A program made the position numbers and the translations under genes. A stretch of 64,000 nt of DNA from contig DASWMP010000322.1 of the NCBI GenBank assembly GCA_036399695.1, forward strand, positions 8,997 to 72,996. Reading direction: 5' to 3'. Below are positions 1 to 64,000 of this stretch, in pieces. The notes under the pieces are model-generated. The model saw only the letters and a list, made by a program, of their open reading frames with translations, was not told the DNA's origin and made no database searches. This DNA is from Thermoanaerobaculia bacterium. GTDB taxonomy: Bacteria > Acidobacteriota > Thermoanaerobaculia > Gp7-AA8. Numbering within the stretch: the stretch's first letter is position 1; every line of letters begins with the position of its first letter.

Positions 1-1
1 G

Positions 2-1645
2 TCGACGCTTCGCAATCTGGCGCAGACGGCCGTCCCGGCACTCGCCGACTGGTGCACCGTCAACATGGCGACAAAGAGCGCGGACGGCACATACGAGAGG
101 CTCGCCATCGCTCATCTCGATGCCGAAAAGGCCGACCTCGCGTGGGAGATGTATCAAAAGTACACGCCCAACCGTCCTGTCGATCCGGTGGCACAGGCCA
201 TCCGCTCGGGCAAGTCGCAACTGGTGCGCGAGATCAACGACGACATGTTGCGAAACATGAGCGCTTCGGAGGATCACTACGCGGGCATGAAGCAGCTCGG
301 CCTCGTCTCATGGATGGTCGTGCCTCTCCCCGGCCGAAGGGGACCGCTCGGAGCCGTCACCTTCGCCTCTTCCGACTCGATGCGGCTGTTCACCGAGCTG
401 GACCTCTCATATGCCGAAGAGTTCGCGCGGCAGGCTGCCGTGGCGATCGAGAACGCGGTCTTGTACCGTGACGCCCAGGACGCCAACCGGGCCAAGGACG
501 ACTTCCTCGCCACTCTCTCGCACGAGCTTCGGACACCGATGACGGCCATTCTCGGCTGGTCGCGCGTCCTTGAAGAAGGAGGACTGGACGACGACACGTT
601 CGGCAGCGCCATCGAGTCGATCGTCCACAGCGCGCAGGCGCAGGCACTGCTCATCGAGGACGTGCTGGACATGTCGCGGATCATCGCCGGCAAGATGCAG
701 ATGGATCCGCAGCCGGTCGATCTCGCCGATGTCGTGCAGGCGGCCATCCGCACCGTGCAACCCGCTGCCGAGGCGAAGGGCGTGATCCTGGAGACGCAGC
801 GGCGTCCCGGCGCGTCGCTGGTGACCGGCGACCCGAACCGGCTCCAGCAGATCGTCTGGAACCTGCTGTCGAACGCGATCAAATTCACGCCGCGAGGCGG
901 TGAGGTGGTCGCACGGATCGAGCAATCAGGATCGTTCGTCCGGCTGACGGTGCGGGACAGCGGAAAGGGAATCAGGCCGGAGTTTCTGCCGCACGTTTTC
1001 GAGCCGTTCCGCCAGGCGGAAAACGTCACCACCCGCACCCATGGCGGCCTTGGGCTGGGGCTGGCCATCGCCCGCCAGCTCGTGGAACTGCATGGCGGCA
1101 ACATCTCCGCGCGAAGCGACGGCGAAGGGAAAGGGGCTGCGTTCGTCATCGAGCTTCCGATTCGCGCGGTGCGGACCATCGACCTCGCACAGCCGGCGTC
1201 CCTTGAACCATCGGCCAAACGGCGTCGCAACGCACAAACCGACGCGGCGTACCCTTCCCTCGCGGGCGTGCAGGTGCTGGTTGTGGACGATCAGGACGAT
1301 GCGCGCGTGCTGGTGAGGACGGTGCTGGCCCGTTGCGGCGCGGACGTCACGACAGCAGCGTCCGTCCGTGATGCGGTCGAACACCTCGAGGCTGGTGCGG
1401 CAGACATCATCGTCAGCGACATCGCCATGCCGGACGCCGATGGTTTCGAGCTGATCCGGCACATCCGCGAGTCGCGGATGCTGGCTACTCCGGTGATCGC
1501 GATGACCGCATTCGGTCATCCGAGCGATCAGGAGAAGATCCTGGCCGCGGGCTTCACCGGGTATCTCAAAAAACCGGTCGAGCCCGTCGACTTCGTGCGC
1601 GAACTGCATGCCGTGCTGCAGCGATCGCGCGGCGGGAGCACCTGA
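2..1645 (+). CDS. Hybrid sensor histidine kinase/response regulator (GAF, HisKA, HATPase_c, REC). The frame is open to the window edge, so the gene is probably 5'-truncated.
   Basis: ORF 65..1645 contains an H-box (LSHELRTPM), an ATP-lid region (GLGLAIARQLVELHGG) and a C-terminal receiver domain (VLVVDDQDD...DIAMPDADG). There is no stop codon between position 2 and 65. Confidence 0.85.
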   Translation, partial: STLRNLAQTAVPALADWCTVNMATKSADGTYERLAIAHLDAEKADLAWEMYQKYTPNRPVDPVAQAIRSGKSQLVREINDDMLRNMSASEDHYAGMKQLGLVSWMVVPLPGRRGPLGAVTFASSDSMRLFTELDLSYAEEFARQAAVAIENAVLYRDAQDANRAKDDFLATLSHELRTPMTAILGWSRVLEEGGLDDDTFGSAIESIVHSAQAQALLIEDVLDMSRIIAGKMQMDPQPVDLADVVQAAIRTVQPAAEAKGVILETQRRPGASLVTGDPNRLQQIVWNLLSNAIKFTPRGGEVVARIEQSGSFVRLTVRDSGKGIRPEFLPHVFEPFRQAENVTTRTHGGLGLGLAIARQLVELHGGNISARSDGEGKGAAFVIELPIRAVRTIDLAQPASLEPSAKRRRNAQTDAAYPSLAGVQVLVVDDQDDARVLVRTVLARCGADVTTAASVRDAVEHLEAGAADIIVSDIAMPDADGFELIRHIRESRMLATPVIAMTAFGHPSDQEKILAAGFTGYLKKPVEPVDFVRELHAVLQRSRGGST

Positions 1646-1812
1646 GCAGAACGGTAGCTTCGTTGCGGAAGGCAATCTCGGAGTGCGGTGGCGAGCTTCA
1701 TCCAGCCACCGCTCTGCTACAGGTGTAACAGAGCGGTGGCTACGGAGGCAAAATGCCGCCTCCTCCGGAGGGTGTCTCAAAACGGAGCGCACACACTCTG
1801 ATGGCCTAGAAA

Positions 1813-1946
1813 CCGGCGCCTGCGGGCGCAGACAGACAAGAGTGTCTGTCCCACATTGAATGCCAGTGTGCCCGCGGGTGCCCGATATTCGGCGGAATCT
1901 GAATGTGGGACAGACACTCCTGTCTGTCCGCGCCCGCAGGCGCCGG
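1813..1946. repeat. R1 REP-like element: two inverted 44-bp arms (core ATGTGGGACAGACACTCYTGTCTGTC) flanking a ~46-bp spacer.
   Basis: Arms at 1813-1856 and 1903-1946 are near-perfectly complementary. The same 26-bp core recurs at 18302, 26656/26730 and 40824. Confidence 0.85.
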
Positions 1947-2030
1947 TTCATCGGCGGCAGAACCAAGGGAGAGATCGAGGCGCACCGTTTTGAGACACCC
2001 TCCGTTCGCCACCGCACTCCGAGATTTAGC

Positions 2031-3020
2031 TCAGCTCACGCGCAGCACGATCTTGCCGAAATGCTCGCTGGTGGCCATCAGGCGATGGGCGTCGGCGGCT
2101 TGCTCCAGCGGGAGTACCGTGTGCACCACCGGGCGGATGCGCCCTGCTGCGAGGTCATCGCCGAACCTCGCGAGAAACGACCGCACAAGCGCCCCTTTCT
2201 CTACGGCTGGCCGCGCGCGCAGGACCGACCCGATGATCTGCACGCGTTTCATCAGCAGCTTGCCGACATTCACACTTGCTTCGCGCTCGCCGCCCATCGA
2301 GCCGATCAGGACGATCCTGCCGCCTACGGCCACGGCATCGAGATCGCGCGGCAGATACGTCGCGCCGAGGTGATCGAGGATTACGTCGACGCCGCGGGCG
2401 CGCTCGGCGAAATCCTCGGTGCGGTAGTTGATCGCTGCATCCGCGCCGTGCTCCACGCACCGGCGGCACTTTTCGTCGGACCGCGCGGTGACGAGCACGC
2501 GCATGCCGGCGCGCTTGCAGAGCGTCGTGGCAGCGGTGCCGACGCCGCTGCCGCCGCCGTGGATCAGCACCGACTCCCCTTCGCGCGCACGGGCCAGTTC
2601 GAAGATGTTGAGGAAGGCGGTGAGGAACACCTCAGGCATCGCCGCCGCTTCTTCGTCGGAGAGCGCATCGGGCACGTGCATCGCCGAGCCGGCGTGCACG
2701 ACGACATCCTCGGCGTAGCCGCCGCCCGGCAGCAGGGCCATGACGCGGTCGCCCGGCCGCCAGCCTTCGACGTTCGCGCCAGCTTTCAGCACCACGCCGG
2801 AGCACTCGAGCCCGAGGATGTCGGAGGCGCCCGGAGGGGGCGGATAGGAGCCTTCGCGCTGATAAAGATCGGCGCGGTTCACGGCCGTCGCGGCGACGCG
2901 GATGCGCAGGTCGTCGGGGCCCATCGACGGAGCGGTTGTGTCGCCGAGGTAAAGAACGTCTTCGTCGCCGAAGCCACGACAGAGGATTGCACGCATGGCC
3001 GCGATACTATGTCGCCTCAT
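2031..3020 (-). CDS. NADPH:quinone oxidoreductase (zinc-type alcohol dehydrogenase / MDR family). The start could instead be the second Met at 2996.
   Basis: 329-aa ORF with GroES-like and Rossmann motifs (GGGSGVGTAA) typical of Qor/MDR enzymes. GC3 is high. Confidence 0.85.
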   Translation of the reverse strand: MRRHSIAAMRAILCRGFGDEDVLYLGDTTAPSMGPDDLRIRVAATAVNRADLYQREGSYPPPPGASDILGLECSGVVLKAGANVEGWRPGDRVMALLPGGGYAEDVVVHAGSAMHVPDALSDEEAAAMPEVFLTAFLNIFELARAREGESVLIHGGGSGVGTAATTLCKRAGMRVLVTARSDEKCRRCVEHGADAAINYRTEDFAERARGVDVILDHLGATYLPRDLDAVAVGGRIVLIGSMGGEREASVNVGKLLMKRVQIIGSVLRARPAVEKGALVRSFLARFGDDLAAGRIRPVVHTVLPLEQAADAHRLMATSEHFGKIVLRVS

Positions 3021-3022
3021 TT

Positions 3023-3952
3023 ATGGAGTCGAACGGTACCGCCATCTACTGTCAGGGTTTGAAGAAGTACTACGCCGACGTCAAAGCCGTCGACGGGCTC
3101 GATCTGTACGTCGAGCGCGGTGAGTGCTTCGGTCTCCTCGGGCCGAACGGCGCGGGGAAAACGACGACGATCGAGATTCTCGAGGGGCTGAACGAGCCCG
3201 ATTCGGGCGACGTGCGCGTGCTCGGCCGCACCTGGAAGGACGACGAGCGCGAGCTGCGGGAGCGCATCGGCCTCTCGCTCCAGGAGACGCAGCTCAGCGA
3301 CAAGCTGTCGGTCTACGAGACGCTGCGTCTCTTCCGCTCGTTCTATCGCGAAGGACACGATCCGGACGCGATGCTGCGCGATCTGTCGCTCGACGAAAAG
3401 CGGAACGCGCGCGTCGGGAAGCTGTCGGGCGGGCAGAAGCAGCGGCTGGCCGTGGCCTGCGCGCTGGTCGGCGAGCCGGACCTGCTGTTCCTCGACGAGC
3501 CGACGACGGGGCTGGATCCGCAGAGCCGCCTGCAGTTGTGGGAGGTCGTGGCCCGCTTCCGCGAGAAGGGGGGGACGATCCTGCTGACGACGCATTACAT
3601 GGACGAAGCGGAGCGCCTCTGCGACCGCATCGCCATCGTCGATCACGGCCAGCTCATCGCCCTCGGCACGCCGAAGGAGCTGATCGCGAAGCTGGAGGCG
3701 CCGAACATCATCGAGTTCACGAGCGAGCCGACGCTGTCTCCCGACGCGTTCAACGCGATCTCCGGCTGCCACGGCGCGACGCAGCGCGGCAACGGCTGGC
3801 TGCTGCGCGTCGATTCGCTGGCCGAGGCGGTGCCGCAGGTGCTCGGGGTGATCGAGGCACGCGGCTCGAAGCTCGTGACGCTGTCGACGCACGCGGCGAC
3901 GCTGGAGGATCTGTTCGTCTCGCTGACCGGCAGGGAGTTGCGCGATGCCTAA
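3023..3952 (+). CDS. ABC transporter ATP-binding protein (DrrA-like).
   Basis: Walker A (GPNGAGKTT), ABC signature (LSGGQKQRL) and Walker B (LLFLDEPTTGLD) are present. The start was taken at the Met of MESNG; the stop overlaps the start of the next gene. Confidence 0.9.
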   Translation: MESNGTAIYCQGLKKYYADVKAVDGLDLYVERGECFGLLGPNGAGKTTTIEILEGLNEPDSGDVRVLGRTWKDDERELRERIGLSLQETQLSDKLSVYETLRLFRSFYREGHDPDAMLRDLSLDEKRNARVGKLSGGQKQRLAVACALVGEPDLLFLDEPTTGLDPQSRLQLWEVVARFREKGGTILLTTHYMDEAERLCDRIAIVDHGQLIALGTPKELIAKLEAPNIIEFTSEPTLSPDAFNAISGCHGATQRGNGWLLRVDSLAEAVPQVLGVIEARGSKLVTLSTHAATLEDLFVSLTGRELRDA

Positions 3953-4985
3953 ACCGATTCATGCTCCGCTCATCGAGCTGACGATCGTCCGTCTCAAGGA
4001 GTTCGTGCGGGAGACGGAGGCGCTGTTCTGGGTCTTCGGGTTCCCGCTGGTGCTGACGCTGGCCCTCGGTTTCGCCTTCCGGGAGAAGGCGCCCGATCGC
4101 ATTCCGATCGGCGTCGTCGCGGGCGCACAGGCGGAGTCGATGCGCGCGGCGCTGGCGAAGTCGCCCGCGCTGATGCCGCGCATCTATCCGGAGAACACGG
4201 GCCGCGAAGAGCTGCGCCGCGGGAAGATCTCGCTGCTGGTGGAAGCGGGGACGCCGCCGGTGTATCGCTTCGACGCGACGCGTCCGGACGCACGCACGGC
4301 GCGTGTGGAAGCAGACGACGCGCTGCAGGCCGCGGCCGGCCGTCGCGATGCGTTCGCCGCGCGCGAAGAGAAGGTGACGGAGCAGGGCTCGCGCTACATC
4401 GACTTCCTCGTCCCGGGCCTCCTCGGGATGAATCTGATGGGCACGGGCCTGTGGGGCATCGGCTTCTCGGTCGTGAACATGCGCCTCAAGAAGCTGCTCA
4501 AGCGCCTGGTGGCGACGCCGATGCGCAAGAGCCACTACCTGCTGGCGCAGTTCCTCTCGCGGCTGGTCTTTCTGGTGATCGAGGTGGCTGTGCTGGTGGT
4601 CTTCGCCTGGCTGGTCTTCGGCGTGGCCGTGCGCGGCCCGATCCTGGCGCTGTCGGTGGTCTGCCTGCTGGGCGGGATGGCCTTCGCCGGGCTGGGGCTG
4701 CTGATCGCATCACGCGCCCGGACGCTGGAAGGTGTCAGCGGTCTGATGAACTTCGTGATGATGCCGATGTGGCTCTGCTCCGGCGTGTTCTTCTCGTACG
4801 AGCGGTTCCCGGACGCGATCAAGCCGTTGATCCGGGCTCTGCCGCTGACCGCGCTGACCGACGCCCTGCGCGCGGTGATCAACGACGGCGCCGGCCTGAT
4901 GGCGGTGATGCCGCAGATGATCAACCTGCTGGTGTGGTCGGTGATCACGTACGTGGTGGGGTTGAAGATTTTCCGGTGGCAGTAG
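3945..4985 (+). CDS. ABC-2 family transporter permease.
   Basis: 346-aa protein with multiple hydrophobic helices. It is translationally coupled to the upstream ATPase. Confidence 0.85.
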   Translation: MPKPIHAPLIELTIVRLKEFVRETEALFWVFGFPLVLTLALGFAFREKAPDRIPIGVVAGAQAESMRAALAKSPALMPRIYPENTGREELRRGKISLLVEAGTPPVYRFDATRPDARTARVEADDALQAAAGRRDAFAAREEKVTEQGSRYIDFLVPGLLGMNLMGTGLWGIGFSVVNMRLKKLLKRLVATPMRKSHYLLAQFLSRLVFLVIEVAVLVVFAWLVFGVAVRGPILALSVVCLLGGMAFAGLGLLIASRARTLEGVSGLMNFVMMPMWLCSGVFFSYERFPDAIKPLIRALPLTALTDALRAVINDGAGLMAVMPQMINLLVWSVITYVVGLKIFRWQ

Positions 4986-5013
4986 CGGAGAACGATGGAA
5001 CCAAGGGGGGTTC

Positions 5014-5052
5014 TCATTGGTCCTATTGGTCCCATAGGTCCCATCTGTCCCG
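5014..5052. repeat. R6 tandem 9-mer repeat (GGGACCWAT units, reverse orientation).
   Basis: cattggtcctattggtcccataggtcccatctgtccc. The same 9-mer family occurs at 14605, 22283, 42896 and 56901. Confidence 0.8.
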
Positions 5053-5057
5053 CTTGT

Positions 5058-5534
5058 TTACCGCCGCCCGAACCCCGCGCCATTGGTGGCCTCATAGCGG
5101 GTCACGTGATCGGTAAACCAGATCCGGTAGCCATACTCGTTTTTGGAGTAGTGCAGGATCGTGCCGCGCATGGTGCAGCGGCAGGGCTCGTCCTCGACTG
5201 ACAGATCGCGCAGGTGGATGGGGTAGTGGCCGCGCGTTTTGCGGAAGTCGTTGAGGGCGGCGCGTACGACCTCGCCGCGCCGGAGGCAGTCGGCGAAGGC
5301 GCGGTGCCACGAGGCCTGGCCGGCGAGGAGGCCAAACAGGGCAGCGACGCCCGTGACGAGCATGGCCGCGCGGGAGCCGGACCACCACGCCAGCACAGCG
5401 GTGGCGAGAGGGATGGTCACCAGGAAGACGTACTGCACGTAGCCGAGCTCACCCCGCTCGCCGAGTGCCCAGCCAGAAAAAAACGCCGCGCCGGCGGCTG
5501 CCAGCGCGGCGCGTCGTACTCGAGGAAACGGCAT
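5058..5534 (-). CDS. Hypothetical membrane protein (two N-terminal transmembrane helices plus a soluble domain).
   Basis: 158-aa ORF with good GC3 bias and no recognisable family. Confidence 0.45.
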   Translation of the reverse strand: MPFPRVRRAALAAAGAAFFSGWALGERGELGYVQYVFLVTIPLATAVLAWWSGSRAAMLVTGVAALFGLLAGQASWHRAFADCLRRGEVVRAALNDFRKTRGHYPIHLRDLSVEDEPCRCTMRGTILHYSKNEYGYRIWFTDHVTRYEATNGAGFGRR

Positions 5535-6181
5535 CAGAAGGAGAATACGACGCCGAAGCTGGCCTCTCCCTGGAAAAAGTCGTCCGTCTCGTCGTCGCAG
5601 AAGACGCAGTCGTCGTCGCGGTTCTCGTCCGTCGCGGTGAAGTAGCCGCGTCCTTCGAAGCGGAAGCCGACGTTGCGGCTCACCGGGATCTTGACGCCGC
5701 CGCCAGCCGAGGCGGAGAAACGGGTTTCGTCCGTGAAGCCGGCGATCTGAGGATCGAGATTGGCGATCCCGGCGCTGACGACGAAGAACGGCTGGAAGTT
5801 CTGCGAGGTGCCGACGGGGATGCGCAGGCCGGCGTGGACGTACGTGACGTCGAAGTCGGCGATGCTGTCATCCGGATCGAAGAGACCGTCCTCTTCCTGC
5901 AGCTCGGACGCCTGGTGGTTCGCCAGCAACTCGATCTTGAAGCCGCTGTCGCCGACCGGGATCGAGAGGATGCCGCCGAAGGACGGGCTGCTCTCCACCT
6001 GAAGGTGCCCGAAGAAGGTGAAGTCGTCGATCGGCACGCTGCCGCCCCAGCGATAGCCGAGCATCGGCGTGATCTCGAACGAGTTGTCACGGCCGGCGTA
6101 GTAGCGGCTTCGGTCGCGGTTCTGAGCGAACAAGGTGGTTGGAAGAAGAATCAGGAGAATCAGAAAAAGGTACTTACGCAT
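5534..6181 (-). CDS. OmpW-like outer-membrane beta-barrel protein with an acidic loop insert.
   Basis: Signal peptide (LLILLPTTLFAQ), alternating amphipathic strands and a C-terminal Phe. GGAGG lies 7 nt before the ATG. It is a paralogue of the gene at 21622..22266. Confidence 0.65.
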   Translation of the reverse strand: MRKYLFLILLILLPTTLFAQNRDRSRYYAGRDNSFEITPMLGYRWGGSVPIDDFTFFGHLQVESSPSFGGILSIPVGDSGFKIELLANHQASELQEEDGLFDPDDSIADFDVTYVHAGLRIPVGTSQNFQPFFVVSAGIANLDPQIAGFTDETRFSASAGGGVKIPVSRNVGFRFEGRGYFTATDENRDDDCVFCDDETDDFFQGEASFGVVFSF

Positions 6182-6229
6182 TGAGGCCTCCGGTCAAAAG
6201 TTCGCTCTGGTCGTTACAATCCGCGGACC

Positions 6230-6970
6230 ATGAAAGTCGCCACCTGGAACGTGAACGGAATCCGCGCTCGGCACGAGCAATTCGTCGAGTGGGTCGGGCA
6301 GGAACAGCCGGACGTGATCTGCCTTCAGGAGCTCAAGGCGAAGCGCGAGCAAATCCCGCAAACCTGTTTCCTGGAAGGGTATACGTGCTACTGGCATGGC
6401 GCGTCCGGCTACTCGGGCGTCGGCCTGCACGTGCGCCGCGAATTCGCCTCGGATGCTCAATACAGCCACCCGGCCTTCGACGTGGAGACCCGGATCGTAC
6501 AGGCCCAAATTGGTGACACTGTGTTCACCAGTGTGTACGTTCCGAACGGTGGGAAGGACTTCGAGGCGAAGATCGCCTTCATCAATTCGCTCATCGGCTA
6601 CGCCGCTTCGGTGCATGAACGGGGTCTCAAGCTCGTCCTTTGCGGCGACATGAACATTGCCCGGACGGAGCAGGACGTCCACCCGAAAGAGCGCAAGCCC
6701 CGCGCAATCGGCCAGTTGCCGATGGAGCGCGAGCTGTTCGAGACGCTCCTGAACCAGGGGCTGGTGGACGTCGGCCGCATGCTCTACCCCGACGACGACA
6801 ACTACTTCTCCTGGTGGGCCCCCTGGCGCCAGATGCGCGACCGCAACATCGGCTGGCGCCTCGATTACGTCCTGGCCAGCGAGTCCCTGGCGAAGACGGC
6901 CGTCTCCTGCCCGAGTTACCGCGAGGTGGGGACGAGCGACCACGCGCCGGTGGTGGCCACGTTTGGTTAG
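6230..6970 (+). CDS. xth: Exodeoxyribonuclease III.
   Basis: MKVATWNVNGIRAR...SDHAPVVATF is the canonical ExoIII/APE1 fold and motif set. Confidence 0.92.
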   Translation: MKVATWNVNGIRARHEQFVEWVGQEQPDVICLQELKAKREQIPQTCFLEGYTCYWHGASGYSGVGLHVRREFASDAQYSHPAFDVETRIVQAQIGDTVFTSVYVPNGGKDFEAKIAFINSLIGYAASVHERGLKLVLCGDMNIARTEQDVHPKERKPRAIGQLPMERELFETLLNQGLVDVGRMLYPDDDNYFSWWAPWRQMRDRNIGWRLDYVLASESLAKTAVSCPSYREVGTSDHAPVVATFG

Positions 6971-6975
6971 GGGCT

Positions 6976-7082
6976 AGTTGTTGGTTGTTGGTTGTTGGTT
7001 TTTGGTGGGGCTGAGGACCTGCGCGGTTGTTGGTACCGCCCAGGGCGGCGGCACCAACAACCAAAAACCAACAACCAACAAC
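6976..7082. repeat. R3 MITE-like palindrome (TTGGTTGTTGG arms).
   Basis: gttgttggttgttggttgttggtttttggtgggg pairs with ccaccaacaaccaaaaaccaacaaccaacaac. Other copies sit at 36958 and 50921. Confidence 0.8.
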
Positions 7083-7090
7083 GGTTTTGC

Positions 7091-7705
7091 TTACTCCAAC
7101 ACCACCAACACCACCCGCCGGTTCACGGAGCGGCCGTCGCGGGTCTTGTTCGACTCGACCGGGAGGGTGTCGCCGTAGGAGATGGTGGACATGCGGGCGA
7201 GGGGGAGTTTGTGCTCGCGGGAGAGGTAGCGGCGGACGGAGTCGGCGCGGCGCTGGCCGAGCTCGTCGTTGTAGGGCGTGGGGCCGGTGTCGTCGGTGTG
7301 GCCCTGGATCTCGATGAAGTACTGCGACTCCGTTCCCTTCACCTTCGAGGCGAATTCGTCGAGGGCGGCGCGGGCCTGGTCATTCAGGTCGTACGAGTCG
7401 AGCTTGAACTTGACGCGGTCCTCGGAGAACGACTGCTCGAAAACGACGTTGCCTTTGGCCAGCACGCCGGCTTCCTGGGCGCGCTGCAGTGCTTCGCGGG
7501 CTTCGCGGCTCAGCTCAGCGAGACGGACGTCGGTCTGCTTCTGCTTTTCCTGCAGGTCTTCGACCTGCGAGGCGACGGACTCGATCTTCTCGTTCGACTG
7601 GGCCTGGGCGTCGGCGATCTTGCGATCGACGGACTTCGAGGTGGCGCATGCGCCGAGGAGCAGGGCGAGGGCTGTGACCGAGAGTGCGTTCGTTACCTTC
7701 TTCAT
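7091..7705 (-). CDS. OmpA-family lipoprotein (peptidoglycan-associated).
   Basis: Lipoprotein signal (LLLGAC), a coiled-coil region, and a C-terminal OmpA-like domain (IEIQGHTDDTGP...NRRVVLVV). Confidence 0.85.
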   Translation of the reverse strand: MKKVTNALSVTALALLLGACATSKSVDRKIADAQAQSNEKIESVASQVEDLQEKQKQTDVRLAELSREAREALQRAQEAGVLAKGNVVFEQSFSEDRVKFKLDSYDLNDQARAALDEFASKVKGTESQYFIEIQGHTDDTGPTPYNDELGQRRADSVRRYLSREHKLPLARMSTISYGDTLPVESNKTRDGRSVNRRVVLVVLE

Positions 7706-8709
7706 TACTTCCCTTCCTTTCGTTGCTGCGGTTTTTTCCGCGAAGCGGCGGCACTCATGACCGGCGGTTCGGTGCCTCGGTACCCGGCGCGCACCCTGAC
7801 GGATTGCACGCGCCCCGCAAGCTTCAGGGTGATGCGGCGGTACTTGACGGCGCCTTTTCCCGTCGGCGAAAAGCCGATGAGGTACTGCGCGCGGAGCTCT
7901 TGTTCGATGCCATCGAGGGCTTTGCCGAGCTGCGCCGGCCGGTTGCCGACGTAGAGCTTCCCTCCTGTGAGCGTCGCCAGATCGCCGAGCAGGGCAAGGT
8001 CCGACGACGACTCTGAAGTCTTCGTTTCTTTCGTGAATTCGCCCGGCTCACGGAGGCCGACGGCGTAGATCGGCACCGCCACGCCTTCGAGCAGTCGCGC
8101 GATCTGCGGGCGGGTGAGCTGCGAGTTGTTGTCGATGCCGTCGCTCAGCAGGACGATGGCACGCGTCGGATTCGTCCCGAGCTGGCTGCGCTCCGGGATG
8201 TCGGCCACGGCGTCGAAGAAGGCCGTCTTGCCGTATGGTTCGAGCTTGTCCATGGCCACCAGGATCGGGGCCGGGTCTGTGGTGAAGGGGACGATCTCGC
8301 GTGCCTGCCCTTCAGCGAAGACGTACAGGCTGAAGTCGTCCCCAGTCTTGCGGCGGGAGATGAGCGTCGTGACGGCCGCACGCGCGGCCTCGAGCTTGCC
8401 GGCGAGCCCCATCGAGCCGGAGCCGTCGACGAGGAGCGTCCAGGAGACGGGGGCGTTCATCGACTTCTCGAACATGTCGCTCGGGACGGGCCGGCCGTCG
8501 ATCATCAGCGACACTTCTTTGGCGTCGAGGTTGGTGATGGGAACGCCGCGGGAGCCGAGCACCGTGAAGGGGATCATCACGTAGCTGACGGACAGCTCCT
8601 CGGTCACCTGGGCGGTGACGCCGGCTGCGACGAGCAGGAGAAAGAGCGTAAACCTGGCTGCCCGTCTCATGCGCGATGTCAACAAATAACTTCGTCCGCG
8701 CGATTTCAC
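7705..8709 (-). CDS. von Willebrand factor A domain protein. An alternative start is Met 8670.
   Basis: MIDAS motif DGSGSM in a vWA fold, preceded by a signal peptide. The stop overlaps the start of the OmpA-like gene. Confidence 0.8.
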   Translation of the reverse strand: MKSRGRSYLLTSRMRRAARFTLFLLLVAAGVTAQVTEELSVSYVMIPFTVLGSRGVPITNLDAKEVSLMIDGRPVPSDMFEKSMNAPVSWTLLVDGSGSMGLAGKLEAARAAVTTLISRRKTGDDFSLYVFAEGQAREIVPFTTDPAPILVAMDKLEPYGKTAFFDAVADIPERSQLGTNPTRAIVLLSDGIDNNSQLTRPQIARLLEGVAVPIYAVGLREPGEFTKETKTSESSSDLALLGDLATLTGGKLYVGNRPAQLGKALDGIEQELRAQYLIGFSPTGKGAVKYRRITLKLAGRVQSVRVRAGYRGTEPPVMSAAASRKKPQQRKEGK

Positions 8710-8774
8710 TACCTGTTATTTGGGTCCTGAGCTGTCGCGCTGCCTAGGGACAATATTTGCGCGGCCCGCCGGCC

Positions 8775-9185
8775 TCAGCCGCGTTTGAGAGGGATAAACG
8801 TCTGATCTTCCTGGTGTCTACGCTCCCAGCGGAGGAAGTCGTAATAGCCGCAGGTGGGGCGGTCCGGGTACTCGTGGCAGACGCCGGGACGGGCCGTGTA
8901 GACCGAGCAGCGGCGTGTTTCGAGATCGATGAACATACAGATCGAGCCGTAGATCTCGTCCTTCTGATGCCGCAGGACCTGTTCGCCTTCGACGACTTTC
9001 GTGAAGCGCTTCGCGGCGACGTCGAGCTCGATGCCGAAGTGGCGCGCCAGCCGGCCGAGGTCGCGCTTCGTGACGATGATCCGGTCGTAGCTGCAGCAGT
9101 ACGCCGGGCACTTGAGGCAGTCGTAGAACTTGCGCGGGGCGATCGTCGGCATGTCGGACATGGATGCGTTCCAGTGTAATGGCAT
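8775..9185 (-). CDS. YkgJ-family cysteine-cluster protein (UPF0153).
   Basis: CLKCPAYCCSY...C...C pattern. The N-terminal 60 residues of the long ORF look spurious, so the start was taken at Met 9185 (alternatives 9162 or 9153). Confidence 0.65.
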   Translation of the reverse strand: MPLHWNASMSDMPTIAPRKFYDCLKCPAYCCSYDRIIVTKRDLGRLARHFGIELDVAAKRFTKVVEGEQVLRHQKDEIYGSICMFIDLETRRCSVYTARPGVCHEYPDRPTCGYYDFLRWERRHQEDQTFIPLKRG

Positions 9186-9209
9186 CGCCCTCGCTCCGCC
9201 ATCACCGTC

Positions 9210-9347
9210 ATGACCAAATACGACAAAGAGCTCGACACCCGGACGGACGAGTACGAAGAGGCGATGAAGCCGAAGCGCGATGAGGAAGAGGTGCAGCGCG
9301 AGTTGCGCGACGCGCAAAAGGACGAGGAAGCGAAGCAAGACGAATGA
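9210..9347 (+). CDS. Candidate 45-aa highly charged (K/E/D-rich) small protein, translationally coupled to the downstream hydrolase.
   Basis: ATG at 9210. The TGA stop (9345-9347) overlaps the ATG of the next gene (9344), giving an ATGA junction. The ORF is below the cutoff of the supplied ORF track. Confidence 0.35.
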   Translation: MTKYDKELDTRTDEYEEAMKPKRDEEEVQRELRDAQKDEEAKQDE

Positions 9348-10342
9348 TGGGACGCGCGATCGCACTGCTGGGAAGTCTGATCACGAGTGCCTGCTGTACG
9401 TCTTTGCCGAAGCAGGCGGTGAAGGGCGTGGCGTTCCCCGCGGCCGACGCGATGGGACAGATGCGACCCGTGGGACCTTTGGGAAGCGGGGGCGCGGACG
9501 CATCCCTTAGGTCCGATGAGTCCCATCTGTCCGCTTCGACTGTCACGGAAGAGAGCTACGTCTGGCGCGATGAAAAGCGCAGCCGCGACGTGCCGGTGAA
9601 GCTGTATGTCCCCACGGCCAGCGACAGGCATCCGGTGGTGGTCTTCTCGCACGGCATCGGGGAGAACCGCGACTCGTACGCCTACCTGGGGCAGGCGCTG
9701 GCGCGGGCGGGCTTTCTCGCCGTTCACGTCACGCACGCCGGGACCGACAAGGCGGTGCTCGCGCACGGCTACCGCGCGCTCTACCGGCAGGTGAAGCAGC
9801 CGAAGAACTGGATCGCCCGTCCGTTGGACGTCAGCTTCGTCCTCGACCAGCTCGCGCGGCGCAAGGACGCGGACATGGATCGCGTCGCCGTGGCCGGTCA
9901 CTCAGCCGGCGCGTTCACCGCCTTCGCCCTCGCCGGGATGCGCACCGTGAACGGCGGCAACTTCCGGGACGAGCGGGTCAAGGTGGTAGTGCCGATGTCG
10001 ATGCCGCGCCTGGATCACATCGTGCCGGAAGGAGGCTACGCGACCATCACGACCCCCGTGCTGAACGTGACGGGGACGTGTGACACGTCGATCATCTACC
10101 GCACCTTTCCCCGTCACCGCCGCATCCCGTTCGAGCGGAGCCGCGGGCAGTTCCTCGTCACGATCGAGAGGGTGAATCACGACAGCTTCGTGCTCGACGA
10201 TCCGCGCCATGAGCTCATCGCGGACCTCGTCATCGCCTTCCTGCGCGGCTATCTGCTCGGCGATCCGGGTGCACGGGCGTGGTTCGAGGAGCCGGGGAAT
10301 GCCGAGCTCGTCGGCGTAAATCTTGCGGTGGAGCGGCGTTAG
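9344..10342 (+). CDS. Secreted alpha/beta hydrolase (PAF-acetylhydrolase / dienelactone-hydrolase-like).
   Basis: Signal peptide, then a GHSAG nucleophile elbow and an alpha/beta-hydrolase layout. Confidence 0.75.
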   Translation: MMGRAIALLGSLITSACCTSLPKQAVKGVAFPAADAMGQMRPVGPLGSGGADASLRSDESHLSASTVTEESYVWRDEKRSRDVPVKLYVPTASDRHPVVVFSHGIGENRDSYAYLGQALARAGFLAVHVTHAGTDKAVLAHGYRALYRQVKQPKNWIARPLDVSFVLDQLARRKDADMDRVAVAGHSAGAFTAFALAGMRTVNGGNFRDERVKVVVPMSMPRLDHIVPEGGYATITTPVLNVTGTCDTSIIYRTFPRHRRIPFERSRGQFLVTIERVNHDSFVLDDPRHELIADLVIAFLRGYLLGDPGARAWFEEPGNAELVGVNLAVERR

Positions 10343-10359
10343 AGGAGTCTGGGGAACCT

Positions 10360-11088
10360 ATGGACCATGCCGTCGGTCTCGTGCAGGCCTATCTGCAGCT
10401 CAACGGTTACTTCACCTCGGCGGAATCGCCGATCTTCGCGGGCGCGGGCCGCAACGGCGTCCGTACCGTGACGGACATCGACATCCTGGCGTTCCGCTTC
10501 CCGACCGGCATGGAGGAAGTGCACGGCCGGCGGGAGCCACGCGCCCTCGACATGACGCAGCTCGACGCCGGTCTGGCCGTGCCGCCCGATACGGTGGACA
10601 TGATCATCGGCGAGGTGAAGGAAGGACGCGTCGGCATCAACTCCGCCGTGCGCGATCCGCTGGTGCTCAAGGCGATCATCAGCCGCTTCGGTGAAGGAGC
10701 CGACTACGACAAGGTCGTCGAGGAGTTGCTGAATACCGGCACCGCGCAGATCCCCCCGCATTACACGGTGCGCCTGATCGCGTTCGGCTCGTTCCCCCCC
10801 GGCTCGCAGGTCCCGCCGTGCCGGATCATCAGCCTCGGGCACGTGCTGAACTTCCTGCAGCAGTACGTGCGGAAGCACTGGGGTATGCTGCGTCATCTGC
10901 AGTTCAAGGACCCGGCTTTCGGTTTTCTGATGACGATCGAGAAGGCGAAGCGGGGCGGCGCCGGACGCCGCGGCGAGCAAGGCGTGGAAGTCGTGCCGGC
11001 CGTCGGCGAGGAACGCATCGCCCATCCCCGCCCGCAGGAGGCGTCGCGTCGTCACGGACCGCCCGGGCACCGGAGGAATGGGAAGTGA
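10360..11088 (+). CDS. Hypothetical protein, possibly a PD-(D/E)xK-like fold.
   Basis: Strong GC3 bias. AGGAG lies upstream of ATG 10360. The stop overlaps the GTG of the next gene. Motifs TDIDIL...GEVKEG are noted. Confidence 0.55.
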   Translation: MDHAVGLVQAYLQLNGYFTSAESPIFAGAGRNGVRTVTDIDILAFRFPTGMEEVHGRREPRALDMTQLDAGLAVPPDTVDMIIGEVKEGRVGINSAVRDPLVLKAIISRFGEGADYDKVVEELLNTGTAQIPPHYTVRLIAFGSFPPGSQVPPCRIISLGHVLNFLQQYVRKHWGMLRHLQFKDPAFGFLMTIEKAKRGGAGRRGEQGVEVVPAVGEERIAHPRPQEASRRHGPPGHRRNGK

Positions 11089-11492
11089 GCGAGAAACCGA
11101 TTTTCGACTCCCGGGATCCGATTTCCGGCGTGACGCGAAGGCGGTTCGCGCAGCTCGCGGCCGCTGCTGCCGCGGTGTTGCCGTCCGCGCTCCCTGCGAC
11201 ATTAGCGGCGCAGGAAGTGCCGGCGCAACCGCAGCAGTCGCAGCTCTCGGCGGCGGCGCAGGCGGAAGTGGATGCGCGCATCGCCTGGACCTTCGGCAAG
11301 TATGGGGCGCGGCTCGACGACGCGCAGAAGGCGGACATTCGCAGACTGATCACCGGCTCGTACGCCGGCTTCGAGCAGATGCGCGCGTATCCGCTGGACA
11401 ACAGCGTGGAGCCGTCGACGGTGTTCCGCGTCTGGCGCGCGGCGCCGCGGCGCGCCTTCGTCCCGAAAGTGGAGCGGAAGGAGAAGTCGTGA
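11085..11492 (+). CDS. Small twin-arginine (Tat) signal protein, 135 aa.
   Basis: GGAGG lies 7 nt before GTG 11085. The N-terminus (SGVTRRRFAQLAAAAAAVLP) is a Tat motif. The TGA stop overlaps the GTG of the amidase (GTGA). Confidence 0.6.
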   Translation: MSEKPIFDSRDPISGVTRRRFAQLAAAAAAVLPSALPATLAAQEVPAQPQQSQLSAAAQAEVDARIAWTFGKYGARLDDAQKADIRRLITGSYAGFEQMRAYPLDNSVEPSTVFRVWRAAPRRAFVPKVERKEKS

Positions 11493-12880
11493 TCGGCGAG
11501 GACGTCCTCTATCTCACGGTCACGGAGCTGGCGTCGCGCATCAAGTCGCGGGCGCTCTCGCCGGTCGAGCTGACGGAGGCGTACCTGCAGCGGAGCGAGT
11601 CGGTCGGCGCGCGTCTCAACGCGTACGCCACGATCACGCGTGAGCGGGCGCTGACGGAAGCGCGTGAAGCGGAACGGGAGATTGCCGCCGGCCGCTATCG
11701 CGGGCCGCTGCACGGCATCCCGTACGCGGCGAAGGATCTGCTGGCGGCGAAGGGCTATCCGACGTCGTGGGGTGCGCCGCCGTATGCGAATCAGCGCTTC
11801 GACTTCGACGCCACGGTCATCCGCAAGCTGAAGAACGCAGGTGCGGTGCTCGTCGGGAAGGCGGCCATGATCGAGCTGGCCGGCGGGATGGGTTACCGCT
11901 ACGGCACGGCGTCGATCACAGGCGGCACGAAGAACCCGTGGAACGAGAACTGTTGGACGTGCGGCTCGTCGAGCGGCTCCGGCGCGATCGTCGCGGCGGG
12001 GCTGGCGGCGTTCGCCATCGGCACCGAGACGTGGGGCTCGATCGTCTGCCCGTCGGCCTTCTGCGGCGTGTCGGGACTGCGCCCGACGTTCGGACGTGTC
12101 GGCCGCGGCGGGGCCATGGCGCTGTCGTACTCGATGGACAAGATCGGCCCGATGGCCCGCAGTGCCGACGACTGCGGCCTGATCCTGGCGGCCCTCTCCG
12201 GCCACGATCCGGACGACCGCCATTCACTGCCGGACGAGGAAGGGCTCTTCGCCTACGAGCGTGACGCACGGAAGCTGCGGGTCGGCCGCGTCACGAATGC
12301 CTGGGGCAGCATGCCGGAAGACATCGCCTCCGCGACGAACGCCGCGTTCGAAACGCTGCGCGCCGGCGGCGCCACGATCGTCGACGTGAAGCTGCCGGAC
12401 GGCCCGTGGGAAATGGCCGCCGCCGTGACGATCCAGGTGGAAGGGGCGTCGGCGTTCGAGTCGCTCATCGAGTCCGGCCGCGTCTCGGAGCTGCGCGATC
12501 CCGGCAGCCGCATCGGCGGCTACGTCAACATGACCATCCCCGGCCCCGACTACCTGCGGGCCCAGCGCATCCGCACGGTGCTGCAGCGGGAGATCGACAA
12601 GGTCTTCGAGCAGGTGGACGTGGTGGCCTCCGCCACGCTGCCGATCACCGCCACGCGCATGGAGACGAACCTCGAGAGCGACTTTGCCTTCTCCGATCCG
12701 ATGGGCGGCATCGGCAACTTCGCCGGGCTGCCGGCCATCAGCGTGCCCTCGGGGCTGAGCTCACGCCGGCTGCCGATGGGCGTGGTGTTCATGGGGCGGG
12801 CGCTGGATGACAACGCGGTGCTGGCGGCGGCGCGGCTGTTTCAGTCGAGGACGGACTTTCATCAACAGCGGCCGGTTTGA
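11489..12880 (+). CDS. Amidase-signature family amidase.
   Basis: GGSSGGS-type signature (CGSSSGSGAIVAAG) and a Ser-cisSer-Lys arrangement. GTG start at 11489. No signal peptide of its own. Confidence 0.88.
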   Translation: MIGEDVLYLTVTELASRIKSRALSPVELTEAYLQRSESVGARLNAYATITRERALTEAREAEREIAAGRYRGPLHGIPYAAKDLLAAKGYPTSWGAPPYANQRFDFDATVIRKLKNAGAVLVGKAAMIELAGGMGYRYGTASITGGTKNPWNENCWTCGSSSGSGAIVAAGLAAFAIGTETWGSIVCPSAFCGVSGLRPTFGRVGRGGAMALSYSMDKIGPMARSADDCGLILAALSGHDPDDRHSLPDEEGLFAYERDARKLRVGRVTNAWGSMPEDIASATNAAFETLRAGGATIVDVKLPDGPWEMAAAVTIQVEGASAFESLIESGRVSELRDPGSRIGGYVNMTIPGPDYLRAQRIRTVLQREIDKVFEQVDVVASATLPITATRMETNLESDFAFSDPMGGIGNFAGLPAISVPSGLSSRRLPMGVVFMGRALDDNAVLAAARLFQSRTDFHQQRPV

Positions 12881-12884
12881 AGCA

Positions 12885-12970
12885 AGTTGGCGGTTGGCAG
12901 TTGGCAGTGGAGTACCAAAATCGCGGAGCCATTTCCACTGCCAACCGCCAACTGCCAACCGCCAACTGTC
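12885..12970. repeat. R2 palindromic element (TTGGCGGTTGGCAGTTGGC arms).
   Basis: Inverted arms between two convergent genes. Other copies sit at 28401, 34731 and 43713. Confidence 0.85.
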
Positions 12971-12971
12971 T

Positions 12972-14579
12972 CTAGTGCACCACCACCCGGTTTCGCCCGC
13001 TGCGCTTGGCCTCATACAGCGCCACATCGGCACGGCGCACGAAGGCCTCGGTCAGGGCGCCGTGGCTGTCGCGCTCCGGGATCGTGGTGGCCAGGCCGGT
13101 GCTGATGGTGATGCGTTGCATTGGGGCGGCGGGGTGGGGGATGGCCAGCTCGGCGATCTTTTCGCGGAGTGCTTCGGCCAGCTTCAGCGCCTGCTCGGCG
13201 CCGGTATCGGAGAGCAGCACCACGAACTCTTCGCCGCCGTAGCGGGCGACCAGATCGCCGGCGCGTTGCAGTGAGTCGCGCAGCGTCTTGGCCACCCGGC
13301 GCAGGCAATCGTCGCCGGCCTGGTGGCCGCAGGCGTCGTTGTAGGCTTTGAAGAAATCGATGTCGATCAGCATCAGCGACAGTGGTCCGTGCGTGCGGGC
13401 GCCGCGCCGCCATTCGCTGGCGAGCATCTCGTCGAAGTGCCGGCGGTTGGAGACGCCGGTGAGGCCGTCCTGGGTCGAGATCTCGTGCAGCGTCTCGATG
13501 GCGTGGGCGAGATGGGCGTTCGCTTCTTCGAGGGCGAGCTGTTTCTGCTCGAGATCCGCGCGCGCCTGGAAGAGACTGATCGCGCCCGCGACCTGATCGG
13601 CGAAGGCTTCGAAGGCCAGCACGTTCGCGGGGGTGAAGACGTCGGACGTGCGGCTTTCGAGGTTCAGCACGCCGAGCACTTCGTCGCGGAACCGGATCGG
13701 GACGGCGAGCTCCGACACGACGCTCGGGTTCACGTCCACGTACTCCGGGTCCTGGGTGACGTCGAGCACGAACTGCGTCTGCGCCATACGGATGCAGCGG
13801 CCGACGATCCCGCGCGAGACAGGCCAGCGCTGGCCGGCGAACTCCATCGAGCCGGAGACGGCCCGCTCGACGTGCTCCCCCTGCTCCCTGTTGTGGATCA
13901 GGATCGTCACGATCTCGACAGGGAAGCGGTCGTGGATGTAGTTGACGACGCGATTGAGCAGGTCGTCGAGCGTCTCGGCGTCGAGCGCGGTGCGCGACAC
14001 CTCGCTCATCATCTGCATCAGGCCGGCGCGCTGTTTCAGCTCGTCGTACATCCGCGCGTTGGCGATGGCGCCGGCGATCTGGTCCGCGACCGTCGTGAGC
14101 AGCGGGAGCTGTCCATGAAATGCGGCGAGGCGCGTGCTCTCGAGGTTCAGCACCGCGACGAGCTCCCCCTTGTGGCGCACCGGGACGCAGAGCTCCGACC
14201 GTGCGTCCGGCATCGTCTCGACATAGCCGGCGACACCGCGGACGTCGTCGAGGAGGATCGGCTCGCCGGTGAGCGCGACCTGACCGACGATGCCGCTGCC
14301 GATGGGGCGGGCGTAGCCGGGGTGAATGTGCGTCTCAACGGCGCTCGTCACCGCTTCGCAGGTGAAGACGTTGCGCTCCTGTTCGACGAGCACAAGCGCG
14401 ACGAACTGCCAGTCGAACTTGTTCGCCAGCGCGTCGGTGATGCGCTGCATCATCGGGCGCAGCTCGAGATCCGAGGTGGCGATGCGGCCGATTTCGTTGA
14501 GGATCTCGAGCTGCTGCGCGCGCGGGTCGGGCGGAGGGTGATGAAAGCCGAGACCCGTACGTCGCTCCACGAAACTCAT
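12972..14579 (-). CDS. GAF-GAF-GGDEF diguanylate cyclase.
   Basis: Two GAF domains and a GGDEF domain (RYGGEEF, LIDIDFFKAYND). The start was taken at MSFVERR (14579). Confidence 0.9.
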   Translation of the reverse strand: MSFVERRTGLGFHHPPPDPRAQQLEILNEIGRIATSDLELRPMMQRITDALANKFDWQFVALVLVEQERNVFTCEAVTSAVETHIHPGYARPIGSGIVGQVALTGEPILLDDVRGVAGYVETMPDARSELCVPVRHKGELVAVLNLESTRLAAFHGQLPLLTTVADQIAGAIANARMYDELKQRAGLMQMMSEVSRTALDAETLDDLLNRVVNYIHDRFPVEIVTILIHNREQGEHVERAVSGSMEFAGQRWPVSRGIVGRCIRMAQTQFVLDVTQDPEYVDVNPSVVSELAVPIRFRDEVLGVLNLESRTSDVFTPANVLAFEAFADQVAGAISLFQARADLEQKQLALEEANAHLAHAIETLHEISTQDGLTGVSNRRHFDEMLASEWRRGARTHGPLSLMLIDIDFFKAYNDACGHQAGDDCLRRVAKTLRDSLQRAGDLVARYGGEEFVVLLSDTGAEQALKLAEALREKIAELAIPHPAAPMQRITISTGLATTIPERDSHGALTEAFVRRADVALYEAKRSGRNRVVVH

Positions 14580-14604
14580 CGCTTCCGTTATGCCCCGAGC
14601 AGAC

Positions 14605-14650
14605 GATGGGACCAATGGGACCTATAGGACGCATGGGACCTATAGGACGG
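14605..14650. repeat. R6 tandem 9-mer repeat.
   Basis: atgggaccaatgggacctataggacgcatgggacctataggacgg. Confidence 0.8.
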
Positions 14651-14757
14651 ACGCGGGCTGGATGGGCGCCAGTTCACCCCCCGAGGATACGACGATTCCG
14701 ATCTCCGAGTGCCGATTTACCGGAAACCGGATCTCGGAGACCGGAAATCGTCCTCCC

Positions 14758-15624
14758 TCACCGGATCCGCACTTCCACCCGCTGCCCCAGCTTGAGCGGC
14801 GTCTTCTCGTCGAAGGCGATCTTCACGAGCAGCACGCGCGCGTCGATCGGCTTGGCCGGATCCTGCGGCTTGAGGCGGCGGTTCACGACGGCGTCGGGGA
14901 TCTCTTCGATCGTGCCCTGCCAGGGCTGGTCGTAGCCTTCGGCGAGGATCGTTGCTTCACCGCCGAGGCGGACGCGCGAGGCGTCGTACTCATCGACTTC
15001 CGCTTCGACGCGTGTCTTGTCGAGGTTCGCAACCGTCACGAGCTGCGCGCCGCTTTCGACCGACTCGCCGGCGTGCACGTGACGGGCGATGACGACGCCG
15101 TCGATCGGCGCGGTGATGACGGTCTTGGCCAGCACCGCTTCGAGGCGTCGCAGCTCGGCGACGGTCGAGGCGCGGCGCGCACGGGCGGCGTCGAGATCGC
15201 GCTCCGCCTTGTCCCACGCCTGGCGCGAGCCGACGTCTTCCTGGAAGAGGCTCTTCGCACGCGCGCTCTCCGACTCGTACAGCCGGATGTCCGCTTCGGC
15301 TTCACCGACGCGTGCCCGCGCCTCGGCGATGGCGGCGCGGGTGTCGTCCGCCTTGATCGTGGCGATCGTCTGTCCTTTGCGCACGTGGTCTTTCTCGTCG
15401 ACCGTGAGCGTGGCGATGGTGCCGGCGACGTCGGTGCCGATCGTCACCTCGGCGCCCGGATACGCGACGAGGCGTCCTTCGGCGACGACTTTCGCCGCGT
15501 CGGGCTTCACCACGGCGCGCTGCTTCGGCGGCACGCTGCCGCGCGCGCTGCGCATTGCTTTCACCTGCGCAACCGTGACGATGATCAGCAGAAGGGCCAG
15601 TGTGGGGTAGAGGTACTTTCTCAT
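14758..15624 (-). CDS. HlyD-family membrane-fusion (periplasmic adaptor) protein.
   Basis: N-terminal anchor, coiled-coil hairpin and beta-barrel lipoyl-like motifs typical of MacA/DevB. Confidence 0.85.
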   Translation of the reverse strand: MRKYLYPTLALLLIIVTVAQVKAMRSARGSVPPKQRAVVKPDAAKVVAEGRLVAYPGAEVTIGTDVAGTIATLTVDEKDHVRKGQTIATIKADDTRAAIAEARARVGEAEADIRLYESESARAKSLFQEDVGSRQAWDKAERDLDAARARRASTVAELRRLEAVLAKTVITAPIDGVVIARHVHAGESVESGAQLVTVANLDKTRVEAEVDEYDASRVRLGGEATILAEGYDQPWQGTIEEIPDAVVNRRLKPQDPAKPIDARVLLVKIAFDEKTPLKLGQRVEVRIR

Positions 15625-15636
15625 TGACGTTGCTCC

Positions 15637-16296
15637 TCAGGCCGCGAGGCGGCCATCGTGAATCTTGACGACGCGATCGGCGATGCTGCGCACCTTCGGA
15701 TCGTGCGTGACGATCACCAGCGCGCGGTTTTCCTGCTTGGCGAGGTTGCGGAACATTTCGAGGACCTGCGTGCCGACGACGGAGTCGAGGTTCGCCGTCG
15801 GCTCGTCGGCCAGGAGGATCGGCGCATTGCCGGCCAGCGCACGGGCGATGGCCACGCGCTGCTTCTGCCCGCCCGACAGGTCGCGCGGCAGAAAGTGCGA
15901 GCGGTCCGACAGACCGACCGCATCGATGACGCGCTTCGCTTCCGTCTGCGCGGCGGTGCCCTTCACGCCCTTCACGTTGAGCGCGTACTCGACGTTCTCG
16001 GCGGCGGTGAGTGAAGGAAAGAGGTTGAACTGCTGGAAGACGAAGCCGAGCGAACGTTTGCGGATCTCCGCGAGCCGCCGCTCGGTGACCTGCTGCCCTT
16101 CGATGAAGACCTCGCCTTCCGACGGCGTGAGGATGCAGCCGAGGATCGAGAGGAAGGTCGTCTTTCCCGAGCCGGAGGGCCCTTCGAGCGAGACGATCTC
16201 GCCACGCTCGACACTGAAGTCGATCCCCTTCAGCACGGGGATCGTCTCGCGTCCCTCGGTGAAGGTTTTTACGACGTTATGCGTCTCGAGGATCAT
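15637..16296 (-). CDS. ABC transporter ATP-binding protein (DevA/MacB-ATPase-like).
   Basis: Walker A GPSGSGKTT, signature LSGGQKQRVAIARAL and Walker B ILLADEPT. The start was taken at MILETHN (16296). The long Arg-rich extension of the ORF was ignored. Confidence 0.9.
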   Translation of the reverse strand: MILETHNVVKTFTEGRETIPVLKGIDFSVERGEIVSLEGPSGSGKTTFLSILGCILTPSEGEVFIEGQQVTERRLAEIRKRSLGFVFQQFNLFPSLTAAENVEYALNVKGVKGTAAQTEAKRVIDAVGLSDRSHFLPRDLSGGQKQRVAIARALAGNAPILLADEPTANLDSVVGTQVLEMFRNLAKQENRALVIVTHDPKVRSIADRVVKIHDGRLAA

Positions 16297-16355
16297 GTGA
16301 GCTCCGATTTTCGATTCACGATTTCCGATTTCCTGGCGGCGCTGGTTTCGCGCCG

Positions 16356-17486
16356 CTATGCGCGAAACACCAGCGCCGGATCGATCGACGCCACTTTCCG
16401 GAACGAGATCACCGCGGCCGTGAGGCAGAGGAGGATCGAGCCGGCGAAGACGGCGATGAAGAGCGAGTTGGGGATGATGAGCTTGAGGTCGATCTTCGAC
16501 ATGACCGGGCGCAGGGCGAACGCCTGCAGCGCGCCGACGGCGAAGCCGGCGACGGCGGCGATCGTGGCCTGCTTGCCGAGGATCTTGTAGATCTCGCCGT
16601 TGCCTCCGCCGATCGCTTTGACGGTGCCGAACTCCTTGATGTGCTCCATCGTGGAGGTGTAGAGCGTCTGCGCGACGACCACGATCCCGACGAGGCAGCC
16701 GAGGAAGACCGTGATGTACATGTTCAGTCCGAGGCCTGTCGAATCGATCCAGTAGCTGCGTGAGCGCCTGGCCCATTCGTCGCGGAGATAGACGTCGTTG
16801 AACGGCAGGCGGCGCTGGATCTCGGCGCGTACCGCTTCGGCGTCGGTGCCCGGTGCGAGCTTCACGAGGATGTACGTCGTATTGCCGCGCAGCGTGTCTT
16901 CGGCGAGGGCCTGGGCCATGCGGAAGTCGAGGAAGGTGAGCGGCGTCGTCGTGAACGACTTCGCGTCGACCGTGCGGCCGATGATCTTCAACCGGCGGCC
17001 GAGGACTTCGCGGTATTCGCCGACCTCGAACGCGCCCCAGCGCTTCTTCGCCGAATCGTCGAGGACCATGTAAGGGCCGCGGCGGAGATCGTCGAGATTG
17101 CCATCGGTCACGTTGGCCGGAAAGCTCCAGGCGGCGAAGTTTTCGAGCGCGTAGACCTCCGTCCCCTCGACGGCGCCGGTCGGCAGGTTCACGTTCATGA
17201 ACCAGACGATCAGGTTGTCCGCGCGCTCCACCCCTTCGATCGACCGGACGCGCTTGATGTACGTCTCCGGGAAGGTGTGGGCAAAGTCGACGTTCGGCGT
17301 GTTGCGTGACGTCACCCAGAGGTCGGCGTCGATCTGGTCGATCGTGAGCGAGGCGTTGTCCATCAGGCCGAGGAAGAGGCCGACCTGGACGAAGACCAGC
17401 GTCACGGCGAAGGCGACGCCGGAGACGGTGATGAAGAAGCGCAGCTTGTCGTGGAGAAGACTGCGGACTGCGAGATCGACGGACAT
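16356..17486 (-). CDS. ABC transporter permease, FtsX/DevC-like.
   Basis: 376 aa with an N-terminal TM helix, a large periplasmic domain and three C-terminal TM helices (FtsX fold). Confidence 0.85.
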   Translation of the reverse strand: MSVDLAVRSLLHDKLRFFITVSGVAFAVTLVFVQVGLFLGLMDNASLTIDQIDADLWVTSRNTPNVDFAHTFPETYIKRVRSIEGVERADNLIVWFMNVNLPTGAVEGTEVYALENFAAWSFPANVTDGNLDDLRRGPYMVLDDSAKKRWGAFEVGEYREVLGRRLKIIGRTVDAKSFTTTPLTFLDFRMAQALAEDTLRGNTTYILVKLAPGTDAEAVRAEIQRRLPFNDVYLRDEWARRSRSYWIDSTGLGLNMYITVFLGCLVGIVVVAQTLYTSTMEHIKEFGTVKAIGGGNGEIYKILGKQATIAAVAGFAVGALQAFALRPVMSKIDLKLIIPNSLFIAVFAGSILLCLTAAVISFRKVASIDPALVFRA

Positions 17487-17493
17487 GGCTCTC

Positions 17494-17530
17494 CTGGGGC
17501 TCGGGGCTCAGGGCCCGCGGCTCGGTGGGG
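17494..17530. repeat. R9 G-tract element (GGGGCTCGGGGCTCAGGGCCC).
   Basis: Similar G-run elements occur at 55958-56015 and 59806-59850. Confidence 0.6.
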
Positions 17531-17565
17531 TTTCAGGTACAAGCGGGGTTACGACGGCGGGTCCG

Positions 17566-18195
17566 TTACGGTGGGGATTCGGCGCGGATCCCCTCGATCA
17601 GCGTCGCGGTCATGAACTCGGCGCGCTCCATCAGCGGGCGCCAGTCGACCCAGTCGTCATTGCACTTGGCGATGTCCAGGGAGATGACGCCGTGGACGCC
17701 GGCCCACATCGTCTGGGCGACGAGGTCGACGTCCGTCAGCTCCGGCCGGAGCTTTCCCTGGGCGATGCACTGCGTGACGATCTCTTTGAGGAAGGCGTAG
17801 GCGTCCTCTTCGGGGTTGCCTTTCCGGAGCTCGGTGTCGGCGATCGGCGGATGGGGGGTCATGAACATCAGCCGGTAATGATTCGGCGACTGCAGGCCGA
17901 ACTGGACGTAGGCCAGGCCGGTGACGCGGAGCTTCTCGAGCGGGTCGGGCAGCGCGTCCATGGCCGTGAACTGGTGGGCGAGCTGGGCAAAGTCGTGCTC
18001 GCACAGTTCTTTGAGCAGCGCTTCCTTGTCTTTGAAGTGAAAGTAGATCGCGGTGGCCGAGTACTCGATGCGGTCGGCGATCCGGCGCATGGTCACGGCC
18101 TCGTAGCCTTCGGAGGCGAACAACTCCCGGGCGGCATCCAGGATCTTGCCCCGGATCTCTTCACGCTCTCGCTCTCGACGTTCCTTTGGTCCCAA
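17566..18195 (-). CDS. TetR/AcrR-family transcriptional regulator.
   Basis: N-terminal HTH (AARELFASEGYEAVTMRRIADRIEYSATAIYFHF). Confidence 0.9.
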   Translation of the reverse strand: MGPKERREREREEIRGKILDAARELFASEGYEAVTMRRIADRIEYSATAIYFHFKDKEALLKELCEHDFAQLAHQFTAMDALPDPLEKLRVTGLAYVQFGLQSPNHYRLMFMTPHPPIADTELRKGNPEEDAYAFLKEIVTQCIAQGKLRPELTDVDLVAQTMWAGVHGVISLDIAKCNDDWVDWRPLMERAEFMTATLIEGIRAESPP

Positions 18196-18301
18196 ACCGC
18201 GCCTCCGATACTTAACAGCGTTAAGTTAGGTTGCGACGTTCTGATTGTCAAGGGGAACGATCGATCAATGAGACAGATCGCTCTTCGGTGAAGGGGGCCC
18301 A

Positions 18302-18327
18302 ATGTGGGACAGACACTCTTGTCTGTC
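18302..18327. repeat. R1 solo 26-bp palindromic unit.
   Basis: atgtgggacagacactcttgtctgtc. Confidence 0.8.
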
Positions 18328-18424
18328 TCTTTCCCGCTTCGAAAGAGCAGGGAGAAAGTGACGGGGATTCGGTGCGGCGCCTTCAGGCGCCCGCGACTCG
18401 TGGGGGGGCGGCAGCGGCCGCGGC

Positions 18425-18649
18425 CTAGTCGGCCAGCTTCTTCATCAGCTCGTTCACGCGATCGTAGACGTGGCGGACTGATGCTTCGACTTCCTGCGTG
18501 GTCGAGTCTGGCAGCACTTCATCCATGTGGATCATGTCCAGGATCTCGTCCGTGGCGAACAGGATGTCGGCAAGCCGGTCGAGGACGCGCTCCGACAGTG
18601 GGAGCTGAATGGCAGTCATCGGGTCGAACTGGAGGATTGTTTTGTGCAC
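18425..18649 (-). CDS. Hypothetical small acidic protein, 74 aa. GTG start, possibly shorter from an internal Met.
   Basis: GC3 bias is present but the RBS is weak. Confidence 0.3.
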   Translation of the reverse strand: MHKTILQFDPMTAIQLPLSERVLDRLADILFATDEILDMIHMDEVLPDSTTQEVEASVRHVYDRVNELMKKLAD

Positions 18650-18772
18650 TCTTCCTAGGAGTGATTTATCTCCCTATATCCCTACCCTCCATTTCATCTT
18701 TGTGCCCTGATAATTTTTTGTAACAGTGTTTGCCGGTTGTTCACGGTGAGGGCACGCCTCGTGCGAGCGAGA

Positions 18773-20530
18773 ATGCGCGACATGCGTTTTCCGCGACTTT
18801 CCCTCCTCGCACTGCTGCTCACCGTATCGTCCGCTACGCTCGCCGCCGCTCCGCCGGAAGCCGTTCAGCGCTCCCTGAATGCGATCAGCGGCAATGCCGT
18901 GAAGGCGCACGTGAAGTTCCTGGCCAGCGACCTCCTCGAAGGACGCGGTCCCGGTACCCGCGGCGACGCCCTGGCGACGCAGTACATCGCCTCCCAGTTC
19001 GAGGAGATGGGGCTGCTGCCGGCCGGGGACGGCGGCTCCTACTTCCAGAAGGTCTCGCTCCTCGGCGTGACGACCATCCCGGCGAAAACCTCCGTCTCCT
19101 TCGTCAAGCAGGACGGGCCGACGCTCGGCCCCCTAAAGTTCCTCGATGAATTCGTCGGCGCCGACCTCTCGCAGACCGAGACCAACACCTTCGATTCCGA
19201 GATCGTCTTCGTCGGCCACGGCGTCGTCGCCCCGGAAGAGAACTGGGACGATTACAAAGGTCTCGACACCCGCGGCAAGACGCTGGTCATGCTCGTCAAC
19301 GACCCGCCGGCCACGGCCGCGGAGCCGAATCTCTTCAAAGGACGGGCGCGCACCTACTACGGCCGCTGGACCTACAAGCTGGAGATCGGCGCGGCGAAGC
19401 AGGCGAAGAGCGTCATCCTGATCCACACGAACGACGCCGCCGGCTACGGCTGGAACGTCGTCCGGAACTCATGGAGCGGCGAGCAGGGGGCCGTGAAGAA
19501 CGAGCCCGGCAAGCATGCGCTGACGTTCGCCGGCTGGATGACGGAGTCGGTGGCCAAGCGCCTGTTCGCCGCCGCCGGCTATGACCTCGACACGCTGACG
19601 AAGGCCGCCGGCTCGCGCGACTTCAAGCCGGTCCCGCTCGGCGGCTACCGGATGCAGGGGAACGTCGCCAGCACGATCCGGCCGTTCGTCACGAACAACG
19701 TCGTGGCGCGCCTCGAGGGCACCGACCCGCAACTGAAGAACCAGGCGGTCCTCTACTCCGCGCATCACGATCACCTCGGCGTCGGCACGCCGAACGAGGC
19801 CGGCGACCGCATCTACAACGGCGCCATCGACAACGCTTCCGGTTGCGGGCTGCTGCTCGAACTGGCCCGCGTCTGGTCCGAAGCGGCCACCCGTCCGAAG
19901 CGCAGCCTCATCTTCGCCGCCGTCGCCGCGGAAGAGCAGGGCCTCCTCGGCTCGGAGTTCTTCGGCCGGAATCCCGTCATCCCGGCGGGCAACATCGCCC
20001 TCGGCATCAACATGGACGCGATCTACCTCTTCGGCAAAGTCAGCGGCGTGACGATGCTCGGCGCCGAGCGGATGTCGTTCGAGCCGGCGACGCGCCGCAT
20101 CGCCGAAGGCCTCGGCCTGACGATCGTCCCCGATCCGGCGCCGGAGCAGGGCTCGTACTACCGCTCCGACCACTTCAGCCTCGCCAAGGCCGGCGTCCCG
20201 GCCTTCTCCATCAAGCAGGGTAATGAGATCGTCGGCAAGGACGCCGAGTACGGCAAGCAGCGCTCCAACGAGTACCGCACGAAGCACTACCACCAGCCGA
20301 GCGACGAGGTCGATCCGACATGGGACTGGTCGTCGGCCGAGCAGGTGGGGCAGCTCGCGTTCTGGCTCGGCTACGAGGCGGCCAACGCGGCGGAGATGCC
20401 GAACTGGAACGCGGGCGACGAGTTCCGCGCCATTCGCGACCGCAGCCAGGGCATGACGTCGAGCAGCGGCGCGGGCGCTAGCGGAGCAACCAGCCCCCAG
20501 CCGCGGCCCAGACAAGAAAAAGAACGTTGA
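18773..20530 (+). CDS. Secreted M28-family aminopeptidase with a PA domain.
   Basis: Signal peptide, then the M28 zinc-ligand context (HHDHLGVG, NGAIDNASG, EEQGLLGS). Confidence 0.85.
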   Translation: MRDMRFPRLSLLALLLTVSSATLAAAPPEAVQRSLNAISGNAVKAHVKFLASDLLEGRGPGTRGDALATQYIASQFEEMGLLPAGDGGSYFQKVSLLGVTTIPAKTSVSFVKQDGPTLGPLKFLDEFVGADLSQTETNTFDSEIVFVGHGVVAPEENWDDYKGLDTRGKTLVMLVNDPPATAAEPNLFKGRARTYYGRWTYKLEIGAAKQAKSVILIHTNDAAGYGWNVVRNSWSGEQGAVKNEPGKHALTFAGWMTESVAKRLFAAAGYDLDTLTKAAGSRDFKPVPLGGYRMQGNVASTIRPFVTNNVVARLEGTDPQLKNQAVLYSAHHDHLGVGTPNEAGDRIYNGAIDNASGCGLLLELARVWSEAATRPKRSLIFAAVAAEEQGLLGSEFFGRNPVIPAGNIALGINMDAIYLFGKVSGVTMLGAERMSFEPATRRIAEGLGLTIVPDPAPEQGSYYRSDHFSLAKAGVPAFSIKQGNEIVGKDAEYGKQRSNEYRTKHYHQPSDEVDPTWDWSSAEQVGQLAFWLGYEAANAAEMPNWNAGDEFRAIRDRSQGMTSSSGAGASGATSPQPRPRQEKER

Positions 20531-21530
20531 TCGCGGTGAGGCGCCAGAAGAAGCGGCGGTCGCGGCCCGACTCACGCACGTAAATCCGCCAGCCGAGGAG
20601 GTTGGCGAGCGAGGCGATGATCGTGCCGCAGCCGCCGGCGTTCGCGCCGTAGAGCAGCTCACGCCAGTCGTTCGCGAAGGGCGCGAGCAGCACCGTCGCC
20701 GGAACGTTCGAGATCACCTGCGAGAGCGCGATGGCCGACCAGTAGGTATCGGCCGGAAAGCGCCAGTCGAACCCGCGCAGCCCTTCGACGACGATGAAGG
20801 CGAAGAAGAAGAGCGGCACGATCGAAAAGTCGATCTGCAGCAGGCGCCGCCGGAGGAAGAAGGCGCCGGCGAGGAGCGCGGCGATGGCGGCGGGCCAGGC
20901 GTTCACGACGCGGGCGATCTCGAGCAGCACGAGTGCGAAGCAGGCGAGGCCCGCGAGCGCGAGGTGATTCCGTCGCGGCGGCAGCTCGATCGTGGTCTTC
21001 GTCAGCACGCGCGAGCGGCCGAGGAGGAACGTGGCGAAGAGCAGGCCGGCGGCGCACCAGGCGACGAACGGGGCCATCGTCGCCACGAACGTCGCCGCGC
21101 TCATCCCCGACTTGTGAAAGACGAAGAGGTTCTGCGGATTGCCCAGCGGCGTGAGACAGCCGAGGAGATTCGCGGCGATCACTTCGAGCACAACGGCGTC
21201 CTCGACGTCGAAGTCGGAGAGCCTGCTGGCGATGACCGTGAACGGGATGACGACGAAGAGGGCTACGTCGTTCGTCACGAGCGCCGACAGCGCGCCGGTG
21301 AAGACGATCAGGGCGATCGCGAACGGCCGCGTGGTGCGGAAGCGGGCCACGGTCGCGGCGACGGCGCGATCGAGCCAGCCTGAAGCGCGGAGGATCTCCA
21401 CGGTGACGAGCAACGCGAAAAGCACGAGCAGCAGATCGAGGTCGATCGTGGAAAAAGCGGCTTGCGGTGTTACGCGCCGTGTAATGAGGAAGATCGCGGC
21501 GAGCACGGCCGCGATGAGGGCAGCGATCAT
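20478..21530 (-). CDS. ArsB/NhaD (CitMHS-like) anion permease.
   Basis: 350 aa with about 10 TM helices, resembling the arsenite/citrate transporter superfamily. Confidence 0.75.
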   Translation of the reverse strand: MIAALIAAVLAAIFLITRRVTPQAAFSTIDLDLLLVLFALLVTVEILRASGWLDRAVAATVARFRTTRPFAIALIVFTGALSALVTNDVALFVVIPFTVIASRLSDFDVEDAVVLEVIAANLLGCLTPLGNPQNLFVFHKSGMSAATFVATMAPFVAWCAAGLLFATFLLGRSRVLTKTTIELPPRRNHLALAGLACFALVLLEIARVVNAWPAAIAALLAGAFFLRRRLLQIDFSIVPLFFFAFIVVEGLRGFDWRFPADTYWSAIALSQVISNVPATVLLAPFANDWRELLYGANAGGCGTIIASLANLLGWRIYVRESGRDRRFFWRLTAINVLFLVWAAAGGWLLR

Positions 21531-21621
21531 CGGCGCGCAGTATTACACCGGCGGGCCGTCTGGTATCGGTGCTGCTAAGTGCTGCTCCATGACCCCGTTT
21601 TTCCGGTCTCTGGAGGATCTG

Positions 21622-22266
21622 ATGAAGTTGGCAATCCCGGTAGTTCTTCTCTCTCTTCTCGCGGTCGCGCCCGCGTTCGGACAGAGCCGCGCGTTCGATC
21701 TGACGGGCAACGTCGTGTGGGTCGACCCCAGCAGCGAAGGGACGTTCGACGATTTCGACGGTGACGCCGCCGACATCGAGTTCGACGGCACGATGGGCTA
21801 CGGCCTCGCGGCGAACATTTTCTGGGGCGATCGCATCTCGACCGAGCTCGCAATCTCGCGCGTCGACACCGAAGCCACGGTGCGGCGCCGCGCTGTCGGC
21901 AATGCCGGCGCTGATCTCGAGATGATGCCCATCACGGCCGTGCTGCAGTTCCATTTCATCCCGAACGGGAGGATCGATCCGTATGTCGGCGTCGGCGCCG
22001 CGTACGTGCTGTTCGACGACCTCGAGGATCCGGACGATCTCGACGACATCGACTTCGAGCGCATCGAGCTGCAGGACGATGTCGGCCTGGCGCTGAACGC
22101 CGGCCTGGGCATCCGCATCACGCCGCGCCTCGGCATCACGCTCGACGCCAAGTACGTGCCGCTGGAGTCCTCGGCCCGCGCCGTGTTCGTGACCGGCCCG
22201 GACACCGAGACCACGGTGGACATCAACCCCGTGATCTTCTCGGCAGGACTCACGCTGCGGTTCTAG
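21622..22266 (+). CDS. OmpW-like outer-membrane beta-barrel protein with an acidic loop insert.
   Basis: GGAGG lies 5 nt before ATG 21622. Signal peptide AVAPAFGQ and a C-terminal Phe. It is a paralogue of the gene at 5534..6181. Confidence 0.7.
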   Translation: MKLAIPVVLLSLLAVAPAFGQSRAFDLTGNVVWVDPSSEGTFDDFDGDAADIEFDGTMGYGLAANIFWGDRISTELAISRVDTEATVRRRAVGNAGADLEMMPITAVLQFHFIPNGRIDPYVGVGAAYVLFDDLEDPDDLDDIDFERIELQDDVGLALNAGLGIRITPRLGITLDAKYVPLESSARAVFVTGPDTETTVDINPVIFSAGLTLRF

Positions 22267-22282
22267 TTTTTGCGGAGAACGA

Positions 22283-22368
22283 CGGGACCTATGGGACAGA
22301 TGGGACCAATGGGACAGATGAGAGTCTCATTGGTCCTCTCGGTCCCATAGGTCTCATCTGTCCCGACA
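22283..22368. repeat. R6 9-mer element in a palindromic (hairpin) arrangement.
   Basis: Direct 9-mers (gggacctatgggacagatgggaccaatgggacagatg) are followed by their reverse complement. Confidence 0.8.
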
Positions 22369-22935
22369 GACGTGCCAGACTTCAGTCTGAGGCCGTCACA
22401 CCTAAGTTCGAGGTCGCGGAACTTCTGTTTGAGGCCGCCGCATCTCTGTTTGAGGCCGCCGCATCTCAGTTTTGAGGTCGCCGCATCTCAGTTTTGAGGC
22501 CGCCGCATCTCAGTTTGAGGCCGCCGCATCTCAGTTTGAGACCGCCGCACCTCAGTTTTGAGGACGCCGCATCTCAGTTTGAGGCCGCCGCACCTCAGTT
22601 TTGAGGACGCCGCACCTCAGTTCGAGGCCGCCGCACCTCAGTTTTGAGGCCGCCGCATCTCAGTTTGAGGCCGCCGCACCTCAGCTTCGAGGTCGCCGCA
22701 CCTCAATTTGACGCCACCGAACTTCAGTTTCGAGGCCGCCGCACCCCAGTTTTGAGGTCGCCGCGCCGCAATTTAAGGCCGCCCCAGCTCAGTTTGAGGC
22801 CGCCTCATCTCGATTTGAGGCCGCCGCACCTCAGCTTCGAGATCGCCGCGCCTCAGTTTCGAGGGCGCCGCGCCTCAATTTCAGGTCGCCGCACCTCAAT
22901 TCGAGGTCGTCGCACCTTGTTTTGACATCGCTGAA
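22363..22935. repeat. Tandem array of about 27 contiguous 21/22-bp units (GAGGCCGCCGCATCTCAGTTT[T]). It is not a CRISPR.
   Basis: Units abut with no spacers and degenerate toward the right end. Each unit contains the short palindrome TGAG...CTCA. Confidence 0.9.
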
Positions 22936-23117
22936 CTCAGCTTGGCCGCAGACGGTCCGGTGCCCACGGAGGCGTTGCCGCCGCTCGCGAACGAGCGAAG
23001 TGATGCGGCGCCGTGTAGCGGGGTCATCGGGGCGGGCCGCCCGAAAGATGTTCCACCGCACCTTGACACCCGGCGGTCGGCGACCTATCTTTGTCGCCAG
23101 GAGGCTGAGACGGTTAA

Positions 23118-23792
23118 ATGACGAACGACGAGCGGGCGCCCAAGAGCGCCACGACAGCATGCCGGGAACGGCGCCACCCGCAGAGCGGGCAGGCGGCCGG
23201 TCCGGCATGGGTGCGTCCGCTTCGCCGGGCGCAGCGTGCGCTCGACCGGTCGGCTCGTCTGATGGCTTCCGGTGTGACGGTGGCCGCGCGCTCGGAGCGT
23301 GCGGCCCAGTGGCGGCCGATCCGCAGCTCGCAGAACCTCGAGCATGCCGAGACCCGTCTGTCGATGGCCGCTTCCCGTCTGGGCCAGGTGGCCAAGGAAC
23401 TGGCCGAGATCACGGCCTGCCTCGAGCGCGAGCCCGAAACCGGCGCAGGTGCGCCGGAGCAGTTCATGGCCATCATGCAGCGCTGGATGGTCATGAGCCT
23501 CTCGCTCGGTCAGGTCTCGTCGACCGTCTTCGCGCTGCATGAAAACATGCTCGCCGGGCTGGCCTCGGGCGAGCTGGTGGCCGAGCGCGTCCCGGGCAGC
23601 CCGCTCCGGATCCTCCTGACGCCGCGTCCCGCTCCCATTCGTGTCTCGCTCTCGGTCCGGCTGAGCCGGGCCGCCGACCGCATTTCCATCGCGCTCAAAC
23701 GACGGCGAAGGGCGAACCGCCCGGCAGCCGTCAGCGTTCCACGTCGCGCCTCTCAGGGGCGCGCGCCTCCGCTTTCGCTCTGCCTGCTCTGA
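23118..23792 (+). CDS. Hypothetical protein (orphan).
   Basis: High GC3 in this frame and no recognisable domain. The start is uncertain. Confidence 0.4.
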   Translation: MTNDERAPKSATTACRERRHPQSGQAAGPAWVRPLRRAQRALDRSARLMASGVTVAARSERAAQWRPIRSSQNLEHAETRLSMAASRLGQVAKELAEITACLEREPETGAGAPEQFMAIMQRWMVMSLSLGQVSSTVFALHENMLAGLASGELVAERVPGSPLRILLTPRPAPIRVSLSVRLSRAADRISIALKRRRRANRPAAVSVPRRASQGRAPPLSLCLL

Positions 23793-23831
23793 TCCATCCA
23801 TTGCAGTCTGCGAAAAATTAGGAGGCTCTCA

Positions 23832-24395
23832 ATGAGCGCTAACAATAAAGCTGTGTCCGCGGTTGAGCTCGACCCGGTTGCCATCAACTACAGACAAGAG
23901 GCGCAGGTGCGCATGCAGGAAATTCGTCTCTTCCGCGACTCGCTTCCCCACTTCACCATCCCGGAGACCCGCGAATCCAAGAGACGTCTGAGCCCGGCCG
24001 CCTCGATCCCGTCGGAGTTCGTCGAATTGGTCACGGTGGCGCTGGCTAATCAGAAAGGCCTGGCGCGCGTCGATGGCGCGAGCCCGGCCGAGGTCTTTGA
24101 CCTGGTCAGCTATGCGGACGCTTTCGCGCCGTTGGCGGACGAACTGGAGGCACTGGCGCAGTTCGTCCGTTACAGCGTCACGGTGGCGCGGAACAAGGCG
24201 GGAAGCGAGTCGCTGACGACCTACGCGGTCGCGCAGCGTCTGGCGAAACGGCCGGAGAACGGCCATCTGGTGCCGTACGTCGACGACATGCGCCGTGCCC
24301 TTGGCCGGGTGCGGAAGGCTTCGGCGGAGAAGGTCGAGCCCAAGCCGGCGCCGAAGGCCACGAGCGAACCGCCGGCATCGCAGCAGCAGCCGTAA
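23832..24395 (+). CDS. Hypothetical protein (orphan), 187 aa.
   Basis: AGGAGG lies 6 nt upstream of the ATG. The C-terminus is Pro/Ala/Lys-rich. A hairpin plus T-tract terminator lies downstream. Confidence 0.55.
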   Translation: MSANNKAVSAVELDPVAINYRQEAQVRMQEIRLFRDSLPHFTIPETRESKRRLSPAASIPSEFVELVTVALANQKGLARVDGASPAEVFDLVSYADAFAPLADELEALAQFVRYSVTVARNKAGSESLTTYAVAQRLAKRPENGHLVPYVDDMRRALGRVRKASAEKVEPKPAPKATSEPPASQQQP

Positions 24396-24417
24396 CGACT
24401 GAAGTGCAGTAGATGAA

Positions 24418-24452
24418 GGCGGGCGCGTCCGCAAGGGCGCGCCCGCCTTTTG
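24418..24452 (+). terminator. Intrinsic terminator (GC hairpin followed by TTTTG).
   Basis: ggcgggcgcg...cgcgcccgcc followed by ttttg. Confidence 0.5.
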
Positions 24453-24506
24453 CCGGTGCTTGCCGGTACTCCGTCGCGGCTCGTTCCATGAAGGCGCCGA
24501 CGACGC

Positions 24507-25436
24507 TCACGTCGGCGTGTCTGCCGCCGGAAGACCTTCTCCGCGCAAGCGGCTGATGTCTCTCGTCGGCGCGCTTCCGAAGAAGCGGCTGTACTCGCGG
24601 CTGAACTGTGCCGCGCTCATGTAGCCGACGCGGCGGCCTGCAGCTCCCACGTCCGTCGTTGCCGTCAGCATCAGCCGCCTGGCCTCCTGCAGCCGAAGCG
24701 TTTTCTGGTATTGCAGAGGGCTCATGCCGGTGACGGCCTTGAATTGCCGATGAAACGACGTGACGCTCATGTTCACCAGCTTCGCCAGCTCGCCGATGTC
24801 CGCGGGCTGGTCGAAATTCGTCCGCAGCCATGACACCGCGTTGGCGATGCGTTGCATGCTCGATCCGGCTTGCCCGATCTGCGCAACGCGACTCCCCATC
24901 GGACTGCGAAGCAGCCGGATCAGAATCTCATCCAGCACGAGCGGCGCGAGGAGCTCGGCGTCGACCGGCTGCTCGATCAGCTCGACCAATCGCGCTGCCG
25001 CATCGATGATGTGCGCATCGGCGTCGCCGACGTAGAGCGCGCGGGTCTCTCGCGGTTTCGGCACGCCCTCCGGAAACACTTTCGGCACGAGCCCGGCGAT
25101 CTTCTCCGCATCGAGATCGATCATCAGCACCAGGTACGGCTCGGCGTAACTCGCGCGCGTGACGCGGCCGGCGATCGGAACGTCGACCGAGTACAGCGCC
25201 ATCTGCCCGGCCTCGTAACTGTAGGTGTCTCCGCCGATCATCGCGATCTTCGCGCCCTGCGCGGCGACGCACAACGACGATTGCTGTACGTAGTGCACCG
25301 GCTCCCGATTCGGCCGCGACACTCTGGCTGCATGGACACCGGGCATCGGAAGGTCGACCGTTGCGTCGTTGGGGACGATCGCGCCGATCGACTTGGCCAG
25401 CGCCGCGATGCCAGTAATTTCTCTTGCGCGCATCAT
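24507..25436 (-). CDS. AraC-family transcriptional regulator.
   Basis: C-terminal double HTH (SFHRQFKAVTGMSPLQYQ...AAQFSREYSRFFG). Start taken at the MM codons at 25436. Confidence 0.85.
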   Translation of the reverse strand: MMRAREITGIAALAKSIGAIVPNDATVDLPMPGVHAARVSRPNREPVHYVQQSSLCVAAQGAKIAMIGGDTYSYEAGQMALYSVDVPIAGRVTRASYAEPYLVLMIDLDAEKIAGLVPKVFPEGVPKPRETRALYVGDADAHIIDAAARLVELIEQPVDAELLAPLVLDEILIRLLRSPMGSRVAQIGQAGSSMQRIANAVSWLRTNFDQPADIGELAKLVNMSVTSFHRQFKAVTGMSPLQYQKTLRLQEARRLMLTATTDVGAAGRRVGYMSAAQFSREYSRFFGSAPTRDISRLRGEGLPAADTPT

Positions 25437-25483
25437 TTCTCCACCCAAGACCCTCGCGAGGGGCATCAGCTACGGGGCGTGAG

Positions 25484-26341
25484 TCAGCGGACCTCCGCCG
25501 GATCATCGACCGCGAGCGAGGACGACAACTCCCGGTACGCGTTCGCCTGCTGTTGAAGCGTGGCGATCTTCTGCTCCGCGGTGGCGATCGCGTCGGCGCC
25601 GGCGATGAAGCGCTGCGGCGGAGTTTCCTCTTCGGCGATGGTGATCAGAGCGCGTGCGAGCTTCGCCGGATCGCCGGACTGTTTGCCGTTCATCGCTTTC
25701 CACGACTCGATGAGCGGCGCTCGGCGCTCGTCATAGTCGGCGATCGACGGCTCCGCGTAATTTGTCGATTGATCCGTGAGCAGTTCCGTGCGGAAGAACC
25801 CTGGATTCACGATCGTGGTGGCGATGCCGAACGGCGCAACCTCGGCGCCGAGGGACTCCATCCAGCCCTCGAGGCCGAACTTGGACGCCGCGTAGGCGCT
25901 CACGAAATCGTAGCCAGCGCCGAGACCGGCGGACGAGGAGATCGTGATGACGTGCCCGGAGCGCTGCTTGCGCATCACCGGCAGGACGGCGCGGGTGACG
26001 TTCATCGGGCCGAAAAGGCTCGTGGCCAACTGCCGCTCGATCTGGTCGGGCGTCAGCTCCTCGAAGTAGCCGGCGTAAAAGCTCGCGGCGTTGTTGACCA
26101 GGACGTCGATGCGCCCGAACCGGGTGACCGCTGCCTGCACAGCCGCCTCAGCATCGGCTCGGCTGGTGACGTCGAGCTTCACCGCCAGCACGTTCTCCGA
26201 CTCTCCCACGGCCCTGGAAACGCGCTCGGCGTCCCGGCCGGTGGCGACGACGGCGTGACCCGCCGCCAGGACGGCTCGCGCGAAATCGAGGCCCATGCCG
26301 CGGCCGGCGCCCGTGATGAACCAGATCTTCTTCTTCTTCAT
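25484..26341 (-). CDS. SDR-family oxidoreductase.
   Basis: TGAGRGMG cofactor motif and a YxxxK active site (YAASK). A GGAGGA RBS precedes the start. Confidence 0.9.
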   Translation of the reverse strand: MKKKKIWFITGAGRGMGLDFARAVLAAGHAVVATGRDAERVSRAVGESENVLAVKLDVTSRADAEAAVQAAVTRFGRIDVLVNNAASFYAGYFEELTPDQIERQLATSLFGPMNVTRAVLPVMRKQRSGHVITISSSAGLGAGYDFVSAYAASKFGLEGWMESLGAEVAPFGIATTIVNPGFFRTELLTDQSTNYAEPSIADYDERRAPLIESWKAMNGKQSGDPAKLARALITIAEEETPPQRFIAGADAIATAEQKIATLQQQANAYRELSSSLAVDDPAEVR

Positions 26342-26655
26342 GACTTTTCCTCCATGCTCGACCACCGATTCGTTCTGAGCGGCCCACGGACTGCAACGGT
26401 CGAGCACTTGCCGTCCTGGACTGTTTTGACGCGCGGATGCGTGTTCATTCCTTCCCCGAGTCCCGTTCGTACGATCTCGAAGAGCTCCGCAACCGTCGCC
26501 ACACCCAACGTAACGTCGCTGAGGAGTGCAATCGTTGACCTATCCTTCCAGGGTTTTGCACGATCCTTCCAAATGCAGCCTTCAGCCCGCTCCGCGGGCG
26601 GCAGCTTCGTAGCCCCGGGCGAAAGCCCCGATGGCGTTGACCTAGAGGTTGCCTC

Positions 26656-26755
26656 ATGTGGGACAGACACTCCTGTCTGTCCGGCCCACCCCCGAGGTCC
26701 TCCAGACAAGCGGCCGTTCGGGTGCACCGGACAGACAAGAGTGTCTGTCCCACAT
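26656..26755. repeat. R1 element: two inverted 26-bp units around a 48-bp spacer.
   Basis: atgtgggacagacactcctgtctgtc ... gacagacaagagtgtctgtcccacat. Confidence 0.85.
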
Positions 26756-26838
26756 CTAAGTCAACGGCATTAGCGGCTTTCGCCCGGGGCTACGACGTTG
26801 GCGCGCGCCGGAGGCGGGCTGAAATCGCAGCAGCGCCT

Positions 26839-27786
26839 CTACACCCTCGCCCGATCGGGCCGTGGCTGCCGGGCGGCGCGCATGGCCAGCATGGCGGCGC
26901 CCTCGGTGGGGGAGTGCTGCGGCGGGATCAGCGTGACTCCCGGCGCGTCGCGCAGGATGCGCAGGCGCATCGGATCGAGCAGCAGTTCTCCGGCGTGGAA
27001 CGCGCCGCCGACATGCGCCACCGGGAACTCCTGATCGGTCATGTGCAGGCGCCGCGCAACCGCGAGCACGCACTCCGCGAGCTCGATGCCGCCTCTCGCC
27101 AGGATGTCGCGCGCGACCGGATCCCCTTCCATCGCCGCGGCGATGACGAGCTTGCCGTAGCGGGCGATGTCGTCGGCGTGCGTCGTCGTCGCATAGACGA
27201 ACTTCGGCAGGTCCTCCGGGCGGCACATGTCGTAGTCGCTGCAGAGGAGGTCCGTCATCTTCGTGGCCAGGCCGCGGCCGTCGTGGGCGCGCACGATCGC
27301 GGAGAGCCCTTCGTTGGCGATCCAGTAGCCGCTGCCTTCGTCGCCGAGCGTCGGGCCCCAGCCGCCGGAGCGCGCCTCCTCGCCATCGACGTTGCGGCCG
27401 AAGGCGACCGAGCCGGTGCCGGCGATGATGACGATGCCGGGGCCGAAGCCGACGGCGCCGGTCAGCGCGACGCGGGCGTCGGTGTCGACGATGAAGTTGC
27501 CCTGCGGGAAGAAGATGCGCAGGGCGTCGACGACCCTCTGGTGATGGGCCGGATGATCGGCGCCGGCGACGCCGCAGTAGGCGTACTCGACGTTGCGGAT
27601 GGCGATGCCGGCTTCGACGAGGGCGATGTTGACGGCTCGTTCGATGTTGCGGGTGGCCTCTTCGAGGCCGACGCGAAGGTGGTTCGAGCCGCCGGCGAGA
27701 CCGCGGCCGAGGGGCTGCCCATCTTCATCGACGACGAGCGCGGCGGTTTTGGAGGCCCCACCGTCGAGGCCGATGAAATAACGCAT
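26839..27786 (-). CDS. BadF/BadG/BcrA/BcrD-type ATPase (N-acetylglucosamine kinase-like).
   Basis: FIGLDGGASKT and IIAGTGS motifs of the ASKHA sugar-kinase fold. Confidence 0.85.
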   Translation of the reverse strand: MRYFIGLDGGASKTAALVVDEDGQPLGRGLAGGSNHLRVGLEEATRNIERAVNIALVEAGIAIRNVEYAYCGVAGADHPAHHQRVVDALRIFFPQGNFIVDTDARVALTGAVGFGPGIVIIAGTGSVAFGRNVDGEEARSGGWGPTLGDEGSGYWIANEGLSAIVRAHDGRGLATKMTDLLCSDYDMCRPEDLPKFVYATTTHADDIARYGKLVIAAAMEGDPVARDILARGGIELAECVLAVARRLHMTDQEFPVAHVGGAFHAGELLLDPMRLRILRDAPGVTLIPPQHSPTEGAAMLAMRAARQPRPDRARV

Positions 27787-27907
27787 GCGCCCGGTGCTGG
27801 AGCAACGTCGGTGCCGGAGGCTGTCGTCAATACCGGTCCGAGCCTTGCAAATAACCCATGCTGCCGCGGCATATGCAGCCGCGAATGAACACTAACAGAA
27901 GGAGTGA

Positions 27908-28396
27908 ATGCGTATGAAACGCAATCGGAATCTCACGATCGTGATGCTTGCCATCATGGCAGTCGGTCTTCTCGCAATGAGCGCCTGTAAGTCGAGCGGT
28001 ATGGCCGTGACGAGTCGCGGTCAGTTCCTCAAGCTGAGCATCGAGCACCCCAACGAACTCCCGGAAGCGGGTGAAGACAACCTCGACATCGTCGTCGCCA
28101 ATCGCGGCGTCAACAACATCCAGGACATCATGCTCGACGTCGAGCTGCCGCCGCAGCTCGTGGTCCTCGACCAGACCAACCCCCGTGGCATCAACGTGAC
28201 GCATGACCCGGGCACCAACGTGTACCACTTCACGTTCGGCAACGTGCAGCCGGCCGAAACCGCGACCATCCGCTTCCGCGTCCGTACCGCCTTCGGTACC
28301 TATCGCGAGAGCGGCAGCGTCCGCGCCACGGCCTGGCAGTCCGGCCTCCCCGGCGACAAGCTCGTTGAGACGGCCGTGATCAGGCTGCGCCAGTAA
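27908..28396 (+). CDS. Lipoprotein with a DUF11/CARDB-like beta-sandwich domain.
   Basis: AAGGAG RBS, signal peptide with a Cys (LLAMSAC), and repeat-domain-like motifs. Confidence 0.6.
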   Translation: MRMKRNRNLTIVMLAIMAVGLLAMSACKSSGMAVTSRGQFLKLSIEHPNELPEAGEDNLDIVVANRGVNNIQDIMLDVELPPQLVVLDQTNPRGINVTHDPGTNVYHFTFGNVQPAETATIRFRVRTAFGTYRESGSVRATAWQSGLPGDKLVETAVIRLRQ

Positions 28397-28400
28397 CGTA

Positions 28401-28500
28401 GTTGGCGGTTGGCAGTTGGCGGTTGGCAGTAAAGATTGGCGGTAGGTATGTGGCGCCGGCGGGTTCTCCTGCCTACCGCCAACTGCCTGCCGCCAACTGC
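28401..28500. repeat. R2 palindromic element.
   Basis: gttggcggttggcagttggcggttggcag ... ctaccgccaactgcctgccgccaactgc. Confidence 0.85.
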
Positions 28501-28548
28501 TTTCCGGCATCTCCATTGCAATTAATAACTGTATTGAAAGGAGATCTG

Positions 28549-28704
28549 ATGCGCATTCAGGAAACGAATGAAATTCTGAAAGAGTCGCGTTACACGCGTC
28601 ACGGTTCCACCATGCAGGAAGAGCACGAGGGCATGATGACGCGCGCCTGGAGGATGATCTCCGGCCTCCCGACGAAACTGACTGGGATGTTCCACAAACG
28701 ATAA
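28549..28704 (+). CDS. Candidate 51-aa small protein.
   Basis: AAGGAG (28538-28543) lies 5 nt before ATG 28549. A strong intrinsic terminator follows. Local GC is lower than in the flanking genes. Confidence 0.4.
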   Translation: MRIQETNEILKESRYTRHGSTMQEEHEGMMTRAWRMISGLPTKLTGMFHKR

Positions 28705-28742
28705 TCCACCGATCGCTGCCGGCGTATCCGGCGACGACAAAC

Positions 28743-28774
28743 AAAAGAGGCGCCGCGAGGCGCCTCTTTTGTTT
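28743..28774. terminator. Bidirectional intrinsic terminator.
   Basis: aaaagaggcgcc-gcga-ggcgcctctttt: a perfect 8-bp GC stem with a 4-nt loop, flanked by an A-tract and a T-tract, between convergent genes. Confidence 0.75.
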
Positions 28775-28810
28775 AACAACCAACAACCAATCAACCGCGC
28801 AGCGCCGCGG

Positions 28811-30130
28811 CTACTCGCCCTCTTCGTCGATCTCGGTGGGCGGCATCTTCGTCGTCGCCAGCACCCAGCGCACGCGGAAACGCTCCGCTTCCAGGACCGA
28901 GAGAGACAGCTCACCCATCTCCACGCGGTCGCCGGGGCTCACTTCTCGGCCCAGACGCGCGGCCACGTAGCCGCCGACCGTCTCTTCATCCGGCTCGCCG
29001 AGGTCGATCTTCAGCCGGTCGGCGAGATCCTCGATGAGATAGTCGCCGCGGACACGGTACCGGCCGTTGCCGAGAGGCTCGATCTCCGGACGTTCGCGGT
29101 CGAACTCGTCCTGAATCTGGCCGAACAGCTCCTCGGTGATGTTCTCGAGCGACACGATGCCGGACGCGCCGCCGTACTCGTCGAGCACGACCGCCATGTG
29201 CGTCTTGCTCTCGATGAACTGCTGGAGCAGCGTCTCGACGGTGCTGTTCTCGGGGATGAAGAGCAGGTCGCGCTTGAGGTCCTCCAGACGGCGGCCGGGT
29301 CCTTTGAGCTGCGCGAGCATCAGGTCCTTCACATGGATCAGGCCGACGGTCTGGTCGAGCGTGCCGTCGCAGAGGGGATAGCGGGTGTGGCGTGTCGTGC
29401 GGATCGTCTCCAGGTTCTCCTCGATCGACTTCGTCGTCGAGAGGATGACCACGTCCGTGCGCGGCACCATGATCTGCCGCGCCGTGCGCTTGGAGAACTG
29501 GAAGACGCCTTCGATGATCTCGCGGTTTTCTTCCGAGAGGATGCCGGCCTTCTCGGAGCTCGCCAGGATCATGCGCAGCTCTTCGGGCGAGTGCGCCATC
29601 TCCACGTCATGCGCCGGCTGGATGCCGATGGCGCGCAGGATCATCCGCGAAACACCGTTGAGCAGCCAGATCGCCGGGAAGGCGATGACGTAGAACGCGC
29701 GCAGCAGGTGCGCGACCCAGAGCGAGGTCTCGACCGGCTTCTGGATGGCGATCGATTTCGGGGCCAGCTCGCCGAGGACGATGTGCAGCACCGAGATGAT
29801 GGTGAAGGCGACCGTTGTGGAGATCGTGTGCGCGAGTGGTGTCGCGAAACCGCCGAAACGCTCGAGCAGCGGCACGAGGATGTCGGCGAAAGCAGGCTCG
29901 CCGATCCAGCCGAGGGCCAGCGAGGCCAGGGTGATGCCGAGCTGCGTGGCCGAAAGATAGGCGTCGAGATTCTTCGTCAGCCTGCGCGCCATGCGCGCGC
30001 GGATGCTGCCCTGATCCGCCAGCTCCGCGAGCTGCGTCGCACGGACCTTGACGATCGCGAACTCGGCCGCGACGAAAAAGCCGTTCGCCAGCACGAAGAT
30101 GAATGCAAGAAGGAGAAGCCAGAAGCCCAT
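28811..30130 (-). CDS. HlyC/CorC-family transporter (DUF21, CBS pair, CorC_HlyC; CNNM-type).
   Basis: N-terminal DUF21 TM domain, tandem CBS domains and a C-terminal CorC domain. Confidence 0.9.
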   Translation of the reverse strand: MGFWLLLLAFIFVLANGFFVAAEFAIVKVRATQLAELADQGSIRARMARRLTKNLDAYLSATQLGITLASLALGWIGEPAFADILVPLLERFGGFATPLAHTISTTVAFTIISVLHIVLGELAPKSIAIQKPVETSLWVAHLLRAFYVIAFPAIWLLNGVSRMILRAIGIQPAHDVEMAHSPEELRMILASSEKAGILSEENREIIEGVFQFSKRTARQIMVPRTDVVILSTTKSIEENLETIRTTRHTRYPLCDGTLDQTVGLIHVKDLMLAQLKGPGRRLEDLKRDLLFIPENSTVETLLQQFIESKTHMAVVLDEYGGASGIVSLENITEELFGQIQDEFDRERPEIEPLGNGRYRVRGDYLIEDLADRLKIDLGEPDEETVGGYVAARLGREVSPGDRVEMGELSLSVLEAERFRVRWVLATTKMPPTEIDEEGE

Positions 30131-30146
30131 ATGGCGCGCGCGAAGT

Positions 30147-31406
30147 TTACGCGATCACCTCGTCGAGCGTCCGCCAGAAGCGTGGATACGACTTGGTGAC
30201 GACGCGTTCCTCACCGATCGTGACGCCGCCGCGCGCGAGCCCGGCGATGGCGAAGGCCATGGCGATGCGATGGTCGTTGTGCGTCTCGATGACGGCCGGC
30301 TCGCTACTCCAGCCGGGCTGGATGAGGAGCGAGCCGGGGCGCTCGTCGACGGTCGCGCCGAGGCGGCGCAGCTCCGAGGTGACGGTGGCGAGGCGGTCCG
30401 ACTCCTTCACCCGCAGGTTGGCCACGTTGACGATCTCCACCGGCGAATCGGCGAGCGGCGCGATGGCGGCGAGGGTCGGGACGATGTCCGGCGTAGCGTT
30501 GCAGTCGAACGTACCGCCGTGCAGTTTCTCCGGACCGTGGACCGTGATCTCCTCCTCCGACACTTCCACGCGGCAACCCATGGCTTTGAGGATGTCCAGG
30601 AAGGCGGCATCGCCCTGCGCCGACTCGGTGGCCAGGTTGCGCACGCGCATCGTGCCGCCCGTGGCGGCCGCCGCGGCGAACCAGTAGGAGGCGGAGGAGT
30701 AGTCCCCTTCGACGCGGTATGTCTCGCGCTGCAGCTTCCCGGCGCGGACGTGAATGGAGTTATCCGCCCGCTCCACCCGCGCGCCGAATGTGCGCAGGAT
30801 GTCGGCGGTGATGTCGATGTAGGGACCGGAAGCCATCTTGGAGATGTGCAGCGTGAGTCCGTATGGCAGCGTGGCGCCGCCGAGCATGAGCGCGGAGACG
30901 AACTGGCTCGAGGTCTCGGCGGAGATCGTGACGTCGAAGCCGCCGCGCATCTTCTTGCCGCGGATGCGCAGCGGCGGGAAGCCTTCCTGCGCCACGTACT
31001 CCACTTCGGCGCCGATGGCGAGCAGCACGTCGACGAGATCGCCGATGGGACGCTGGTGCATCCGCTCTTCGCCACGCAGCTCGAACCGGCCGGGCGTGAA
31101 CGCCAGCCACCCGGTGAAGAAGCGCATGGCGGTGCCGGCGTTGCCGATGAAGATCGGCACCTCGTTCGACGACATGCTCAGCCGCTCGCCAATGGTGACG
31201 TCCCGGGCGATGGTCCCCCGCACGTCGTAGCCGATGGTGCGCAATGCTTCGAGCGCGTAGCGCGTGTCGTCGGCATCGAGGCAGTTCGTGACGGTGGTCG
31301 AGCCCTCGGACATGGCCGCGAGCAGGAGCGCGCGCACGGAGTAGGACTTGGACGGCGGGGCGGTGGCGGTGCCGTCGAGATGGGTGAGCTTGGGGATGGC
31401 TTTCAT
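30147..31406 (-). CDS. aroA: 3-phosphoshikimate 1-carboxyvinyltransferase (EPSP synthase).
   Basis: LDGTATAPPSKSYSVRALLLAAM and the overall EPSPS two-domain layout. Confidence 0.95.
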   Translation of the reverse strand: MKAIPKLTHLDGTATAPPSKSYSVRALLLAAMSEGSTTVTNCLDADDTRYALEALRTIGYDVRGTIARDVTIGERLSMSSNEVPIFIGNAGTAMRFFTGWLAFTPGRFELRGEERMHQRPIGDLVDVLLAIGAEVEYVAQEGFPPLRIRGKKMRGGFDVTISAETSSQFVSALMLGGATLPYGLTLHISKMASGPYIDITADILRTFGARVERADNSIHVRAGKLQRETYRVEGDYSSASYWFAAAAATGGTMRVRNLATESAQGDAAFLDILKAMGCRVEVSEEEITVHGPEKLHGGTFDCNATPDIVPTLAAIAPLADSPVEIVNVANLRVKESDRLATVTSELRRLGATVDERPGSLLIQPGWSSEPAVIETHNDHRIAMAFAIAGLARGGVTIGEERVVTKSYPRFWRTLDEVIA

Positions 31407-31412
31407 GGTGAT

Positions 31413-31515
31413 GAAGTCAGAACGCAGAACGCAGAACGCAGAACGTTGAATGAGGAGCTGAGCCGTCGTTAGAGTTCTGCATTCTGCGTTCTGCGTTCCG
31501 CGTTCTGACTTCGGG
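31413..31515. repeat. R5 palindromic element (CAGAACGCAGAACGCAGAAC arms).
   Basis: A second copy sits at 62637-62721. Confidence 0.8.
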
Positions 31516-31529
31516 TTTCTGTGCTCCCA

Positions 31530-32297
31530 TCACCCCACCTCCAGCACGAGTCCGTCGTACGCGAGCTTCACCCCTTCGGGCAGCGTCGCCTCCACCGTCT
31601 CATGATCCACCTCGTGCGCCAGATGGATCAGATACGTCTCACGGGCGCCGATCTCGGCCGCGCAGGTGACGGCCTGCTCGATGGTGAAGTGCGTGGAATG
31701 CCGCGGCGAAGGACGCAGGCCATCGAGCGCCAGCACCTCGATGCCGCGCAGCAGCTCGATGGACGACGCCGGCACGCCGTTGGTGTCGGTGATGTAGGCG
31801 AAGTTGCCGATGCGGTAGCCGAGGATTGTCCAGTCGCCGTGGGAAACGGGGATGGGGATGATCTCGACCTCTTCGTGCATGAACGCCGATTCGACCTCGT
31901 GCAGCTCGAGCTGCGGCTTGCCGCCGCCGATCTGCGTGCTCTCGTCCCAGATGTAGCTGAACGCGCGGCGGATGGCTTTGGCGGTGAACGGATTGGCGTA
32001 CGCATGCACCGGCTCGCGCTGCCGGAAGTTGAAGGGACGGATGTCGTCCAGTCCCATCAAATGGTCGGAGTGCGAGTGGGTGAAGAGGACGAAGTCGAGG
32101 CGCGGAATCGGAAACCGCAGCAACTGCAATCGCAGGTCAGGCGTGGTGTCGATGAGGAAGTGCTTCCCTTTGGCCTCGATCTTCACCGACTGCCGTAAGC
32201 GCTGGTTCTTGGGGCTGGCGGAGGTGCAGACCGCGCAATGGCACCCCACCACCGGCACGCCGGTGGAAGTCCCGGTCCCCAGAAACGTGACTTTCAT
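31530..32297 (-). CDS. MBL-fold metallo-hydrolase (PhnP-like).
   Basis: HSHSDH metal-binding motif in a beta-lactamase fold. Confidence 0.85.
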   Translation of the reverse strand: MKVTFLGTGTSTGVPVVGCHCAVCTSASPKNQRLRQSVKIEAKGKHFLIDTTPDLRLQLLRFPIPRLDFVLFTHSHSDHLMGLDDIRPFNFRQREPVHAYANPFTAKAIRRAFSYIWDESTQIGGGKPQLELHEVESAFMHEEVEIIPIPVSHGDWTILGYRIGNFAYITDTNGVPASSIELLRGIEVLALDGLRPSPRHSTHFTIEQAVTCAAEIGARETYLIHLAHEVDHETVEATLPEGVKLAYDGLVLEVG

Positions 32298-32314
32298 CCG
32301 GCGCCGATTCTATA

Positions 32315-32531
32315 CGCTGCTGTGTAGGTATCCCGAAGAGAGACCGGACGGGGGCGCCTCCGGCGGGCGGCCACGGGCCGCAGCGCTGGTTGGCGAAGCC
32401 GCCGTCGACCCTACTTGCTAACGTGTTAACTGCGATGCCGTGCGCCGAGCCTGAGGCAACAAGCGCTGCGGCCCGTGGCCGCCCGCCGGAGGCGCCCCCG
32501 TGGTTTCTCTTCGGATACCTACACAGCAGCG
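32315..32531. mobile_element. R7 MITE-like element, about 217 bp, with long terminal inverted repeats.
   Basis: Inner TIR GGCGCCTCCGGCGGGCGGCCACGGGCCGCAGCGCTGGTTGGC, plus outer self-complementary ends gctgctgtgtaggtatcccgaagagaga ... tctcttcggatacctacacagcagc. Other copies sit at 47831 and 53787. Confidence 0.8.
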
Positions 32532-33241
32532 AATTCGAACTCGCCCGTTAGGGGGTCGATCACCATGGCCTCGCCTGACTCGTACCAGGGGGGCAGAATC
32601 TCGATCGTGGCGCCGGCTGTCGGGAGCACCAGCTTCTGGTGAAAGTGGCCGAAGACCACATCCGTAAAGCCTTCCGTGCCGCGCTTCTGGCCGTACGCTT
32701 CCATCAACTCCACCGGCAGCCGCGACTTGTGCTTGAAGTTCGACTTCGACAGGCGTGCCTCCACGTCATTCACGAACTTGCGGGCCATCTTGCCCGGGAT
32801 CAGCGAGACGCCCAGCTTCGTCAGCGGATTCTTCGAGGCGCGGCGCCAGAAGCGATACGGCCAGTCGCTGTCGTTGATCATATCGCCGTGCACGATCAGG
32901 TACTTCCGCTTGCCTGCGGTGATTGCGTACTCCATCCCCACGCTCGTCACCGCCTCTTCCACAAAGGAGCCCTTGAGGAAGAAATCGCGGTTCCCTTCCA
33001 CGTAGTGGATCGGGATGCCGGCATCCCGCACCTCGCGGAACTTGCGGAACACCTCGCCGACCGAGTGCGTGAAGAACTTCTTGTGCGCGATCAGGTAGTG
33101 GAAGAGATCGCCGTTCAGGTAGAGCGAGTGGGGACGCAGCGCCTTCAGGCGTTCCAGCCAGCCGTTGACCGGTTGCTCGCTGCCATCGGAGAGCCCTATG
33201 TGCGAATCGCCGATGACGAAGATCCGCCCGGGAGGGATCAC
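32519..33241 (-). CDS. Calcineurin-like metallophosphoesterase (LpxH-like UDP-2,3-diacylglucosamine diphosphatase).
   Basis: GDSHIG, GDLFH and GNRD motifs. The stop codon lies inside the R7 terminal inverted repeat. Confidence 0.7.
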   Translation of the reverse strand: MIPPGRIFVIGDSHIGLSDGSEQPVNGWLERLKALRPHSLYLNGDLFHYLIAHKKFFTHSVGEVFRKFREVRDAGIPIHYVEGNRDFFLKGSFVEEAVTSVGMEYAITAGKRKYLIVHGDMINDSDWPYRFWRRASKNPLTKLGVSLIPGKMARKFVNDVEARLSKSNFKHKSRLPVELMEAYGQKRGTEGFTDVVFGHFHQKLVLPTAGATIEILPPWYESGEAMVIDPLTGEFEFAAV

Positions 33242-33729
33242 GTCTCCAGCTCCTTGAGCGCCCGGTCGAAGGCGTCGAACGGCTCCTTGCCGAACAGGCA
33301 GAAGACGGCGCGCTGCAGCGAGCGGGCGCGGCGGCGGAAGTCGATCGTCGCGCCGAGCATCACGTGAGCGGCGCGGTCGAGATCGAAGCCGTACGAGCCC
33401 GTGCCCATCGCCGGCAGCCCCACCGATTCGACCGCCAGCTCCTCGGCACGTTCGAGCGCCGACCAGGTCGCGGCGCGGAGCTTCGCGTCCTCGTCTCCGT
33501 CACCGACGCGAGGGATCGACGCGTGGATGACGAACTTCGCCAGCAGATTGCCGCCCGACGTCACCGCGGCGGTCCCGACCGGCAGGCCCACCTCTTCGAC
33601 GTCGGCCTTGCGGGCGGACATCGCCAGCCGCCCCGCGCCACCCGCCTGCTGAACCTGCGGATTCGTCGGATTCACGATCGCATCGACCTTGATCGAAGAG
33701 ATGTCCGCGCGGATGAGTTGGATCTTCAT
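33238..33729 (-). CDS. Macro-domain protein (ADP-ribose / O-acetyl-ADP-ribose processing).
   Basis: IVNPTN...GGAG and GTGSYG macro-domain motifs. Confidence 0.85.
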   Translation of the reverse strand: MKIQLIRADISSIKVDAIVNPTNPQVQQAGGAGRLAMSARKADVEEVGLPVGTAAVTSGGNLLAKFVIHASIPRVGDGDEDAKLRAATWSALERAEELAVESVGLPAMGTGSYGFDLDRAAHVMLGATIDFRRRARSLQRAVFCLFGKEPFDAFDRALKELET

Positions 33730-33755
33730 GAACGGTCGGCCGGTACCCGGCAGTT

Positions 33756-34703
33756 TTATAACGCACTCTTGAGGTTCGCGCGCGGATTCTCCGGGTACGC
33801 GGCCTCGATTTGTTCCACCGCTTCCGGTGGCGGATCGGGTGGGATGACGATCTGAATCCGGCAGTAGTGATCGCCGGCTCCGCCCTCCTTCTTTGCCACT
33901 CCCTTGCCTGAAATGCGGAGTTTGCGGCCGGACTGCGTTCCGGCGGGGATGCGCACGCGGATCGGTCCGTGAATCGTCGGAGCCTCGAGCTCCACGCCGC
34001 GCACCGCTTCGCCGACCGTGATCGGCAGGTCCGTGTAGATGTCGTCGCCGTCGCGCTGGAAGAACGGATGGGGACGGACGTGCACGATGAGATTCAGGTC
34101 ACCGGCCGGTGCGCCGCCGCCGCCCGGCGAGCCTTTGCCGCGGAGACGGAGCGTGCCGCCATCGCGCATGCCCGGCGGGATCTTCACCTTCATCCGTTCG
34201 CCGTTGACCCGGAAGTCGAGCGTCGTGCCGAGGACGGCGTCGCGGAAATCGATGGTCGTTTCGGCCTGGGCGTCCGCGCCGCGCGAGGGCGCCTGCTGGA
34301 AGCCGCCGAAGCCACCCGTGCCGCCGCCCGGAGCACCACCGCCCCCGAACAGGTCTCCGAAAATGTCGGTGAAGTCGACCGTCTGCCGCCGTCCGCCGCC
34401 ACGCTTGCCGCGTGGGCCGGCGGCGCCGCCGAAGACGTCCGAGAAGTCGAAGCCGGCGAAGGGATTCTGTCCGCCCGGACCGAATGCTTCGCGCCCGAGA
34501 CGGTCGTACTGAGCGCGCTTGTCCTTGTCGCTCAGCACCGCGTAGGCCTCGGAGATCTCCTTGAACTTGCTCTCGGCGTCCTTGTTCCCCTTGTTTTTGT
34601 CGGGGTGGAACTTCTTTGCCAGGTTCCGGTACGCCTTCTTGATCTCGTCCTCGGAGGCGGTTTTCTTTACACCCAGGAGCTCGTAGTAGTCCTTTTCGGC
34701 CAT
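33756..34703 (-). CDS. J-domain protein with a DnaJ C-terminal domain but no zinc finger (CbpA-like).
   Basis: DYYELLGV...HPDKN J-domain, a G/F-rich linker and a DnaJ_C region. No CxxCxGxG repeats. Start taken at Met 34703. Confidence 0.85.
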
Positions 34704-34730
34704 CCCGCGCCGAAGTGTACCAGCGGAGGC

Positions 34731-34830
34731 AGTTGGCGGTTGGCAGTTGGCGGTTGGCAGTGGACAAAGCAAGGAACCGGTGCTCGGCCGGTGCCGGCGC
34801 CTCATCCACAGCCAACCGCCAACTGCCAAC
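34731..34830. repeat. R2 palindromic element in a divergent intergenic region.
   Basis: agttggcggttggcagttggcggttggcag ... cagccaaccgccaactgccaac. Confidence 0.85.
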
Positions 34831-34912
34831 AGGCCCCGGGAGGGGCGGCGATGGAGAAGGAATTGCTTTCGAGTCCACGGATCGTGTTGAATCAACGAAC
34901 GATGGACGGTGC

Positions 34913-36175
34913 ATGTACGGATTACTCGCGCGTCGCAATGTATTGACGATGATCCTGGCGGGCGGTATGGGTGAGCGGTTGTTTCCGCTCACGCGGGACC
35001 GTGCGAAGCCGGCGGTGCCGTTTGGCGGCCGCTATCGGATCATCGACTTCGCGATCAACAACTTCATCAACTCCGGCTTCTTCAAGATCAAGGTGCTGAC
35101 GCAGTTCAAATCGAACTCGCTGATCGAGCACATCACGCGCACCTGGCGGCTCGTGCCGGAGATCGGGCAGTACGTGGACGTCGTGCCGGCGCAGATGCGC
35201 AAGGGGCCATTCTGGTTCCGTGGCACCGCGGACGCCGTCTTCCAGAACCTCGAGCTGATCTTCGACGAGAAGCCCGAATACGTCTGCGTCTTCGGCGGCG
35301 ATCACATCTACAAAATGGATGTGAACCAGATGCTGCAGGAGCACATCAACAACGACGCCGACCTCACGATCGCCACCGTGCCGGTGCCGGTCGAGGAGTC
35401 GGTGCACTTCGGCGTCGTGGAGATCGATTCCGACTACCGCGTCACCGGGTTCGTGGAGAAGCCAAAGGAGGGGGCCAAGACCATCCCCGACCGGCCGAAC
35501 ATGATCCTGGCGTCGATGGGCAACTACATCTTCAAGGCCAGCGTGATGATCGACGTGCTGCAGCGGAACGCGCTGCGCAACTCGGCGCACGACTTCGGCA
35601 AGGAGATCATCCCGGCGATGTACCCGCGGATGAAGGTGTTCGCGTACGACTTCGGCGCGAACCGCATCCCGGGCGAAGAGGCGCACAACCAGGGCTACTG
35701 GCGCGACGTCGGGACCATCGATTCGTATTTCGCGGCGGCGCTCGACCTCGTCTCGGTCACGCCGGCGTTCAACCTGTACAACCCGAGCTGGCCGATCATC
35801 TCCGCGCCGCTGCACCTGCCGCCCGGCAAGTTCGTCTTCGCCGATTCGGCCTCGCAGCGCATCGGCATCGCCACCGATTCGCTCGTCTCCGACGGGTCGA
35901 TCATCTCGGGCGGCACGATCAACCGCTGCGTGCTGCATCCGCGCGTGCGCGTCAATTCGTACGCCGACATCGACGAGTCGATCCTCATGGACGGCGTCGA
36001 GGTCGGCCGCCATTCGAAGATCCGCCGCACGATCGTCGACAAGGGCGTGAAGATCCCGCCGCACACCACCATCGGCTACGACCTGGAAGCCGACCGCCAG
36101 CGCTTCACCGTCACCGAGTCCGGGATCGTGGTCGTCCCGAAAGGCTCGCTGATCGAGGAACGAGTCAACGCATGA
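34913..36175 (+). CDS. glgC: Glucose-1-phosphate adenylyltransferase.
   Basis: [14 protein letters not shown]...KPAVPFGG and a left-handed beta-helix C-terminus. The start could instead be 34949. Confidence 0.9.
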
Positions 36176-36951
36176 GTAAGCCCCGCCCGGACGGACGCGC
36201 AGCCGACGAGCTGCGTCCCGTCGTGTTCCGTACGAACTTCACCAAGCACGCCGAAGGGTCGGTGCTGATCGAGATGGGGGACACGAAGGTCCTCTGCACC
36301 GCCTCCGTGCAGGAGAAGGTGCCGCCGTTCCTCTACCGCAGCGGCAAGGGCTGGGTCACGGCCGAATACGGCATGCTCCCGCGCGCCACGACGGACCGCG
36401 TCGAGCGCGAAGCCGCGCGCGGCAAGCAGGGCGGCCGCACGATGGAGATCCAGCGCCTCATCGGCCGCTCCCTCCGAACCGCCGTCAACCCGGAGATGCT
36501 CGGCGAACGGACGATCTGGCTCGACTGCGACGTCATCCAGGCCGACGGCGGCACCCGCACCGCGTCGATCACCGGCGCCTATGTGGCGCTCGTGACCGCG
36601 CTCGGGCGGCTGTACGTCGACGGCAACCTGCAGAGCTGGCCGGTCGTGGACTTCGTGGCCGCGATCTCGGTCGGGATCGTCGGCGGCGTGCCGTCGCTCG
36701 ATCTGAACTACGCCGAGGATTCGAAAGCCGGCGTCGACATGAACGTCGTGGCCACCGGCAAGGGGCGCTTCGTCGAGCTCCAGGGCACCGCCGAAGGAGC
36801 CACCTTCAGCGACGAGGAAATGACGTCGATGGTCACCCTGGCCAAAGGCGGCATCGCCCAGCTCGTGGAGAAGCAGAAGGAAGTGCTGGCGCCGATTCTG
36901 ACGCGCGTGGATCAGTTGGCGCGCGAACGGTTGAATCGGAAGTTTCGGTAG
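36172..36951 (+). CDS. rph: Ribonuclease PH.
   Basis: [13 protein letters not shown]...[18 protein letters not shown] and the RNase PH fold throughout. Confidence 0.95.
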
Positions 36952-36957
36952 GGGCAG

Positions 36958-37062
36958 TTGTCGGTTTTTGGTTGTTGGTTTTTGGTGGGCTCCGCTGTTC
37001 GGTGGGATCCGCCGGTTTCCGCCGCGGGTCACACCAAAAACCGAAAACCAAACCCCAAAAAC
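36958..37062. repeat. R3 MITE-like palindrome.
   Basis: ggtttttggttgttggtttttggtggg ... cacaccaaaaaccgaaaaccaaaccccaaaaacc. Confidence 0.8.
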
Positions 37063-37073
37063 CGCCCCGCGCG

Positions 37074-39515
37074 CTATCGTTTCCTCGCGGCAATCCGCGG
37101 CGCCACGATCAACCCCACCACCGTCAGCACGAACACCCCCACCCCCACCCGCCACGACCAGGGCGCGTAGCGCACGCGCACTTCCGTCGTCCCGGGCGGC
37201 ACGGCGTAGCCGAGAAACGCGCCGTTCACGCGGATCATCGGGGCGGACTCGCCGTTGCGCGTGACCTGCCAGCCGGGCCACCAGGGGATCGAGCTCACGA
37301 TGAGCGTCCAGCGTGGTGCGTTCACGCGCATCGTGTAATCGGCCGTGGAGAAACGCGTGAGCGCGAGGGTGGCGTTCGGGGACCCGGGCGGGCGAGGGAC
37401 GAAAAAGTCGGTGCGGATGGCGTCGTCCTCGACTTTCAGCTCGTCGACGAGCGCGGTCACGGCGTAATCGGTGTGCTTCGTCAGCTTCTCGATGAACTCC
37501 GCGTCGCGGAACTCCGGCACCACGTTCTGCGCCACGTAAAAGCGCGGCAGCACGTCGTGGTTCTGATAGATGCGGCCATCGCGGCCGTCGTAAACGAGGC
37601 GATAGCGATCGCGGTCGCTCGGCTCGTACTGCGGCGGCGTGATGACGTACTTCACGCCGAGGTAATCGAGCAGCCGCGTGTCGAGATTCGTCCACTTCGC
37701 GAAGTAGTCGGACGTGTCGTAGCCCGTCGCTACCCGCAGCACGCCGAGGTAACGGCCGTTGGCCATCGGATCGTGCGCGCGGACGTCTTCGAGGCCGTAG
37801 ATCGCCGAGACGTTCGGGAAGAAGATCGGACCGGTGCCGACGATGCGGAACGGCGCCCGCTCCTGTGCCTTCAGCTCGAGCAGCTTCGCGATCAGCGGCG
37901 TCTTCGGATACATCATCCGCTCTGGCAGCACCGGGTTCCACGAGCGCCCCACGGCCCACAACTCCGCGATCACGGCCACGAGCACGAACAGCACGGCGAA
38001 ATCGCGGGAGCGGCCGCGCAGCAGCGGCGCGAGTGCGGCCAGCGCCAGCACGACGATCGTCGGCAGCAGCGCCGCGACCGTCCCCTGCATCCAGGCCACC
38101 TTCTCGTAATCGACGTAGAAGAACATCCACGCTACCGAGATCGCGGCGCCGAGGATGCCGAGCAGGTAGGCGCGCGTATGGCCGCGCTGCAGCAGGTCGA
38201 TGAGCGCCGCGGCCATCACCGCCACCATCAGCGCGAACAGCCCGCGCATGCGCATGTTCGCGGCGAGCCGGAAGAAGAAATGGAACACGTCGCTGATGAC
38301 CGGCCAGACCATGATGATGCCGACCGAAATCAGCGTGATGAGCACGAACAGGGTCTCGCGCGAGCGCCAGCGCCGTGTGGCGACGATGTGCGCCACGAGC
38401 GCGAAGAAGCCGGCGATGCCGAGGTAGCCGGCGAAGCCGCTGATGGCCTCGGCGTGCGACGGTCCCCACGCCTGCTCGAACGGCACTTCCCCGAAAAAGT
38501 GCGGCTGCACCGTGGCGATGAACGACGGCCAGTCGGAGAACGGCGTCATGATCCCGGGCGGGTTCGCCTTCAGCTCGTGGTAGCGCTTCGACTTCGTCAC
38601 CGACTCGGCGAAGGGGATGAGAAACGGCGCCGCCAGCAGCGCCGCCACCGTCATGGCCCCGCCGAGCACCAGGACGTAGCGCAGCCCGTCGCGCCACGCC
38701 GGAAACGGCCGCTCCACGAACAGCAGCCAGAGCAGGAACATCATCGCCAGGAAGAAGGTGTGCGAGACCGTCTCCGGATGCCCCCCGAACAGCATCGCCG
38801 CCCACAACGCCGCCGCGCCGGCGAACCGCGCGTACGTGACCCTCTCCGCCAGCAGATCCATGAGCCAGAGGACCCCGGGGATGAACGCCGCCACGGTCGC
38901 CAGCGGAAAGTGCAGCCAGACGACCAGGAATGTGCAGAATCCGTAACACATCCCGCCGATGACGCTGGCGATCTCCGAGTACCGCCTCCGGCAGAAGAGA
39001 AACGTAAGCGTCATGCCGATCAACAGCTTCCACGCGGCCTCGGCCGTCATGGCGTGCCCTAGATCGAGGGGGAGTGCGAGGATACGTAACGGCGACAAAG
39101 CGGAGCTCTGACCCGCTGCCAGGAGCGGATATCCTGCACCAGAAGCGGCGTTCCAGAGCGGCGCGGAGCCCGAAGACCAGCTCTCCCGAACCTGATGCGC
39201 CCACGGCACGAGCTGCAGCGCCAGGTCATTGAGCTGCGAGTTCTGCGTTTCCGGCGCATGCCGCGCCAGGTACGCCCAGGGCGGCAGCGTCTGCACGAAA
39301 TCGACCGGCAGATTGACCGCGTCCGTGACCATCGGCCGGAAGAGAAACAGCAGCACGAGCAGATAGAAAAAAGACGCAACCCGGCGCCGCAACTCCACGC
39401 CCCCGCGCCGCAGCAACCAGACGGCCGCTGCATAGACGAGCCCGACGTAGATCCAGGTGGGGTTCAACACAGGGGGCGCATGATACCCGGCAGCGTGGCG
39501 CAGCCGAACTGGCAT
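37074..39515 (-). CDS. YfhO-family polytopic membrane protein (glycosyltransferase-like), paralogue 1.
   Basis: 813 aa with many TM helices and a C-terminal periplasmic domain. Colinear with the gene at 40059..42308. Confidence 0.75.
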   Translation of the reverse strand: MPVRLRHAAGYHAPPVLNPTWIYVGLVYAAAVWLLRRGGVELRRRVASFFYLLVLLFLFRPMVTDAVNLPVDFVQTLPPWAYLARHAPETQNSQLNDLALQLVPWAHQVRESWSSGSAPLWNAASGAGYPLLAAGQSSALSPLRILALPLDLGHAMTAEAAWKLLIGMTLTFLFCRRRYSEIASVIGGMCYGFCTFLVVWLHFPLATVAAFIPGVLWLMDLLAERVTYARFAGAAALWAAMLFGGHPETVSHTFFLAMMFLLWLLFVERPFPAWRDGLRYVLVLGGAMTVAALLAAPFLIPFAESVTKSKRYHELKANPPGIMTPFSDWPSFIATVQPHFFGEVPFEQAWGPSHAEAISGFAGYLGIAGFFALVAHIVATRRWRSRETLFVLITLISVGIIMVWPVISDVFHFFFRLAANMRMRGLFALMVAVMAAALIDLLQRGHTRAYLLGILGAAISVAWMFFYVDYEKVAWMQGTVAALLPTIVVLALAALAPLLRGRSRDFAVLFVLVAVIAELWAVGRSWNPVLPERMMYPKTPLIAKLLELKAQERAPFRIVGTGPIFFPNVSAIYGLEDVRAHDPMANGRYLGVLRVATGYDTSDYFAKWTNLDTRLLDYLGVKYVITPPQYEPSDRDRYRLVYDGRDGRIYQNHDVLPRFYVAQNVVPEFRDAEFIEKLTKHTDYAVTALVDELKVEDDAIRTDFFVPRPPGSPNATLALTRFSTADYTMRVNAPRWTLIVSSIPWWPGWQVTRNGESAPMIRVNGAFLGYAVPPGTTEVRVRYAPWSWRVGVGVFVLTVVGLIVAPRIAARKR

Positions 39516-39547
39516 CGCGGCCGAAAAGCAACGATACTTTCAACAGG

Positions 39548-39760
39548 ATGAAAAGCCGCGTCGTCACCTCTTCGCCCGATGTCATGGGCGGGACCCCCGT
39601 CTTTGCCGGGACACGTGTACCAGTAGAGACCCTGCTCGATTACCTCGAGGGCGGCGATTCGATCGACGAGTTCCTTGAAGGCTTCCCCTCGGTCACGCGC
39701 GAGCAGGTGATCGCCTTTCTGGAGGAGACGAAAGCGCGCGTGCTCGCTGAAGTCGGATGA
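39548..39760 (+). CDS. DUF433 protein (putative antitoxin).
   Basis: MGGTPVFAGTRVPVETLLDYLEGGDSIDEFLEGFPSVTREQV matches the DUF433 core. The stop overlaps the ATG of the next gene (ATGA). Confidence 0.8.
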   Translation: MKSRVVTSSPDVMGGTPVFAGTRVPVETLLDYLEGGDSIDEFLEGFPSVTREQVIAFLEETKARVLAEVG

Positions 39761-40089
39761 GAATTCTGCTCGACGAGTGCGTCGACTGGCGGCTGCTCCG
39801 TGATCTAGCTGGCCATGAAGTGAGAACCGTTCGGCAGATGGGGTGGCTCTCATCGATGGATGGGGACCTGCTGCGCTCGGCCGAAGCCGAATTCGAAGCG
39901 CTGATCACGACCGACAAGAATCTGTCGTTTCAACAGAACGTCCTGAGCTTTGGTCTCGCCGTCGTCGTGCTGCAAGGCCGGACGTCGCGTCTCCAGCACC
40001 TTCGCGAGCTGGTTCCGCGGCTTCTCCAGGAACTGCCGAACGTACAAGCCGGAATGCTTCATACCGTCTCCTGGCGCGCCCTGAGTTGA
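39757..40089 (+). CDS. DUF5615 PIN-like protein (putative toxin).
   Basis: MRILLDECVDWRL... matches the DUF5615 N-terminus. It is coupled to the DUF433 gene. Confidence 0.75.
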   Translation: MRILLDECVDWRLLRDLAGHEVRTVRQMGWLSSMDGDLLRSAEAEFEALITTDKNLSFQQNVLSFGLAVVVLQGRTSRLQHLRELVPRLLQELPNVQAGMLHTVSWRALS

Positions 40090-42308
40090 GCGGCGACGGC
40101 GACAGCCGTTAGAAAGCCGATCAACACGCCGACCCGGAAGCTCCAGGGCGCGTAATCCACCACCACCTCCCGGCTCCCGGCCGGCACGTCGAAGCCCACG
40201 AACGCGCCGTCCACTTTCACCACGTCAAAGCCCTTCGCGCGCCAGCCGGGGTAGAAGGGGATGCTGCTGACGATACGCGCCGGTTTCGAGGCGTCGATGC
40301 GGAGGCGGTAGCGGGTGCCGCGCTTGGCGATGATGCGCACGTTCGCGTCATCGGAGAAGAACCGCGGTTTGGCGGTGGCGTTTTCGTAGATGCGGCCGTC
40401 GGGGCCGTCGTAGAGGAGGCGGTGTTTCGGCAGGTCGCGGGCCGGTTCGGTGAGGATCCAGCGGACGTTGAGGCGGTCGAGCGCGGGCGAATCGGGCTCA
40501 TTCCACTTGGCGAAGTACTCCTTCGTTTCGTACGACGAATGGGCGCGCAGCCAGGCGATGGCGGCGGCGCTGGCCATCGGGTCGTGCTGGCGGAGGTCGT
40601 CGACGCCGAAGAGGACGTGCGCGTTCGGGAACAGCACCGGCCCGAGGCCGACGACGCGATACGGGCCGGGAGCCTCGTCCACGAGCTTCTGCAGCGCGCC
40701 CGTCATGAGCGTGCCGGGATAAGCCTCGGACGCCGGGACGACGGGGTTCCAGTCGCGCATGGCGAACCAGAGCTCGAAGAGCATGGCCGCGATGAGAAAC
40801 ACCGGGAAGACGGTCTGCTTCTGATGTGGGACAGACACTCTTGTCTGTCCGCCGATCAAAGCCACGAGCAGCACGACGCCGCTCGGCACCAGCACGCGCA
40901 CATCCATCGGCGGCACCTGCAGCACGACGAACGCCCCGACCGCCGCCGCGAACAGCACACCGACGCCGCTGCCCAAGCGGCTCCGGTAATGCAGCAGGGC
41001 GGCGATCTGCATCGCCCCGAAGAAGCAGAACAGCAGCCGCAGGCGCGGGTTCATGATGGCGCCGACGATGCCGGCATACGGCGGCTCTCCCGGCGCCGAG
41101 CCGTTGAGAAACGCGAACGTGACGGCCATGGCCACGACGAAGAACAGCTCCACGGAACGCCAGGCCCGGCGGCGGATGACGTCCACGAGCACCCCGGCCC
41201 AGGCGGCGATGGCCAGCACGCCGGCGAAGCCGCCGAGCGTCTCCGCCGGCATCCCCAGCCCTCGCCCGAAGTAGCGCGGATGAAGCATCGGCGCGAGCGA
41301 GCGGAGATCGGAGTACGGCATGCCGAGGTACGCGTGCCCCTGCAACTCGGCGAAGCGATGCGAGCGTGTGGCGGCTTCGTAGAAAGGGAGCAGCAGCGGC
41401 GCCGCGAGCAGCGCCGCGCCGATCATTGCGAGGAGGATCGACGCAACGAACCGCCCGCGCTGAAGATCAGGAACCGTGATGATCAGCCACAGCGCGTACG
41501 CGCCCGCGCCGAGTGCGATGAGCGTGAGGCTTTCCGGGTGACCGCCAAAGGCGATCAGCGCGCCGAGGATGGCGCTCAGGGCGATGGCCTTGCGGCGGGA
41601 GCCGCCCCCCGCCACCGAATCGACTGCCAGCAGCACCACCGGCAGCCAGCACACCGTGCTGGCAATGGCGAAGTGCAGCCACACGACCACGAACGAGCAG
41701 AACCCGAACGCCACCGCGCCGGCCACGCTCGGCAGCTCCCCGTACCCGCGGCGACGGCAGAACAGATACATCCCCGTCAACGCCACGAGCAGCTTCATCG
41801 CGGCTTCGGCGGCGATGGACGGCCCGAGGGGCAGCGGCAGCGCGAGCAGCCGGAACGGCGAGAGCGCGGCACTCTGCGCGTTCGCCAACAGCGGATACCC
41901 GAGCCCGGCGCGCTCGTTCCAGAGCGGCACGTCCAGCGCGCGCCACGACTCCCGCACCTGATGCGCCCACGGCACCGTCTGCATCGGCAGATCGTGGATC
42001 TCGAAGTTCGAAACCCCGAACTTATCCAGCGCCCCATACGCCGACCAGGGCGGCAGCAGCCGGATCACGTCCACCGGATAGTTGACGACGTTCGCCACCA
42101 GCGGACGCCAGAGGAACGCCAGCACCAGCAGGTAGAAGAGGGCGGCGATGCGCCAGGGAACGAGAGGACGTTGTTCGTTGTCCGTTGTCCGTTGTCCGTG
42201 CTCCGCTGCACGATGGTCACGGCGGAGCGCAGCGCGGACAACGGAAAACGAACAACGGGCAACGACGATCCCGTACACCACGAGCACCAGCAGCCACGCG
42301 AGGTTCAT
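40059..42308 (-). CDS. YfhO-family polytopic membrane protein, paralogue 2, carrying two in-frame repeat insertions.
   Basis: Colinear with the gene at 37074..39515. Start taken at MNLAW (42308), which overlaps the tyrA stop (ATGA). The Arg-rich upstream part of the long ORF was ignored. Confidence 0.75.
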   Translation of the reverse strand: MNLAWLLVLVVYGIVVARCSFSVVRAALRRDHRAAEHGQRTTDNEQRPLVPWRIAALFYLLVLAFLWRPLVANVVNYPVDVIRLLPPWSAYGALDKFGVSNFEIHDLPMQTVPWAHQVRESWRALDVPLWNERAGLGYPLLANAQSAALSPFRLLALPLPLGPSIAAEAAMKLLVALTGMYLFCRRRGYGELPSVAGAVAFGFCSFVVVWLHFAIASTVCWLPVVLLAVDSVAGGGSRRKAIALSAILGALIAFGGHPESLTLIALGAGAYALWLIITVPDLQRGRFVASILLAMIGAALLAAPLLLPFYEAATRSHRFAELQGHAYLGMPYSDLRSLAPMLHPRYFGRGLGMPAETLGGFAGVLAIAAWAGVLVDVIRRRAWRSVELFFVVAMAVTFAFLNGSAPGEPPYAGIVGAIMNPRLRLLFCFFGAMQIAALLHYRSRLGSGVGVLFAAAVGAFVVLQVPPMDVRVLVPSGVVLLVALIGGQTRVSVPHQKQTVFPVFLIAAMLFELWFAMRDWNPVVPASEAYPGTLMTGALQKLVDEAPGPYRVVGLGPVLFPNAHVLFGVDDLRQHDPMASAAAIAWLRAHSSYETKEYFAKWNEPDSPALDRLNVRWILTEPARDLPKHRLLYDGPDGRIYENATAKPRFFSDDANVRIIAKRGTRYRLRIDASKPARIVSSIPFYPGWRAKGFDVVKVDGAFVGFDVPAGSREVVVDYAPWSFRVGVLIGFLTAVAVAAQLRARQETV
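40824..40849. repeat. R1 26-bp unit inside the YfhO paralogue 2 coding sequence, in-frame.
   Basis: atgtgggacagacactcttgtctgtc is translated as GQTRVSVPH, a segment absent from paralogue 1. Confidence 0.8.
42165..42262. repeat. R4 palindromic element (CGTTGTCCGTTG arms) inside the N-terminal coding region of YfhO paralogue 2.
   Basis: cgttgttcgttgtccgttgtccgttgtccg ... cggacaacggaaaacgaacaacgggcaacg. The same motif forms the outer arms of the R3 copy at 50921. Confidence 0.75.
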
Positions 42309-43141
42309 AGGGCGTCGTAGAGTTTGCGGGCCTGGTCGTAGGCGGCGACGTCGCCGTCGATGATGGCGCGGACGAGCTTGGCCAGTTCTTCCGCGTGCCG
42401 CGCGAGTTGCTCGCGGTTCGCGGCGACGATCGGGGCCCAGACGCTGCCGTCGCTGCCGGCCAGGCGGAGGAACGTGCGCAGGCCGCTGCCGGCGAACCGG
42501 AGCTGGTCCTCGTCGAGGTAAGCGGCGAGGGCGGTGGAGAGGATCTGCGGCAGATGGCTCGTCAGGGCGACGCCGGCGTCGTGCTCGCGCGCGTCGACGC
42601 GGTCGCGGATCGCGCCGCACGCGTCGATCATCGAGTCGACGAGCGGGTCGTCGGCGTCGACGAACCAGCGGTGGTTCTCGAACAGATCTGCGCGCGCCGC
42701 CGCGAGGCCGCGCTCCTGCGAGCCGGCCATCGGGTGACCGGCGATGAAGCGTGTGGTGGCGGCGTCGCGCAGCGGGGCCATGACGCTGCACACGGAGGTC
42801 ACGGTGGCGGGGGTGCGCAGGGTGCGCAGGATGCGCACCGCGATATCCACCGGGGTGGCCAGGATGATCAGATCCGGTGGGGGACCGGGGGAGACGATGG
42901 GACCAATGGGACCAATAGGACCGATGGGACTAATGCCTTCGGGTGGGCTCCCATTGGTCCCATCTGTCCCATAGGTCCCATCGTCCCTTGTGGACCACCG
43001 CTCATCCGCCGCCTCCGCCCCCCGCGCGGCCTCCGGGCTCACCTGCGGGTCCACGAACGCCACCCGCCAGCCGCTTGCGCGGAGGCGGATGCCGATCGAG
43101 CCGCCGATCAGGCCGAGGCCGGCGATGAGGACGCGGGGCAT
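42305..43141 (-). CDS. tyrA: Prephenate/arogenate dehydrogenase with an in-frame repeat-encoded insert.
   Basis: Rossmann start VLIAGLGLIGGS, the TyrA core, and a 33-aa GT/GPIGPIGPI insert encoded by the R6 repeat. Confidence 0.85.
   Translation of the reverse strand: MPRVLIAGLGLIGGSIGIRLRASGWRVAFVDPQVSPEAARGAEAADERWSTRDDGTYGTDGTNGSPPEGISPIGPIGPIGPIVSPGPPPDLIILATPVDIAVRILRTLRTPATVTSVCSVMAPLRDAATTRFIAGHPMAGSQERGLAAARADLFENHRWFVDADDPLVDSMIDACGAIRDRVDAREHDAGVALTSHLPQILSTALAAYLDEDQLRFAGSGLRTFLRLAGSDGSVWAPIVAANREQLARHAEELAKLVRAIIDGDVAAYDQARKLYDAL
42896..42988. repeat. R6 9-mer palindromic element lying in-frame inside tyrA.
   Basis: gatgggaccaatgggaccaataggaccgatgggac...cccattggtcccatctgtcccataggtccc. 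Confidence 0.8.
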
Positions 43142-43145
43142 GGCA

Positions 43146-43685
43146 TCAGCGCGTCATCAGCACGAGCGTGCGATCCACCACCTGGGACGTCGTCACGTCA
43201 AAATACGGACGCTGGATCGTCACGCGGGGGCGGTTCGGGCGTGGGGTGATGTCGGCGGCGCGGTAGCTGCCGACGGCTTTCGTCACGTCCGTATTCAGGC
43301 CGAGCTGCTTTGTGATCGGCTCGATGGCCTTCACGTCGCCGGCGAGGTCGCCCGTGCGGTAGTAGGCCGGCGGCTTCGCGGCGCTCAGGTTGTTCGTGGC
43401 GTCCGGGGCCACGCCGCTGTACCCATAGGATTTGGCGTAGAACTGCGCCACTTCCTCGACCGAGGCTTCAGTGTCGTAGATGGCGGTCGGAGGCGGCTCC
43501 TGGTTCGGGGCCATCGTCTTATGTGCGTTCTTCGTCGCCTCGGTCAACTGGCCGAGGTAGCGCGCGCCGGGGTAGACCACGAAGCTGAAGGCTTCGGGCT
43601 CCGCGTACTCCTCTTCCTTGTTGCAGGCAGCCAGCGCGGCGAGCACGAGCAGCGCGGCCAGAATGACTCTCAATTTCGTACGCAT
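43146..43685 (-). CDS. Hypothetical lipoprotein.
   Basis: Signal peptide plus lipobox (LAALAAC). Start taken at MRTKLRV (43685). Confidence 0.6.
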   Translation of the reverse strand: MRTKLRVILAALLVLAALAACNKEEEYAEPEAFSFVVYPGARYLGQLTEATKNAHKTMAPNQEPPPTAIYDTEASVEEVAQFYAKSYGYSGVAPDATNNLSAAKPPAYYRTGDLAGDVKAIEPITKQLGLNTDVTKAVGSYRAADITPRPNRPRVTIQRPYFDVTTSQVVDRTLVLMTR

Positions 43686-43712
43686 GAATGGGTTTCTCTC
43701 TATGGGCAGTTC

Positions 43713-43788
43713 AGTTGGCGGTTGGCAGTTGGCGGTGGCCTTGACGATGGTTGACTCCCGCCAACTGCCAACCGCCAACTGCCAACAG
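43713..43788. repeat. R2 palindromic element.
   Basis: cagttggcggttggcagttggcgg ... ccgccaactgccaaccgccaactgccaac. Confidence 0.85.
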
Positions 43789-43803
43789 CCTTTGCGGCGC
43801 GGA

Positions 43804-44136
43804 TTATACGGAGCGGGGGCCATTCCCGTTGATGTAGTCGACGACGCTGCTGCCCGTGACCTCGGAAAAACGCTCCGTATACGACCGGATAGCCCCGGCC
43901 GCCTCGTCGAGGAAAATCCGCTCGACCCTGAACAGCGGCACGAACATCGTCACGAGATCGATGCTCGGCTCGTCTCCCCGCGCAATCTGCCGCAGCCAGT
44001 CATCGAACGAATCGAGATTGATGGCCCGCATCGTCACCCCCGCCGGCGAAAGTGAGCTCAGCAACCCGAAGAACTTCTCCTTCGGATTGACGAGGTTGAC
44101 GATGACGGGAGCGTTTTTCTCGAAGCCTTCGATCAT
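43804..44136 (-). CDS. Hypothetical protein, 110 aa.
   Basis: GC3 bias and no recognisable domain. Confidence 0.45.
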   Translation of the reverse strand: MIEGFEKNAPVIVNLVNPKEKFFGLLSSLSPAGVTMRAINLDSFDDWLRQIARGDEPSIDLVTMFVPLFRVERIFLDEAAGAIRSYTERFSEVTGSSVVDYINGNGPRSV

Positions 44137-44148
44137 TTGCGTGGGTGC

Positions 44149-44272
44149 AGTTAACCCTGAGCGAAGCGAAGGGTCAATGGAGCCTCAGCGACGGCGCAGA
44201 CCATCGACGCATTGCGTGGCAGAGGCCGTCGCTGAGGCTCCATTGATCCTTCGCTTCGCTCAGGATTAAACC
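44149..44272. repeat. R8 palindromic element (CCTGAGCGAAGCGAAGGGTCAATGGAGCCTCAGCGAC arms).
   Basis: Its right end, caggattaaac, supplies the TAA stop codon of the epimerase gene. Confidence 0.85.
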
Positions 44273-44664
44273 TTTTCGCTCAATTCAATCAGCACGCCGT
44301 TCCCCGCCGCGGGGTGCAGGAACGCGACGCGGCAGCCGTGGGCCCCGGGGACGGGGGTCTCGTTGATGAGGCGGTAGCCCTCGGCTTTCAGGCGCGCGAG
44401 ATGGGCTTCGATGTCATCGACGCGGAAGCAGAGGTGGTGGATGCCTTCGCCCCGCTTCTCGATGTACTTCGCGATCGGGGAATCGGGGCTGGTGGGCTCG
44501 AGGAGCTCGAGGTTGGAGTCGCCGACGGAGAGAAAGGCCGTCTTCACGCCCTGCGTCTCCACGGTCTCGACGTGCTCGATCTCCAGGCCGAGGGACTGGT
44601 AGATCTTCGCCACGTCGAGGGAGCGGACGGCGATGCCGATGTGGTCGAGGGTGGGTTTCTGCAT
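44266..44664 (-). CDS. Methylmalonyl-CoA epimerase (VOC/glyoxalase family).
   Basis: LDHIGIAV...GEGIHHLCF...GCRVAFLHP. The gene is flanked on both sides by R8 elements. Start taken at MQKPTLDH. Confidence 0.85.
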   Translation of the reverse strand: MQKPTLDHIGIAVRSLDVAKIYQSLGLEIEHVETVETQGVKTAFLSVGDSNLELLEPTSPDSPIAKYIEKRGEGIHHLCFRVDDIEAHLARLKAEGYRLINETPVPGAHGCRVAFLHPAAGNGVLIELSEKV

Positions 44665-44670
44665 GATTTT

Positions 44671-44797
44671 CAACCCTGAGCGAAGCGAAGGGTCAATGGA
44701 GCCTCAGCGAGGTGGTCAACCACCGGCGCATTGCATGGCGAGGGTCGTAGCTGAGGCTCCATTGATCCTTCGTCGCTTCGCTCCTCAGGATTAACTC
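44671..44797. repeat. R8 palindromic element.
   Basis: Its right end supplies the TAA stop of deoA. Confidence 0.85.
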
Positions 44798-46104
44798 AAA
44801 TGCTCATGAATCAGCGGCTTCGCCGGCGGCTGGTCGTCGCCGATCTCCACGAATTCGAGGTAGCGGGCGCGGAGCTCGGCGGCGTCGCGGCCGGCGCGGC
44901 CTAACTGGATGCGGGCGATGGTCTCGCCGGCTTTGACTTCGTCGCCGGTGCGGCGGTCGAACATGACGCCGGCGGCGTAGTCGATCTCGTCGTCCGCTTT
45001 CTTGCGGCCGGCGCCGAGGTCCACCGTGAACATGCCAGCTTTGTAGGTATCCATCTTCGTGATGAAGCCGCTGCGGGGAGCTTTGACTTCGATCGTTTCG
45101 GTTGGCTGCGCGAGGAGGGAGTAATCGTCGATGACGTTCGCGTCGCCGCCCTGCGCGGTGATCCACTTGCGGGTCTGCTCGAGGGCGCGGCCGGAGGTGA
45201 GGGCGTCGTCCAGCTCCTTGCGGGCGCTGGCCGTGTCGAAGCGGCCCGACATCACCAGGATGCGCTCGGCCTGGGCTCGCGTGACCTCGAGGACGTCCTC
45301 CGGGCCTTTGCCTTTCAGCACTTCGATCGTCTCGACGATCTCGTTGGCGTTGCCGGCGGCAATACCGAGAGGCCGGTCCATGTCCGTGATGATCGCCTCG
45401 ACCTTCGTCCCCGAGCCGGCGGCCGCGGCGATGAGGCTCTGCGCGAGGGCTTTCGAATCCTGGTAGAGGCGCATGAAAGCGCCGCTGCCCGTCTTCACGT
45501 CGAGGATCAGGGCGGAGGCTCCCATGGCCAGCTTCTTCGACATGATCGAGGCGGTGATCAGCGGGAGCGATTCGACCGTGCCGGTGACGTCGCGCAGCGC
45601 GTAGATCTTCCGGTCGGCGGGGGCGATGCCTTCGGTCGACGTGGAGATCACGCAACCGGCGTCGGCGACGCTTTTCTCGAACTCGGCGCGTGAGAGGCGG
45701 GCGTTGAAGCGTGGGATGGCTTCGAGCTTGTCGAGCGTCCCGCCTGTGTGGCCAAGGCCGCGGCCCGAGAGCATGCCGATGCGGATGCCGCAGGCGGCCA
45801 CCCAGGGGGAGAGGATCAGCGAAACCTTGTCGCCGACGCCGCCGGTGGAGTGCTTGTCGGCGATGAACTCGTACGTGTTGCGCAGGTGCCACTGCTCGCC
45901 GGAGCGGAGCATGGCCTGCGTCAGGGTGGCCATCTCCTCCGAGGTCATGCCGTTGATGGCGATGGCCATCAGGAGGGCGCTCATCTGGTAGTCGGGGATG
46001 TCGCCGCGGGTGTAGCCCTCGACGAAGAACTCCAGCTCGCGGCTCTCGAGCGGCGCGCCGCGACGCTTGCGGTTGAGAAGCTCATAAACGCTGTACGCAG
46101 CCAT
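44791..46104 (-). CDS. deoA: Thymidine (pyrimidine-nucleoside) phosphorylase.
   Basis: DKHSTGGVGDK, TGGTLDKLE and the two-domain glycosyltransferase fold. Confidence 0.9.
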   Translation of the reverse strand: MAAYSVYELLNRKRRGAPLESRELEFFVEGYTRGDIPDYQMSALLMAIAINGMTSEEMATLTQAMLRSGEQWHLRNTYEFIADKHSTGGVGDKVSLILSPWVAACGIRIGMLSGRGLGHTGGTLDKLEAIPRFNARLSRAEFEKSVADAGCVISTSTEGIAPADRKIYALRDVTGTVESLPLITASIMSKKLAMGASALILDVKTGSGAFMRLYQDSKALAQSLIAAAAGSGTKVEAIITDMDRPLGIAAGNANEIVETIEVLKGKGPEDVLEVTRAQAERILVMSGRFDTASARKELDDALTSGRALEQTRKWITAQGGDANVIDDYSLLAQPTETIEVKAPRSGFITKMDTYKAGMFTVDLGAGRKKADDEIDYAAGVMFDRRTGDEVKAGETIARIQLGRAGRDAAELRARYLEFVEIGDDQPPAKPLIHEHLS

Positions 46105-46189
46105 AGGCGCGTGATTCTACGGTGGATGGGGCCGGAATGGTGGCTGGTGGTCAGTGGCGGTGCCTGACGTCCGGCCATCGATCGGCCGA

Positions 46190-46495
46190 AATCGCTCGAC
46201 GAGCACCCGCGATCGGTGGCCCGTCACCAGGAATCAGTCATCGATCACCGGGAATCGGTGGCCGATCGCCGAAAATCGGGCATCGATGACTGATTTCCCA
46301 CGGATCGTGACCGGAATTCAGTCGCGCGTCACCGAAATTCAGTCACGCGTGACCGAAATTCGGTGGCCGGCGTCGGGAAATCGGTCGCTGGCCCCCGAAA
46401 ATCACTCGTCGATCACGGAAAATCAGTCATCGATCACGGAAAATCAGTGATCGATCACCGAAAATCACTCACCACCGGCCACGACCTACCCCAGC
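46190..46495. repeat. Tandem array of about 12 degenerate 21-bp units (consensus CACCGAAAATCAGTCATCGAT) upstream of queC.
   Basis: Units occur head-to-tail in both orientations. The last three are near-identical. Confidence 0.85.
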
Positions 46496-46510
46496 TAAAC
46501 TCCCGCCGCC

Positions 46511-47200
46511 ATGAAAGCCGTCATCCTCCTGTCGGGCGGACTCGACTCCGCGACCGTGCTCGCCATCGCCAGAAATCAGGAGCGTGAGTGCCACGCCATG
46601 TCCATCGTCTACGGACAGCGTCACGACGTCGAACTGCACGCCGCGCGTCGCGTTGCCGAGGCCATCGGCGTCTCCTCGCACGTCGTCTTCCCCCTCGACC
46701 TGCGCGTCTTCGGCGCCAGCGCTCTCACGAGTGACCTGGAGGTGCCGAAAGATGCCGTCGGTGCCCCCGGCATCCCCATCACCTACGTCCCGGCTCGCAA
46801 CACGATCTTTCTCTCGCTGGCGCTGGGGTTCGCCGAAGCGCTCGAAGCGCAGGAGATCTGGCTCGGCGTCAACGCCGTCGACTTCAGCGGCTACCCCGAC
46901 TGCCGCCCCGACTTCATCGACGCCTTCCAGCAGGTGATCTTCGAAGGCACCCGCAGCGGCGTCGAGAAGCAGGAGCCCCGCATCGTCGCCCCGCTGCTGT
47001 CGATGACGAAGGCGGACATCATCCGCCGCGGCGTCGAGCTGGGCGTCGATTACGGCCTCACGCACTCCTGCTACGACCCCGGCCCGCACGGCCACGCCTG
47101 CGGCCACTGCGACTCCTGCCTCCTGCGCCGGAAGGGTTTCGAGGAGGCAGGCGTTCCTGACCCGACGGTCTACGGACTGAACAGCCATGCGAATCACTGA
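46511..47200 (+). CDS. queC: 7-cyano-7-deazaguanine synthase.
   Basis: [10 protein letters not shown]-loop and a C-terminal Zn-binding CGHCDSC motif. Confidence 0.95.
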
Positions 47201-47819
47201 GATCTTCCACTCGATTCAGGGGGAGTCGTCCCACGCCGGCCGCCCCTGCACCTTCGTCCGTCTGACGGGCTGCAATCTCCGCTGCCGCTGGTGCGACTCG
47301 GAATACACGTTCACCGGCGGCGAACGGCTGACGCTCGACGAGGTGATCGCGAAGGTGGACGCCTACGGCTGCAACCTGGTCGAGATCACGGGCGGCGAGC
47401 CGCTGGCCCAGGCCGAAGCCTTCCCGCTGATCGCCCGGCTCTGCGACGCCGGCTACGAGGTGCTGATCGAAACCTCCGGCTCGATCGACATCACCCCCGT
47501 CGACCCGCGCGCGAAGCTGATCCTGGACCTCAAATGCCCCGGCTCGGGTGAGGTGTCGAAGAACCGCTGGTCGAACCTCGACCACCTCCGCCCCCACGAC
47601 GAACTGAAGTTCGTGATCGCCGACCGCACGGATTACGAATGGGCCCGCACCCTGATCGCCGACCGCCATCTCTCCCGCTGGACGCTGCTCATCTCCCCGG
47701 TCTGGGGCGAGATGGAGATGAAGCCGCTGGTGGAGTGGATGCTCCAGGACCGCCTACCCGCAAGATTCCAGACCCAGCTCCACAAACACATCTGGGGCGC
47801 CGACGTCCACGGTGTGTGA
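47187..47819 (+). CDS. queE: 7-carboxy-7-deazaguanine synthase (radical SAM).
   Basis: IFHSIQGES and CNLRCRWCD radical-SAM cluster motif. It overlaps queC by 14 nt. Confidence 0.95.
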
Positions 47820-47830
47820 CTCGGTGCACC

Positions 47831-48004
47831 GGGAGGAGACGACCGGGGCGCCTCCGGCGGGCGGGCACGGCCCGCGGCGTTTGTTGCCTCAGGCTCGGCG
47901 TACCGCGTCGCGATCAACACGTTCGTAAGTAGGGTCGACTGCGGCTTGGCCAACCAGCGCCGCGGGCCGTGCCCGCCCGCCGGAGGCGCTCTCGTCGGCT
48001 CCCC
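47831..48004. mobile_element. R7 MITE-like element, opposite orientation to the copy at 32315.
   Basis: TIRs ggggcgcctccggcgggcgggcacggcccgc ... gcgggccgtgcccgcccgccggaggcgc. Confidence 0.8.
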
Positions 48005-48027
48005 GTTGAACCCGTTACACTTCCTGC

Positions 48028-49194
48028 ATGAAGAATCGTGCGATTGTCATCGTCTGTGACTCCCTCGGAGTCGGGGAGTTGCCGGACGCGAAAGACTTTG
48101 GGGATGAGGGGGCGAATACCCTTGGGCATGTGCTCGACTCGCAGCGGCCGTCCTTGCCGACCTTGAGCAAACTCGGGCTCCTGCACACCTTGCCGACGCC
48201 CGCTACCGACGTCACCCCCATGGCGGCATTCGGGCGGATGAATGAAATCAGCGCCGGGAAAGACACCACCACCGGGCACTGGGAAATGATGGGGCTCATC
48301 GTCCAGGACCCGTTCCGCACCTACCCCGATGGCTTCCCGCCGGAAATCATCGACGAATACGAGAAGCGCATCGGGCGGAAGACGTTGGGCAACAAGCCGG
48401 CGTCCGGGACCGTGATCCTCGACGAGCTGGGCGAAGAGCACATGCGCGGCGGGGCGCCCATCGTCTACACCTCGGGCGACTCCGTGTTCCAGGTCGCCGC
48501 GCATGAAGACGTCATCCCGCCGGACGAGCTGTGGCGCATCTGCGCCGTCGCGCGGGAGCTCATGCGCGGCGAGCACAACATCGGGCGCATCATCGCGCGC
48601 CCATTCGTCGGATCGGGCAAGGGGCACTTCAAGCGCACGGCGAACCGGAAGGACTTTTCCGTCCGGCCGACCGGCGAGACCGTCGTCGAGCGGGCCCACA
48701 AAGCCGGCCGCGAAGTCCTCGGGCTCGGCAAGATCGCGGACATCTTCGACCGTGTCGGCATCGGTACCGAGATCCGCACCGAGTCCAACTCCGACGGCAT
48801 GCGCAAGACGCTCGACCTCGTCCGCGAATCGAATGCGGACCTGATCTACACGAACCTCGTCGACTTCGACTCCAAGTACGGCCACCGCAACGATCCGGTC
48901 GGTTATGCGAAGGCGCTGGAGACGTTCGACAGCGAACTGGCCGGGCTGCTCGAAGCGCTGCGGCCGAACGATCTCGTCTTCATCACCGCCGATCACGGCT
49001 GCGATCCCTGCGACGTCTCCACCGATCACACGCGGGAGTACGTCCCGCTCGTCATCGCCGGCCCGTCGATCAGCGGCGGCCGTCCCCTCGGTACCCGGGA
49101 CACGTTCGCCGACCTCGGCGCCACGGTCTCTGAATTCCTCGAGCTTTCCCGCGAAGGTCTGCCGGGCACGAGTGCCCTGCCGGAGTTACGTTGA
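48028..49194 (+). CDS. deoB: Phosphopentomutase.
   Basis: IVIVCDSLGVGE...TADHGCDP alkaline-phosphatase-superfamily motifs. Confidence 0.95.
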   Translation: MKNRAIVIVCDSLGVGELPDAKDFGDEGANTLGHVLDSQRPSLPTLSKLGLLHTLPTPATDVTPMAAFGRMNEISAGKDTTTGHWEMMGLIVQDPFRTYPDGFPPEIIDEYEKRIGRKTLGNKPASGTVILDELGEEHMRGGAPIVYTSGDSVFQVAAHEDVIPPDELWRICAVARELMRGEHNIGRIIARPFVGSGKGHFKRTANRKDFSVRPTGETVVERAHKAGREVLGLGKIADIFDRVGIGTEIRTESNSDGMRKTLDLVRESNADLIYTNLVDFDSKYGHRNDPVGYAKALETFDSELAGLLEALRPNDLVFITADHGCDPCDVSTDHTREYVPLVIAGPSISGGRPLGTRDTFADLGATVSEFLELSREGLPGTSALPELR

Positions 49195-50168
49195 TGCTTT
49201 TGAAGGTGTTGTCGGTTGTCCGTTTTCCGTCGTTCGTGGTGTGTGCGGTGCTGATCGCCGGGAGTGCGTTGGCGCAGGTGGATGCGACGCGCGTGGCGAA
49301 TGACGCCATGGTCGTCGACCGGGTGGCCGAGGCGAGTAAGCGCGATCTGCCGGTGGACTTGTTGAAGCGCATCGTCAATGAGGACATCGAGCTGCTGCGC
49401 GGGCGGAGCGCGAACGGGCTGTATCAGTATGCCCGGTACGAGCGCATCGAGGGCGGACGCGTGTCGCGCGCAAGCTCGGTGCAGCCGCCGGACAAGAAGA
49501 GCGAGACGCGCGTGCTCGAAGTGTCGGCGCCGCTCGCTTACCGGCTCATCCTCGACTCGCCGTCGCGGCGGATGCTCGTCACGCGAAACCGTCCGGTGTT
49601 CATCGAGCGGGTCGAAGTGGAGTACGTCCCGCAGGGCGCGTCGGCGACGAAGCGGGAGACGATCAGCATCGAGGCGAACCTGAATCCCGGCGAGGTGCGG
49701 GCGGTCGATCTGCCGGACATCGCACGGCAGGCGACGGTACGGATCTTCGCCCGCGCGGACGAGGAGCAGGGTTACGCGAACCTGACGGCGACGCTGATCC
49801 AGGCGCGCGTGGTCGACAATCCGGAGAGCCCGTACGCGGATGCGGTGGCGAGTGCGAAGTCGCTGGTGAAGTCGCTCGACAATAACGATGTCGGCTCGGT
49901 GCGATCGCTGGCGTCGCGCATCCGGCAGCAACTCCGTGCGCCGGGGGCGCAGGATGGTGCACCGTCCACGCAGGCCGCCTCGCAGCTCCAGGCGCAGCCC
50001 GCTACGCGCACGATCGAAGTGACGGCGTCGCGTGATGACGCGCAGCCGCCGATCGAAACTTATACGGAGTTGCAGCTCATCGAGGATCTGCTGACGGGAA
50101 ATGCTGACGAAAAAAGGGAAGGGCTCGACAGGCTGCACCAACTGCTACGGAAACTGCGCCCTCGCTGA
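49194..50168 (+). CDS. Hypothetical secreted protein, 324 aa, coupled to deoB by a TGATG junction.
   Basis: Signal peptide (VCAVLIAGSALAQ) and no recognisable domain. Confidence 0.55.
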   Translation: MLLKVLSVVRFPSFVVCAVLIAGSALAQVDATRVANDAMVVDRVAEASKRDLPVDLLKRIVNEDIELLRGRSANGLYQYARYERIEGGRVSRASSVQPPDKKSETRVLEVSAPLAYRLILDSPSRRMLVTRNRPVFIERVEVEYVPQGASATKRETISIEANLNPGEVRAVDLPDIARQATVRIFARADEEQGYANLTATLIQARVVDNPESPYADAVASAKSLVKSLDNNDVGSVRSLASRIRQQLRAPGAQDGAPSTQAASQLQAQPATRTIEVTASRDDAQPPIETYTELQLIEDLLTGNADEKREGLDRLHQLLRKLRPR

Positions 50169-50259
50169 ACGGTGCGCGCCCGAAACTTGCAGTGCCTCGG
50201 CGCGCGCGATTTTGCCCATTTGTTGCGTCCGTCGCGCGCAGGTTTCGTCTTTTGATGGT

Positions 50260-50288
50260 TTGACCGGACCGGGTGTGTGACGTAGAAT
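50260..50288 (+). promoter_or_regulatory. Near-consensus sigma-70-type promoter for carD/cdnL (TTGACC, 17-nt spacer, TAGAAT).
   Basis: TTGACC at 50260-50265 and TAGAAT at 50283-50288, about 50 nt upstream of the start codon. Confidence 0.6.
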
Positions 50289-50337
50289 GCCGGTCCCTTC
50301 GCGTAGTTCTTCAAGCGCTTTCCGAAAGGAGCCTCAC

Positions 50338-50850
50338 TTGTCGTCAGTCAAACTTAGTTTCAAGGTCGGGGATAAGCTCGTTTACCCGAACCACGGAGTA
50401 ACCGTGGTTGAGCACATCGGCGAGTCGCCGATCATGCCGACCGGAGACAGCTATTACCACCTCAGGCTGCTCGCGACCAATTCGCGCCTGATGGTGCCGA
50501 TCACAAATACGGACCGCGTCGGTCTGCGCCGTCTTTACCAGCAGAAAGAGATCAAAGGCCTCATGGGCCTGCTCGAAGAAAAGCCGGTGAAGACGCACTC
50601 CGACTGGAAGGGCCGATACCGCGACAACCTCGAGCGGATGAAGACGGGCCGCCTCGAAGACGTCGCCGAAGTCCTCAAGAACCTCCACGAGGTTCAGAAA
50701 AAGAAGAGCCTCTCGTTCCGCGAGAAGAAAATGTACGACCGCGCCAAGTACCTGATTGTGTCCGAGGTGGCGATCGTCAAGAACATGCCGGAGCCCGAGG
50801 CGGAGAAAGTGATCATCAAGAGCCTGGAAAAGGCTCTCGGCGGACACTAG
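50338..50850 (+). CDS. carD: CarD/CdnL-family RNA-polymerase-binding transcription factor.
   Basis: AAGGAG lies 6 nt before TTG 50338. The N-terminus (LSFKVGDKLVYPNHGV) is a CarD RNAP-interaction domain. Confidence 0.9.
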   Translation: MSSVKLSFKVGDKLVYPNHGVTVVEHIGESPIMPTGDSYYHLRLLATNSRLMVPITNTDRVGLRRLYQQKEIKGLMGLLEEKPVKTHSDWKGRYRDNLERMKTGRLEDVAEVLKNLHEVQKKKSLSFREKKMYDRAKYLIVSEVAIVKNMPEPEAEKVIIKSLEKALGGH

Positions 50851-50920
50851 TTCCCGCGATCAAAATTTGTGGTTTGCATGGAGTGCCGCTCTGAAGGGGG
50901 CGGCACTTTTGTTTGTGGCG

Positions 50921-51087
50921 CGTTGTTCGTTGCCCGTTGCCCGTTGCCCGTGTTTCAGGTTGTTGGTTTTCGGTTGTTGGTTGTTGGTGCTCCGCTCGGT
51001 TTTACCAACAACCAACAACCAACAACCAAAAACCGGCCCCAACGGACAACGGACAACGTGCAACGTGCAACGTGCAACGGACAACGC
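50921..51087. repeat. Composite R3 element with outer R4-type arms (CGTTGCCCGTTG / CAACGGACAACG).
   Basis: cgttgcccgttgcccgtg...ggttgttggttgttgg...ccaacaaccaacaacc...caacggacaacggacaacgtgcaacg. Confidence 0.8.
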
Positions 51088-51107
51088 CTTCCCATAAGAT
51101 TCACCCC

Positions 51108-52016
51108 ATGACTGCCCCCCGCCTCCCCGAGTGGATCCGCGAAAAGAAACTCAATCTCTCGCAGCTTCGGGACATCAAGACGATGTTCCGGGAGCGCGAT
51201 CTGCACTCGGTGTGTGAGTCGCTGGCCTGCCCGAACCGCTCCGAATGTTTCTCCCGCGGCACCGCGACGTTCATGATCCTCGGCGATGTCTGTACGCGCG
51301 CCTGCGGCTTCTGCAACGTGACCACGGGGCTGCCGTACGCGCCGCCGTCGCCGGGCGAGCCGCGCGCGGTCGCGGAGACGGCGCAACGCATGGGGCTGCG
51401 GCATGTGGTCGTGACCTCGGTGACGCGCGACGATCTGCCGGACGGCGGCGCGCAGCAGTTCGCCGAAACGATCCGCGAGCTGCGCAAGTTGCTGCCCCAC
51501 GTCGCCGTCGAGGTGCTGACCCCCGACTTCCGCGGCAATCTCGAAGCGGTCCGCACCGTCGCCGCCGCCCGTCCCGATTACTACAACCACAACGTCGAGA
51601 CGGTCCCTCGCCTGTATCGTCACGTCCGTCCCGGTTCCCGCTTCGAACGCTCCCTGGAAGTGTTGCGCGAGGCGAAGAAGACCGCCGGCACGGTCACAAA
51701 GTCCGGCCTCATGCTCGGCCTCGGCGAAACACGCGAGGAGGTCGTCGAGGTGCTGCACCGGCTCAAGGAGTCGGAGGTGGCGATCGTCACGATCGGCCAG
51801 TACCTGCAGCCGAAACGGCACAAGCTCGACGTCGTGGAGTACGTGCATCCGACGGTCTTCGAGGAGTACCGGGAGATCGGTGAGTCGCTCGGTTTCCGGG
51901 CGGTGTTCTCCGGGCCGTTCGTCCGCAGCTCGTACATGGCGGACGTGGTTGCCGCGCACTCCAATCCTGAGGAGCGAAGCGATCGAAGGATCAATGGAGC
52001 CTCAGCGACGATCTGA
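51108..52016 (+). CDS. lipA: Lipoyl synthase. The C-terminal 17 or so residues are encoded by an R8 repeat.
   Basis: CPNRSEC and CTRACGFC cluster motifs and a radical-SAM core. Confidence 0.95.
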   Translation: MTAPRLPEWIREKKLNLSQLRDIKTMFRERDLHSVCESLACPNRSECFSRGTATFMILGDVCTRACGFCNVTTGLPYAPPSPGEPRAVAETAQRMGLRHVVVTSVTRDDLPDGGAQQFAETIRELRKLLPHVAVEVLTPDFRGNLEAVRTVAAARPDYYNHNVETVPRLYRHVRPGSRFERSLEVLREAKKTAGTVTKSGLMLGLGETREEVVEVLHRLKESEVAIVTIGQYLQPKRHKLDVVEYVHPTVFEEYREIGESLGFRAVFSGPFVRSSYMADVVAAHSNPEERSDRRINGASATI

Positions 52017-52062
52017 GCTTCATAGCTGAGGCTCCATAGACCCTTCGCGGCGCTCAGGGTTC
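51964..52062. repeat. R8 palindromic element overlapping the 3' end of lipA.
   Basis: cctgaggagcgaagcgatcgaaggatcaatggagcctcagcgac ... gctgaggctccatagacccttcgcggcgctcagg. Confidence 0.8.
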
Positions 52063-52076
52063 ACTGCCACTGCCGA

Positions 52077-53009
52077 ATGAAAAAGCCCAGATCCATCGAC
52101 CCCGAAAAGAAGGACACCGGCCCGTACTTTGTCACCTACCTGCCGATCTTTCTCGATTACCTCGCCGTGGAAAAAGGGCTGGCCCGCAACTCCCTCAGCG
52201 CCTACCAGACCGACCTGCGCCACTTCGGCCACTGGCTGAAGGATCAGGGGCTGGAGCTCGAGCGCGTCGAGCGGATCGATATCGTCAAATACTTTCAGGC
52301 GCTCCGCACGGCCGGCATCTCGGCCCGCTCGGTGGCCCGCGCCCTGGCGGCGATCCGCGGCATGTTCCGCTTCCTCGTCATCGAGCGCCACCTGAAGCGC
52401 GACCCTACGGAAAACCTGGAGAATCCGAAGCTCTGGACCAACCTTCCGAAGTCGCTCCAGCCACACGAGGTCGAAGCGCTCCTCGGCGCTCCAGACCGCT
52501 CCACCCCCGACGGCCTCCGCGACGCGGCGATGCTCGAGCTGCTCTACGCGACGGGTCTGCGGGTGAGCGAACTGATCAAGGTACGCATCGATGAGCTGGT
52601 GATGGACGCCGGTTTCCTGCGCACGATCGGCAAGGGCTCGAAGGAGCGCATCGTCCCATTCGGCGATACGGCCCGGGACGTGATGGTGCAGTTCATCGAG
52701 ACTGGGCGCCGCGAGCTGGACAAGCACGGCGATCCGCACATCTTCCTCTCACGCCTCGGCCGTCCGATGACCCGCCAGTCGTTCTGGATGAAGATCGTCC
52801 GCTACGCCCGGGAGGCCGGAATCGCCACGCACATCTCGCCTCACGTGCTCCGTCACTCTTTTGCCACACACCTGCTGGAGAACGGTGCGGACCTCAGATC
52901 CGTCCAAATGATGCTTGGCCACTCCGACATCTCCACGACTCAGATTTACACGCACGTCTCGCGGGCACGGCTGCAGAAGATGTATGAGACCTATCACCCT
53001 CGGGCATAA
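52077..53009 (+). CDS. xerD: Tyrosine site-specific recombinase XerC/XerD.
   Basis: N-terminal SAM-like domain and a C-terminal R...K...HxxR...Y catalytic set (LRHSFATHLL, HSDISTTQIYTH). Confidence 0.9.
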   Translation: MKKPRSIDPEKKDTGPYFVTYLPIFLDYLAVEKGLARNSLSAYQTDLRHFGHWLKDQGLELERVERIDIVKYFQALRTAGISARSVARALAAIRGMFRFLVIERHLKRDPTENLENPKLWTNLPKSLQPHEVEALLGAPDRSTPDGLRDAAMLELLYATGLRVSELIKVRIDELVMDAGFLRTIGKGSKERIVPFGDTARDVMVQFIETGRRELDKHGDPHIFLSRLGRPMTRQSFWMKIVRYAREAGIATHISPHVLRHSFATHLLENGADLRSVQMMLGHSDISTTQIYTHVSRARLQKMYETYHPRA

Positions 53010-53034
53010 TCAGGTGCTGCCAGTGGGTTTTAAC

Positions 53035-53763
53035 GTGTCCGTGTCCAAATCGATCGTTCTTCTTGCCGCCGTGCTCATGCTTGCCACGTCTGCCGTGGCG
53101 AACGCGAGCATTGCCGTCTTCACGGACGGCCGGAACATGAAGATCACGAGCTATGAGGTCACTGACGACACGGTTCACCTGATCTTCGGCGGCGGCCGTA
53201 TGACGCTGCCGATCAACCGGATCGAGCGGATCGTGGACGATGAGTACGTCGCCCCCGAGGTCGTGGCCGAGGTGAAGAAGATCGTGGAGGAAGGGGGCGT
53301 GTTCCCCGCCCGCTCCTGGCGCTTCACGCAAGAGAGCCAGCCGCTCTTCAAGTCGCAGTTCAACGAGATCATCGTCGCCGCGGCAATGAAGTACGACGTG
53401 GACGCCGCCCTGGTGTCAGCGGTGATCAAGGCGGAGTCGGACTACAACCCGCAAACGGTGTCGCATAAAGGCGCCCGCGGCCTGATGCAGCTCATGCCGG
53501 CAACGGCGAAGCGCTTCGGTGTGACGAACTCGTTCGACCCGACGGAAAATATCTACGCGGGCACGCGCTATCTCCGCTGGCTCCTGGATAAGTTCGAAGG
53601 CAACGCGGACCATGCGGTCGCGGCCTACAACGCGGGCGAAGGCAACGTCTGGAAGTACAAAGGCGTCCCCCCGTTCCGCGAGACCGTCACCTACATCAAC
53701 CGCATCGCCAAACACATCCGCAAAGCCCTCGAAACCCGCCAGATCGCCTCCGCCGCGCGCTGA
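53035..53763 (+). CDS. Lytic transglycosylase (Slt domain) with a signal peptide.
   Basis: ESDYNP...GARGLMQLMPATA...AYNAG. GTG start. Confidence 0.85.
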   Translation: MSVSKSIVLLAAVLMLATSAVANASIAVFTDGRNMKITSYEVTDDTVHLIFGGGRMTLPINRIERIVDDEYVAPEVVAEVKKIVEEGGVFPARSWRFTQESQPLFKSQFNEIIVAAAMKYDVDAALVSAVIKAESDYNPQTVSHKGARGLMQLMPATAKRFGVTNSFDPTENIYAGTRYLRWLLDKFEGNADHAVAAYNAGEGNVWKYKGVPPFRETVTYINRIAKHIRKALETRQIASAAR

Positions 53764-53786
53764 CTGTCGTCGCGTAGGCGTTTTAC

Positions 53787-53963
53787 GGGGAGAGGACCGA
53801 CCAGGGGCCTCCGGCGGGCGGCCACGGGCCGCAGCGCTGGTTGGCCGAGCCGCAGTCGACCCTACTTACTAAGGTGTTGACCGCGACAACCACCGCGCAG
53901 CCTATGGCAACAAGCGCTGCGGCCCGTGGCCGCCCGCCGGAGGCCCCTCGGTCGTCTTCCCCC
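53787..53963. mobile_element. R7 MITE-like element.
   Basis: ggggagaggaccgaccaggggcctccggcgggcggccacgggccgcagcgctggttggc ... gccgcccgccggaggcccctcggtcgtcttcccc. Confidence 0.8.
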
Positions 53964-53970
53964 GCCAAAC

Positions 53971-55941
53971 CTACGAGACGAGAGCCGGCACGTCGGCGGG
54001 GGGGAGCTCGGCGGGTTGCGACGACTTGAGGTTGTCGAAGCGGAGGACCATGACCGTGCGGTCGTCGTCGGCGACGCGGCCGCCCGAGTGGCGGGCGATG
54101 GCGCGGAGGATCTCGTCGCGGATGTTCGAGGGGGCTCTGTCCGTCTGTGTGGCCAGCAGGGCTTCGAGCTGTTCGAAGCCGAACGGGTCGCCGGCGACGT
54201 CCTGCGCTTCGATGATGCCGTCCGACAGATAGACGATCGCGTCCCCTTCCTGCAGGTCCATCTCCACCGTGTGCGTCACCAGCTCGTGGCGGACGCCGAG
54301 GGGGAGGGAGGGGGATTCGATCGAGATCGGGTGTGGGGCGTCCTTGCGTAGGAGGTAGGGGAAGAGATGGCCCGCGTTCGTATGGCGGATCGTGCCGCGC
54401 TCCAGGTCGAAGATCGTGAAGGCCAGCGTCATGAAGGCGCGGCGTTCCGTCGAGCGGAACACCAGCTCGTTCAGGCGGCGGAAGAGCGAGGACTCTTCGG
54501 CCCCTTCCTCCACGAGCGTCGTGATCGCGGCTTTCACCATCGCCATCACCAGGCCCGTCGAGAGGCCGTGGCCCGAGACGTCGCCGATGGCGACGGCCAG
54601 GCGTGTCTTGTCGATGTTGAAGACGTCGTAGTAATCGCCGCCGATCGCGGCGGTCGGCTCGAAATGGGCGGAGAACGAGACTCCGCGGAACTGCGGGCCG
54701 TCTTTCGGCAGGAGATTGCGCTGGATCGAGGCGGCGATCTCGATCTCGCTCTGCATGCGCTCCTTTTCCGCGACCGTCGTGAGGAGCGAGGCGATCGATT
54801 CCGTCATCCGGTCGAACGACTGCGCCATCTCGCCGAGCTGGTTGTGCGGCTTCATCCGGATGCGGTAGGAGAAGTCCCCCCGCTCGACCGCTTTCGTGCC
54901 CTTGGCGATGCGGTTCACCGCGCGGGAGATCGAGAAGATCAGCACCACCGCGAAGGCCGTGGCCACGAAGTAGATCAGCATCAGCAGCGTCGCCAGGCCG
55001 GCGATGGCGGTGAAGACCGCGCGCATGATGCTCGAGCTGGTGGCGCCGCCGAAGTAGAACTGCAGCAGGTTCGACGTCGGGTTCGAGATGGCCGTCAGCA
55101 GGCGTTTTCCGGGGCGAGGAGCGCCGGAGGTCCAGTCGATCAGGCCTCCTTCTTCCGTGATCTCGAACCAGAGGACGCGTCCCCAGGCGAACGCGCGGGC
55201 GCTGAAGTCGTCGCCTCCTTCGCTGCCGGCGGTGAAGCTGTCCCGTTCGCGCGAGGCGATCTGCGGCCAGACCACCATGCCGCTGCGCTCTTCGAGCTCG
55301 GCCGCCCACTTTTTATCGATCGGCCGTGCCAGGACCACCGTGCGCGGCTCGCCGTCTTCCGACGGGTACTGCCGGGCCACGACGAAGAGCGGGTCCTGCG
55401 CGCCGCGAAGAGCCATGCCGCTGAAGTTCGTGTCGTGCAGCCACTTCGGGATCTGACCGCCGCTCGGCTCTTCGCTGTCGTAGATCTCGACCGAGTCGAT
55501 GCGCGGCCGGCGGCGCTGCAGCGCGTACTCCGAGTTGAGTGACTCGAGCTGCCCGATCGCGGCCTGGCGCTCCGCGCGGAAGTTGGCCTGCGTGGCCACG
55601 CCGGCCACGACGTAAAGGATCGCGGCCAGGAGGACGGCGAAGAGGAAGAAAGGGAAGACCCCGATCATGACGTAGCTCAGGAGGAGCCTTCGTCCGACCG
55701 TCCAGAAGAGCGCGCGCAGCAGCCAGCGGATCGCCAGCGCCACGCCGTACAGCGTCAGCCCGATGACGATGAGCCAGAGGAGGAAGGAGAAGAAGTCGAG
55801 GAACGGGAGGCTGAGGTCGAAGCGCTGGAAGAGCCGGTCCAGATAGCTGAGGATGATGATGCCGACGATCCCGGCCGCCCAGACGACGGGGGCCGCTGCA
55901 ATGCGCCGGGGACGCTTCTCCTGCTCCATCGTTCCGCTCAT
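53971..55941 (-). CDS. Membrane-anchored SpoIIE/PP2C-family serine phosphatase with a HAMP domain.
   Basis: N-terminal TM helices, HAMP, then a PPM fold (GDVSGHGLSTG...DGI). Confidence 0.85.
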   Translation of the reverse strand: MSGTMEQEKRPRRIAAAPVVWAAGIVGIIILSYLDRLFQRFDLSLPFLDFFSFLLWLIVIGLTLYGVALAIRWLLRALFWTVGRRLLLSYVMIGVFPFFLFAVLLAAILYVVAGVATQANFRAERQAAIGQLESLNSEYALQRRRPRIDSVEIYDSEEPSGGQIPKWLHDTNFSGMALRGAQDPLFVVARQYPSEDGEPRTVVLARPIDKKWAAELEERSGMVVWPQIASRERDSFTAGSEGGDDFSARAFAWGRVLWFEITEEGGLIDWTSGAPRPGKRLLTAISNPTSNLLQFYFGGATSSSIMRAVFTAIAGLATLLMLIYFVATAFAVVLIFSISRAVNRIAKGTKAVERGDFSYRIRMKPHNQLGEMAQSFDRMTESIASLLTTVAEKERMQSEIEIAASIQRNLLPKDGPQFRGVSFSAHFEPTAAIGGDYYDVFNIDKTRLAVAIGDVSGHGLSTGLVMAMVKAAITTLVEEGAEESSLFRRLNELVFRSTERRAFMTLAFTIFDLERGTIRHTNAGHLFPYLLRKDAPHPISIESPSLPLGVRHELVTHTVEMDLQEGDAIVYLSDGIIEAQDVAGDPFGFEQLEALLATQTDRAPSNIRDEILRAIARHSGGRVADDDRTVMVLRFDNLKSSQPAELPPADVPALVS

Positions 55942-55957
55942 GATGACATAGGCTCGA

Positions 55958-56015
55958 GGCTTGGGGATCGGGGCTTGGGGCTCAGGGCCCGGATGGGGGC
56001 CGGGGCCCGGGTCCC
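55958..56015. repeat. R9 G-tract element with at least five G3-5 runs on the + strand.
   Basis: ggggatcggggcttggggctcagggcccggatgggggccggggcccggg. Confidence 0.6.
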
Positions 56016-56121
56016 CGGGAACCTGACCGCTGGCCCTGCGCCCCGGGCGCCGATCCCCGGGCCCTCCTGTGAACTACGTCACAGAACGGTCCCGGGTTGC
56101 GGGCGGCGTAAGATCGCGTCG

Positions 56122-56904
56122 ATGCTCGAGTACCGTCCGCGTCCGTCGTACGTCCGTCTGGCGCTCGTCAGTTTCTCGCAATTCGTGATCGCCACCTGGC
56201 TCGTGGCGCTGGTCATCGGGACGATCGACTCGATCCTGGTGCGCGCGTACGACGGCGGGACAGTGCTGTACGCCGCGCCGTGGGACACGCTGCATCGGGA
56301 GGACGCCGGCATCGCCGCCTGGGTGGCGTACGCCTTCTGCGCGTTTGCGCTCGTGCTGCTCTTATTGTGGTCGAGCGGCCGCACGCTCCGCGGACGCCAC
56401 TTCCATTTCGTGCTGGCACACAGCGTGGCCGTCTTCGGCGCGATCCGCTTCGGCCTCCGCGGCGATCTCGGCGACGACCTCCCGCTCCTCGGCGCGCTCG
56501 GCCTGGCGGTAATCGTGGTGATCCTCGCCGAGTCCCGCTCCCTGGCCCTGCTCGGTAACGTCTACGACCTCGGCTTCGGCGGACGCCTGGCCCTCTGGGC
56601 CGTGCGGATGCTCCCGGTAGGCGCCCTCTTCGCCTGGTTCCACCCCGTGCTCATGGCCGTGCTCCTGGGTGTCACCCTGCTCATGGACCTCCTCCCGGCG
56701 CGCACCCGCTTCGAGCAGGTCACGGAGCCGGAGATGCCGGGGAACACGACGATTTTCGTCGCCGCGGCTCTCATCCTGACGCTTTCAGTGGCGGCATTCG
56801 GCTTCATGGAGGCCCAGGCCGTGGTGGTGCAGGACGGTAAGGCATCACGAGTCCCGGTGGATTTTCTGCGGGAGCGGTTCATCCAGGGAGCGGGGCGCCG
56901 ATAG
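56122..56904 (+). CDS. Hypothetical polytopic membrane protein.
   Basis: 260 aa with 6-7 hydrophobic helices and GC3 bias. Confidence 0.5.
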   Translation: MLEYRPRPSYVRLALVSFSQFVIATWLVALVIGTIDSILVRAYDGGTVLYAAPWDTLHREDAGIAAWVAYAFCAFALVLLLLWSSGRTLRGRHFHFVLAHSVAVFGAIRFGLRGDLGDDLPLLGALGLAVIVVILAESRSLALLGNVYDLGFGGRLALWAVRMLPVGALFAWFHPVLMAVLLGVTLLMDLLPARTRFEQVTEPEMPGNTTIFVAAALILTLSVAAFGFMEAQAVVVQDGKASRVPVDFLRERFIQGAGRR

Positions 56905-56945
56905 GACCCATGGGACGAATGGGACCTATGGGACCTATGGGACTA
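56901..56945. repeat. R6 tandem 9-mer repeat.
   Basis: gataggacccatgggacgaatgggacctatgggacctatgggac. Confidence 0.8.
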
Positions 56946-56967
56946 CGCGGCGCCGGTGAGTTGGGCG

Positions 56968-57702
56968 TCAGCGTTTCTTCTTCTTGCGCTGAGGATCGCG
57001 GGATGCTTCCGCTGCCCTCTCTTCGAGAGCCTCGGCTTCGGTGAGGCGGCCCGGCGTGTTCCGGATGAGGGTTGCGGTGGTTGACAGTACCCACCCGAGC
57101 GTCTCGCACGGCCGTCTGTCGCCACACGCCTTGGCCGCAATCGCGGCTGCCTCGCGGTAGCGTTTTTCAGCTAACGCGTCGCTGCCGACAGCTTGGTCGA
57201 CGCTGCCGAGATAGAACACTCCGATGGCTGCCTCCTCGGAGAACTCCCCGTAGGATCTTCTGCGAATGGTAAGACCGCGCTCGAACATGGCGCGTCCCTC
57301 CGCGCGAGTCTCGCCGTGAGCAGCGTATTCGCTGGCCAGGTGGTCGAGTAATTGGAGAATGGCTGGGCTGTCCAGACCTTCTGAGCGCTCGAGCCTTTCG
57401 AGACCTTCCCGGAGGATCGTTGCACGATTCTCCCGACGGTCGTGCGGTTGATCGTTCGCCCAGAGGATATAGCTGCGCGATACCAGCTCTGCCGGAACAC
57501 CATCGCCGCGGCAGACTTCGAACGCGGAACGGATGTTCTGCTTCAACTCGGGAGCTCTCGTCGAATCATCCTGGACGAGGATGAGCAGCTTCTTCCCTTC
57601 ATCGATCAGCCGGGAGCACTTCTTTGCGGCCGGCTCCTCAGCATGCAGCGTCATGAGCGGTGCCGCTACGAGAATGACGGCGAGGATGAATGTGGGTCTC
57701 AT
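56968..57702 (-). CDS. Hypothetical secreted protein (TPR-like helical repeats).
   Basis: Signal peptide (LVAAPLMTLHA). It lies downstream of, and is co-oriented with, the HExxH gene. Confidence 0.55.
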   Translation of the reverse strand: MRPTFILAVILVAAPLMTLHAEEPAAKKCSRLIDEGKKLLILVQDDSTRAPELKQNIRSAFEVCRGDGVPAELVSRSYILWANDQPHDRRENRATILREGLERLERSEGLDSPAILQLLDHLASEYAAHGETRAEGRAMFERGLTIRRRSYGEFSEEAAIGVFYLGSVDQAVGSDALAEKRYREAAAIAAKACGDRRPCETLGWVLSTTATLIRNTPGRLTEAEALEERAAEASRDPQRKKKKR

Positions 57703-57711
57703 GCGCGTCTC

Positions 57712-58416
57712 CTAGTATCCATTCAAACCGCAGGCTCGGTTGACTACGTTCGTGATATTGGCGGAGCTGGGTGGGTCTCCCGCCCCCACGGTCGTGTTCG
57801 TGTCTTCCTTCTGCCCCGCCACGTGCATGGCTTCATGGATGAGCGTCGCGGTTTGCTGCTCGCTCGTGAGGTTCGTGAACTGTGGACAGATGAAGACATA
57901 CGGCGAGTGGCTGCAGCACCGCGTCCACGCCGCGACATTACCTGCGCAGGGTATGTTCTGAGCGGCATCGCGCACTCCGTCTCCTGACCGGAACACGATG
58001 TAGGACGTGAGCAGTCCGTGGCCTGATTTGCCGAGCTTCGAGCCGTCGAAGAGGTTCGTACACTCATTGTCTGTGTAGCGATGCAGTTCCGTGTCGTACT
58101 CGCCGAGCAGCAAGTTCTTGGCCGCGGTGGTCGCGCGACCGACGGCTGCGCCATTCGCCACGTCCAGTGCATTGCCGGGCGCCGGACTCGTGGGTCCCAT
58201 CTGCGGCGTACCCGTCCCGCCCCACGTCGGCGGCATCGTGCCGGTCGTCGGGGTGCCGGAGGGAGCCTGACCGGTAGGGCAGCGTATTTCCACCGTGGCG
58301 CTCGCGCCTGAGATCCAGGTGATGCAGGTGCATTGGTTCGAGTCGCCGCAGAGGGTGATCGATGCGGCGCCTGCCGGGGACGCGATGAGGAGCATGAGGA
58401 GGACGAATCGTTTCAC
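57712..58416 (-). CDS. Secreted cysteine-rich protein with an HExxH zinc-metalloprotease motif.
   Basis: Signal peptide, HEAMH motif, at least 12 Cys residues, and a G/T/P-rich linker. Confidence 0.6.
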   Translation of the reverse strand: MKRFVLLMLLIASPAGAASITLCGDSNQCTCITWISGASATVEIRCPTGQAPSGTPTTGTMPPTWGGTGTPQMGPTSPAPGNALDVANGAAVGRATTAAKNLLLGEYDTELHRYTDNECTNLFDGSKLGKSGHGLLTSYIVFRSGDGVRDAAQNIPCAGNVAAWTRCCSHSPYVFICPQFTNLTSEQQTATLIHEAMHVAGQKEDTNTTVGAGDPPSSANITNVVNRACGLNGY

Positions 58417-58609
58417 CGTTCCCTCCGGATTCTTTACGGATGAAAGACTCTATTGGTGCGATGTGGCTCGCGTCAACGGCGGCCGCCAGAATATTTTCGT
58501 AGGGGAATGCCTTTCCGTGACGCCTGCCGTTCTCGTCCACGGCGGGCGTGACAGCGCTGGTCTACGCGTTCATAATGGAGACAGAATTCGTCCTCCCAGG
58601 GTCCCGATC

Positions 58610-59023
58610 ATGAAAAGTCGTTTGGTTTTGTCGTCCGCGGTTTCTCTTGCTGTGCTTGCGCTCTCGGCCGTTCCGGCGGACGCGGCGGTTTGTGTGAACA
58701 AGTTCCTGCGCCGGGCTGAAGGGACGCGTCAGGTCGTGACGTTGCTCTCCGGGAAGCTGACGTTTCAGGAAGCGACCGCGTTGAGCCAGCAGATCTCGGC
58801 CCGTACGGCGCCGCCCATCGAATGGGTGGACGACAAGGGGAAGACCATCGCCCGTCAGTTCGGCGAGCTGAAGGTCGTGCGGCCGATGCCGGTCGGATGC
58901 GACGGGAAGACGTCGGGCGTGGTGGCCACGGTGGTGTTTGCCACCGGTGCGACGCCGTCGAAGAAGATGCACATCAAGCTCGACGCGAACACGACCGTCG
59001 TCTTCGACGAGCAGACCGACTAG
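58610..59023 (+). CDS. Hypothetical secreted protein, 137 aa.
   Basis: Signal peptide (AVLALSAVPADA). Confidence 0.5.
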   Translation: MKSRLVLSSAVSLAVLALSAVPADAAVCVNKFLRRAEGTRQVVTLLSGKLTFQEATALSQQISARTAPPIEWVDDKGKTIARQFGELKVVRPMPVGCDGKTSGVVATVVFATGATPSKKMHIKLDANTTVVFDEQTD

Positions 59024-59032
59024 CTGTCGTCT

Positions 59033-59791
59033 TCACCGCCCCTGCCACTCGGGCTTCCGTTTCTCGATGAACGCGTTCAATCCCTCGGACGCGTCGCTGG
59101 TCTGCATCAACTCCTCGAGGTAGAGCCGCTCGACGTCGGCGAGCCGTTGCTCGAAGTCCGCGCTCTGCGCGATGCGGAACGCCTTCTTCGCGAAGCGGAT
59201 CGTGGAGGCGCTCTGCTTCGTGATGCGCTGGAGCCATTCGGCGGCTCGTGCGTCGAACTCGGCCGCGGGGAAGACGGCGTTGACGAGGCCGAGACGCTCG
59301 GCGGTGGCGGCGTCGATGGGCTCGCCGGTGAGCAGGAGCTCGAGACCGCGTCGCGGCGCGAGCTGCCGTGAGAGCTGGTAGGCGGCGACGGGCGGGAAGA
59401 CGCCGAGGTTGATCTCCGGCTGGCCGAAGCGGGCGCGGTCGGAGGCGAGGATGAAATCGCAGGCGAGCGCCAGCTCGCAGCCGCCGCCGAGGGCTGCGCC
59501 GCGCACGAGAGCGACGGTCACGAGATCGAGCTTCGCGAGCGCGCGGAAGCAGTCGTGGAAGACGGAGAGCATCGTCACGACGCGGTCCCCGAGGTGATCC
59601 TGCACGCTCGCGCCGGCGGAGAAGGCCTTTTCGCCGGAGGCGTCGATGATCAGGAGGTGACGGTCGTTCTCGATCGTGGCGATGGCGTCGCGCAGCTCGG
59701 TGAGCATCTGGAGATCCAGGATGTGCAGCGGCGGATCGCTGAGGGTGAGGCGGTACGCGTGCGGCTCGGTCCTGAGGTCGATCTTGGGCAT
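59033..59791 (-). CDS. Enoyl-CoA hydratase/isomerase (crotonase) family protein.
   Basis: Crotonase fold with an oxyanion-hole region (FSAGASV...GGGCELALACD). Confidence 0.9.
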   Translation of the reverse strand: MPKIDLRTEPHAYRLTLSDPPLHILDLQMLTELRDAIATIENDRHLLIIDASGEKAFSAGASVQDHLGDRVVTMLSVFHDCFRALAKLDLVTVALVRGAALGGGCELALACDFILASDRARFGQPEINLGVFPPVAAYQLSRQLAPRRGLELLLTGEPIDAATAERLGLVNAVFPAAEFDARAAEWLQRITKQSASTIRFAKKAFRIAQSADFEQRLADVERLYLEELMQTSDASEGLNAFIEKRKPEWQGR

Positions 59792-59805
59792 GACGGCGGA
59801 TTGTA

Positions 59806-59850
59806 TGGCGTTCGGGGCTCGGGGCCCTGAGCCCGGAGCCCGGAGGGGGT
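59806..59850. repeat. R9 G-tract element.
   Basis: ggggctcggggccctgagcccggagcccggaggggg. Confidence 0.55.
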
Positions 59851-59885
59851 CAGGTGCTGGGTCCGATGGGCTTCGTTCCCTGTGC

Positions 59886-62594
59886 CTACCGTGTCGTGCG
59901 CCTCCGCGCGGGCGGCTGTGCCGCGGTGCTGGCCCAGATCTCCAGCGAGTGGTCCGTCAGCACGAGCACCCGGCCCGGTTGCACCACCATCGCGCGCACG
60001 GCGGCCGGCACTTCGAGCTCGGAGCGGTTGCTCCATTCGGGGAGTGACGGCGTGTAGGTGGCGGGGTTGAAGCCGCGGCCGGTGATGATGGCGCAGTCAC
60101 CGTCGAGACGGACCCGCTGGGTGGGGTCGGGGGTCGGGATCGCGGTGAACATCGAGCCGACGGGTTGGAGCTGTTCGTTGAAGACGGCGAGCTCCTGCCC
60201 GAGGATGTAGACGGTGCCGTTGCGGAAGGCGATGGAGTTGGCCGTCGTCGGGCGCGTGGCGGTCGCGGCTGGATGCAGCGGGTCGGCGATGTTGAGCACG
60301 CGTGCTTCGGCCGGCTGGTCGAAGAGGGCGTAGGCGCGGCTACCGCTGGTCACGACGTCGATCACGCCGCCGGTGAGCGTAGCGGTCGTGGCGAGGGTGC
60401 GGGGATCGAGGACCAACGTCTTCTTCTCGCAGCCGGCGGAGAGGCAACCGCGGGAGATCGAGACCCAGACGGCGTTGCCGGCGGTGTGGATGGCGAGGGG
60501 CTGGGTGTCGGGGCCATCGTTGATCGTCGTCTCGCCCAGGGCGTAGCCGTCGCGGGAGTAGGCCACGACGCGGCCGTTGCCCGAGAGGGTGAAGAGCCGG
60601 TCGCTGCCGGCGGCCAGATCGACGAACCCGGTGGCGCTGCGAATGGAGTTGATGAGCTGCGGCGTGTCCAGCGTCAGGTCGAAGACGTCGATGCCGCGAT
60701 TGTCGAAGAGATAGGCGCGATTCCCGTTCGCCGCGAGCTTCCGATAGTACGCGTTGCCGTTGATCGAGGCGGTGACGGTCGGCGGCTGCGTCGCCGAATC
60801 GAGCAGCGCGGAGGTCACGCCTTCGGTCGTCCCGATTACCGCGAGCTTGTTGTCAGGTGTCGCGGCGACGAAGCTCCCCTCGGCCACCGGCAGCTCGCGG
60901 ACGACGCGCTGCGTGGCCACGTCCCAGATCAGCAGCGAGCGGTCCGTGACTTCGAGCACGCGCCGCCCGGCGATAGCCAGCTTGCGTGCGAGGACGGCAT
61001 TCGACTGCGGAAAGACCGTCACGGTGTTGGCCGCGAAATCGACGAAGTTGATGCCGCGGAAGGTGAAGACGGCGGCGGTGCCATCGCCCGCGGCGATGCC
61101 GTTCGTCGGCACGCCGTCGATGGTCAGCTCGCCGGTCGGTCTCGTGAACTCCGCCACACCACCGAACTCGCGCAGGATCGTTTTTCCGTCCGGCGTCTCT
61201 TCGGCGAGCGTGATGAGCGTGCCGAAGCGCGCCATCTCGTCCGCCGGCGGCACGTTGATCTTCACGGGGGCCGGGGCTTGCGCGGAAAGGCTCGCGGACC
61301 AGAGCGTGCGGTCGGCGAGGAGCGCGTACGCGGTCGTCCCGACGATCGCCGCTGCCTGGATGGCATCGGGGAAGGTGGCGCTCCAGATGGCCGTGGGGGT
61401 CGTGGAGACGAGTGTCCAGTGGGTGAGCGTGTTGCCGGACGACGTGAGCAGGAAGCCGGTGATGGTGTCGCGGACGGTGTGCGTGCCGTTCGGCGTCCAG
61501 TCGCGGGTGAAGCCGAGCGCGCCGCTGGAGTTGATCGAGAGCTCGGTGATGGTGCCGGAGGAGCTCGTGACGTAGGTGTGCGTCTGCAGCGTGACGACGC
61601 TGCCTGCGCTGCCGATTGCGTAACCGTGCAGCGGGTAAGGCTGCGTGAAGCGGCTGACGTCGTAGGTGAGCAGGCCCGCATCGCCGGCGGCGACGTAGAG
61701 GCGGCCGGCGGCGAGCTGCATCGCCAGGACGCGGTTCAGCGTGCCGCCGCTCGGAATCAGCTCCGCTTCGAACAGCTCCACCGGGTTGCCGGGGAGCGTG
61801 AGGTCGACGGCCTGAAAGCGGCGGTCGGTGCCGGCGACGAAGTGCACGTCCCCGCCGAGGGAGGCGAAGGCGGTGGAGCCGAGAGGGACGGTGCCGGCTT
61901 TGGTGGAGGCGTTGAAGAAGATGTCGGTGGACTGGCCGTCGGAGACGTAGAGGCGGCCGTTGGCGGCGGCGACGGCGCTCGGGCGCGCCAGCGAGGCGAT
62001 GGTGCCGGTCTTCTGCGGGAGCGCGGGGCTGCTGACGTTGAAGACCTCGACCGAGGCGTCGCCGTCAGCGGTGTAGAGGGTGATGCCGTCGAGGGCGAAG
62101 GCGGTGACGTCGGCGCGGCTGGTGGCGAGCGTGACGTTCGTTCGCGTGGCGCTCACCGGCGAGAAGATGGCGAAGTGGGCGATGCCGTTCGACGTGGCGG
62201 CGAAGAGGTAGTTGTCGAGGATGAGCAGGTCGTTGACGGTGCCGCCGGCGTCGAAGCCGCCGAGCCGCTCCAGGGCCCGGCCGTTGTAGCGGACGATGCT
62301 GATCGTCGAGCCGCTCCCGATGTAGGCGATGCCCCCGCGGACGCGGATCACGCGGGTGGAGCCGGGGATGGCGATGCTGTCGATGAGGGCCGGCGGGTCG
62401 ACGGTGCGGTCGTAGAGATTGACGCCGTAGTTGGTCGCCGTCCAGAGGTCTGCCTCGACCAGAAGGTCGTAGACGGTGGAGCGGAACTGGACAGACGCCT
62501 TCGGGGACCAGGTGCAGGCCGCCTTGGCCGTCGAGACGAGAGAGAGGAGAAGGAGAAGGGAGACCGCTGTCACACGCCCGCGCATGGGGAGCAT
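59886..62594 (-). CDS. Large secreted beta-propeller repeat protein (LVIVD-like repeats).
   Basis: Signal peptide, then many repeats of the GRLYVxD / AYALxD type. Start taken at 62594. Confidence 0.7.
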   Translation of the reverse strand: MLPMRGRVTAVSLLLLLSLVSTAKAACTWSPKASVQFRSTVYDLLVEADLWTATNYGVNLYDRTVDPPALIDSIAIPGSTRVIRVRGGIAYIGSGSTISIVRYNGRALERLGGFDAGGTVNDLLILDNYLFAATSNGIAHFAIFSPVSATRTNVTLATSRADVTAFALDGITLYTADGDASVEVFNVSSPALPQKTGTIASLARPSAVAAANGRLYVSDGQSTDIFFNASTKAGTVPLGSTAFASLGGDVHFVAGTDRRFQAVDLTLPGNPVELFEAELIPSGGTLNRVLAMQLAAGRLYVAAGDAGLLTYDVSRFTQPYPLHGYAIGSAGSVVTLQTHTYVTSSSGTITELSINSSGALGFTRDWTPNGTHTVRDTITGFLLTSSGNTLTHWTLVSTTPTAIWSATFPDAIQAAAIVGTTAYALLADRTLWSASLSAQAPAPVKINVPPADEMARFGTLITLAEETPDGKTILREFGGVAEFTRPTGELTIDGVPTNGIAAGDGTAAVFTFRGINFVDFAANTVTVFPQSNAVLARKLAIAGRRVLEVTDRSLLIWDVATQRVVRELPVAEGSFVAATPDNKLAVIGTTEGVTSALLDSATQPPTVTASINGNAYYRKLAANGNRAYLFDNRGIDVFDLTLDTPQLINSIRSATGFVDLAAGSDRLFTLSGNGRVVAYSRDGYALGETTINDGPDTQPLAIHTAGNAVWVSISRGCLSAGCEKKTLVLDPRTLATTATLTGGVIDVVTSGSRAYALFDQPAEARVLNIADPLHPAATATRPTTANSIAFRNGTVYILGQELAVFNEQLQPVGSMFTAIPTPDPTQRVRLDGDCAIITGRGFNPATYTPSLPEWSNRSELEVPAAVRAMVVQPGRVLVLTDHSLEIWASTAAQPPARRRTTR

Positions 62595-62636
62595 TTTAGA
62601 TGATGAGGGAAGGGGCGGTGGCGTAGGGGTGATCAG

Positions 62637-62721
62637 ACCCGAATGCAGAACGCAGAACGCAGAACGACGAATGAATGACCGGTCTCCTTTCTCCATTTTG
62701 CGTTCTGCGTTGTGCATTCGG
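62637..62721. repeat. R5 palindromic element.
   Basis: cccgaatgcagaacgcagaacgcagaacg ... cgttctgcgttgtgcattcggg. Confidence 0.8.
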
Positions 62722-62744
62722 GTACGAGGTGCCGGGTAGATCGT

Positions 62745-63776
62745 TCACTCTCTAACGACACTCATTAACACTGCCAGCGCCTTCCTCACGTAACTCGGAT
62801 GCGGCACATCTCCGAGCCGCGCCACATCCACCCACGCGTACTCGCCATCTCCATCGCGAATGACTTTAGCAATGGTGGCCGCGTAGACCTCGAACTCGAT
62901 CTTCCGCGTGGTCACGGCGTGCTTGAACGTGCCGAGGAGCTCCTTCGAGAGCACGCGCAACGGGCGGCCGGAGAGCAGGGACGTATCGCCGTGGGGCAGG
63001 TGGAACATCGACGTCATCAGCGGGCCGGATTCGCGGCGGAGCAGCACGCGGCCGGTGGCGTCGCGGATGACGTAGAGGGGGATGCGCAGGCTGCGCGTCT
63101 CCTGCTTTTCTTTTTTCACGGGGAGCTCGTCGATGCGGCGGGTGGCGCGGGCGACGCAGACGTCGTTCACGGGGCACATGGGGCAGAGGGGATTGCGCGG
63201 CTTGCAGATCAGCGCGCCGGTTTCCATCAGCCCCTGGTTGAAGTTGCGCGGTTCGTTGGAGGCCTGCACGAGGGCGTCGGCGTGCGTCCAGAACCGCGGC
63301 GAGCCGACGGGGGCGTCGACGCCGAAGAGGCGGGCCACGATGCGCGTGACGTTGCCGTCGACGATCGGCGCTTTGGTCCCATAGGCGATGGAGGCGACGG
63401 CGCCGGCGGTGTAGCGGCCGATGCCGGGTATGGTCAGCAGCTCCTCGACGGTCGAGGGAACGCGTCCGCCGAAGCGTTGCTGGACGTCGATCGCTCCCTC
63501 GCGGAGCATGCGTGCGCGGCGGTAGTAGCCGAGGCCGGACCAGGCGGAGGTGACGTCGTCTTCGGAAGCGGCGGCGAGGGCGGTGAGAGTGGGGAAGCGC
63601 TCGATGAAGCGCCCGAAGTAGCCGAGCACGACCTCGAGCCTGGTCTGCTGGGCCATGACCTCGGAGACCCAGACGTGGTACGGATCGTACGTGTTGCGCC
63701 AGGGGAGGGAACGCTGGTGGCGAGCGAACCACGATTCGATGTTGCGGGCAATGGAACTGAGGTCGGGAGCTGGCAA
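62745..63776 (-). CDS. mutY: A/G-specific adenine DNA glycosylase.
   Basis: HhH-GPD domain, a 4Fe-4S motif (C-x6-C-x2-C-x5-C: CKPRNPLCPMCPVNDVC) and a NUDIX-like C-terminal domain. The TTG start is approximate. Confidence 0.88.
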   Translation of the reverse strand: MPAPDLSSIARNIESWFARHQRSLPWRNTYDPYHVWVSEVMAQQTRLEVVLGYFGRFIERFPTLTALAAASEDDVTSAWSGLGYYRRARMLREGAIDVQQRFGGRVPSTVEELLTIPGIGRYTAGAVASIAYGTKAPIVDGNVTRIVARLFGVDAPVGSPRFWTHADALVQASNEPRNFNQGLMETGALICKPRNPLCPMCPVNDVCVARATRRIDELPVKKEKQETRSLRIPLYVIRDATGRVLLRRESGPLMTSMFHLPHGDTSLLSGRPLRVLSKELLGTFKHAVTTRKIEFEVYAATIAKVIRDGDGEYAWVDVARLGDVPHPSYVRKALAVLMSVVRE

Positions 63777-63818
63777 CCAGCTTGTATTGTATGCTTTCGG
63801 GTCAGTCGAGGAGCCGAT

Positions 63819-64000
63819 GTGAGCGAACAGGTCCAATCCACCCACTCGGATGCAGAGCAGGGCAAGTACGTGTACTGCATCATCAAGACGGAACAGCCGA
63901 AGGACTTCGGCTCGGTCGGCATCGGCGGCCGCGGCGACCGCGTCTATACCGTCCATTACAAAGAATTTGGCGCGGTCGTATCGAACTGCCCGCTGATCGT
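63819..64000 (+). CDS. gvpF: Gas vesicle protein GvpF/GvpL N-terminus, truncated by the window end.
   Basis: GAGGAG lies 6 nt before GTG 63819. KYVYCIIK...GSVGIGG...RVYTVHYKEFGAVVS matches the conserved GvpF/L N-terminal signature (LYxYGII...VYTVxYxxLxAVVS). Confidence 0.7.
   Translation, partial: MSEQVQSTHSDAEQGKYVYCIIKTEQPKDFGSVGIGGRGDRVYTVHYKEFGAVVSNCPLI

Follow-up and report, generated by a model that had tools for sequence, protein, structure and literature searches.

The palindromic DNA in the spacers of this bacterial chromosome is probably of three kinds (REP elements, hairpins with arms of tandem heptamers or nonamers, and MITE-like palindromes), not nine independent ones, and the heptamer/nonamer hairpins of the window, by which we mean the whole 64,000-nt stretch analysed here, are best read as gene-less, solo-stem members of an IVS-like hairpin class. 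We put the probability of this whole reading at roughly 0.6. The window is ordinary chromosome of a soil Acidobacteriota bacterium, with homologues labelled Thermoanaerobaculia or Acidobacteriota. A first-pass annotation had counted at least nine unrelated palindromic families and two 21-bp tandem arrays and had ascribed them to several active or recently active mobilisation systems, an interpretation that our analysis partly supports.

Repeat content of the window

The nine recurrent motifs are real and lie far above chance, since each was found at several sites while dinucleotide shuffles gave an expectation of ~0 matches for every one of R1-R9. R1 occurs at 6 sites, R2 in 15 overlapping matches at 4 loci, R3 in 15 matches at 4 loci, R4 in 11 matches at 2 loci and a weak third, R5 in 11 matches at 2 loci, R6 in 21 matches at 5 loci with a sixth at 9455-9532, R7 as 3 elements, R8 as 2 full copies and 1 partial, and R9 at 3 loci (Table 1). 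Two period-7 elements, at 14690-14750 and 16303-16333, had been missed. Once over-long ORF calls were corrected, about 29 of the 34 intergenic gaps of at least 40 nt (~85% of the gaps on this one contig) held an element, which bears out the statement that repeats sit in nearly every gap, although at least two copies, one of R6 and one of R1, lie in frame within coding sequence. Together the elements make up ~6% of the window.

The stems have predicted fold z-scores of -5.5 to -13.6. An Rfam search of the window gave no match at the gathering threshold and no rRNA, and the sub-threshold matches were to miRNA-precursor models only, because the hairpins are long. Terminator-like sites are not enriched (15 in the window versus 10.7 +/- 3.0 in shuffles), and we rejected the idea that the big hairpins are intrinsic terminators, as they lack a T tail, and after CarD a distinct canonical terminator stands ahead of the hairpin. 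Both 21-bp arrays are also real, and are tandem repeats separate from the palindromic kinds; the first has a period of 43 repeated 12.4 times (score 606) and a fold z of -0.13. They are not CRISPR arrays, their units running head to tail without spacers.

Palindromes do upset assemblers, and the JGI contig ends within the R2 hairpin at 34.8 kb, its last ~60 bases differing from the ENA contig. Even so, there is very little chance that the repeats are an assembly artefact or the contig a metagenomic chimera: the two assemblies are identical base for base over 21.2 kb holding 15 elements, gene order is the same as in more than 40 related contigs, and assemblies made independently, NCBI MAGs among them, contain equivalent hairpins.

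Table 1. Repeat elements and tandem arrays of the window, by kind
Element	Position	Strand	Description
R1 REP doublet	1804..1955	.	GTGG heads face inward; centre of locus-specific longer palindrome (~1766-2004)
R1 single REP	18302..18327	+	GTGG head and hairpin GGACAGACA-CTCT-TGTCTGTCC
R1 REP doublet	26656..26755	.	Heads face outward; within different locus-specific palindrome (26581-26823)
R1 single copy	40824..40849	+	In frame in YfhO-like coding sequence (minus strand)
R2 hairpin	12885..12968	.	Arms (GTTGGCR)3-4; between convergent genes; -52.5 kcal/mol, z -8.3
R2 hairpin	28395..28503	.	Directly 3' of stop codon, gene 27908-28396
R2 hairpin	34728..34830	.	Divergent spacer, DnaJ-like/NTP-transferase genes; z -7.0
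R2 hairpin	43714..43792	.	Between two minus-strand genes
R3 hairpin	6977..7082	.	Arms (GTTGTTG)4; between convergent genes; 31 nt, 94%; z -6.7
R3 single arm	28773..28796	-	Adjoins canonical terminator hairpin
R3 hairpin	36951..37068	.	GTTKTYG units; between convergent RNase PH and YfhO genes
Composite nested hairpin	50909..51086	.	After CarD terminator, before radical-SAM gene
R4 hairpin	42169..42264	.	Arms (CGTTGTC)4; between PDH stop and conserved YfhO2 start; z -7.6
R5 hairpin	31413..31519	.	Arms (CAGAACG)4/(GTTCTGC)5; between two minus-strand genes; -62.6 kcal/mol, z -10.2
R5 hairpin	62637..62723	.
R6 single arm	5015..5051	-	Tandem nonamers (GGGACCWAT)
R6-type nonamer hairpin	9455..9532	.	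Not on the first-pass list
R6 single arm	14606..14649	+
R6 nonamer hairpin	22281..22358	.	Directly upstream of 21/22-bp array
R6 nonamer hairpin	42893..42985	.	In frame in prephenate dehydrogenase; -69.1 kcal/mol, z -8.9
R6 single arm	56903..56947	+	At stop of ORF 55975-56904
R9 G-rich period-7 array	17496..17525	+	GGGGCTC units
R9 period-7 hairpin	55958..56063	.	32-nt arms, 81% complementary
R9 short period-7 hairpin	59807..59845	.
Unlisted period-7 element	14690..14750	.	TCCGAKY/ACCGGAA units
Unlisted period-7 array	16303..16333	+	TCCGATT x4.4; between FtsX permease and ABC ATPase genes
R7 palindrome	32339..32510	+	~170-200 nt, ~54-nt arms, conserved 64-nt centre
R7 copy, inverted orientation	47835..48002	-	One breakpoint of queE-queC-deoA inversion
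R7 copy	53788..53963	+
R8 palindrome	44151..44269	.	~120 nt, 45-nt arms 96% complementary; -95.8 kcal/mol, z -13.6
R8 copy (R8b)	44674..44790	.	Other inversion breakpoint, between glyoxalase gene and deoA
R8 partial/degenerate copy	51963..52067	.	Overlaps 3' end of radical-SAM ORF
Tandem array	22388..22931	+	~25 units of 21/22 bp, TGAGGCCGCCGCAYCTCAGTT[T]; non-coding, no spacers
Tandem array	46212..46471	+	~12 phased 21-bp units, consensus ~TCAnCGATCACCGAAAATCAG; one unit inverted; divergent deoA/queC spacer

R1, R7 and R8: REP-type and MITE-like elements

By its sequence, R1 is a classical GTGG-tagged REP, often in an inverted doublet like a REPIN. In each of its 6 exact copies in 64 kb, a GTGG head directly adjoins the 5' side of a 9-bp stem closed by a 4-nt loop, and the head is kept in the sequences L003 and L005 and in the relative L024. 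Inverted doublets stand at 1831/1903 and 26656/26730 and recur in the same three sequences; the first lies in a palindrome with 54-nt arms (91%), a self-inverse match of 258 nt at 70% and a fold z of -8.7. The single copy in the YfhO-like gene is translated as ...GGQTRVSVPHQ..., within a loop in which homologues show a gap of 4-8 aa. Published REPs carry a GTAG or GTGG tag, form several families per genome, pair head to head or tail to tail across spacers of 20-100 bp, and include intragenic in-frame copies (PMC3733652).

That the dispersed palindromes extend beyond the window is confirmed by the exact R1 26-mer, found in 3 further MAG contigs, and by a variant in L024, where all 4 of 4 copies have a species-specific compensatory stem change (GCACAGACA/TGTCTGTGC). 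The MAGs sharing the exact 26-mer range from 54 to 66% GC. Those of 54-60% GC include one labelled Verrucomicrobia, a spread wider than is usual for a single REP family and one that counts against our reading. No RAYT, a Y1 HUH transposase whose gene is typically flanked by its REPs, was found adjoining R1 at the MAG loci. Because R1 fits the REP sequence definition, it is reasonable to expect a RAYT elsewhere in the genome, and R1 would presumably be copied by a single enzyme of this type.

R7 (~175 nt) and R8 (~120 nt) look like conventional MITE-like palindromes with conserved interiors. The R7 copies are 82-86% identical over 161-181 nt, the 64-nt centre included, and the two full R8 copies 84% identical, the conserved loop included; no direct repeats are visible at the ends of the three R7 and two R8 copies. 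Identities of 82-86% point to old rather than recent activity, contrary to what had been proposed.

These three families supply part of the case for nine independent MITE/REP families, with a dedicated RAYT or IS transposase elsewhere in the genome mobilising each of them in trans: R1 matches the REP definition, R7 and R8 combine terminal inverted repeats with conserved interiors, the same arms recur at unlinked loci, and genomes with multiple REP families are documented (PMC3733652). Nevertheless, we consider this explanation unlikely. We found no gene for a transposase, RAYT or reverse transcriptase in the window (Pfam search included), nor any such gene in 975 kb of relatives' DNA, where the RAYT search used an approximate query sequence, so the claim of several active mobilisation systems is not borne out by the DNA searched. 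The remaining families weigh against it further.

The heptamer/nonamer hairpins and their counterparts in relatives

R1, R7 and R8 do stand apart as separate families, but R2, R3, R4, R5, R6 and R9 share a single design and form one architectural class, not independent MITE families: unrelated loops lie between arms built of heptamers (nonamers in R6) in tandem runs of 3-7. The hairpins of the class, to which the two unlisted period-7 elements belong, are 60-180 nt long, with arms of 21-47 nt that are 77-97% complementary and predicted folds of -43 to -69 kcal/mol (z -5.5 to -10.2). Copies of the same family have common arms, but their loops, of 15-50 nt, are unrelated, and the R2-R6/R9 copies showed no target-site duplications. 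In both respects they are unlike cut-or-copy MITEs. The composite at 50909-51086, described earlier as an R3 copy with R4-type outer arms, is indeed nested in this way, with R4-type units outside (CGTTGCC / CAACGGA, CAACGTG) and R3-type units inside (GGTTGTT / ACCAACA). The R6 hairpin in prephenate dehydrogenase is read as ...DGTYGTDGTNG...GPIGPIGPIGPI..., an insert of ~34 aa whose residues are missing from the L007 orthologue; since it is built of nonamers, it is read as tripeptide repeats, (GPI)n. In R2, the 14-nt alternation GTTGGCG GTTGGCA is identical at four unlinked loci, so some copying mechanism is required, which is a difficulty for our reading.

The R2-R9 sequences are absent from 414 kb of relatives' DNA (77-86% protein identity). 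The density of period-7 arrays is nevertheless alike, at 18.8 per 100 kb for the window and 18.5 per 100 kb for the relatives; of the relatives' 88 arrays, 57 are in inverted pairs, and 40 distinct units are used. The outgroup has 1.9 per 100 kb, with 0 in inverted pairs, and shuffles 0.3 per 100 kb. Hairpins with other units often occupy the same spacers in relatives as in the window, which again speaks against independently mobilised families. In the CarD/radical-SAM spacer, for example, relatives have hairpins with five other units, and four relatives have no hairpin. Between L009 and L042, whose flanking genes are ~82% identical, arms are conserved and loops vary. To judge from such comparisons, the hairpin architecture is common to the whole clade and each species has its own unit sequences.

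The recurrence of hairpins at given spacers with changed units could also mean that the heptamer hairpins do not move and serve the host in regulation, as processing sites, insulators or protein-binding arrays, having arisen and grown in place through replication slippage and hairpin-templated repair and been kept by selection at particular spacers. The conserved arms of L009 and L042 are compatible with this, as are the varying unit number, the co-variation of the two arms and the precise placement downstream of a terminator or stop codon and ahead of the following start codon. Immobility, however, leaves unexplained how the same 7- or 14-nt unit comes to lie at 2-5 unlinked loci in one genome, why elements are present or absent among equally related genomes, and how copies came to be in frame in coding sequence or one family nested in another. 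We therefore regard it as quite improbable.

The reading of the hairpins as IVS-like draws on cassettes in the relatives. In 13 of them, a PF05635/TIGR02436 gene for a four-helix bundle of 116-120 aa, of the 23S-rRNA-IVS/Avd (S23p) family, is flanked by inverted heptamer arms. Arm complementarity is 19.8/21 within a cassette versus 17.4/21 across cassettes, and from lineage to lineage the two arms change in step. Elsewhere, the same genomes have solo hairpins that use the unit of their cassette and still carry an ATGAAT. In gut Bacteroides, (AATTGAC)4/(GTCAATT)4 arms surround homologues of PDB 2RLD at two different operons. The one gene found repeatedly between heptamer arms thus encodes a four-helix-bundle protein and not a transposase, a further point against nine independently mobilised families. 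Within the window, neither tblastn nor an HMM search of all ORFs found a PF05635/TIGR02436 ORF. No R2-R6 arms were seen around the gene; what ties the window's families to the cassettes is their common architecture and the evidence from relatives. Most heptamer hairpins in the relatives also lack the gene, which may therefore be a passenger in the hairpins, not their source.

The joint change of both arms points to concerted evolution under selection for pairing. Transcribed elements would form near-perfect double-stranded RNA stems of 25-45 bp and, by analogy with IVSs and REPs, might serve between cistrons as sites of RNase III processing or as protection of 3' ends.

Comparison with known systems

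R7 and R8 resemble MITEs such as Correia, ERIC and Nezha in their size of 120-200 nt, terminal inverted repeats, conserved interiors, several copies and intergenic positions, but differ in having no visible target-site duplication and copies only 82-86% alike. R1 resembles REP/REPIN elements with their RAYTs (PMC3116915, PMC3733652, PMC8266576) in its GTRG-type head, 9-bp stem and 4-nt loop, inverted doublets (R1 spacers of ~5-50 nt), lineage-specific compensatory variants, and extragenic sites with occasional in-frame intragenic copies; unlike REPINs, its doublets sit in larger locus-specific palindromes. R2-R9 have no tag and are not REPs, nor do they fit the REP pattern of a short (20-40 nt), high-copy, mostly extragenic palindrome. 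The R6 copy in prephenate dehydrogenase and the R1 copy in YfhO recall Rickettsia palindromic elements and the intragenic REPs of Opitutus terrae (PMC3733652), in which a palindromic repeat also lies in frame in a housekeeping gene and is read through as an extra peptide loop, although the sequence families are others.

Intergenic tandem heptamers are known as cyanobacterial STRRs, as GGGACCG x4 and hairpin-paired MTYCTGA x5 in Geobacter metallireducens (PMC2700814), as TAACTGA repeats in Beggiatoaceae, Cyanobacteria and Bacteroidetes (PMC4679880), and as G-rich heptamers in Xanthomonas and Nostoc (PMC4692102). They share with the window's class short arrays of 3-6 units, mostly intergenic and often near starts, occasional intragenic copies and lineage-specific units. 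The published heptamers are mostly direct arrays, whereas those of the window are mainly inverted pairs with long perfect stems and many unit types per genome, and these three papers draw no link between heptamer arrays and a four-helix-bundle gene.

The parallel drawn in our reading is with the IVS of 23S rRNA in Coxiella and Leptospira (PMC4990558). The elements described here occupy intergenic or intra-operon spacers and, in one case, a protein-coding gene, but not rRNA; both their arms consist wholly of tandem heptamers, and the window copies have no ORF. In Coxiella the IVS combines a 28-bp stem with an S23p ORF and a variable number of tandem GACAGAT heptamers, and RNase III excision of the stem-loop has been demonstrated there only (PMC4990558). 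IVSs thus share with the window's hairpins a long terminal stem of ~28 bp or more, and with the relatives' and Bacteroides cassettes a PF05635/TIGR02436 ORF within the loop and variable-number tandem heptamers abutting the ORF start, and gene-less versions exist in both.

Density and setting of the repeats

The repeats are real and dense: every motif listed in the first-pass annotation is found repeatedly, shuffled sequence yielding practically no matches, and the arrays and hairpins were confirmed by TRF and an inverted-repeat scan. Elements indeed lie in nearly every intergenic gap (~29 of 34 gaps of at least 40 nt, counted after over-extended ORFs were corrected) and sum to ~3.7 kb, or ~6% of the window. 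Several listed ORFs cross hairpins solely through over-long calling, as homology starts show (DnaJ from residue 69, YfhO from residue 50). The families had been called unrelated, yet six of the nine (R2-R5, R9 and R6) have one architecture, which leaves the nine separate mobilisation systems this implied unsupported for most of them. Derivation of all families from a single composite element is rejected, since only R3 and R4 are nested (R3 arms lie within R4 arms in one element) and the others are separate. As to confinement to this window, the sequences of R2-R9 are absent from 414 kb of relatives, but the R1 26-mer occurs in other MAGs and the period-7 architecture occurs in the relatives.

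Features of the window and of fetched loci (L-numbers)
Feature	Sequence	Position	Remark
R1-doublet palindromes	window	1766-2004; 26581-26823	
R1, single copy	window	40824-40849	in YfhO-like gene
R6, sixth locus	window	9455-9532	missed in first pass
Period-7 elements	window	14690-14750; 16303-16333	missed in first pass
R8, third copy, partial	window	51963-52067	missed in first pass
R9	window	17496-17530; 55958-55990	
R6, coding	window	42893-42985	in prephenate dehydrogenase gene
R5 loop	window	31460-31472	
21/22-bp array of TGAGGCCGCCGCAYCTCAGTT(T)	window	22388-22931	~25 units, non-coding
21-bp array around GAAAATC	window	46212-46471	~12 phased units
52-codon ORF (MRIQETNEILKESRYTRHG...)	window	28549-28705	
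DUF433/DUF5615 pair	window	39548-40089	
Inverted queE-queC-deoA segment	window	44674-48002	
R8 at inversion breakpoint	window	44674-44790	
R7 at inversion breakpoint	window	47835-48002	
ENA/JGI difference	window	34792-34849	L001 (JGI copy) 21256-21313
Bacteroides cassettes, ara and aro operons	L089	2436-2926	
	L092	2471-2949	
	L095	2457-2941	
CCCTATAAT-like box	L033	8150-8170	also L057, L037, L041, L038
Composite direct repeat	L061	50-570; 5758-5797; 8389-8478; 8935-9092	unrelated locus, 37% GC

The window has a GC content of 65.7% with a strong GC3 signal, and is densely filled with housekeeping genes, including a two-component kinase, ABC transporters, OmpA/OmpW, amidase, EPSP synthase, RNase PH, two YfhO-like proteins, prephenate dehydrogenase, queC/queE, deoA/deoB, CarD, XerC and MutY. 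Pfam searches of essentially all genes yielded housekeeping functions alone, with no transposase, REP-associated tyrosine transposase (RAYT), integrase or reverse transcriptase; phage genes are absent too, and the XerC-like gene keeps its syntenic position across all relatives. No tRNA, tmRNA or rRNA was found in the window, and no Rfam family matched it at the gathering threshold; relaxing the threshold in search of a known RNA family for the hairpins gave only spurious miRNA-precursor matches. Between the two YfhO-like genes, Pfam marks in the metagenome gene calls indicate a DUF433/DUF5615 pair that is probably a toxin-antitoxin system. A 52-codon ORF followed by a canonical terminator lies between an R2 hairpin and a single R3 arm.

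Related contigs come from soil and rhizosphere metagenomes, and homologous proteins are labelled Thermoanaerobaculia bacterium or Acidobacteriota bacterium. The window itself is a metagenome contig present in two assemblies, ENA ERZ27253094 (k141_157316) and JGI 3300034139 (Ga0334956_000134), which are identical at every base over 21.2 kb apart from the JGI contig end. That end, the sole difference, falls within an R2 hairpin. Strain polymorphism is thus rejected, the assemblies being otherwise identical; it is the R2 palindrome that breaks assemblies. In practice, such hairpins both break metagenome assemblies and inflate ORF calls.

One hairpin architecture with fast-evolving units

R2-R5 and R9 follow a common plan, in which a left arm of 3-7 tandem 7-mers is followed by a loop of 15-50 nt and a right arm of inverted units. 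The units are GTTGGCR in R2, GTTGTTG in R3, CGTTGYC in R4, CAGAACG in R5 and GGGGCTC in R9; R6 has the 9-mer GGGACCWAT in place of a 7-mer. Copies within a family have common arms, unrelated loops and varying unit numbers, and no target-site duplications were seen at R2-R6 or R9 copies. A GTT/AAC core was noted in the R2-R5 units and is not counted as homology. A stretch in one R5 loop ending in '...RR-stop' was considered as a four-helix-bundle remnant and is too short to count. One R6 element lies in frame within prephenate dehydrogenase, where its nonamers are read as (GPI)n plus DGT/YGT tripeptide repeats and add ~34 residues that are missing from the orthologue in the relative L007. R9 contains three to four G-runs (GGGGCTCGGGGCTCAGGG...), and its G-rich strand could, judging by sequence, form a G-quadruplex; heptamer G4 repeats are described in Xanthomonas and Nostoc (PMC4692102).

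As RNA, the hairpins are predicted to fold into near-perfect stems of 25-45 bp (-43 to -69 kcal/mol, z -5.5 to -10.2). A role as intrinsic terminators is rejected, as no T tail follows the stems and terminator-like sites show no enrichment; the hairpin that follows CarD has a separate canonical terminator upstream of it.

A sequence-blind period-7 scan was applied to the window, to ~50 syntenic relatives (77-86% protein identity, anchored on thymidine phosphorylase, deoA), to ~30 unrelated loci fetched alongside them and to the shuffled window. Period-7 arrays occur at 18.8 per 100 kb in the window and 18.5 in the relatives, compared with 1.9 in unrelated loci and 0.3 in shuffled sequence. Inverted pairs account for 57 of 88 arrays in the relatives, with 40 distinct units, and for none in unrelated loci; the window's 4 of 12 is an undercount, because the strict scan is confounded by 14-nt alternations. 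The architecture is therefore clade-wide in these soil Acidobacteriota, with fast-evolving unit sequences. In one unrelated locus, (AGAGTTG)n and (AATGACG)n direct arrays joined by a conserved spacer, GGGTTCGCTGTCGCTCACA, form a composite repeat that recurs many times and differs in design from the window's elements.

This turnover can be followed in the CarD/radical-SAM spacer, where an intrinsic terminator is kept in all genomes. Behind it stands an R4/R3 composite in the window, (GTTGCGA)n in L008, (AATTGAA)n with differing loops in L009, L010 and L042, a loop-less (GGTTGTC)n palindrome in L020, (GCAGATG)n in L030, and nothing in L007, L021, L024 and L026. The genomes are roughly equidistant (78-84% nucleotide identity in flanking genes), so the arms of L009 and L042 have stayed identical where their loops have not.

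R1, R7, R8 and the 21-bp arrays

R1 belongs to a different class and has the sequence characters of a REP. Its layout, ATGT-GG-GACAGACA-CTCY-TGTCTGTC-C, comprises a GTGG head, a 9-bp stem and a 4-nt loop, and at two of its four loci the copies form an inverted doublet, whose heads point inward in one case and outward in the other. Published REPs carry a GTAG-type tag (GTGG in Opitutus terrae) and 6-9 bp stems, come in several families per genome, form head-to-head and tail-to-tail dimers with 20-100 bp spacers, and include in-frame intragenic copies (PMC3733652). One of the single R1 copies is likewise in frame, in a loop of a YfhO-like membrane protein whose homologues are 4-8 residues shorter there. 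The exact 26-mer recurs on two contigs of a Thermoanaerobaculia MAG, where the doublets are tight (5 nt between copies), and in another MAG that carries the label Verrucomicrobia, and is identical in genomes differing widely in GC content; its surroundings are ordinary intergenic DNA near LexA, HTH, GGDEF, glycosyltransferase, SLT, UvrD and BrkB genes. In the relative L024 a variant is present four times, with one stem pair altered on both sides (GCACAGACA...TGTCTGTGC) and GTGG kept. Since R1 matches the published properties of REPs, a RAYT is expected, and such an enzyme presumably copies it. No RAYT was found among the genes neighbouring R1 in the MAG loci, nor in 975 kb of fetched loci queried with an E. 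coli RayT sequence. The R1 sequence was not found in PMC3733652 (text and supplements) or elsewhere in the literature searched. Each R1 doublet is centred in a ~240-260 nt palindrome with 70-75% self-complementarity, whose outer arms are locus-unique, with no relation between one locus and the other; these palindromes may have originated by nested insertion into palindromes already present or by local inverted duplication.

In appearance, R7 and R8 are ordinary MITE-type elements. The three R7 copies, one of them inverted, are palindromes of ~175-200 nt, with arms of ~54 nt around a 64-nt centre, and are 82-86% conserved throughout; the R8 palindrome measures 120 nt, and its loop is conserved. 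For neither family can a target duplication or parent IS be seen. Relatives L011, L021, L007 and L016 contain short stretches resembling R7 and R8, so both families are old. An R8 copy and an R7 copy occupy the breakpoints of a queE-queC-deoA segment whose orientation in the window is opposite to that in every syntenic relative, an inversion that breaks the deoA-deoB junction. As these are different elements, the inversion is not simple recombination between the copies now present.

Neither of the two 21-bp arrays has a counterpart in the relatives or a known family match, and CRISPR is rejected, as there are no spacers. The longer array is not significantly structured as RNA (fold z -0.13). 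The shorter consists of units that are each a small palindrome and occupies the divergent deoA/queC spacer, a promoter region that spans only ~22-25 nt in several relatives.

Four-helix-bundle cassettes between heptamer arms

In 13 relatives (L006, L008, L018, L027, L033, L034, L036, L039, L049, L054, L086-L088), inverted heptamer arms enclose a gene. The site is the deoA-deoB spacer, except for the L006 copy, and the order is the deoA stop, (GATGAAC)n or a variant, an ORF of 116-120 aa, inverted (GTTCATC)n and the deoB start codon, the last left-arm heptamer supplying the ATG of the ORF. The product matches PF05635 '23S rRNA-intervening sequence protein' (1.6e-18), TIGR02436 'four helix bundle protein' (2e-25) and PDB 2RLD (6e-26), a family that includes the DGR accessory protein Avd (PMC10053308). 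Units vary by lineage (GATGAAC, GATGAAG, GATGAGG/GCTGAGG, GATGAGC), and the two arms match within each cassette. Complementarity is 19.8/21 within cassettes versus 17.4/21 across them, and a variant unit in one arm sometimes has its counterpart at the pairing position of the other, as L054 shows; both arms are under concerted evolution.

Elsewhere among the relatives, the deoA-deoB spacer holds a heptamer hairpin with no gene, a BrnT toxin gene or nothing at all. The BrnT-type gene (PF04365, 3e-18 for the L012 copy) overlaps the deoA stop codon in many of them (L007, L011-L014, L016, L019, L023-L026, L029, L042-L044, L046 and L047), and the spacer after deoA is a hotspot for small selfish genes. 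In five of the relatives, a conserved CCCTATAAT-like box 7-15 nt upstream of the deoB start codon suggests a promoter yielding a leaderless or very-short-leader mRNA.

In the window, neither a four-helix-bundle gene nor a remnant of one was found. Relatives have solo hairpins built of cassette units: in L033, L039, L045 and L018, the hairpin in the queE/queC spacer has that genome's cassette unit and retains the ORF-start ATGAAT. In L088 complete small hairpins flank the gene on both sides. We infer that the window's hairpins are gene-less members of the class that flanks the four-helix-bundle gene. By analogy with 23S-rRNA intervening sequences (IVSs) and REPs, transcribed hairpins would be dsRNA processing or stabilising structures between cistrons.

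The heptamer-hairpin architecture flanks this gene in a second phylum as well. Bacteroides homologues of 2RLD lie within operons, either in the araD-araA interval or between the genes for an aminotransferase and DAHP synthase. Their arms, (AATTGAC)4 and (GTCAATT)4, are 31-47 nt long and 89-97% complementary, reach the ORF's ATG and end just before the next gene; in L089 a complete gene-less mini-hairpin stands just upstream of the cassette. Tandem-heptamer hairpins may be the cis-acting ends of widespread, uncharacterised selfish cassettes built on the pentameric S23p/Avd protein, with IVSs and gene-less hairpins included, a tentative reading to which we give a probability of roughly 0.3. Each arm of ~4-5 heptamers would be a putative binding array for the protein ring, 23S-rRNA IVSs would represent a special case of insertion into rRNA, and the window's gene-less hairpins would count as non-autonomous members that are kept or spread in trans. 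If true, the long-orphan TIGR02436 family would gain a function, and the origin of IVSs would be explained.

Dense REP and MITE loads are already known, so repeat richness alone is ordinary. What is new is that most of the "families" are one architecture across a soil Acidobacteriota clade, with its unit sequence turning over, and that this architecture also surrounds an S23p/Avd-family gene in Acidobacteriota and Bacteroidota, with heptamers accompanying the gene in the Coxiella IVS. The latter is excised by RNase III, carries an S23p ORF and has a terminal stem of 28 bp; ahead of the ATG stand GACAGAT heptamers in tandem, two to three depending on the strain (PMC4990558). In the literature searched, only that paper links heptamers to the protein. 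A real link would provide a concrete, testable cis-element for a very abundant protein family. Intergenic tandem heptamers, in part hairpin-paired, are reported with no mechanism given in Geobacter metallireducens (PMC2700814) and in Beggiatoaceae, Cyanobacteria and Bacteroidetes (PMC4679880); a real link would also account for those of Geobacter, cyanobacteria and Beggiatoaceae.

Follow-up and report, generated by a model that had tools for sequence, protein, structure and literature searches.

A small gene with a twin-arginine translocation (Tat) motif and the amidase gene behind it form a pair that is found in soil Acidobacteriota and in some haloarchaea, and we propose that the two products are subunits of one exported enzyme. 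In the window analysed here, a stretch of 64,000 nucleotides from a Thermoanaerobaculia bacterium (contig DASWMP010000322.1), the pair consists of gene B, which encodes the small protein, and gene C, which encodes an amidase-signature (AS) hydrolase without a signal peptide. The reading that we favour, with some but by no means full confidence, is a heterocomplex resembling GatCA and AtzEG that would be assembled in the cytoplasm and exported by the Tat route on the signal of its small subunit; both the complex and its export are what we infer from comparing genes and genomes.

Three genes follow each other on the forward strand. Gene A (10360..11088, ATG start) encodes a conserved hypothetical protein of 242 aa; gene B (11085..11492, GTG start) encodes a protein of 135 aa in which a predicted Tat signal is followed by a linker rich in Pro, Gln and Ala and by a conserved domain of about 65 aa; and gene C (11489..12880, GTG start) encodes the hydrolase of 463 aa. 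As read from the sequence, the stop codon of A and the start codon of B share the tetranucleotide GTGA (11085..11088, forward strand), and the stop of B and the start of C share another (11489..11492, forward strand), the latter overlap implying translational coupling of B and C. Each of the three genes has a GGAGG-like site 6-12 nt 5' of its start, and all three frames look coding, the GC3 being 0.86 in A, 0.90 in C and 0.85 in B, whose domain taken by itself has 0.91. An earlier note, made from this DNA alone, had placed three ORFs and two GTGA overlaps here and a Tat motif in the small gene; all its coordinates are correct, and the motif is present in B as TRRRF.

The pairing of B and C is far beyond chance. 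Starting from B, a C ortholog lies 3' of it in all 33 loci with room for one (31 of 31 genome loci, together with L040 and L043), and a B domain, scoring 43-122 bits against the B-domain HMM, is found directly 5' of C in 70 of the 70 informative metagenome loci. With a single exception, the two genes are spaced by -4, -1 or at most 40 nt, and an overlap of 4 nt like that in the window is found in 17 of the 33 loci seen from the B side and in nine metagenome loci. Identities range over 37-75% for B and 57-87% for C, B being the faster evolving of the two. Conservation of the pair in other genomes, which the earlier note had left to be checked, is thus strict in both directions and extends across two domains of life. 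The genes flanking the pair vary; among them are a glycogen-phosphorylase-like gene in Angelobacter, a gene for an S8 peptidase in Halapricum and, in some Thermoanaerobaculia, one for an alpha/beta hydrolase. In the neighbourhoods examined for a clue to the substrate we saw no conserved transporter or pathway genes, and the B-C loci with gene lists examined contain neither a GatB nor an AtzH partner.

Gene A does not share in this conservation. It precedes B-C in 11 of the 32 genome loci and in 9 of the 80 from metagenomes, and together with the codons that it shares with B this could suggest that A, B and C make up one system, in which A would act as a cytoplasmic PD-(D/E)xK-like enzyme or as a Tat proofreading chaperone for B-C. 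We consider such a system very improbable, because three loci (L039, L041 and L042) have A at this syntenic position but lack B-C, while B-C is present without A in Terriglobia and Halobacteria. Gene A is also much more conserved than B (among its 1247 homologues, the best 120 are all at least 69% identical) and is apparently more widespread, and the family, PDB and Foldseek searches revealed no similarity of A to chaperones of the NapD or TorD type. Indeed, searches of Pfam, NCBIfam and PADLOC gave no family match for A, and its comparison with PDB sequences was uninformative. Residues D39, D41, E85 and V86 are invariant among its homologues and K87 nearly so, with D39, D41 and E85-V-K87 on predicted strands, and the AF2 model is alpha/beta (pLDDT 73). 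These residues may be of the PD-(D/E)xK type; they come without a family match, and Foldseek found nothing in the PDB with E below 0.25, its list mixing nucleotidyltransferases with restriction-type nucleases. Because A occurs both with and without B-C, we regard it as a neighbour and not a partner of the pair; it appears to be an unrelated resident gene behind which the B-C cassette happens to sit in Thermoanaerobaculia. The three-gene operon of the earlier note therefore stands as far as A is coupled by overlap in this locus, but the functional unit, judged by these comparisons, is the pair B-C and not the trio.

The predicted Tat signal peptide of B covers residues 1 to about 42 (11085..11210, forward strand). 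Its twin-arginine motif, T17-RRRF-21 (11133-11147, forward strand), reads T17-R-R-R-F-A-Q and is followed by an Ala-rich h-region with a Kyte-Doolittle maximum of 1.97 over 12 residues. R18, R19 and F21 are conserved in at least 90% of the family, and every untruncated homologue has [ST]RRxF, as do 162 of 174 family members. An A-L-A followed by Q or E is conserved across the family alignment, and by eye we placed the cleavage near TLA/AQ. The B of the window matches nothing in Pfam or NCBIfam, and neither PF10518 nor TIGR01409 reaches it at E of 0.1 or below; among 150 family members, PF10518 matches 10 (best E 1.1e-5) and the Rieske TAT signal 12. These Tat-signal matches are limited to full-length proteins and are gone after removal of the signal. 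A profile of B compared with the PDB gives weak matches to the signal peptides of NapA and PaoA and to a tyrosinase Tat signal. The family of B comprises at least 1269 cluster representatives at 50% identity, and B is for this reason to be taken as a real, conserved protein family. The earlier note had also named gluconate 2-dehydrogenase subunit 3 as a possible relative, but no sequence or profile search showed any similarity to that family, with which B shares only the concept of a small Tat subunit beside a signal-less catalytic one.

The product of gene C belongs to PF01425 (Amidase), scoring 327 bits against a cut-off of 27. An alignment of orthologues places the catalytic triad at Lys82 (11732-11734), Ser160 (11966-11968) and Ser184 (12038-12040), all on the forward strand; none of the 32 orthologues departs from K82, S160/S161 or S184, and five Cys are conserved. 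C falls below every NCBIfam equivalog cut-off, including those for GatA (TIGR00132, 283 against 481) and AtzE (NF006631, 253 against 461). Its core motifs CGSSSGS and GTETWGSIVCP resemble those of the peptide amidase Pam (E 9e-54). In its catalytic core, C is nearest to Pam, a peptide C-terminal amidase, and to the glutaminase GatA. From residue 6-11 onward, C aligns with residue 3-13 of GatA and of the mature peptide amidase, and because its N-terminus thus coincides with the start of these enzymes, there is no room for a signal in C.

Could the small gene be an artefact, with the amidase starting at ATG 11078 or carrying a cryptic signal of its own? The amidase frame is indeed open in the 5' direction as far as 11078, which would give a protein of 600 aa. 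This longer reading is not conserved, and in three loci (L010, L014 and L015) a stop codon stands directly before the amidase start; C orthologues, the haloarchaeal amidases included, never carry an N-terminal extension and all begin at the AS fold, while the frame of B has a coding GC3 of 0.85-0.91 and is conserved as a protein in more than 1000 clusters. We therefore give the absence of gene B practically no credence and, to the extent that sequences can decide, it is already refuted. The earlier note had described the amidase as signal-less and had named, among the observations that would overturn its proposal, a signal on C when read from another start and a small ORF that is not translated; the first claim is borne out, no alternative signal-bearing start exists for C, and B has the look of a translated and conserved gene. 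With the strict conservation of the pair, the core of that proposal, hitchhiker co-export of a signal-less amidase with a small Tat-targeted partner, has withstood all the refuting observations that the note listed.

What then is the small protein? Its mature conserved domain (residues 54-121; 11244..11447, forward strand) is predicted to consist of a helix at 56-76, a second helix at 79-100 and the extended tail YPLDNSVEPSTVFRVWR, i.e. a two-helix hairpin with a pLDDT of about 94 followed by a conserved 'PLxNxxEPAxxF' segment. When only the domain is scanned against Pfam, the AtzG-like family PF13318 comes out on top with 8 of 62 members, the next family matching three and GatF one, all PF13318 matches being sub-threshold (17 bits for an example member, where the gathering cut-off is 24; best E 0.0014). 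In that example, residues 24-61 align with positions 13-50 of the 50 in the profile. The Pfam search with the B of the window itself gave no match to PF13318 or PF02686. The top Foldseek match of B in the PDB is AtzG (6c62_C, E = 1.8), with human GATC also listed. An hhalign comparison of the B domain with five GatC sequences scored 15.1, while 200 column shuffles averaged 9.5 and never exceeded 14.7; the hhalign probability is 1.9%, and the control is lenient because shuffling breaks the helical periodicity. The B-domain HMM gave no signal against five GatC sequences from the PDB, and when the B profile was searched against PDB sequences, the only matches were weak ones to Tat signals and to Spy, with neither GatC nor AtzG among them. 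On this evidence, in which every likeness to AtzG or GatC is below threshold, B appears to be remotely related to the small subunits by which amidases of the GatA/AtzE type are held together, and we propose that its mature domain is an amidase-binding module of the AtzG/GatC kind.

The Spy-like matches point in another direction, in which B would be exported alone as a hairpin chaperone or sensor similar to Spy or CpxP, C would stay in the cytoplasm, and the adjacency of the two genes would mean co-regulation only. There is a weak likeness of this type in an 'L[ST]xxQK' helix and in the match of the domain profile to the Spy segment LTDAQKQQIREI (E 0.5-1), full-length members of the B family give weak matches to Metal_resist (8 of 150) and LTXXQ (3 of 150), and the physical link between B and C is itself something that we infer. 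Once the signal is removed, however, LTXXQ is left with 1 of 62 members and Metal_resist no longer figures among the 25 families listed (in the test of PF07813 and PF13801), while the AtzG-like family leads. Moreover, co-regulation rarely yields complete two-way adjacency with overlapping codons in two domains of life, and signal-less relatives of B also sit on the starts of amidase genes. Export of B by itself is in our estimation unlikely.

Plasmids of Haladaptatus and Halapricum carry the B-C pair, with amidases 48% and 43% identical to C; the small proteins, in which the motifs are DRRTAL and NRRSTL, reach 28-31 bits with the B-domain HMM. A tblastn search of plasmids with the B domain found nothing besides these two haloarchaeal loci. 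In Aminobacter, Variovorax and Deinococcus, signal-less ORFs of 62-71 aa overlap the starts of more distant amidases, and the one in Aminobacter has the tail LRAMPLKNIEPAILFRP in common with B. A homologue search with the Aminobacter ORF retrieved only itself, and it has no PDB or Pfam match; the ORFs of Variovorax and Deinococcus likewise have no match in Pfam. The presence of such signal-less relatives on amidase starts implies that the small domain goes with the enzyme and not with the compartment. An amidase on a Pantoea plasmid (H24) was considered as an atzG-atzE cluster and rejected, since a tautomerase lies 5' of it and no small ORF is present.

AtzG and GatC are obligate partners of this class of amidase. 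In both AtzG-AtzE (the 1-carboxybiuret hydrolase of Pseudomonas sp. ADP) and GatC-GatA of the GatCAB transamidosome, a small non-catalytic gene lies immediately 5' of a GatA-like amidase, as it does in B-C, and a helical N-terminal part followed by an extended conserved segment is common to these small proteins and B. They differ in that AtzG and GatC are signal-less and cytoplasmic, whereas B starts with a Tat signal that is conserved in its family and has a linker of low complexity, and in that C falls under the cut-offs for GatA and AtzE, and B under the Pfam thresholds of both small-subunit families. AtzE is insoluble without AtzG; the two, which derive from GatCA, are encoded in the order atzG-atzE (PMC6219798).

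The course of events that we envisage begins with the synthesis of B with its N-terminal twin-arginine signal, C being translated straight afterwards through the coupled stop and start codons. In the cytoplasm, the hairpin and extended tail of B would bind folded C, much as GatC binds GatA and AtzG binds AtzE, and the Tat translocase would then recognise the signal of B and move the pre-assembled B-C complex over the membrane, so that the signal-less amidase would hitchhike to the periplasm or, in haloarchaea, to the outside of the cell. There the signal would probably be cleaved at the conserved A-x-A site, with B remaining attached through its flexible Pro/Gln/Ala-rich linker region, and C would hydrolyse an amide substrate outside the cytoplasm, plausibly for nitrogen scavenging. 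A variant of this course has B as a transient export 'caddie' like MelC1 of Streptomyces, which would escort C through Tat and then dissociate or be degraded. The comparative evidence fits this variant equally, as it does not separate transient from permanent binding, and both the tyrosinase Tat signal among the weak PDB matches and the faster evolution of B are in keeping with it; the closest remote relatives of B, AtzG and GatC, are nevertheless permanent subunits, and a conserved extended tail is typical of a structural subunit that wraps around its partner. A transient role for B thus seems to us rather improbable, and we retain the permanent B-C complex as the preferred reading.

A point against this reading is that the classical hitchhiker cargos known to us (hydrogenases, DmsAB and PaoABC) are cofactor enzymes, whereas amidase-signature enzymes need no cofactor; the use of Tat by C would presumably reflect a need for assembly before export. 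In hydrogenase small and large subunits, DmsAB, PaoABC and MelC1-tyrosinase, as in B-C, one subunit bears the signal and the genes are adjacent and co-conserved; their cargo contains complex cofactors and their carrier is usually a redox protein, whereas the cargo of B-C would be a hydrolase and its carrier a protein of about 90 aa with no recognisable cofactor-binding family or motif. The hitchhiking mechanism is established for other complexes, for instance PaoABC (PMC4273604), and such complexes have the signal on one subunit and a signal-less catalytic partner (PMC4273604; Rodrigue et al. 1999, cited in PMC6708511). The sub-threshold AtzG/GatC-like signal in B strengthens the hitchhiker idea for this pair, which the earlier note had put forward. 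In the literature we found no paper that describes an amidase-signature enzyme with a Tat-signal partner, nor one in which DUF4089/AtzG-like proteins act in this way. The word 'amidase' in papers on Tat refers to AmiA and AmiC.

Pam of Stenotrophomonas maltophilia, which we take to be a periplasmic enzyme with its own N-terminal signal and no need of a small partner, has the unusual core motifs CGSSSGS and GTETxGSIVCP in common with C, while the C-terminal halves of the two align poorly (12.5 bits; PDB 1m21/1m22). The wider view to which we give about even chances is that B represents a large, undescribed family, with no Pfam or NCBIfam model, of Tat-bearing carriers derived from GatC/AtzG, and that the GatCA module would have been repurposed here a second time, as an extracytoplasmic amidase exported pre-assembled in Acidobacteriota and Halobacteria, with a cofactor-less hydrolase as cargo and a carrier whose only roles would be folding support and targeting. 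If this is true, Tat hitchhiking would extend past cofactor enzymes to a plain hydrolase, and the reason would be that amidases of this lineage fold only with the help of a GatC-like partner and must therefore be assembled before export. A name and a role would also be gained for small proteins that form a sizeable family without annotation in soil bacteria that are abundant, and the amide-hydrolysing activity outside the cytoplasm may matter for nitrogen scavenging by Acidobacteriota. B-C would then also be a natural system of only two genes in which the co-export of folded complexes could be studied or engineered.

Beyond the 3' end of the pair, between the convergent amidase and GAF-GGDEF genes, lies an imperfect 24-26-nt palindrome of GTTGGCR heptamers (12885..12967, with no strand assigned), which is probably a bidirectional terminator or a REP-like element at the end of the unit.

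Genes A (10360..11088, ATG start, 242 aa), B (11085..11492, GTG start, 135 aa) and C (11489..12880, GTG start, 463 aa) lie on the forward strand, with one GTGA (11085-11088) common to the stop of A and the start of B and another (11489-11492) common to the stop of B and the start of C. A GGAGG-like site precedes each start, and because third-position GC (GC3) is 0.86 in A, 0.85 in B and 0.90 in C within a window of 65.7% GC, each of the three frames looks protein-coding. The coordinates, both GTGA overlaps and the Tat motif of B are as the earlier note described them, and the small ORF B, with its conserved family and coding-like GC3, is borne out as a real protein.

To assess the association between B and C we surveyed it from both sides. 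Scanning one genome per species with B returned 32 loci, all in Acidobacteriota MAGs (Thermoanaerobaculia, Terriglobia/Angelobacter, Acidoferrum, Korobacteraceae) except one labelled Saccharimonadales. A C orthologue (57-87% identity) lies directly 3' of B in 31/31 loci with room for it, and in 33/33 when two loci found through gene A (L040 and L043) are added. A metagenome scan with C gave 80 loci (59-74% identity), and a match to the hidden Markov model (HMM) of the B domain, the conserved mature part of the protein (residues 54-121), stands immediately upstream of C in all 70 loci with at least 260 nt upstream (43-122 bits); four loci lacking a B match are uninformative, with under 60 nt of sequence ahead of C. 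The pair is thus conserved in related genomes in both directions, and B-C is very probably an obligate module. B and C overlap by 4 nt in many loci of Thermoanaerobaculia type; elsewhere the spacing runs from an overlap of 13 nt to a gap of 40 nt, 128 nt being the single exception. The two genes form a translationally coupled pair. The locus labelled 'Candidatus Saccharimonadales' (L013, DATMNZ010000138.1) carries a typical acidobacterial B-C pair, with neighbours like those of Angelobacter loci and a glycogen-phosphorylase-like gene downstream; this contig is probably mis-binned.

C is an amidase-signature (AS) enzyme (PF01425, 327 bits, E 2.8e-97) that reaches no NCBIfam equivalog cut-off (e.g. 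GatA 283/481, AtzE 253/461). Lys82, Ser160/161 and Ser184 are invariant among 32 orthologues, and alignment shows the catalytic triad to be intact. The nearest matches to its catalytic core are GatA (E 3e-63) and the peptide amidase Pam (E 9e-54), the latter having CGSSSGS and GTETxGSIVCP in common with C; the Asp aligned to S. aureus GatA D425, by our own indexing of the alignment, is also kept. Genes flanking the pair vary among loci and give no pathway clue to the substrate of C. Five cysteines (C155, C158, C187, C192 and C229; window 11951-12175, residues 155-229) are each kept in 88-100% of B-linked amidases; of these, C158 and C187 lie on either side of the catalytic serines, an arrangement also present in Pam.

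The amidase frame is open upstream as far as an ATG at 11078, from which a 600-aa ORF would be read. This longer reading was rejected: orthologous loci differ in the length of the open stretch (0 to 153 codons), and in three of them (L010, L014 and L015) the C start comes immediately after a stop codon. In alignments with GatA and with mature peptide amidase, residues 6-11 of C fall on residues 3-13 of these enzymes, which leaves no room for a signal peptide. With its N-terminus at the start of the AS fold and the upstream extension unconserved, C lacks a signal of its own, as the earlier note had claimed, and so do its orthologues.

The N-terminal sequence of B, MSEKPIFDSRDPISGVTRRRFAQLAAAAAAVLPSALPATLAAQ, has a twin-arginine motif and, after it, an h-region rich in Ala. 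[ST]RRxF is present in every untruncated B among the loci inspected by eye and in 64/64 of the metagenome-derived set, where four apparent exceptions are all B genes cut by contig ends; judged by this motif, the conserved signal carried by B is Tat-type. A word-indexed database gave 26 homologues and a full HMMER scan 1269 cluster representatives at E<=1e-3 (378 at <=1e-10), the best 150 of which are all short (62-214 aa), none being fused to an amidase. Neither Pfam nor NCBIfam has a model covering the family. Two homologues (P0001 and P0008) bear source names unrelated to their sequence, 'CubicO group peptidase (beta-lactamase class C family)' and 'type IV pilus biogenesis protein CpaD/CtpE', which look like annotation spill-over.

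In the AlphaFold model of B, built on the family alignment, the signal helix and a disordered Pro/Gln/Ala linker precede a two-helix hairpin (56-76 and 79-100, pLDDT ~94) and an extended tail, YPLDNSVEPSTVFRVWR. The top Foldseek match in the PDB is 6c62_C, which is AtzG, a small protein that partners the AS amidase AtzE; human GATC ranks 12th, and all E-values exceed 1. When 150 full-length members were compared singly with Pfam, two Tat-signal models (matched by 12 and 10 members) and AtzG-like PF13318 (by 9) came up most often; in a set of 62 domain-only sequences the matches to Tat models were gone and PF13318 came top (8 members vs 3 for the next), and one member matched GatF. One member aligns residues 24-61 to positions 13-50 of the 50 in PF13318, scoring 17 bits where the gathering cut-off is 24. 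In hhalign, the B-domain profile scores 15.1 against five GatC sequences taken from PDB alignments (columns 23-61 vs 19-57), a score that none of 200 column-shuffled GatC alignments reaches in this lenient control (mean 9.5, SD 1.6, maximum 14.7). Signal-less ORFs of 62-71 aa overlap the starts of more distant amidases in Aminobacter, Variovorax and Deinococcus; that of Aminobacter has a B-like tail, LRAMPLKNIEPAILFRP (9.9 bits), and that of Deinococcus is GatC-like by eye. Since none of the four AtzG/GatC signals passes a family threshold, we do not file B in either family; four independent weak signals, together with gene order, tentatively suggest distant homology or at least the same role. 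Published work on these proteins offers a fitting precedent: AtzE is insoluble without AtzG, the two evolved from GatCA and, in their operon, atzG precedes atzE (PMC6219798). A likeness to Spy/CpxP-type LTXXQ helices was set aside, as it largely vanishes once the signal is removed from the B sequences.

The best plasmid matches to C (tblastn) are two haloarchaeal replicons, of Haladaptatus caseinilyticus (48% identity) and Halapricum desulfuricans (43%), each carrying a small gene that overlaps the start of the amidase. In Haladaptatus the small protein has 134 aa and includes DRRTALQLFAAVGG. The Halapricum gene (2067-2501 of locus L034, plasmid NZ_CP064792.1; WP_229123026.1, hypothetical protein) is annotated as 62 aa, but its open frame reaches 144 aa and then includes the twin-arginine motif NRRSTLGLLAALG; the annotated start is probably too late. 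Both small proteins, located via the amidase and not via B, match the B-domain HMM over 57-58 of 68 positions (28 and 31 bits). The haloarchaeal amidases have no signal, and that of Halapricum has the subfamily motifs GSSSGS and TETWGS. By these matches, the B-C pair crosses domains of life.

We propose that the B domain would bind folded C in the cytoplasm, like GatC on GatA and AtzG on AtzE, and that Tat would export the complex on the signal of B, a form of hitchhiking known for PaoABC (PMC4273604). The signal would be cleaved at a conserved A-x-A site, and the variable low-complexity linker would give it reach while the domain is clamped on its 50-kDa cargo. If, by the AtzG-AtzE precedent, this amidase lineage needs a small partner to fold, assembly must precede export, and a signal placed on the partner would let only assembled enzyme leave the cell. 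On sequence and analogy we regard this full mechanism, put forward in outline by the earlier note, as somewhat favoured. Both ingredients, Tat hitchhiking and GatC/AtzG-type small subunits, are known already; the literature searched describes no Tat-signal partner of an AS amidase, and novelty appears to lie in their combination and in how large the unannotated B family is. The hypothesis extends known principles rather than breaking them, and is directly testable.

Gene A has 1247 homologues, the best 120 all at least 69% identical, and in five context look-ups (L039-L043) it holds a fixed syntenic position, with OmpA, VWA and CxxCxxCC genes upstream and a GAF-GGDEF gene and MacB-type ABC exporter downstream. 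At this position A stands alone in L039 and L042, with only an upstream alpha/beta hydrolase in L041, with only B-C in L040 and with both in L043. As A occurs with or without B-C at the same position, A is the resident gene, and B-C a cassette of two genes that follows it in some genomes and is missing in others. A precedes B-C in 11/32 genome and 9/80 metagenome loci, always Thermoanaerobaculia-like ones. GTGA overlaps do join the three genes here, but of the three-gene operon claimed earlier only B-C is a conserved unit, A being present without it in L039, L041 and L042; going by gene order, the A-B overlap is compaction, not partnership, and A is independent of B-C. Pfam, NCBIfam, a PDB sequence search and PADLOC gave A no family assignment. 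Its AF2 model is alpha/beta (pLDDT 73, pTM 0.72), and D39, D41 and E85-V-K87, invariant or nearly so, lie on predicted strands, an arrangement compatible with a PD-(D/E)xK-like site. Foldseek with this model found nothing below E 0.25, in a list mixing nucleotidyltransferases and restriction-type nucleases.

The synteny block around A, conserved in Thermoanaerobaculia, spans 7091-9365, where OmpA-like, VWA-domain and CxxCxxCC (PF03692) genes lie on the reverse strand, and 12972-17486, which holds a diguanylate cyclase with GAF-GAF-GGDEF domains as well as a membrane-fusion, ABC and MacB/FtsX exporter. The alpha/beta hydrolase (9344-10342, forward strand) has weak PAF-acetylhydrolase, chlorophyllase and PETase-like matches, and the hydrophobic stretch at its N-terminus, MMGRAIALLGSLITSACC, is a possible signal or lipobox. 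In related genomes the hydrolase is present or absent independently of A and of B-C; on a Variovorax plasmid (L037) such a gene lies directly before the small-ORF and amidase pair. A 196-aa ORF (8775..9365, reverse strand) overlaps the hydrolase start, and because its orthologues have ~128 aa the real start is probably further in. Intergenic palindromic elements of GTTGGCR heptamers occur at 12885-12967, 28401-28432, 34732-34830 and 43714-43786, with 18 matches in the window to an 18-mer at <=3 mismatches vs 0.01 expected. The copy 3' of the amidase (12885-12967) has a 24-26-nt stem between convergent genes, and from its sequence the element looks like a REP-like element or bidirectional terminator.

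Follow-up and report, generated by a model that had tools for sequence, protein, structure and literature searches.

A tandem repeat array of conserved period upstream of a two-gene operon for unannotated basic proteins in Thermoanaerobaculia

The main result of this analysis is a linkage between short-period tandem repeat arrays and one family of small basic proteins, here termed B, in Thermoanaerobaculia. In two scans taken together, about 90 of 103 loci have an array upstream of gene B, compared with a single such array in the other sequence scanned (about 710 kb). In the window, which is the whole 64,000-nt (64-kb) stretch of a Thermoanaerobaculia bacterium contig that was analysed, the array is the upstream part of a three-part module, which consists of the array, a promoter and the genes of two basic proteins of unannotated families (Table 1). 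An earlier reading made from the sequence alone (the sequence-only reading) had taken these genes only as neighbours of the array and regarded them as orphans; gene A has 36 homologues and gene B has 246 relatives, or 687 clusters in its wider family, and neither is therefore an orphan.

Generally, the arrangement of a phased repeat array beside the genes with which it works is already known, while this module is set apart by its proteins, its chromosomal multi-copy state and the conservation of a period without conservation of sequence. A full-text literature search found no description of these arrays or proteins. Conservation of the module extends over an entire class of abundant soil Acidobacteriota, neither of its proteins belongs to a described family, and its combination of a strict two- or four-turn period, free sequence, concerted evolution and a count that changes between strains is unusual for bacteria.

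Table 1. Coordinates of the module and its boundary element in the window.
Feature	Position	Strand	Evidence or remark
Boundary inverted repeat with tandem 9-mer arms (ATGGGACNN)	22281..22365	.	Outside the module
Whole tandem array	22368..22944	.	TRF, unit table, consensus matches, coding test
Copy-number-variable core	22581..22666	.	Unit-by-unit comparison
Sigma-70-like promoter TTGACA-17-TATCTT of the A-B operon	23063..23091	+	Promoter scan; position conserved
Gene A, 224 aa, pI 11.8	23118..23792	+	GC3 0.82; 36 homologues
AGGAGG ribosome-binding site of gene B	23820..23825	+	6 nt before ATG; read from sequence
Gene B, 187 aa	23832..24395	+	246 homologues, all unannotated
Terminator-like hairpin then TTTT, closing the operon	24416..24451	+	15-nt arms, 93% complementary, 4-nt loop

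The array and the A-B operon in the window

The array comprises 27 abutting units of 21 or 22 bp without spacers and is non-coding, which bears out the earlier count of about 27 contiguous units. Cutting it with the consensus GAGGCCGCCGCATCTCAGTTT gives 25 clear units at 22389-22923, whose start-to-start distances are 21 or 22 bp only, and a degenerate unit on each side of these (about 22368-22388 and 22924-22944) was read from the sequence. The unit consensus is GAGGCCGCCGCA(T/C)CTCAGTTT(T), with a higher-order period of 43 bp, and TRF reports a single array at 22388-22917 with period 43 (= 21+22), 12.4 copies, 81% matches and a score of 606. Nineteen unit copies with at most three mismatches from the consensus all fall inside 22431-22881, where none is expected (100 shuffles). 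Units 3-13 are the most uniform. The decay in identity that had been described toward the 3' end is real and occupies the longer stretch on that gene-proximal side, but the 5' end decays too. The mini-palindrome claimed for each unit was also found, as a TGAGG...CCTCA dyad within the unit, while the dyad CCTCA-GTT-TGAGG, which spans the junctions between units, is the one common to other arrays. CRISPR arrays likewise have regularly spaced short repeats with a small palindrome; here, the units abut with a spacing equal to the unit length and no cas genes are found among the neighbours, and CRISPR was rejected, as it had been in the sequence-only reading.

A coding repeat was also rejected, because the mixture of 21 and 22 bp breaks every frame and the sole ORF inside the array (22644-22925) lacks codon bias, with a flat GC by codon position of 0.62/0.59/0.66, compared with a GC3 of 0.81-0.87 in the real genes (A, B and the OmpW-like gene). 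Family-wide, 43 of 97 arrays have periods of 22, 41, 43 or 44 bp, which are not multiples of 3, and the arrays of relatives are non-coding. A search for the unit elsewhere, as had been proposed, found nothing outside the array in the 64-kb window (consensus scan, at most three mismatches), and exact-pattern scans of GTDB representative genomes and of JGI contigs gave no match, although the JGI scan cannot have included contig L002, which does carry the window unit. Since the unit is confined to the array in the window and has no exact matches in the genomes and contigs scanned, a dispersed repeat of the REP/BIME or MITE kind was rejected.

The neighbours named in the sequence-only reading were all recovered. 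The gene upstream of the array has an OmpW domain (PF03922, E=2e-24), and directly after it follows the boundary hairpin (R6 in that reading), whose arms (22283-22323 and 22325-22365) are 41 nt long and 76% complementary and which abuts the left edge of the array. The 9-mer family of this hairpin also occurs at 14606-14649, 42893-42985 and 56904-56943, and unusual short tandem repeats are common in the source genome as a whole. At the other end of the module, both the ribosome-binding site and the terminator ascribed to the second gene were seen; a strict terminator scan did not list the hairpin at 24416 because its T-run has only four T. The module in the window lacks terminal repeats, direct or inverted, and a transposon-like element was rejected on this ground.

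The promoter of the A-B operon follows the array after about 120-145 bp and precedes the start of gene A by 27 bp; no other promoter-like site was found in 22200-24600, where 0.1 is expected. Its position is conserved in related loci, where an exact TTGAC[AG] stands at the equivalent place in 24 of 49, compared with 0 of 49 control windows. This motif lies mostly 42-60 bp before the start codon, implying very short leaders, and the distance from the end of the array to the -35 box is about 50-200 bp (median 93 bp).

Gene A is considered a real gene because of its GC3 and its homologues (39-62% identity, n=36). Its AlphaFold model has an overall pLDDT of 78.8 and contains an antiparallel three-helix bundle at residues 31-150 with pLDDT above 95. 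This bundle is flanked by low-confidence Arg-rich segments, with an N-terminal WVRPxRRAQRALD and a conserved Arg/Pro-rich C-terminal third (RRPRIxLAPRP...RRRRTPRPAAVxVPRRxxQGRAPPLS). A Foldseek comparison of the gene A fold with the PDB returned only generic helical bundles at E of at least 0.04.

The 246 relatives of gene B are named solely from Thermoanaerobaculia or Acidobacteria MAGs, with several paralogues per MAG, and their alignment (A1) has a mean column identity of 61%; the wider family of at least 687 representative clusters was counted at 50% identity and E <= 1e-3. The family has a median pI of 9.6. The AlphaFold model of the window's B (pLDDT 71) consists of helices throughout and ends in a disordered Ala/Lys/Pro/Arg-rich tail, and gene B has no fold or sequence match in the PDB. 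Neither A nor B has a match in Pfam, NCBIfam, PHROG, PADLOC or PDB sequence profiles, and neither predicted model shows a recognisable DNA-binding fold. As well, distant B homologues adjoin divergent XRE-type repressor genes.

Linkage of arrays to gene B across genomes

The B alignment was used to scan GTDB with one genome per species. This yielded 68 loci, spread over about 25 MAGs, and the richest genomes hold seven or more B loci; 59 of the 68 have at least 1.5 kb of upstream sequence. An array was counted when it was at least 100 bp long, had a period of 20-23 or 41-45 and lay within 1.5 kb upstream of B. Such an array is present at 51 of the 59 loci (about 25 MAGs), while the remaining 508 kb of GTDB locus sequence contains one (binomial P ~2e-120). 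Some of the eight exceptions show a weak 21- or 42-bp periodicity (L005, L031 and L051). In an independent scan of JGI metagenomes, of whose loci a few duplicate MAG loci, arrays were found at 39 of 44 loci and none in 204 kb of background. Long-read assemblies contain arrays as well, on multi-megabase contigs that include a complete 6.6-Mb chromosome (L018, L037, L053, L064 and L067).

Gene B is the constant partner of the arrays, because the array directly precedes B where A is missing (for instance L017, L033, L047, L071, L140 and L143), and this extends to a distant B homologue, L076 (profile E = 7e-18), which has no gene A and a 43-bp x 4.6 array upstream. The position of the array is kept across B proteins that are only 45-60% identical, as well as in this distant clade. 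In the first three loci of paralogues or homologues, the B homologue comes after a gene of 172-244 aa without a Pfam match, and the arrays upstream have different units in each case (43 bp x 13.5 in L003, 43/44 bp x 7 in L007 and a degenerate 21-bp array in L005). Two AraC-orthologue loci (83-88% identity to the neighbouring AraC gene) have no A, no B and no array; synteny on the far side is not conserved there, so the precise insertion site is not definable.

The module occurs in 3 to 7 or more dispersed copies per genome, as in OY970284, where copies lie at 1.6, 4.4, 4.7 and 4.9 Mb, and its neighbours are ordinary housekeeping chromosomal genes that are not conserved between loci. No relatives were found among 72,556 plasmids, 50,697 phages or IMG/VR (PLSDB and INPHARED being the plasmid and phage collections), and a phage or plasmid origin was rejected.

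Conserved period and cores, variable sequence and copy number

Among 97 distinct arrays, the best autocorrelation lag is 21 (35 arrays), 22 (15), 41 (4), 42 (19), 43 (21) or 44 bp (3), and no other value occurs; array length ranges from 85 to 751 bp with a median of 310 bp. The sequences of the units are mostly unrelated between loci, and their similarity fades with protein divergence. The clearest case is the paralogue L003, whose gene A is 97% identical to that of the window, while the similarity of the units is 0.41, which equals background. At the nucleotide level, identity between the two loci is 96-100% across 23158-23857, a span of gene A and the beginning of B, and their homology starts exactly at the -35 box of the promoter. 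Gene A was rejected as a sequence-specific reader of its own array since 97% identical A proteins are paired with unrelated arrays, and judging from this comparison gene A alone cannot be the source of locus-specific recognition.

Besides the period, dyad symmetry, certain short cores and a helical phasing of palindrome centres recur among unrelated arrays. The longest perfect dyad arm per unit averages 5.14, compared with 3.88 +/- 0.09 in shuffles. Among 90 non-redundant units, ATCGAT is present in 30 (0.5 expected) and TCA-N3/4-TGA in 20 (1.2 expected), the latter being the class to which the window junction dyad belongs, while the reversed TGA-N3/4-TCA and the N2 spacing are both absent and the N5 and N6 spacings occur once each; more than half of the 90 units carry neither core. 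Among the distances between palindrome centres within units of 41-44 bp, 10 bp occurs 10 times (1.1 expected) and 21-22 bp 13 times (0.3 expected).

The number of units differs between close relatives, as the sequence-only reading had suggested could be checked. Two metagenome contigs, ENA k141_157316 (L001) and JGI Ga0334956_000155 (L002), encode an identical gene B protein and have flanks 99.3-99.8% identical to the window, and they carry 21 and 27 units, respectively, compared with 25 in the window, all counted in short-read assemblies, which can collapse or expand repeats. L001 lacks the four units of 22581-22666, while L002 has two extra units inserted there, so that the arrays differ in length by multiples of 43 bp, all within the uniform core. 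Copy number is variable among related arrays of other genomes too. The invariant count and coding location that would have spoken for a coding repeat are thus both contradicted.

Interpretation and alternatives

The sequence-only reading had offered an iteron array, a binding-site array or a minisatellite. A binding-site array is best supported because of the helical phasing, the dyad symmetry, the palindromic cores and the fixed position upstream of a promoter in about 90 of 103 loci; minisatellite holds as a description of how the array behaves, while a replication iteron is unsupported, because no Rep-like protein or DnaA boxes were found, the copies are dispersed, the sequence is locus-specific and there are no plasmid or phage relatives. 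The reading that we favour, with confidence about evenly balanced, is that the array is a helix-phased set of protein-binding sites on which a nucleoprotein platform would form ahead of the A-B operon. On this view, a module specific to Thermoanaerobaculia, made of the array, a sigma-70-type promoter, usually A, then B and a terminator, would have the array as its cis-acting part. Every 21/22-bp unit, or half of a 41-44-bp unit, would bear a dyad-symmetric site, and with centres one or two helical turns apart all sites would face the same side of the DNA. A fixed period, recurrent spaced dyad cores, phased centres and a constant position together point to sites for cooperative binding, presumably by a dimeric or oligomerising protein, and the platform might extend from roughly -100 to -700 relative to the operon start, where it may repress, activate or, through its length, tune the A-B promoter, or play a structural part at the locus. 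Against this reading, neither A nor B has a recognisable DNA-binding fold, over half of the non-redundant units lack both cores, the distance from array to promoter exceeds that of typical autoregulatory operators, and a related array (46212-46471) stands apart from A-B.

The near-exclusive linkage makes the basic protein B the most economical candidate for the binder, possibly together with A, while a host factor recognising the ATCGAT and TCA-N3-4-TGA cores would, on the sequence evidence, fit the role equally well. The array itself would evolve by unequal exchange or slippage, which would homogenise the units, shift the copy number and let the sequence drift or be replaced between loci, while selection would preserve the period and the dyad cores. 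Such concerted evolution explains the uniform core, the decayed edges, the count changes in 43-bp steps and the turnover of sequence. If the length of the array tunes expression, the module would be a new type of contingency locus, and if the arrays nucleate structures, it would be a new kind of nucleoid organiser; it offers a testable handle on how proteins read a period in DNA rather than its sequence and on the roles of unannotated basic proteins in uncultured soil bacteria.

A bolder version, which we put forward only tentatively and consider rather less than probable, is a new kind of bacterial chromatin element of the 'satellite plus reader' type, in which B (together with A where A is present) would polymerise on any DNA with a repeat every two helical turns and some loose dyad core. 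Selection would then act on the period of the array and not on its sequence, as in centromeric satellites, and each chromosomal copy might be a discrete nucleoprotein body, serving as a structural anchor or as a heritable switch tunable by copy number. Such a system would share no ancestry with Par, Rep or known nucleoid proteins. The comparison with eukaryotic centromeric satellites is an analogy only: there, too, the period is kept, plausibly set by the footprint of a binding protein, while the sequence turns over by concerted evolution, but the period is about 171 bp rather than 21 bp, organism and proteins differ, and a role in segregation is likewise no more than analogical.

Alternatively, the array might be a neutral, hypermutable minisatellite without any function, arising where a local property upstream of the operon promotes tandem duplication, such as a high level of transcription, a hotspot of replication slippage or something that A or B itself does. 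The short-read assemblies of the near-identical contigs show what defines a VNTR, namely units of 10-100 bp that differ in number between close relatives. The decay of the end units is as unequal exchange predicts, the sequence has turned over completely between paralogues with a 97% identical gene A, and the genome has many other odd tandem repeats. Mycobacterial MIRUs and the intergenic tandem repeats of Borg elements are also intergenic, with homogenised units and copy numbers that differ between close strains, but they have neither a fixed period across loci nor a fixed gene partner, whereas the arrays described here are limited to 21, 22 and 41-44 bp and tied to one gene family. The neutral account leaves this restriction in 97 of 97 arrays unexplained, as well as the 17- to 60-fold excess of ATCGAT and TCA-N3/4-TGA common to unrelated arrays, the helical phasing of dyad centres, and the persistence of the array at one position despite the divergence of B, including the distant clade; we regard it as unlikely.

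DNA structure alone, in the sense of a curved, cruciform-prone or otherwise unusual stretch acting as an upstream activator, insulator or target of nucleoid proteins with no dedicated binder encoded next to it, would agree with a period of two helical turns and with a unit sequence that is free to change. The arrays are AT-richer than their flanks (57% vs 65% GC), many units hold a single short A/T tract, the palindromes could extrude as cruciforms, and an array away from A-B exists in the window (46212-46471). However, several arrays, among them those of L008, L022 and L053, have no A/T tract at all, the fixed spacing and orientation of the cores (TCA-N3/4-TGA, never TGA-N3/4-TCA) point to a recognition of sequence and not of shape alone, and the near-exclusive linkage to gene B would go unexplained. 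Structure by itself is quite an unlikely basis for the array.

It is also improbable that the array is transcribed and acts as RNA, for example as a string of 21-22-nt hairpins bound or processed by the Arg-rich protein A. The dyads of the units would form hairpins in a transcript, A, with its pI of 11.8 and Arg-rich tails, resembles many RNA-binding peptides, and pyrimidines are weakly but significantly over-represented on the gene strand (C>G in 38 of 58 arrays, p=0.001). Folding of 270 nt of the array gives z=-2.6, but the fold is ill-defined, with a centroid of -18 compared with a minimum-energy fold of -107 kcal/mol, and a repeat RNA of defined fold was rejected for the modest z and the lack of a stable centroid. 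The array also lies outside the A-B transcript, because the conserved promoter is downstream of it. Moreover, hairpins need neither a two- or four-turn period nor a 10-bp spacing of dyad centres, and the core motifs are palindromic with only a weak orientation bias. No match to Rfam at gathering thresholds and no tRNA were found anywhere in the window. The leader of gene A folds with z=-1.2, and RNAalifold predicted no pairs in 37 gene-A 5' regions, for which the underlying alignment (A3) is poor.

Very improbable is the last alternative, that the repeats are the iterons of a replication origin or the partition centromere of an integrated or extrachromosomal element, with A and B as the cognate binders. 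Replication iterons, such as the seven 22-bp repeats of the R6K gamma ori or P1 incA, share with the array direct tandem units of 21-22 bp at a two-helical-turn spacing. The repeat arrays of partition centromeres, including R1 parC, pSK41 parC, F sopC (twelve 43-bp repeats) and pBtoxis tubC, are bound cooperatively by small adaptor proteins; like the module, they consist of helix-phased tandem direct repeats, each with a small dyad, and adjoin an operon of small basic proteins, whose promoter they precede or surround. The figures for F sopC and for the 12.4 x 43 bp of the window array are close, and the XRE-type repressor genes beside distant B homologues would also suit such an element. In contrast to iterons, the module has up to about 30 units and no Rep gene, its arrays are many per chromosome, and their sequence is not conserved between copies; no DnaA box (TTATNCACA-like) was found within 22000-24500, and an AT-rich unwinding element is not present, the GC content being 0.62-0.68 across the array region. 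In contrast to partition centromeres, the module lacks both a partition NTPase and an RHH or HTH adaptor fold, its repeats are locus-specific even where gene A is nearly identical, and it is chromosomal, with several dispersed copies rather than one per replicon and without a plasmid relative. Among the called neighbours at four loci, no Rep, ParA, ParM or TubZ-like gene was seen in or near the module, and the dispersal of 3 to 7 or more copies over single chromosomes, the housekeeping flanks, the lack of terminal repeats in the window and the zero yield from the plasmid, phage and IMG/VR collections all weigh against such an element.

The second array of the window, at 46212-46471, has a period of 21 bp and lies between deoA-like and queC-like genes, and no A-B pair is found near it; the link between arrays and the module is therefore not strict. 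Unit types of this second array are found again in that of the paralogue L005.

Arrays and module copies beyond the main array

The window carries a second array built of three unit types (two examples being CGTGACCGAAATTCAGTCACG and GAAAATCACTCATCGATCACG), which lies between the divergent deoA-like and queC-like genes, and no A-B genes are present near it. Its unit types match those of a degenerate array that precedes the A-B paralogue at the related locus L005; the metagenome sample behind L005 also yielded L002, the contig nearly identical to the window. A B gene at L037, another related locus, is followed 3.5 kb downstream by an array of CCCGCCGGGGCCAAGTTGAGT units, which lies at the border of the locus sequence examined. 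Many short-read contigs stop inside the array or 40-200 bp upstream of gene B (such ends occur in L004, L025, L054, L057, L060, L090, L093 and L105); therefore, array/A-B modules often break assemblies, and the number of modules per genome is probably underestimated.

In the comparison with the paralogue locus L003, nucleotide identity is 96-100% across gene A and the opening codons of gene B (window 23158-23857, L003 5320-6020), drops to 70-90% over the remainder of gene B and is at background upstream of the -35 box. From these alignments, the promoter and gene A alone look like the product of a recent gene conversion or duplication.

Coordinates of arrays, flanking genes, distant gene B homologues and hairpins
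Feature	Sequence	Position	Strand	Remark
Second array	window	46212-46471		about 12 units of 21 bp
deoA-like gene	window	44791-46104	-	one flank of second array
queC-like gene	window	46511-47200	+	other flank of second array
Array	L037	7993-8441		21 bp x 21
Distant gene B homologue	L076	189-602		without gene A
Distant gene B homologue	L078	65-514		without gene A
Tandem-repeat hairpins	window	6977-7082, 12885-12967, 28400-28500, 31413-31519, 34728-34830, 36957-37063, 42169-42264, 43714-43790, 50909-51086		
Tandem-repeat hairpins	window	14606-14649, 22281-22365, 42893-42985, 56904-56943		9-mer type

The 5' region of gene A and gene B without gene A

Within its first ~30 codons (window 23140-23215) gene A contains short palindromes, as does the same region in about 40 loci of alignment A3, which collects the gene A 5' regions of related loci. 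One clade has GGCGCC-N4-GGCGCC and CCGGCA-NN-TGCCGG, another has CGCGA-AAAAG-TCGCG, and the amino acids encoded there differ between the two clades, a pattern suggestive of an operator or RNA hairpin superimposed on the coding sequence. RNAalifold returned no structure on A3, which is a poor alignment. In many loci (L021, L032, L038, L063 and others) the -35 box lies just 42-44 bp before the gene A start codon, a spacing at which their A-B mRNAs would be leaderless or nearly so.

The distant gene B homologues have as their neighbour an HTH_3 (XRE-type) regulator gene that is transcribed divergently, and they are preceded by a CA-rich leader.

Hairpins with tandem-repeat arms

The window also contains more than 12 long hairpins, each arm of which is itself a tandem repeat of a 7-mer (for example, GTTGTTG x4 opposite CAACAAC x4) or a 9-mer (ATGGGACNN). 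Their arms are 23-47 nt long with 77-100% complementarity; the architecture is constant among sites, and the repeat sequence varies by site. One possibility is that these hairpins are unusually built terminators or REP-like elements.
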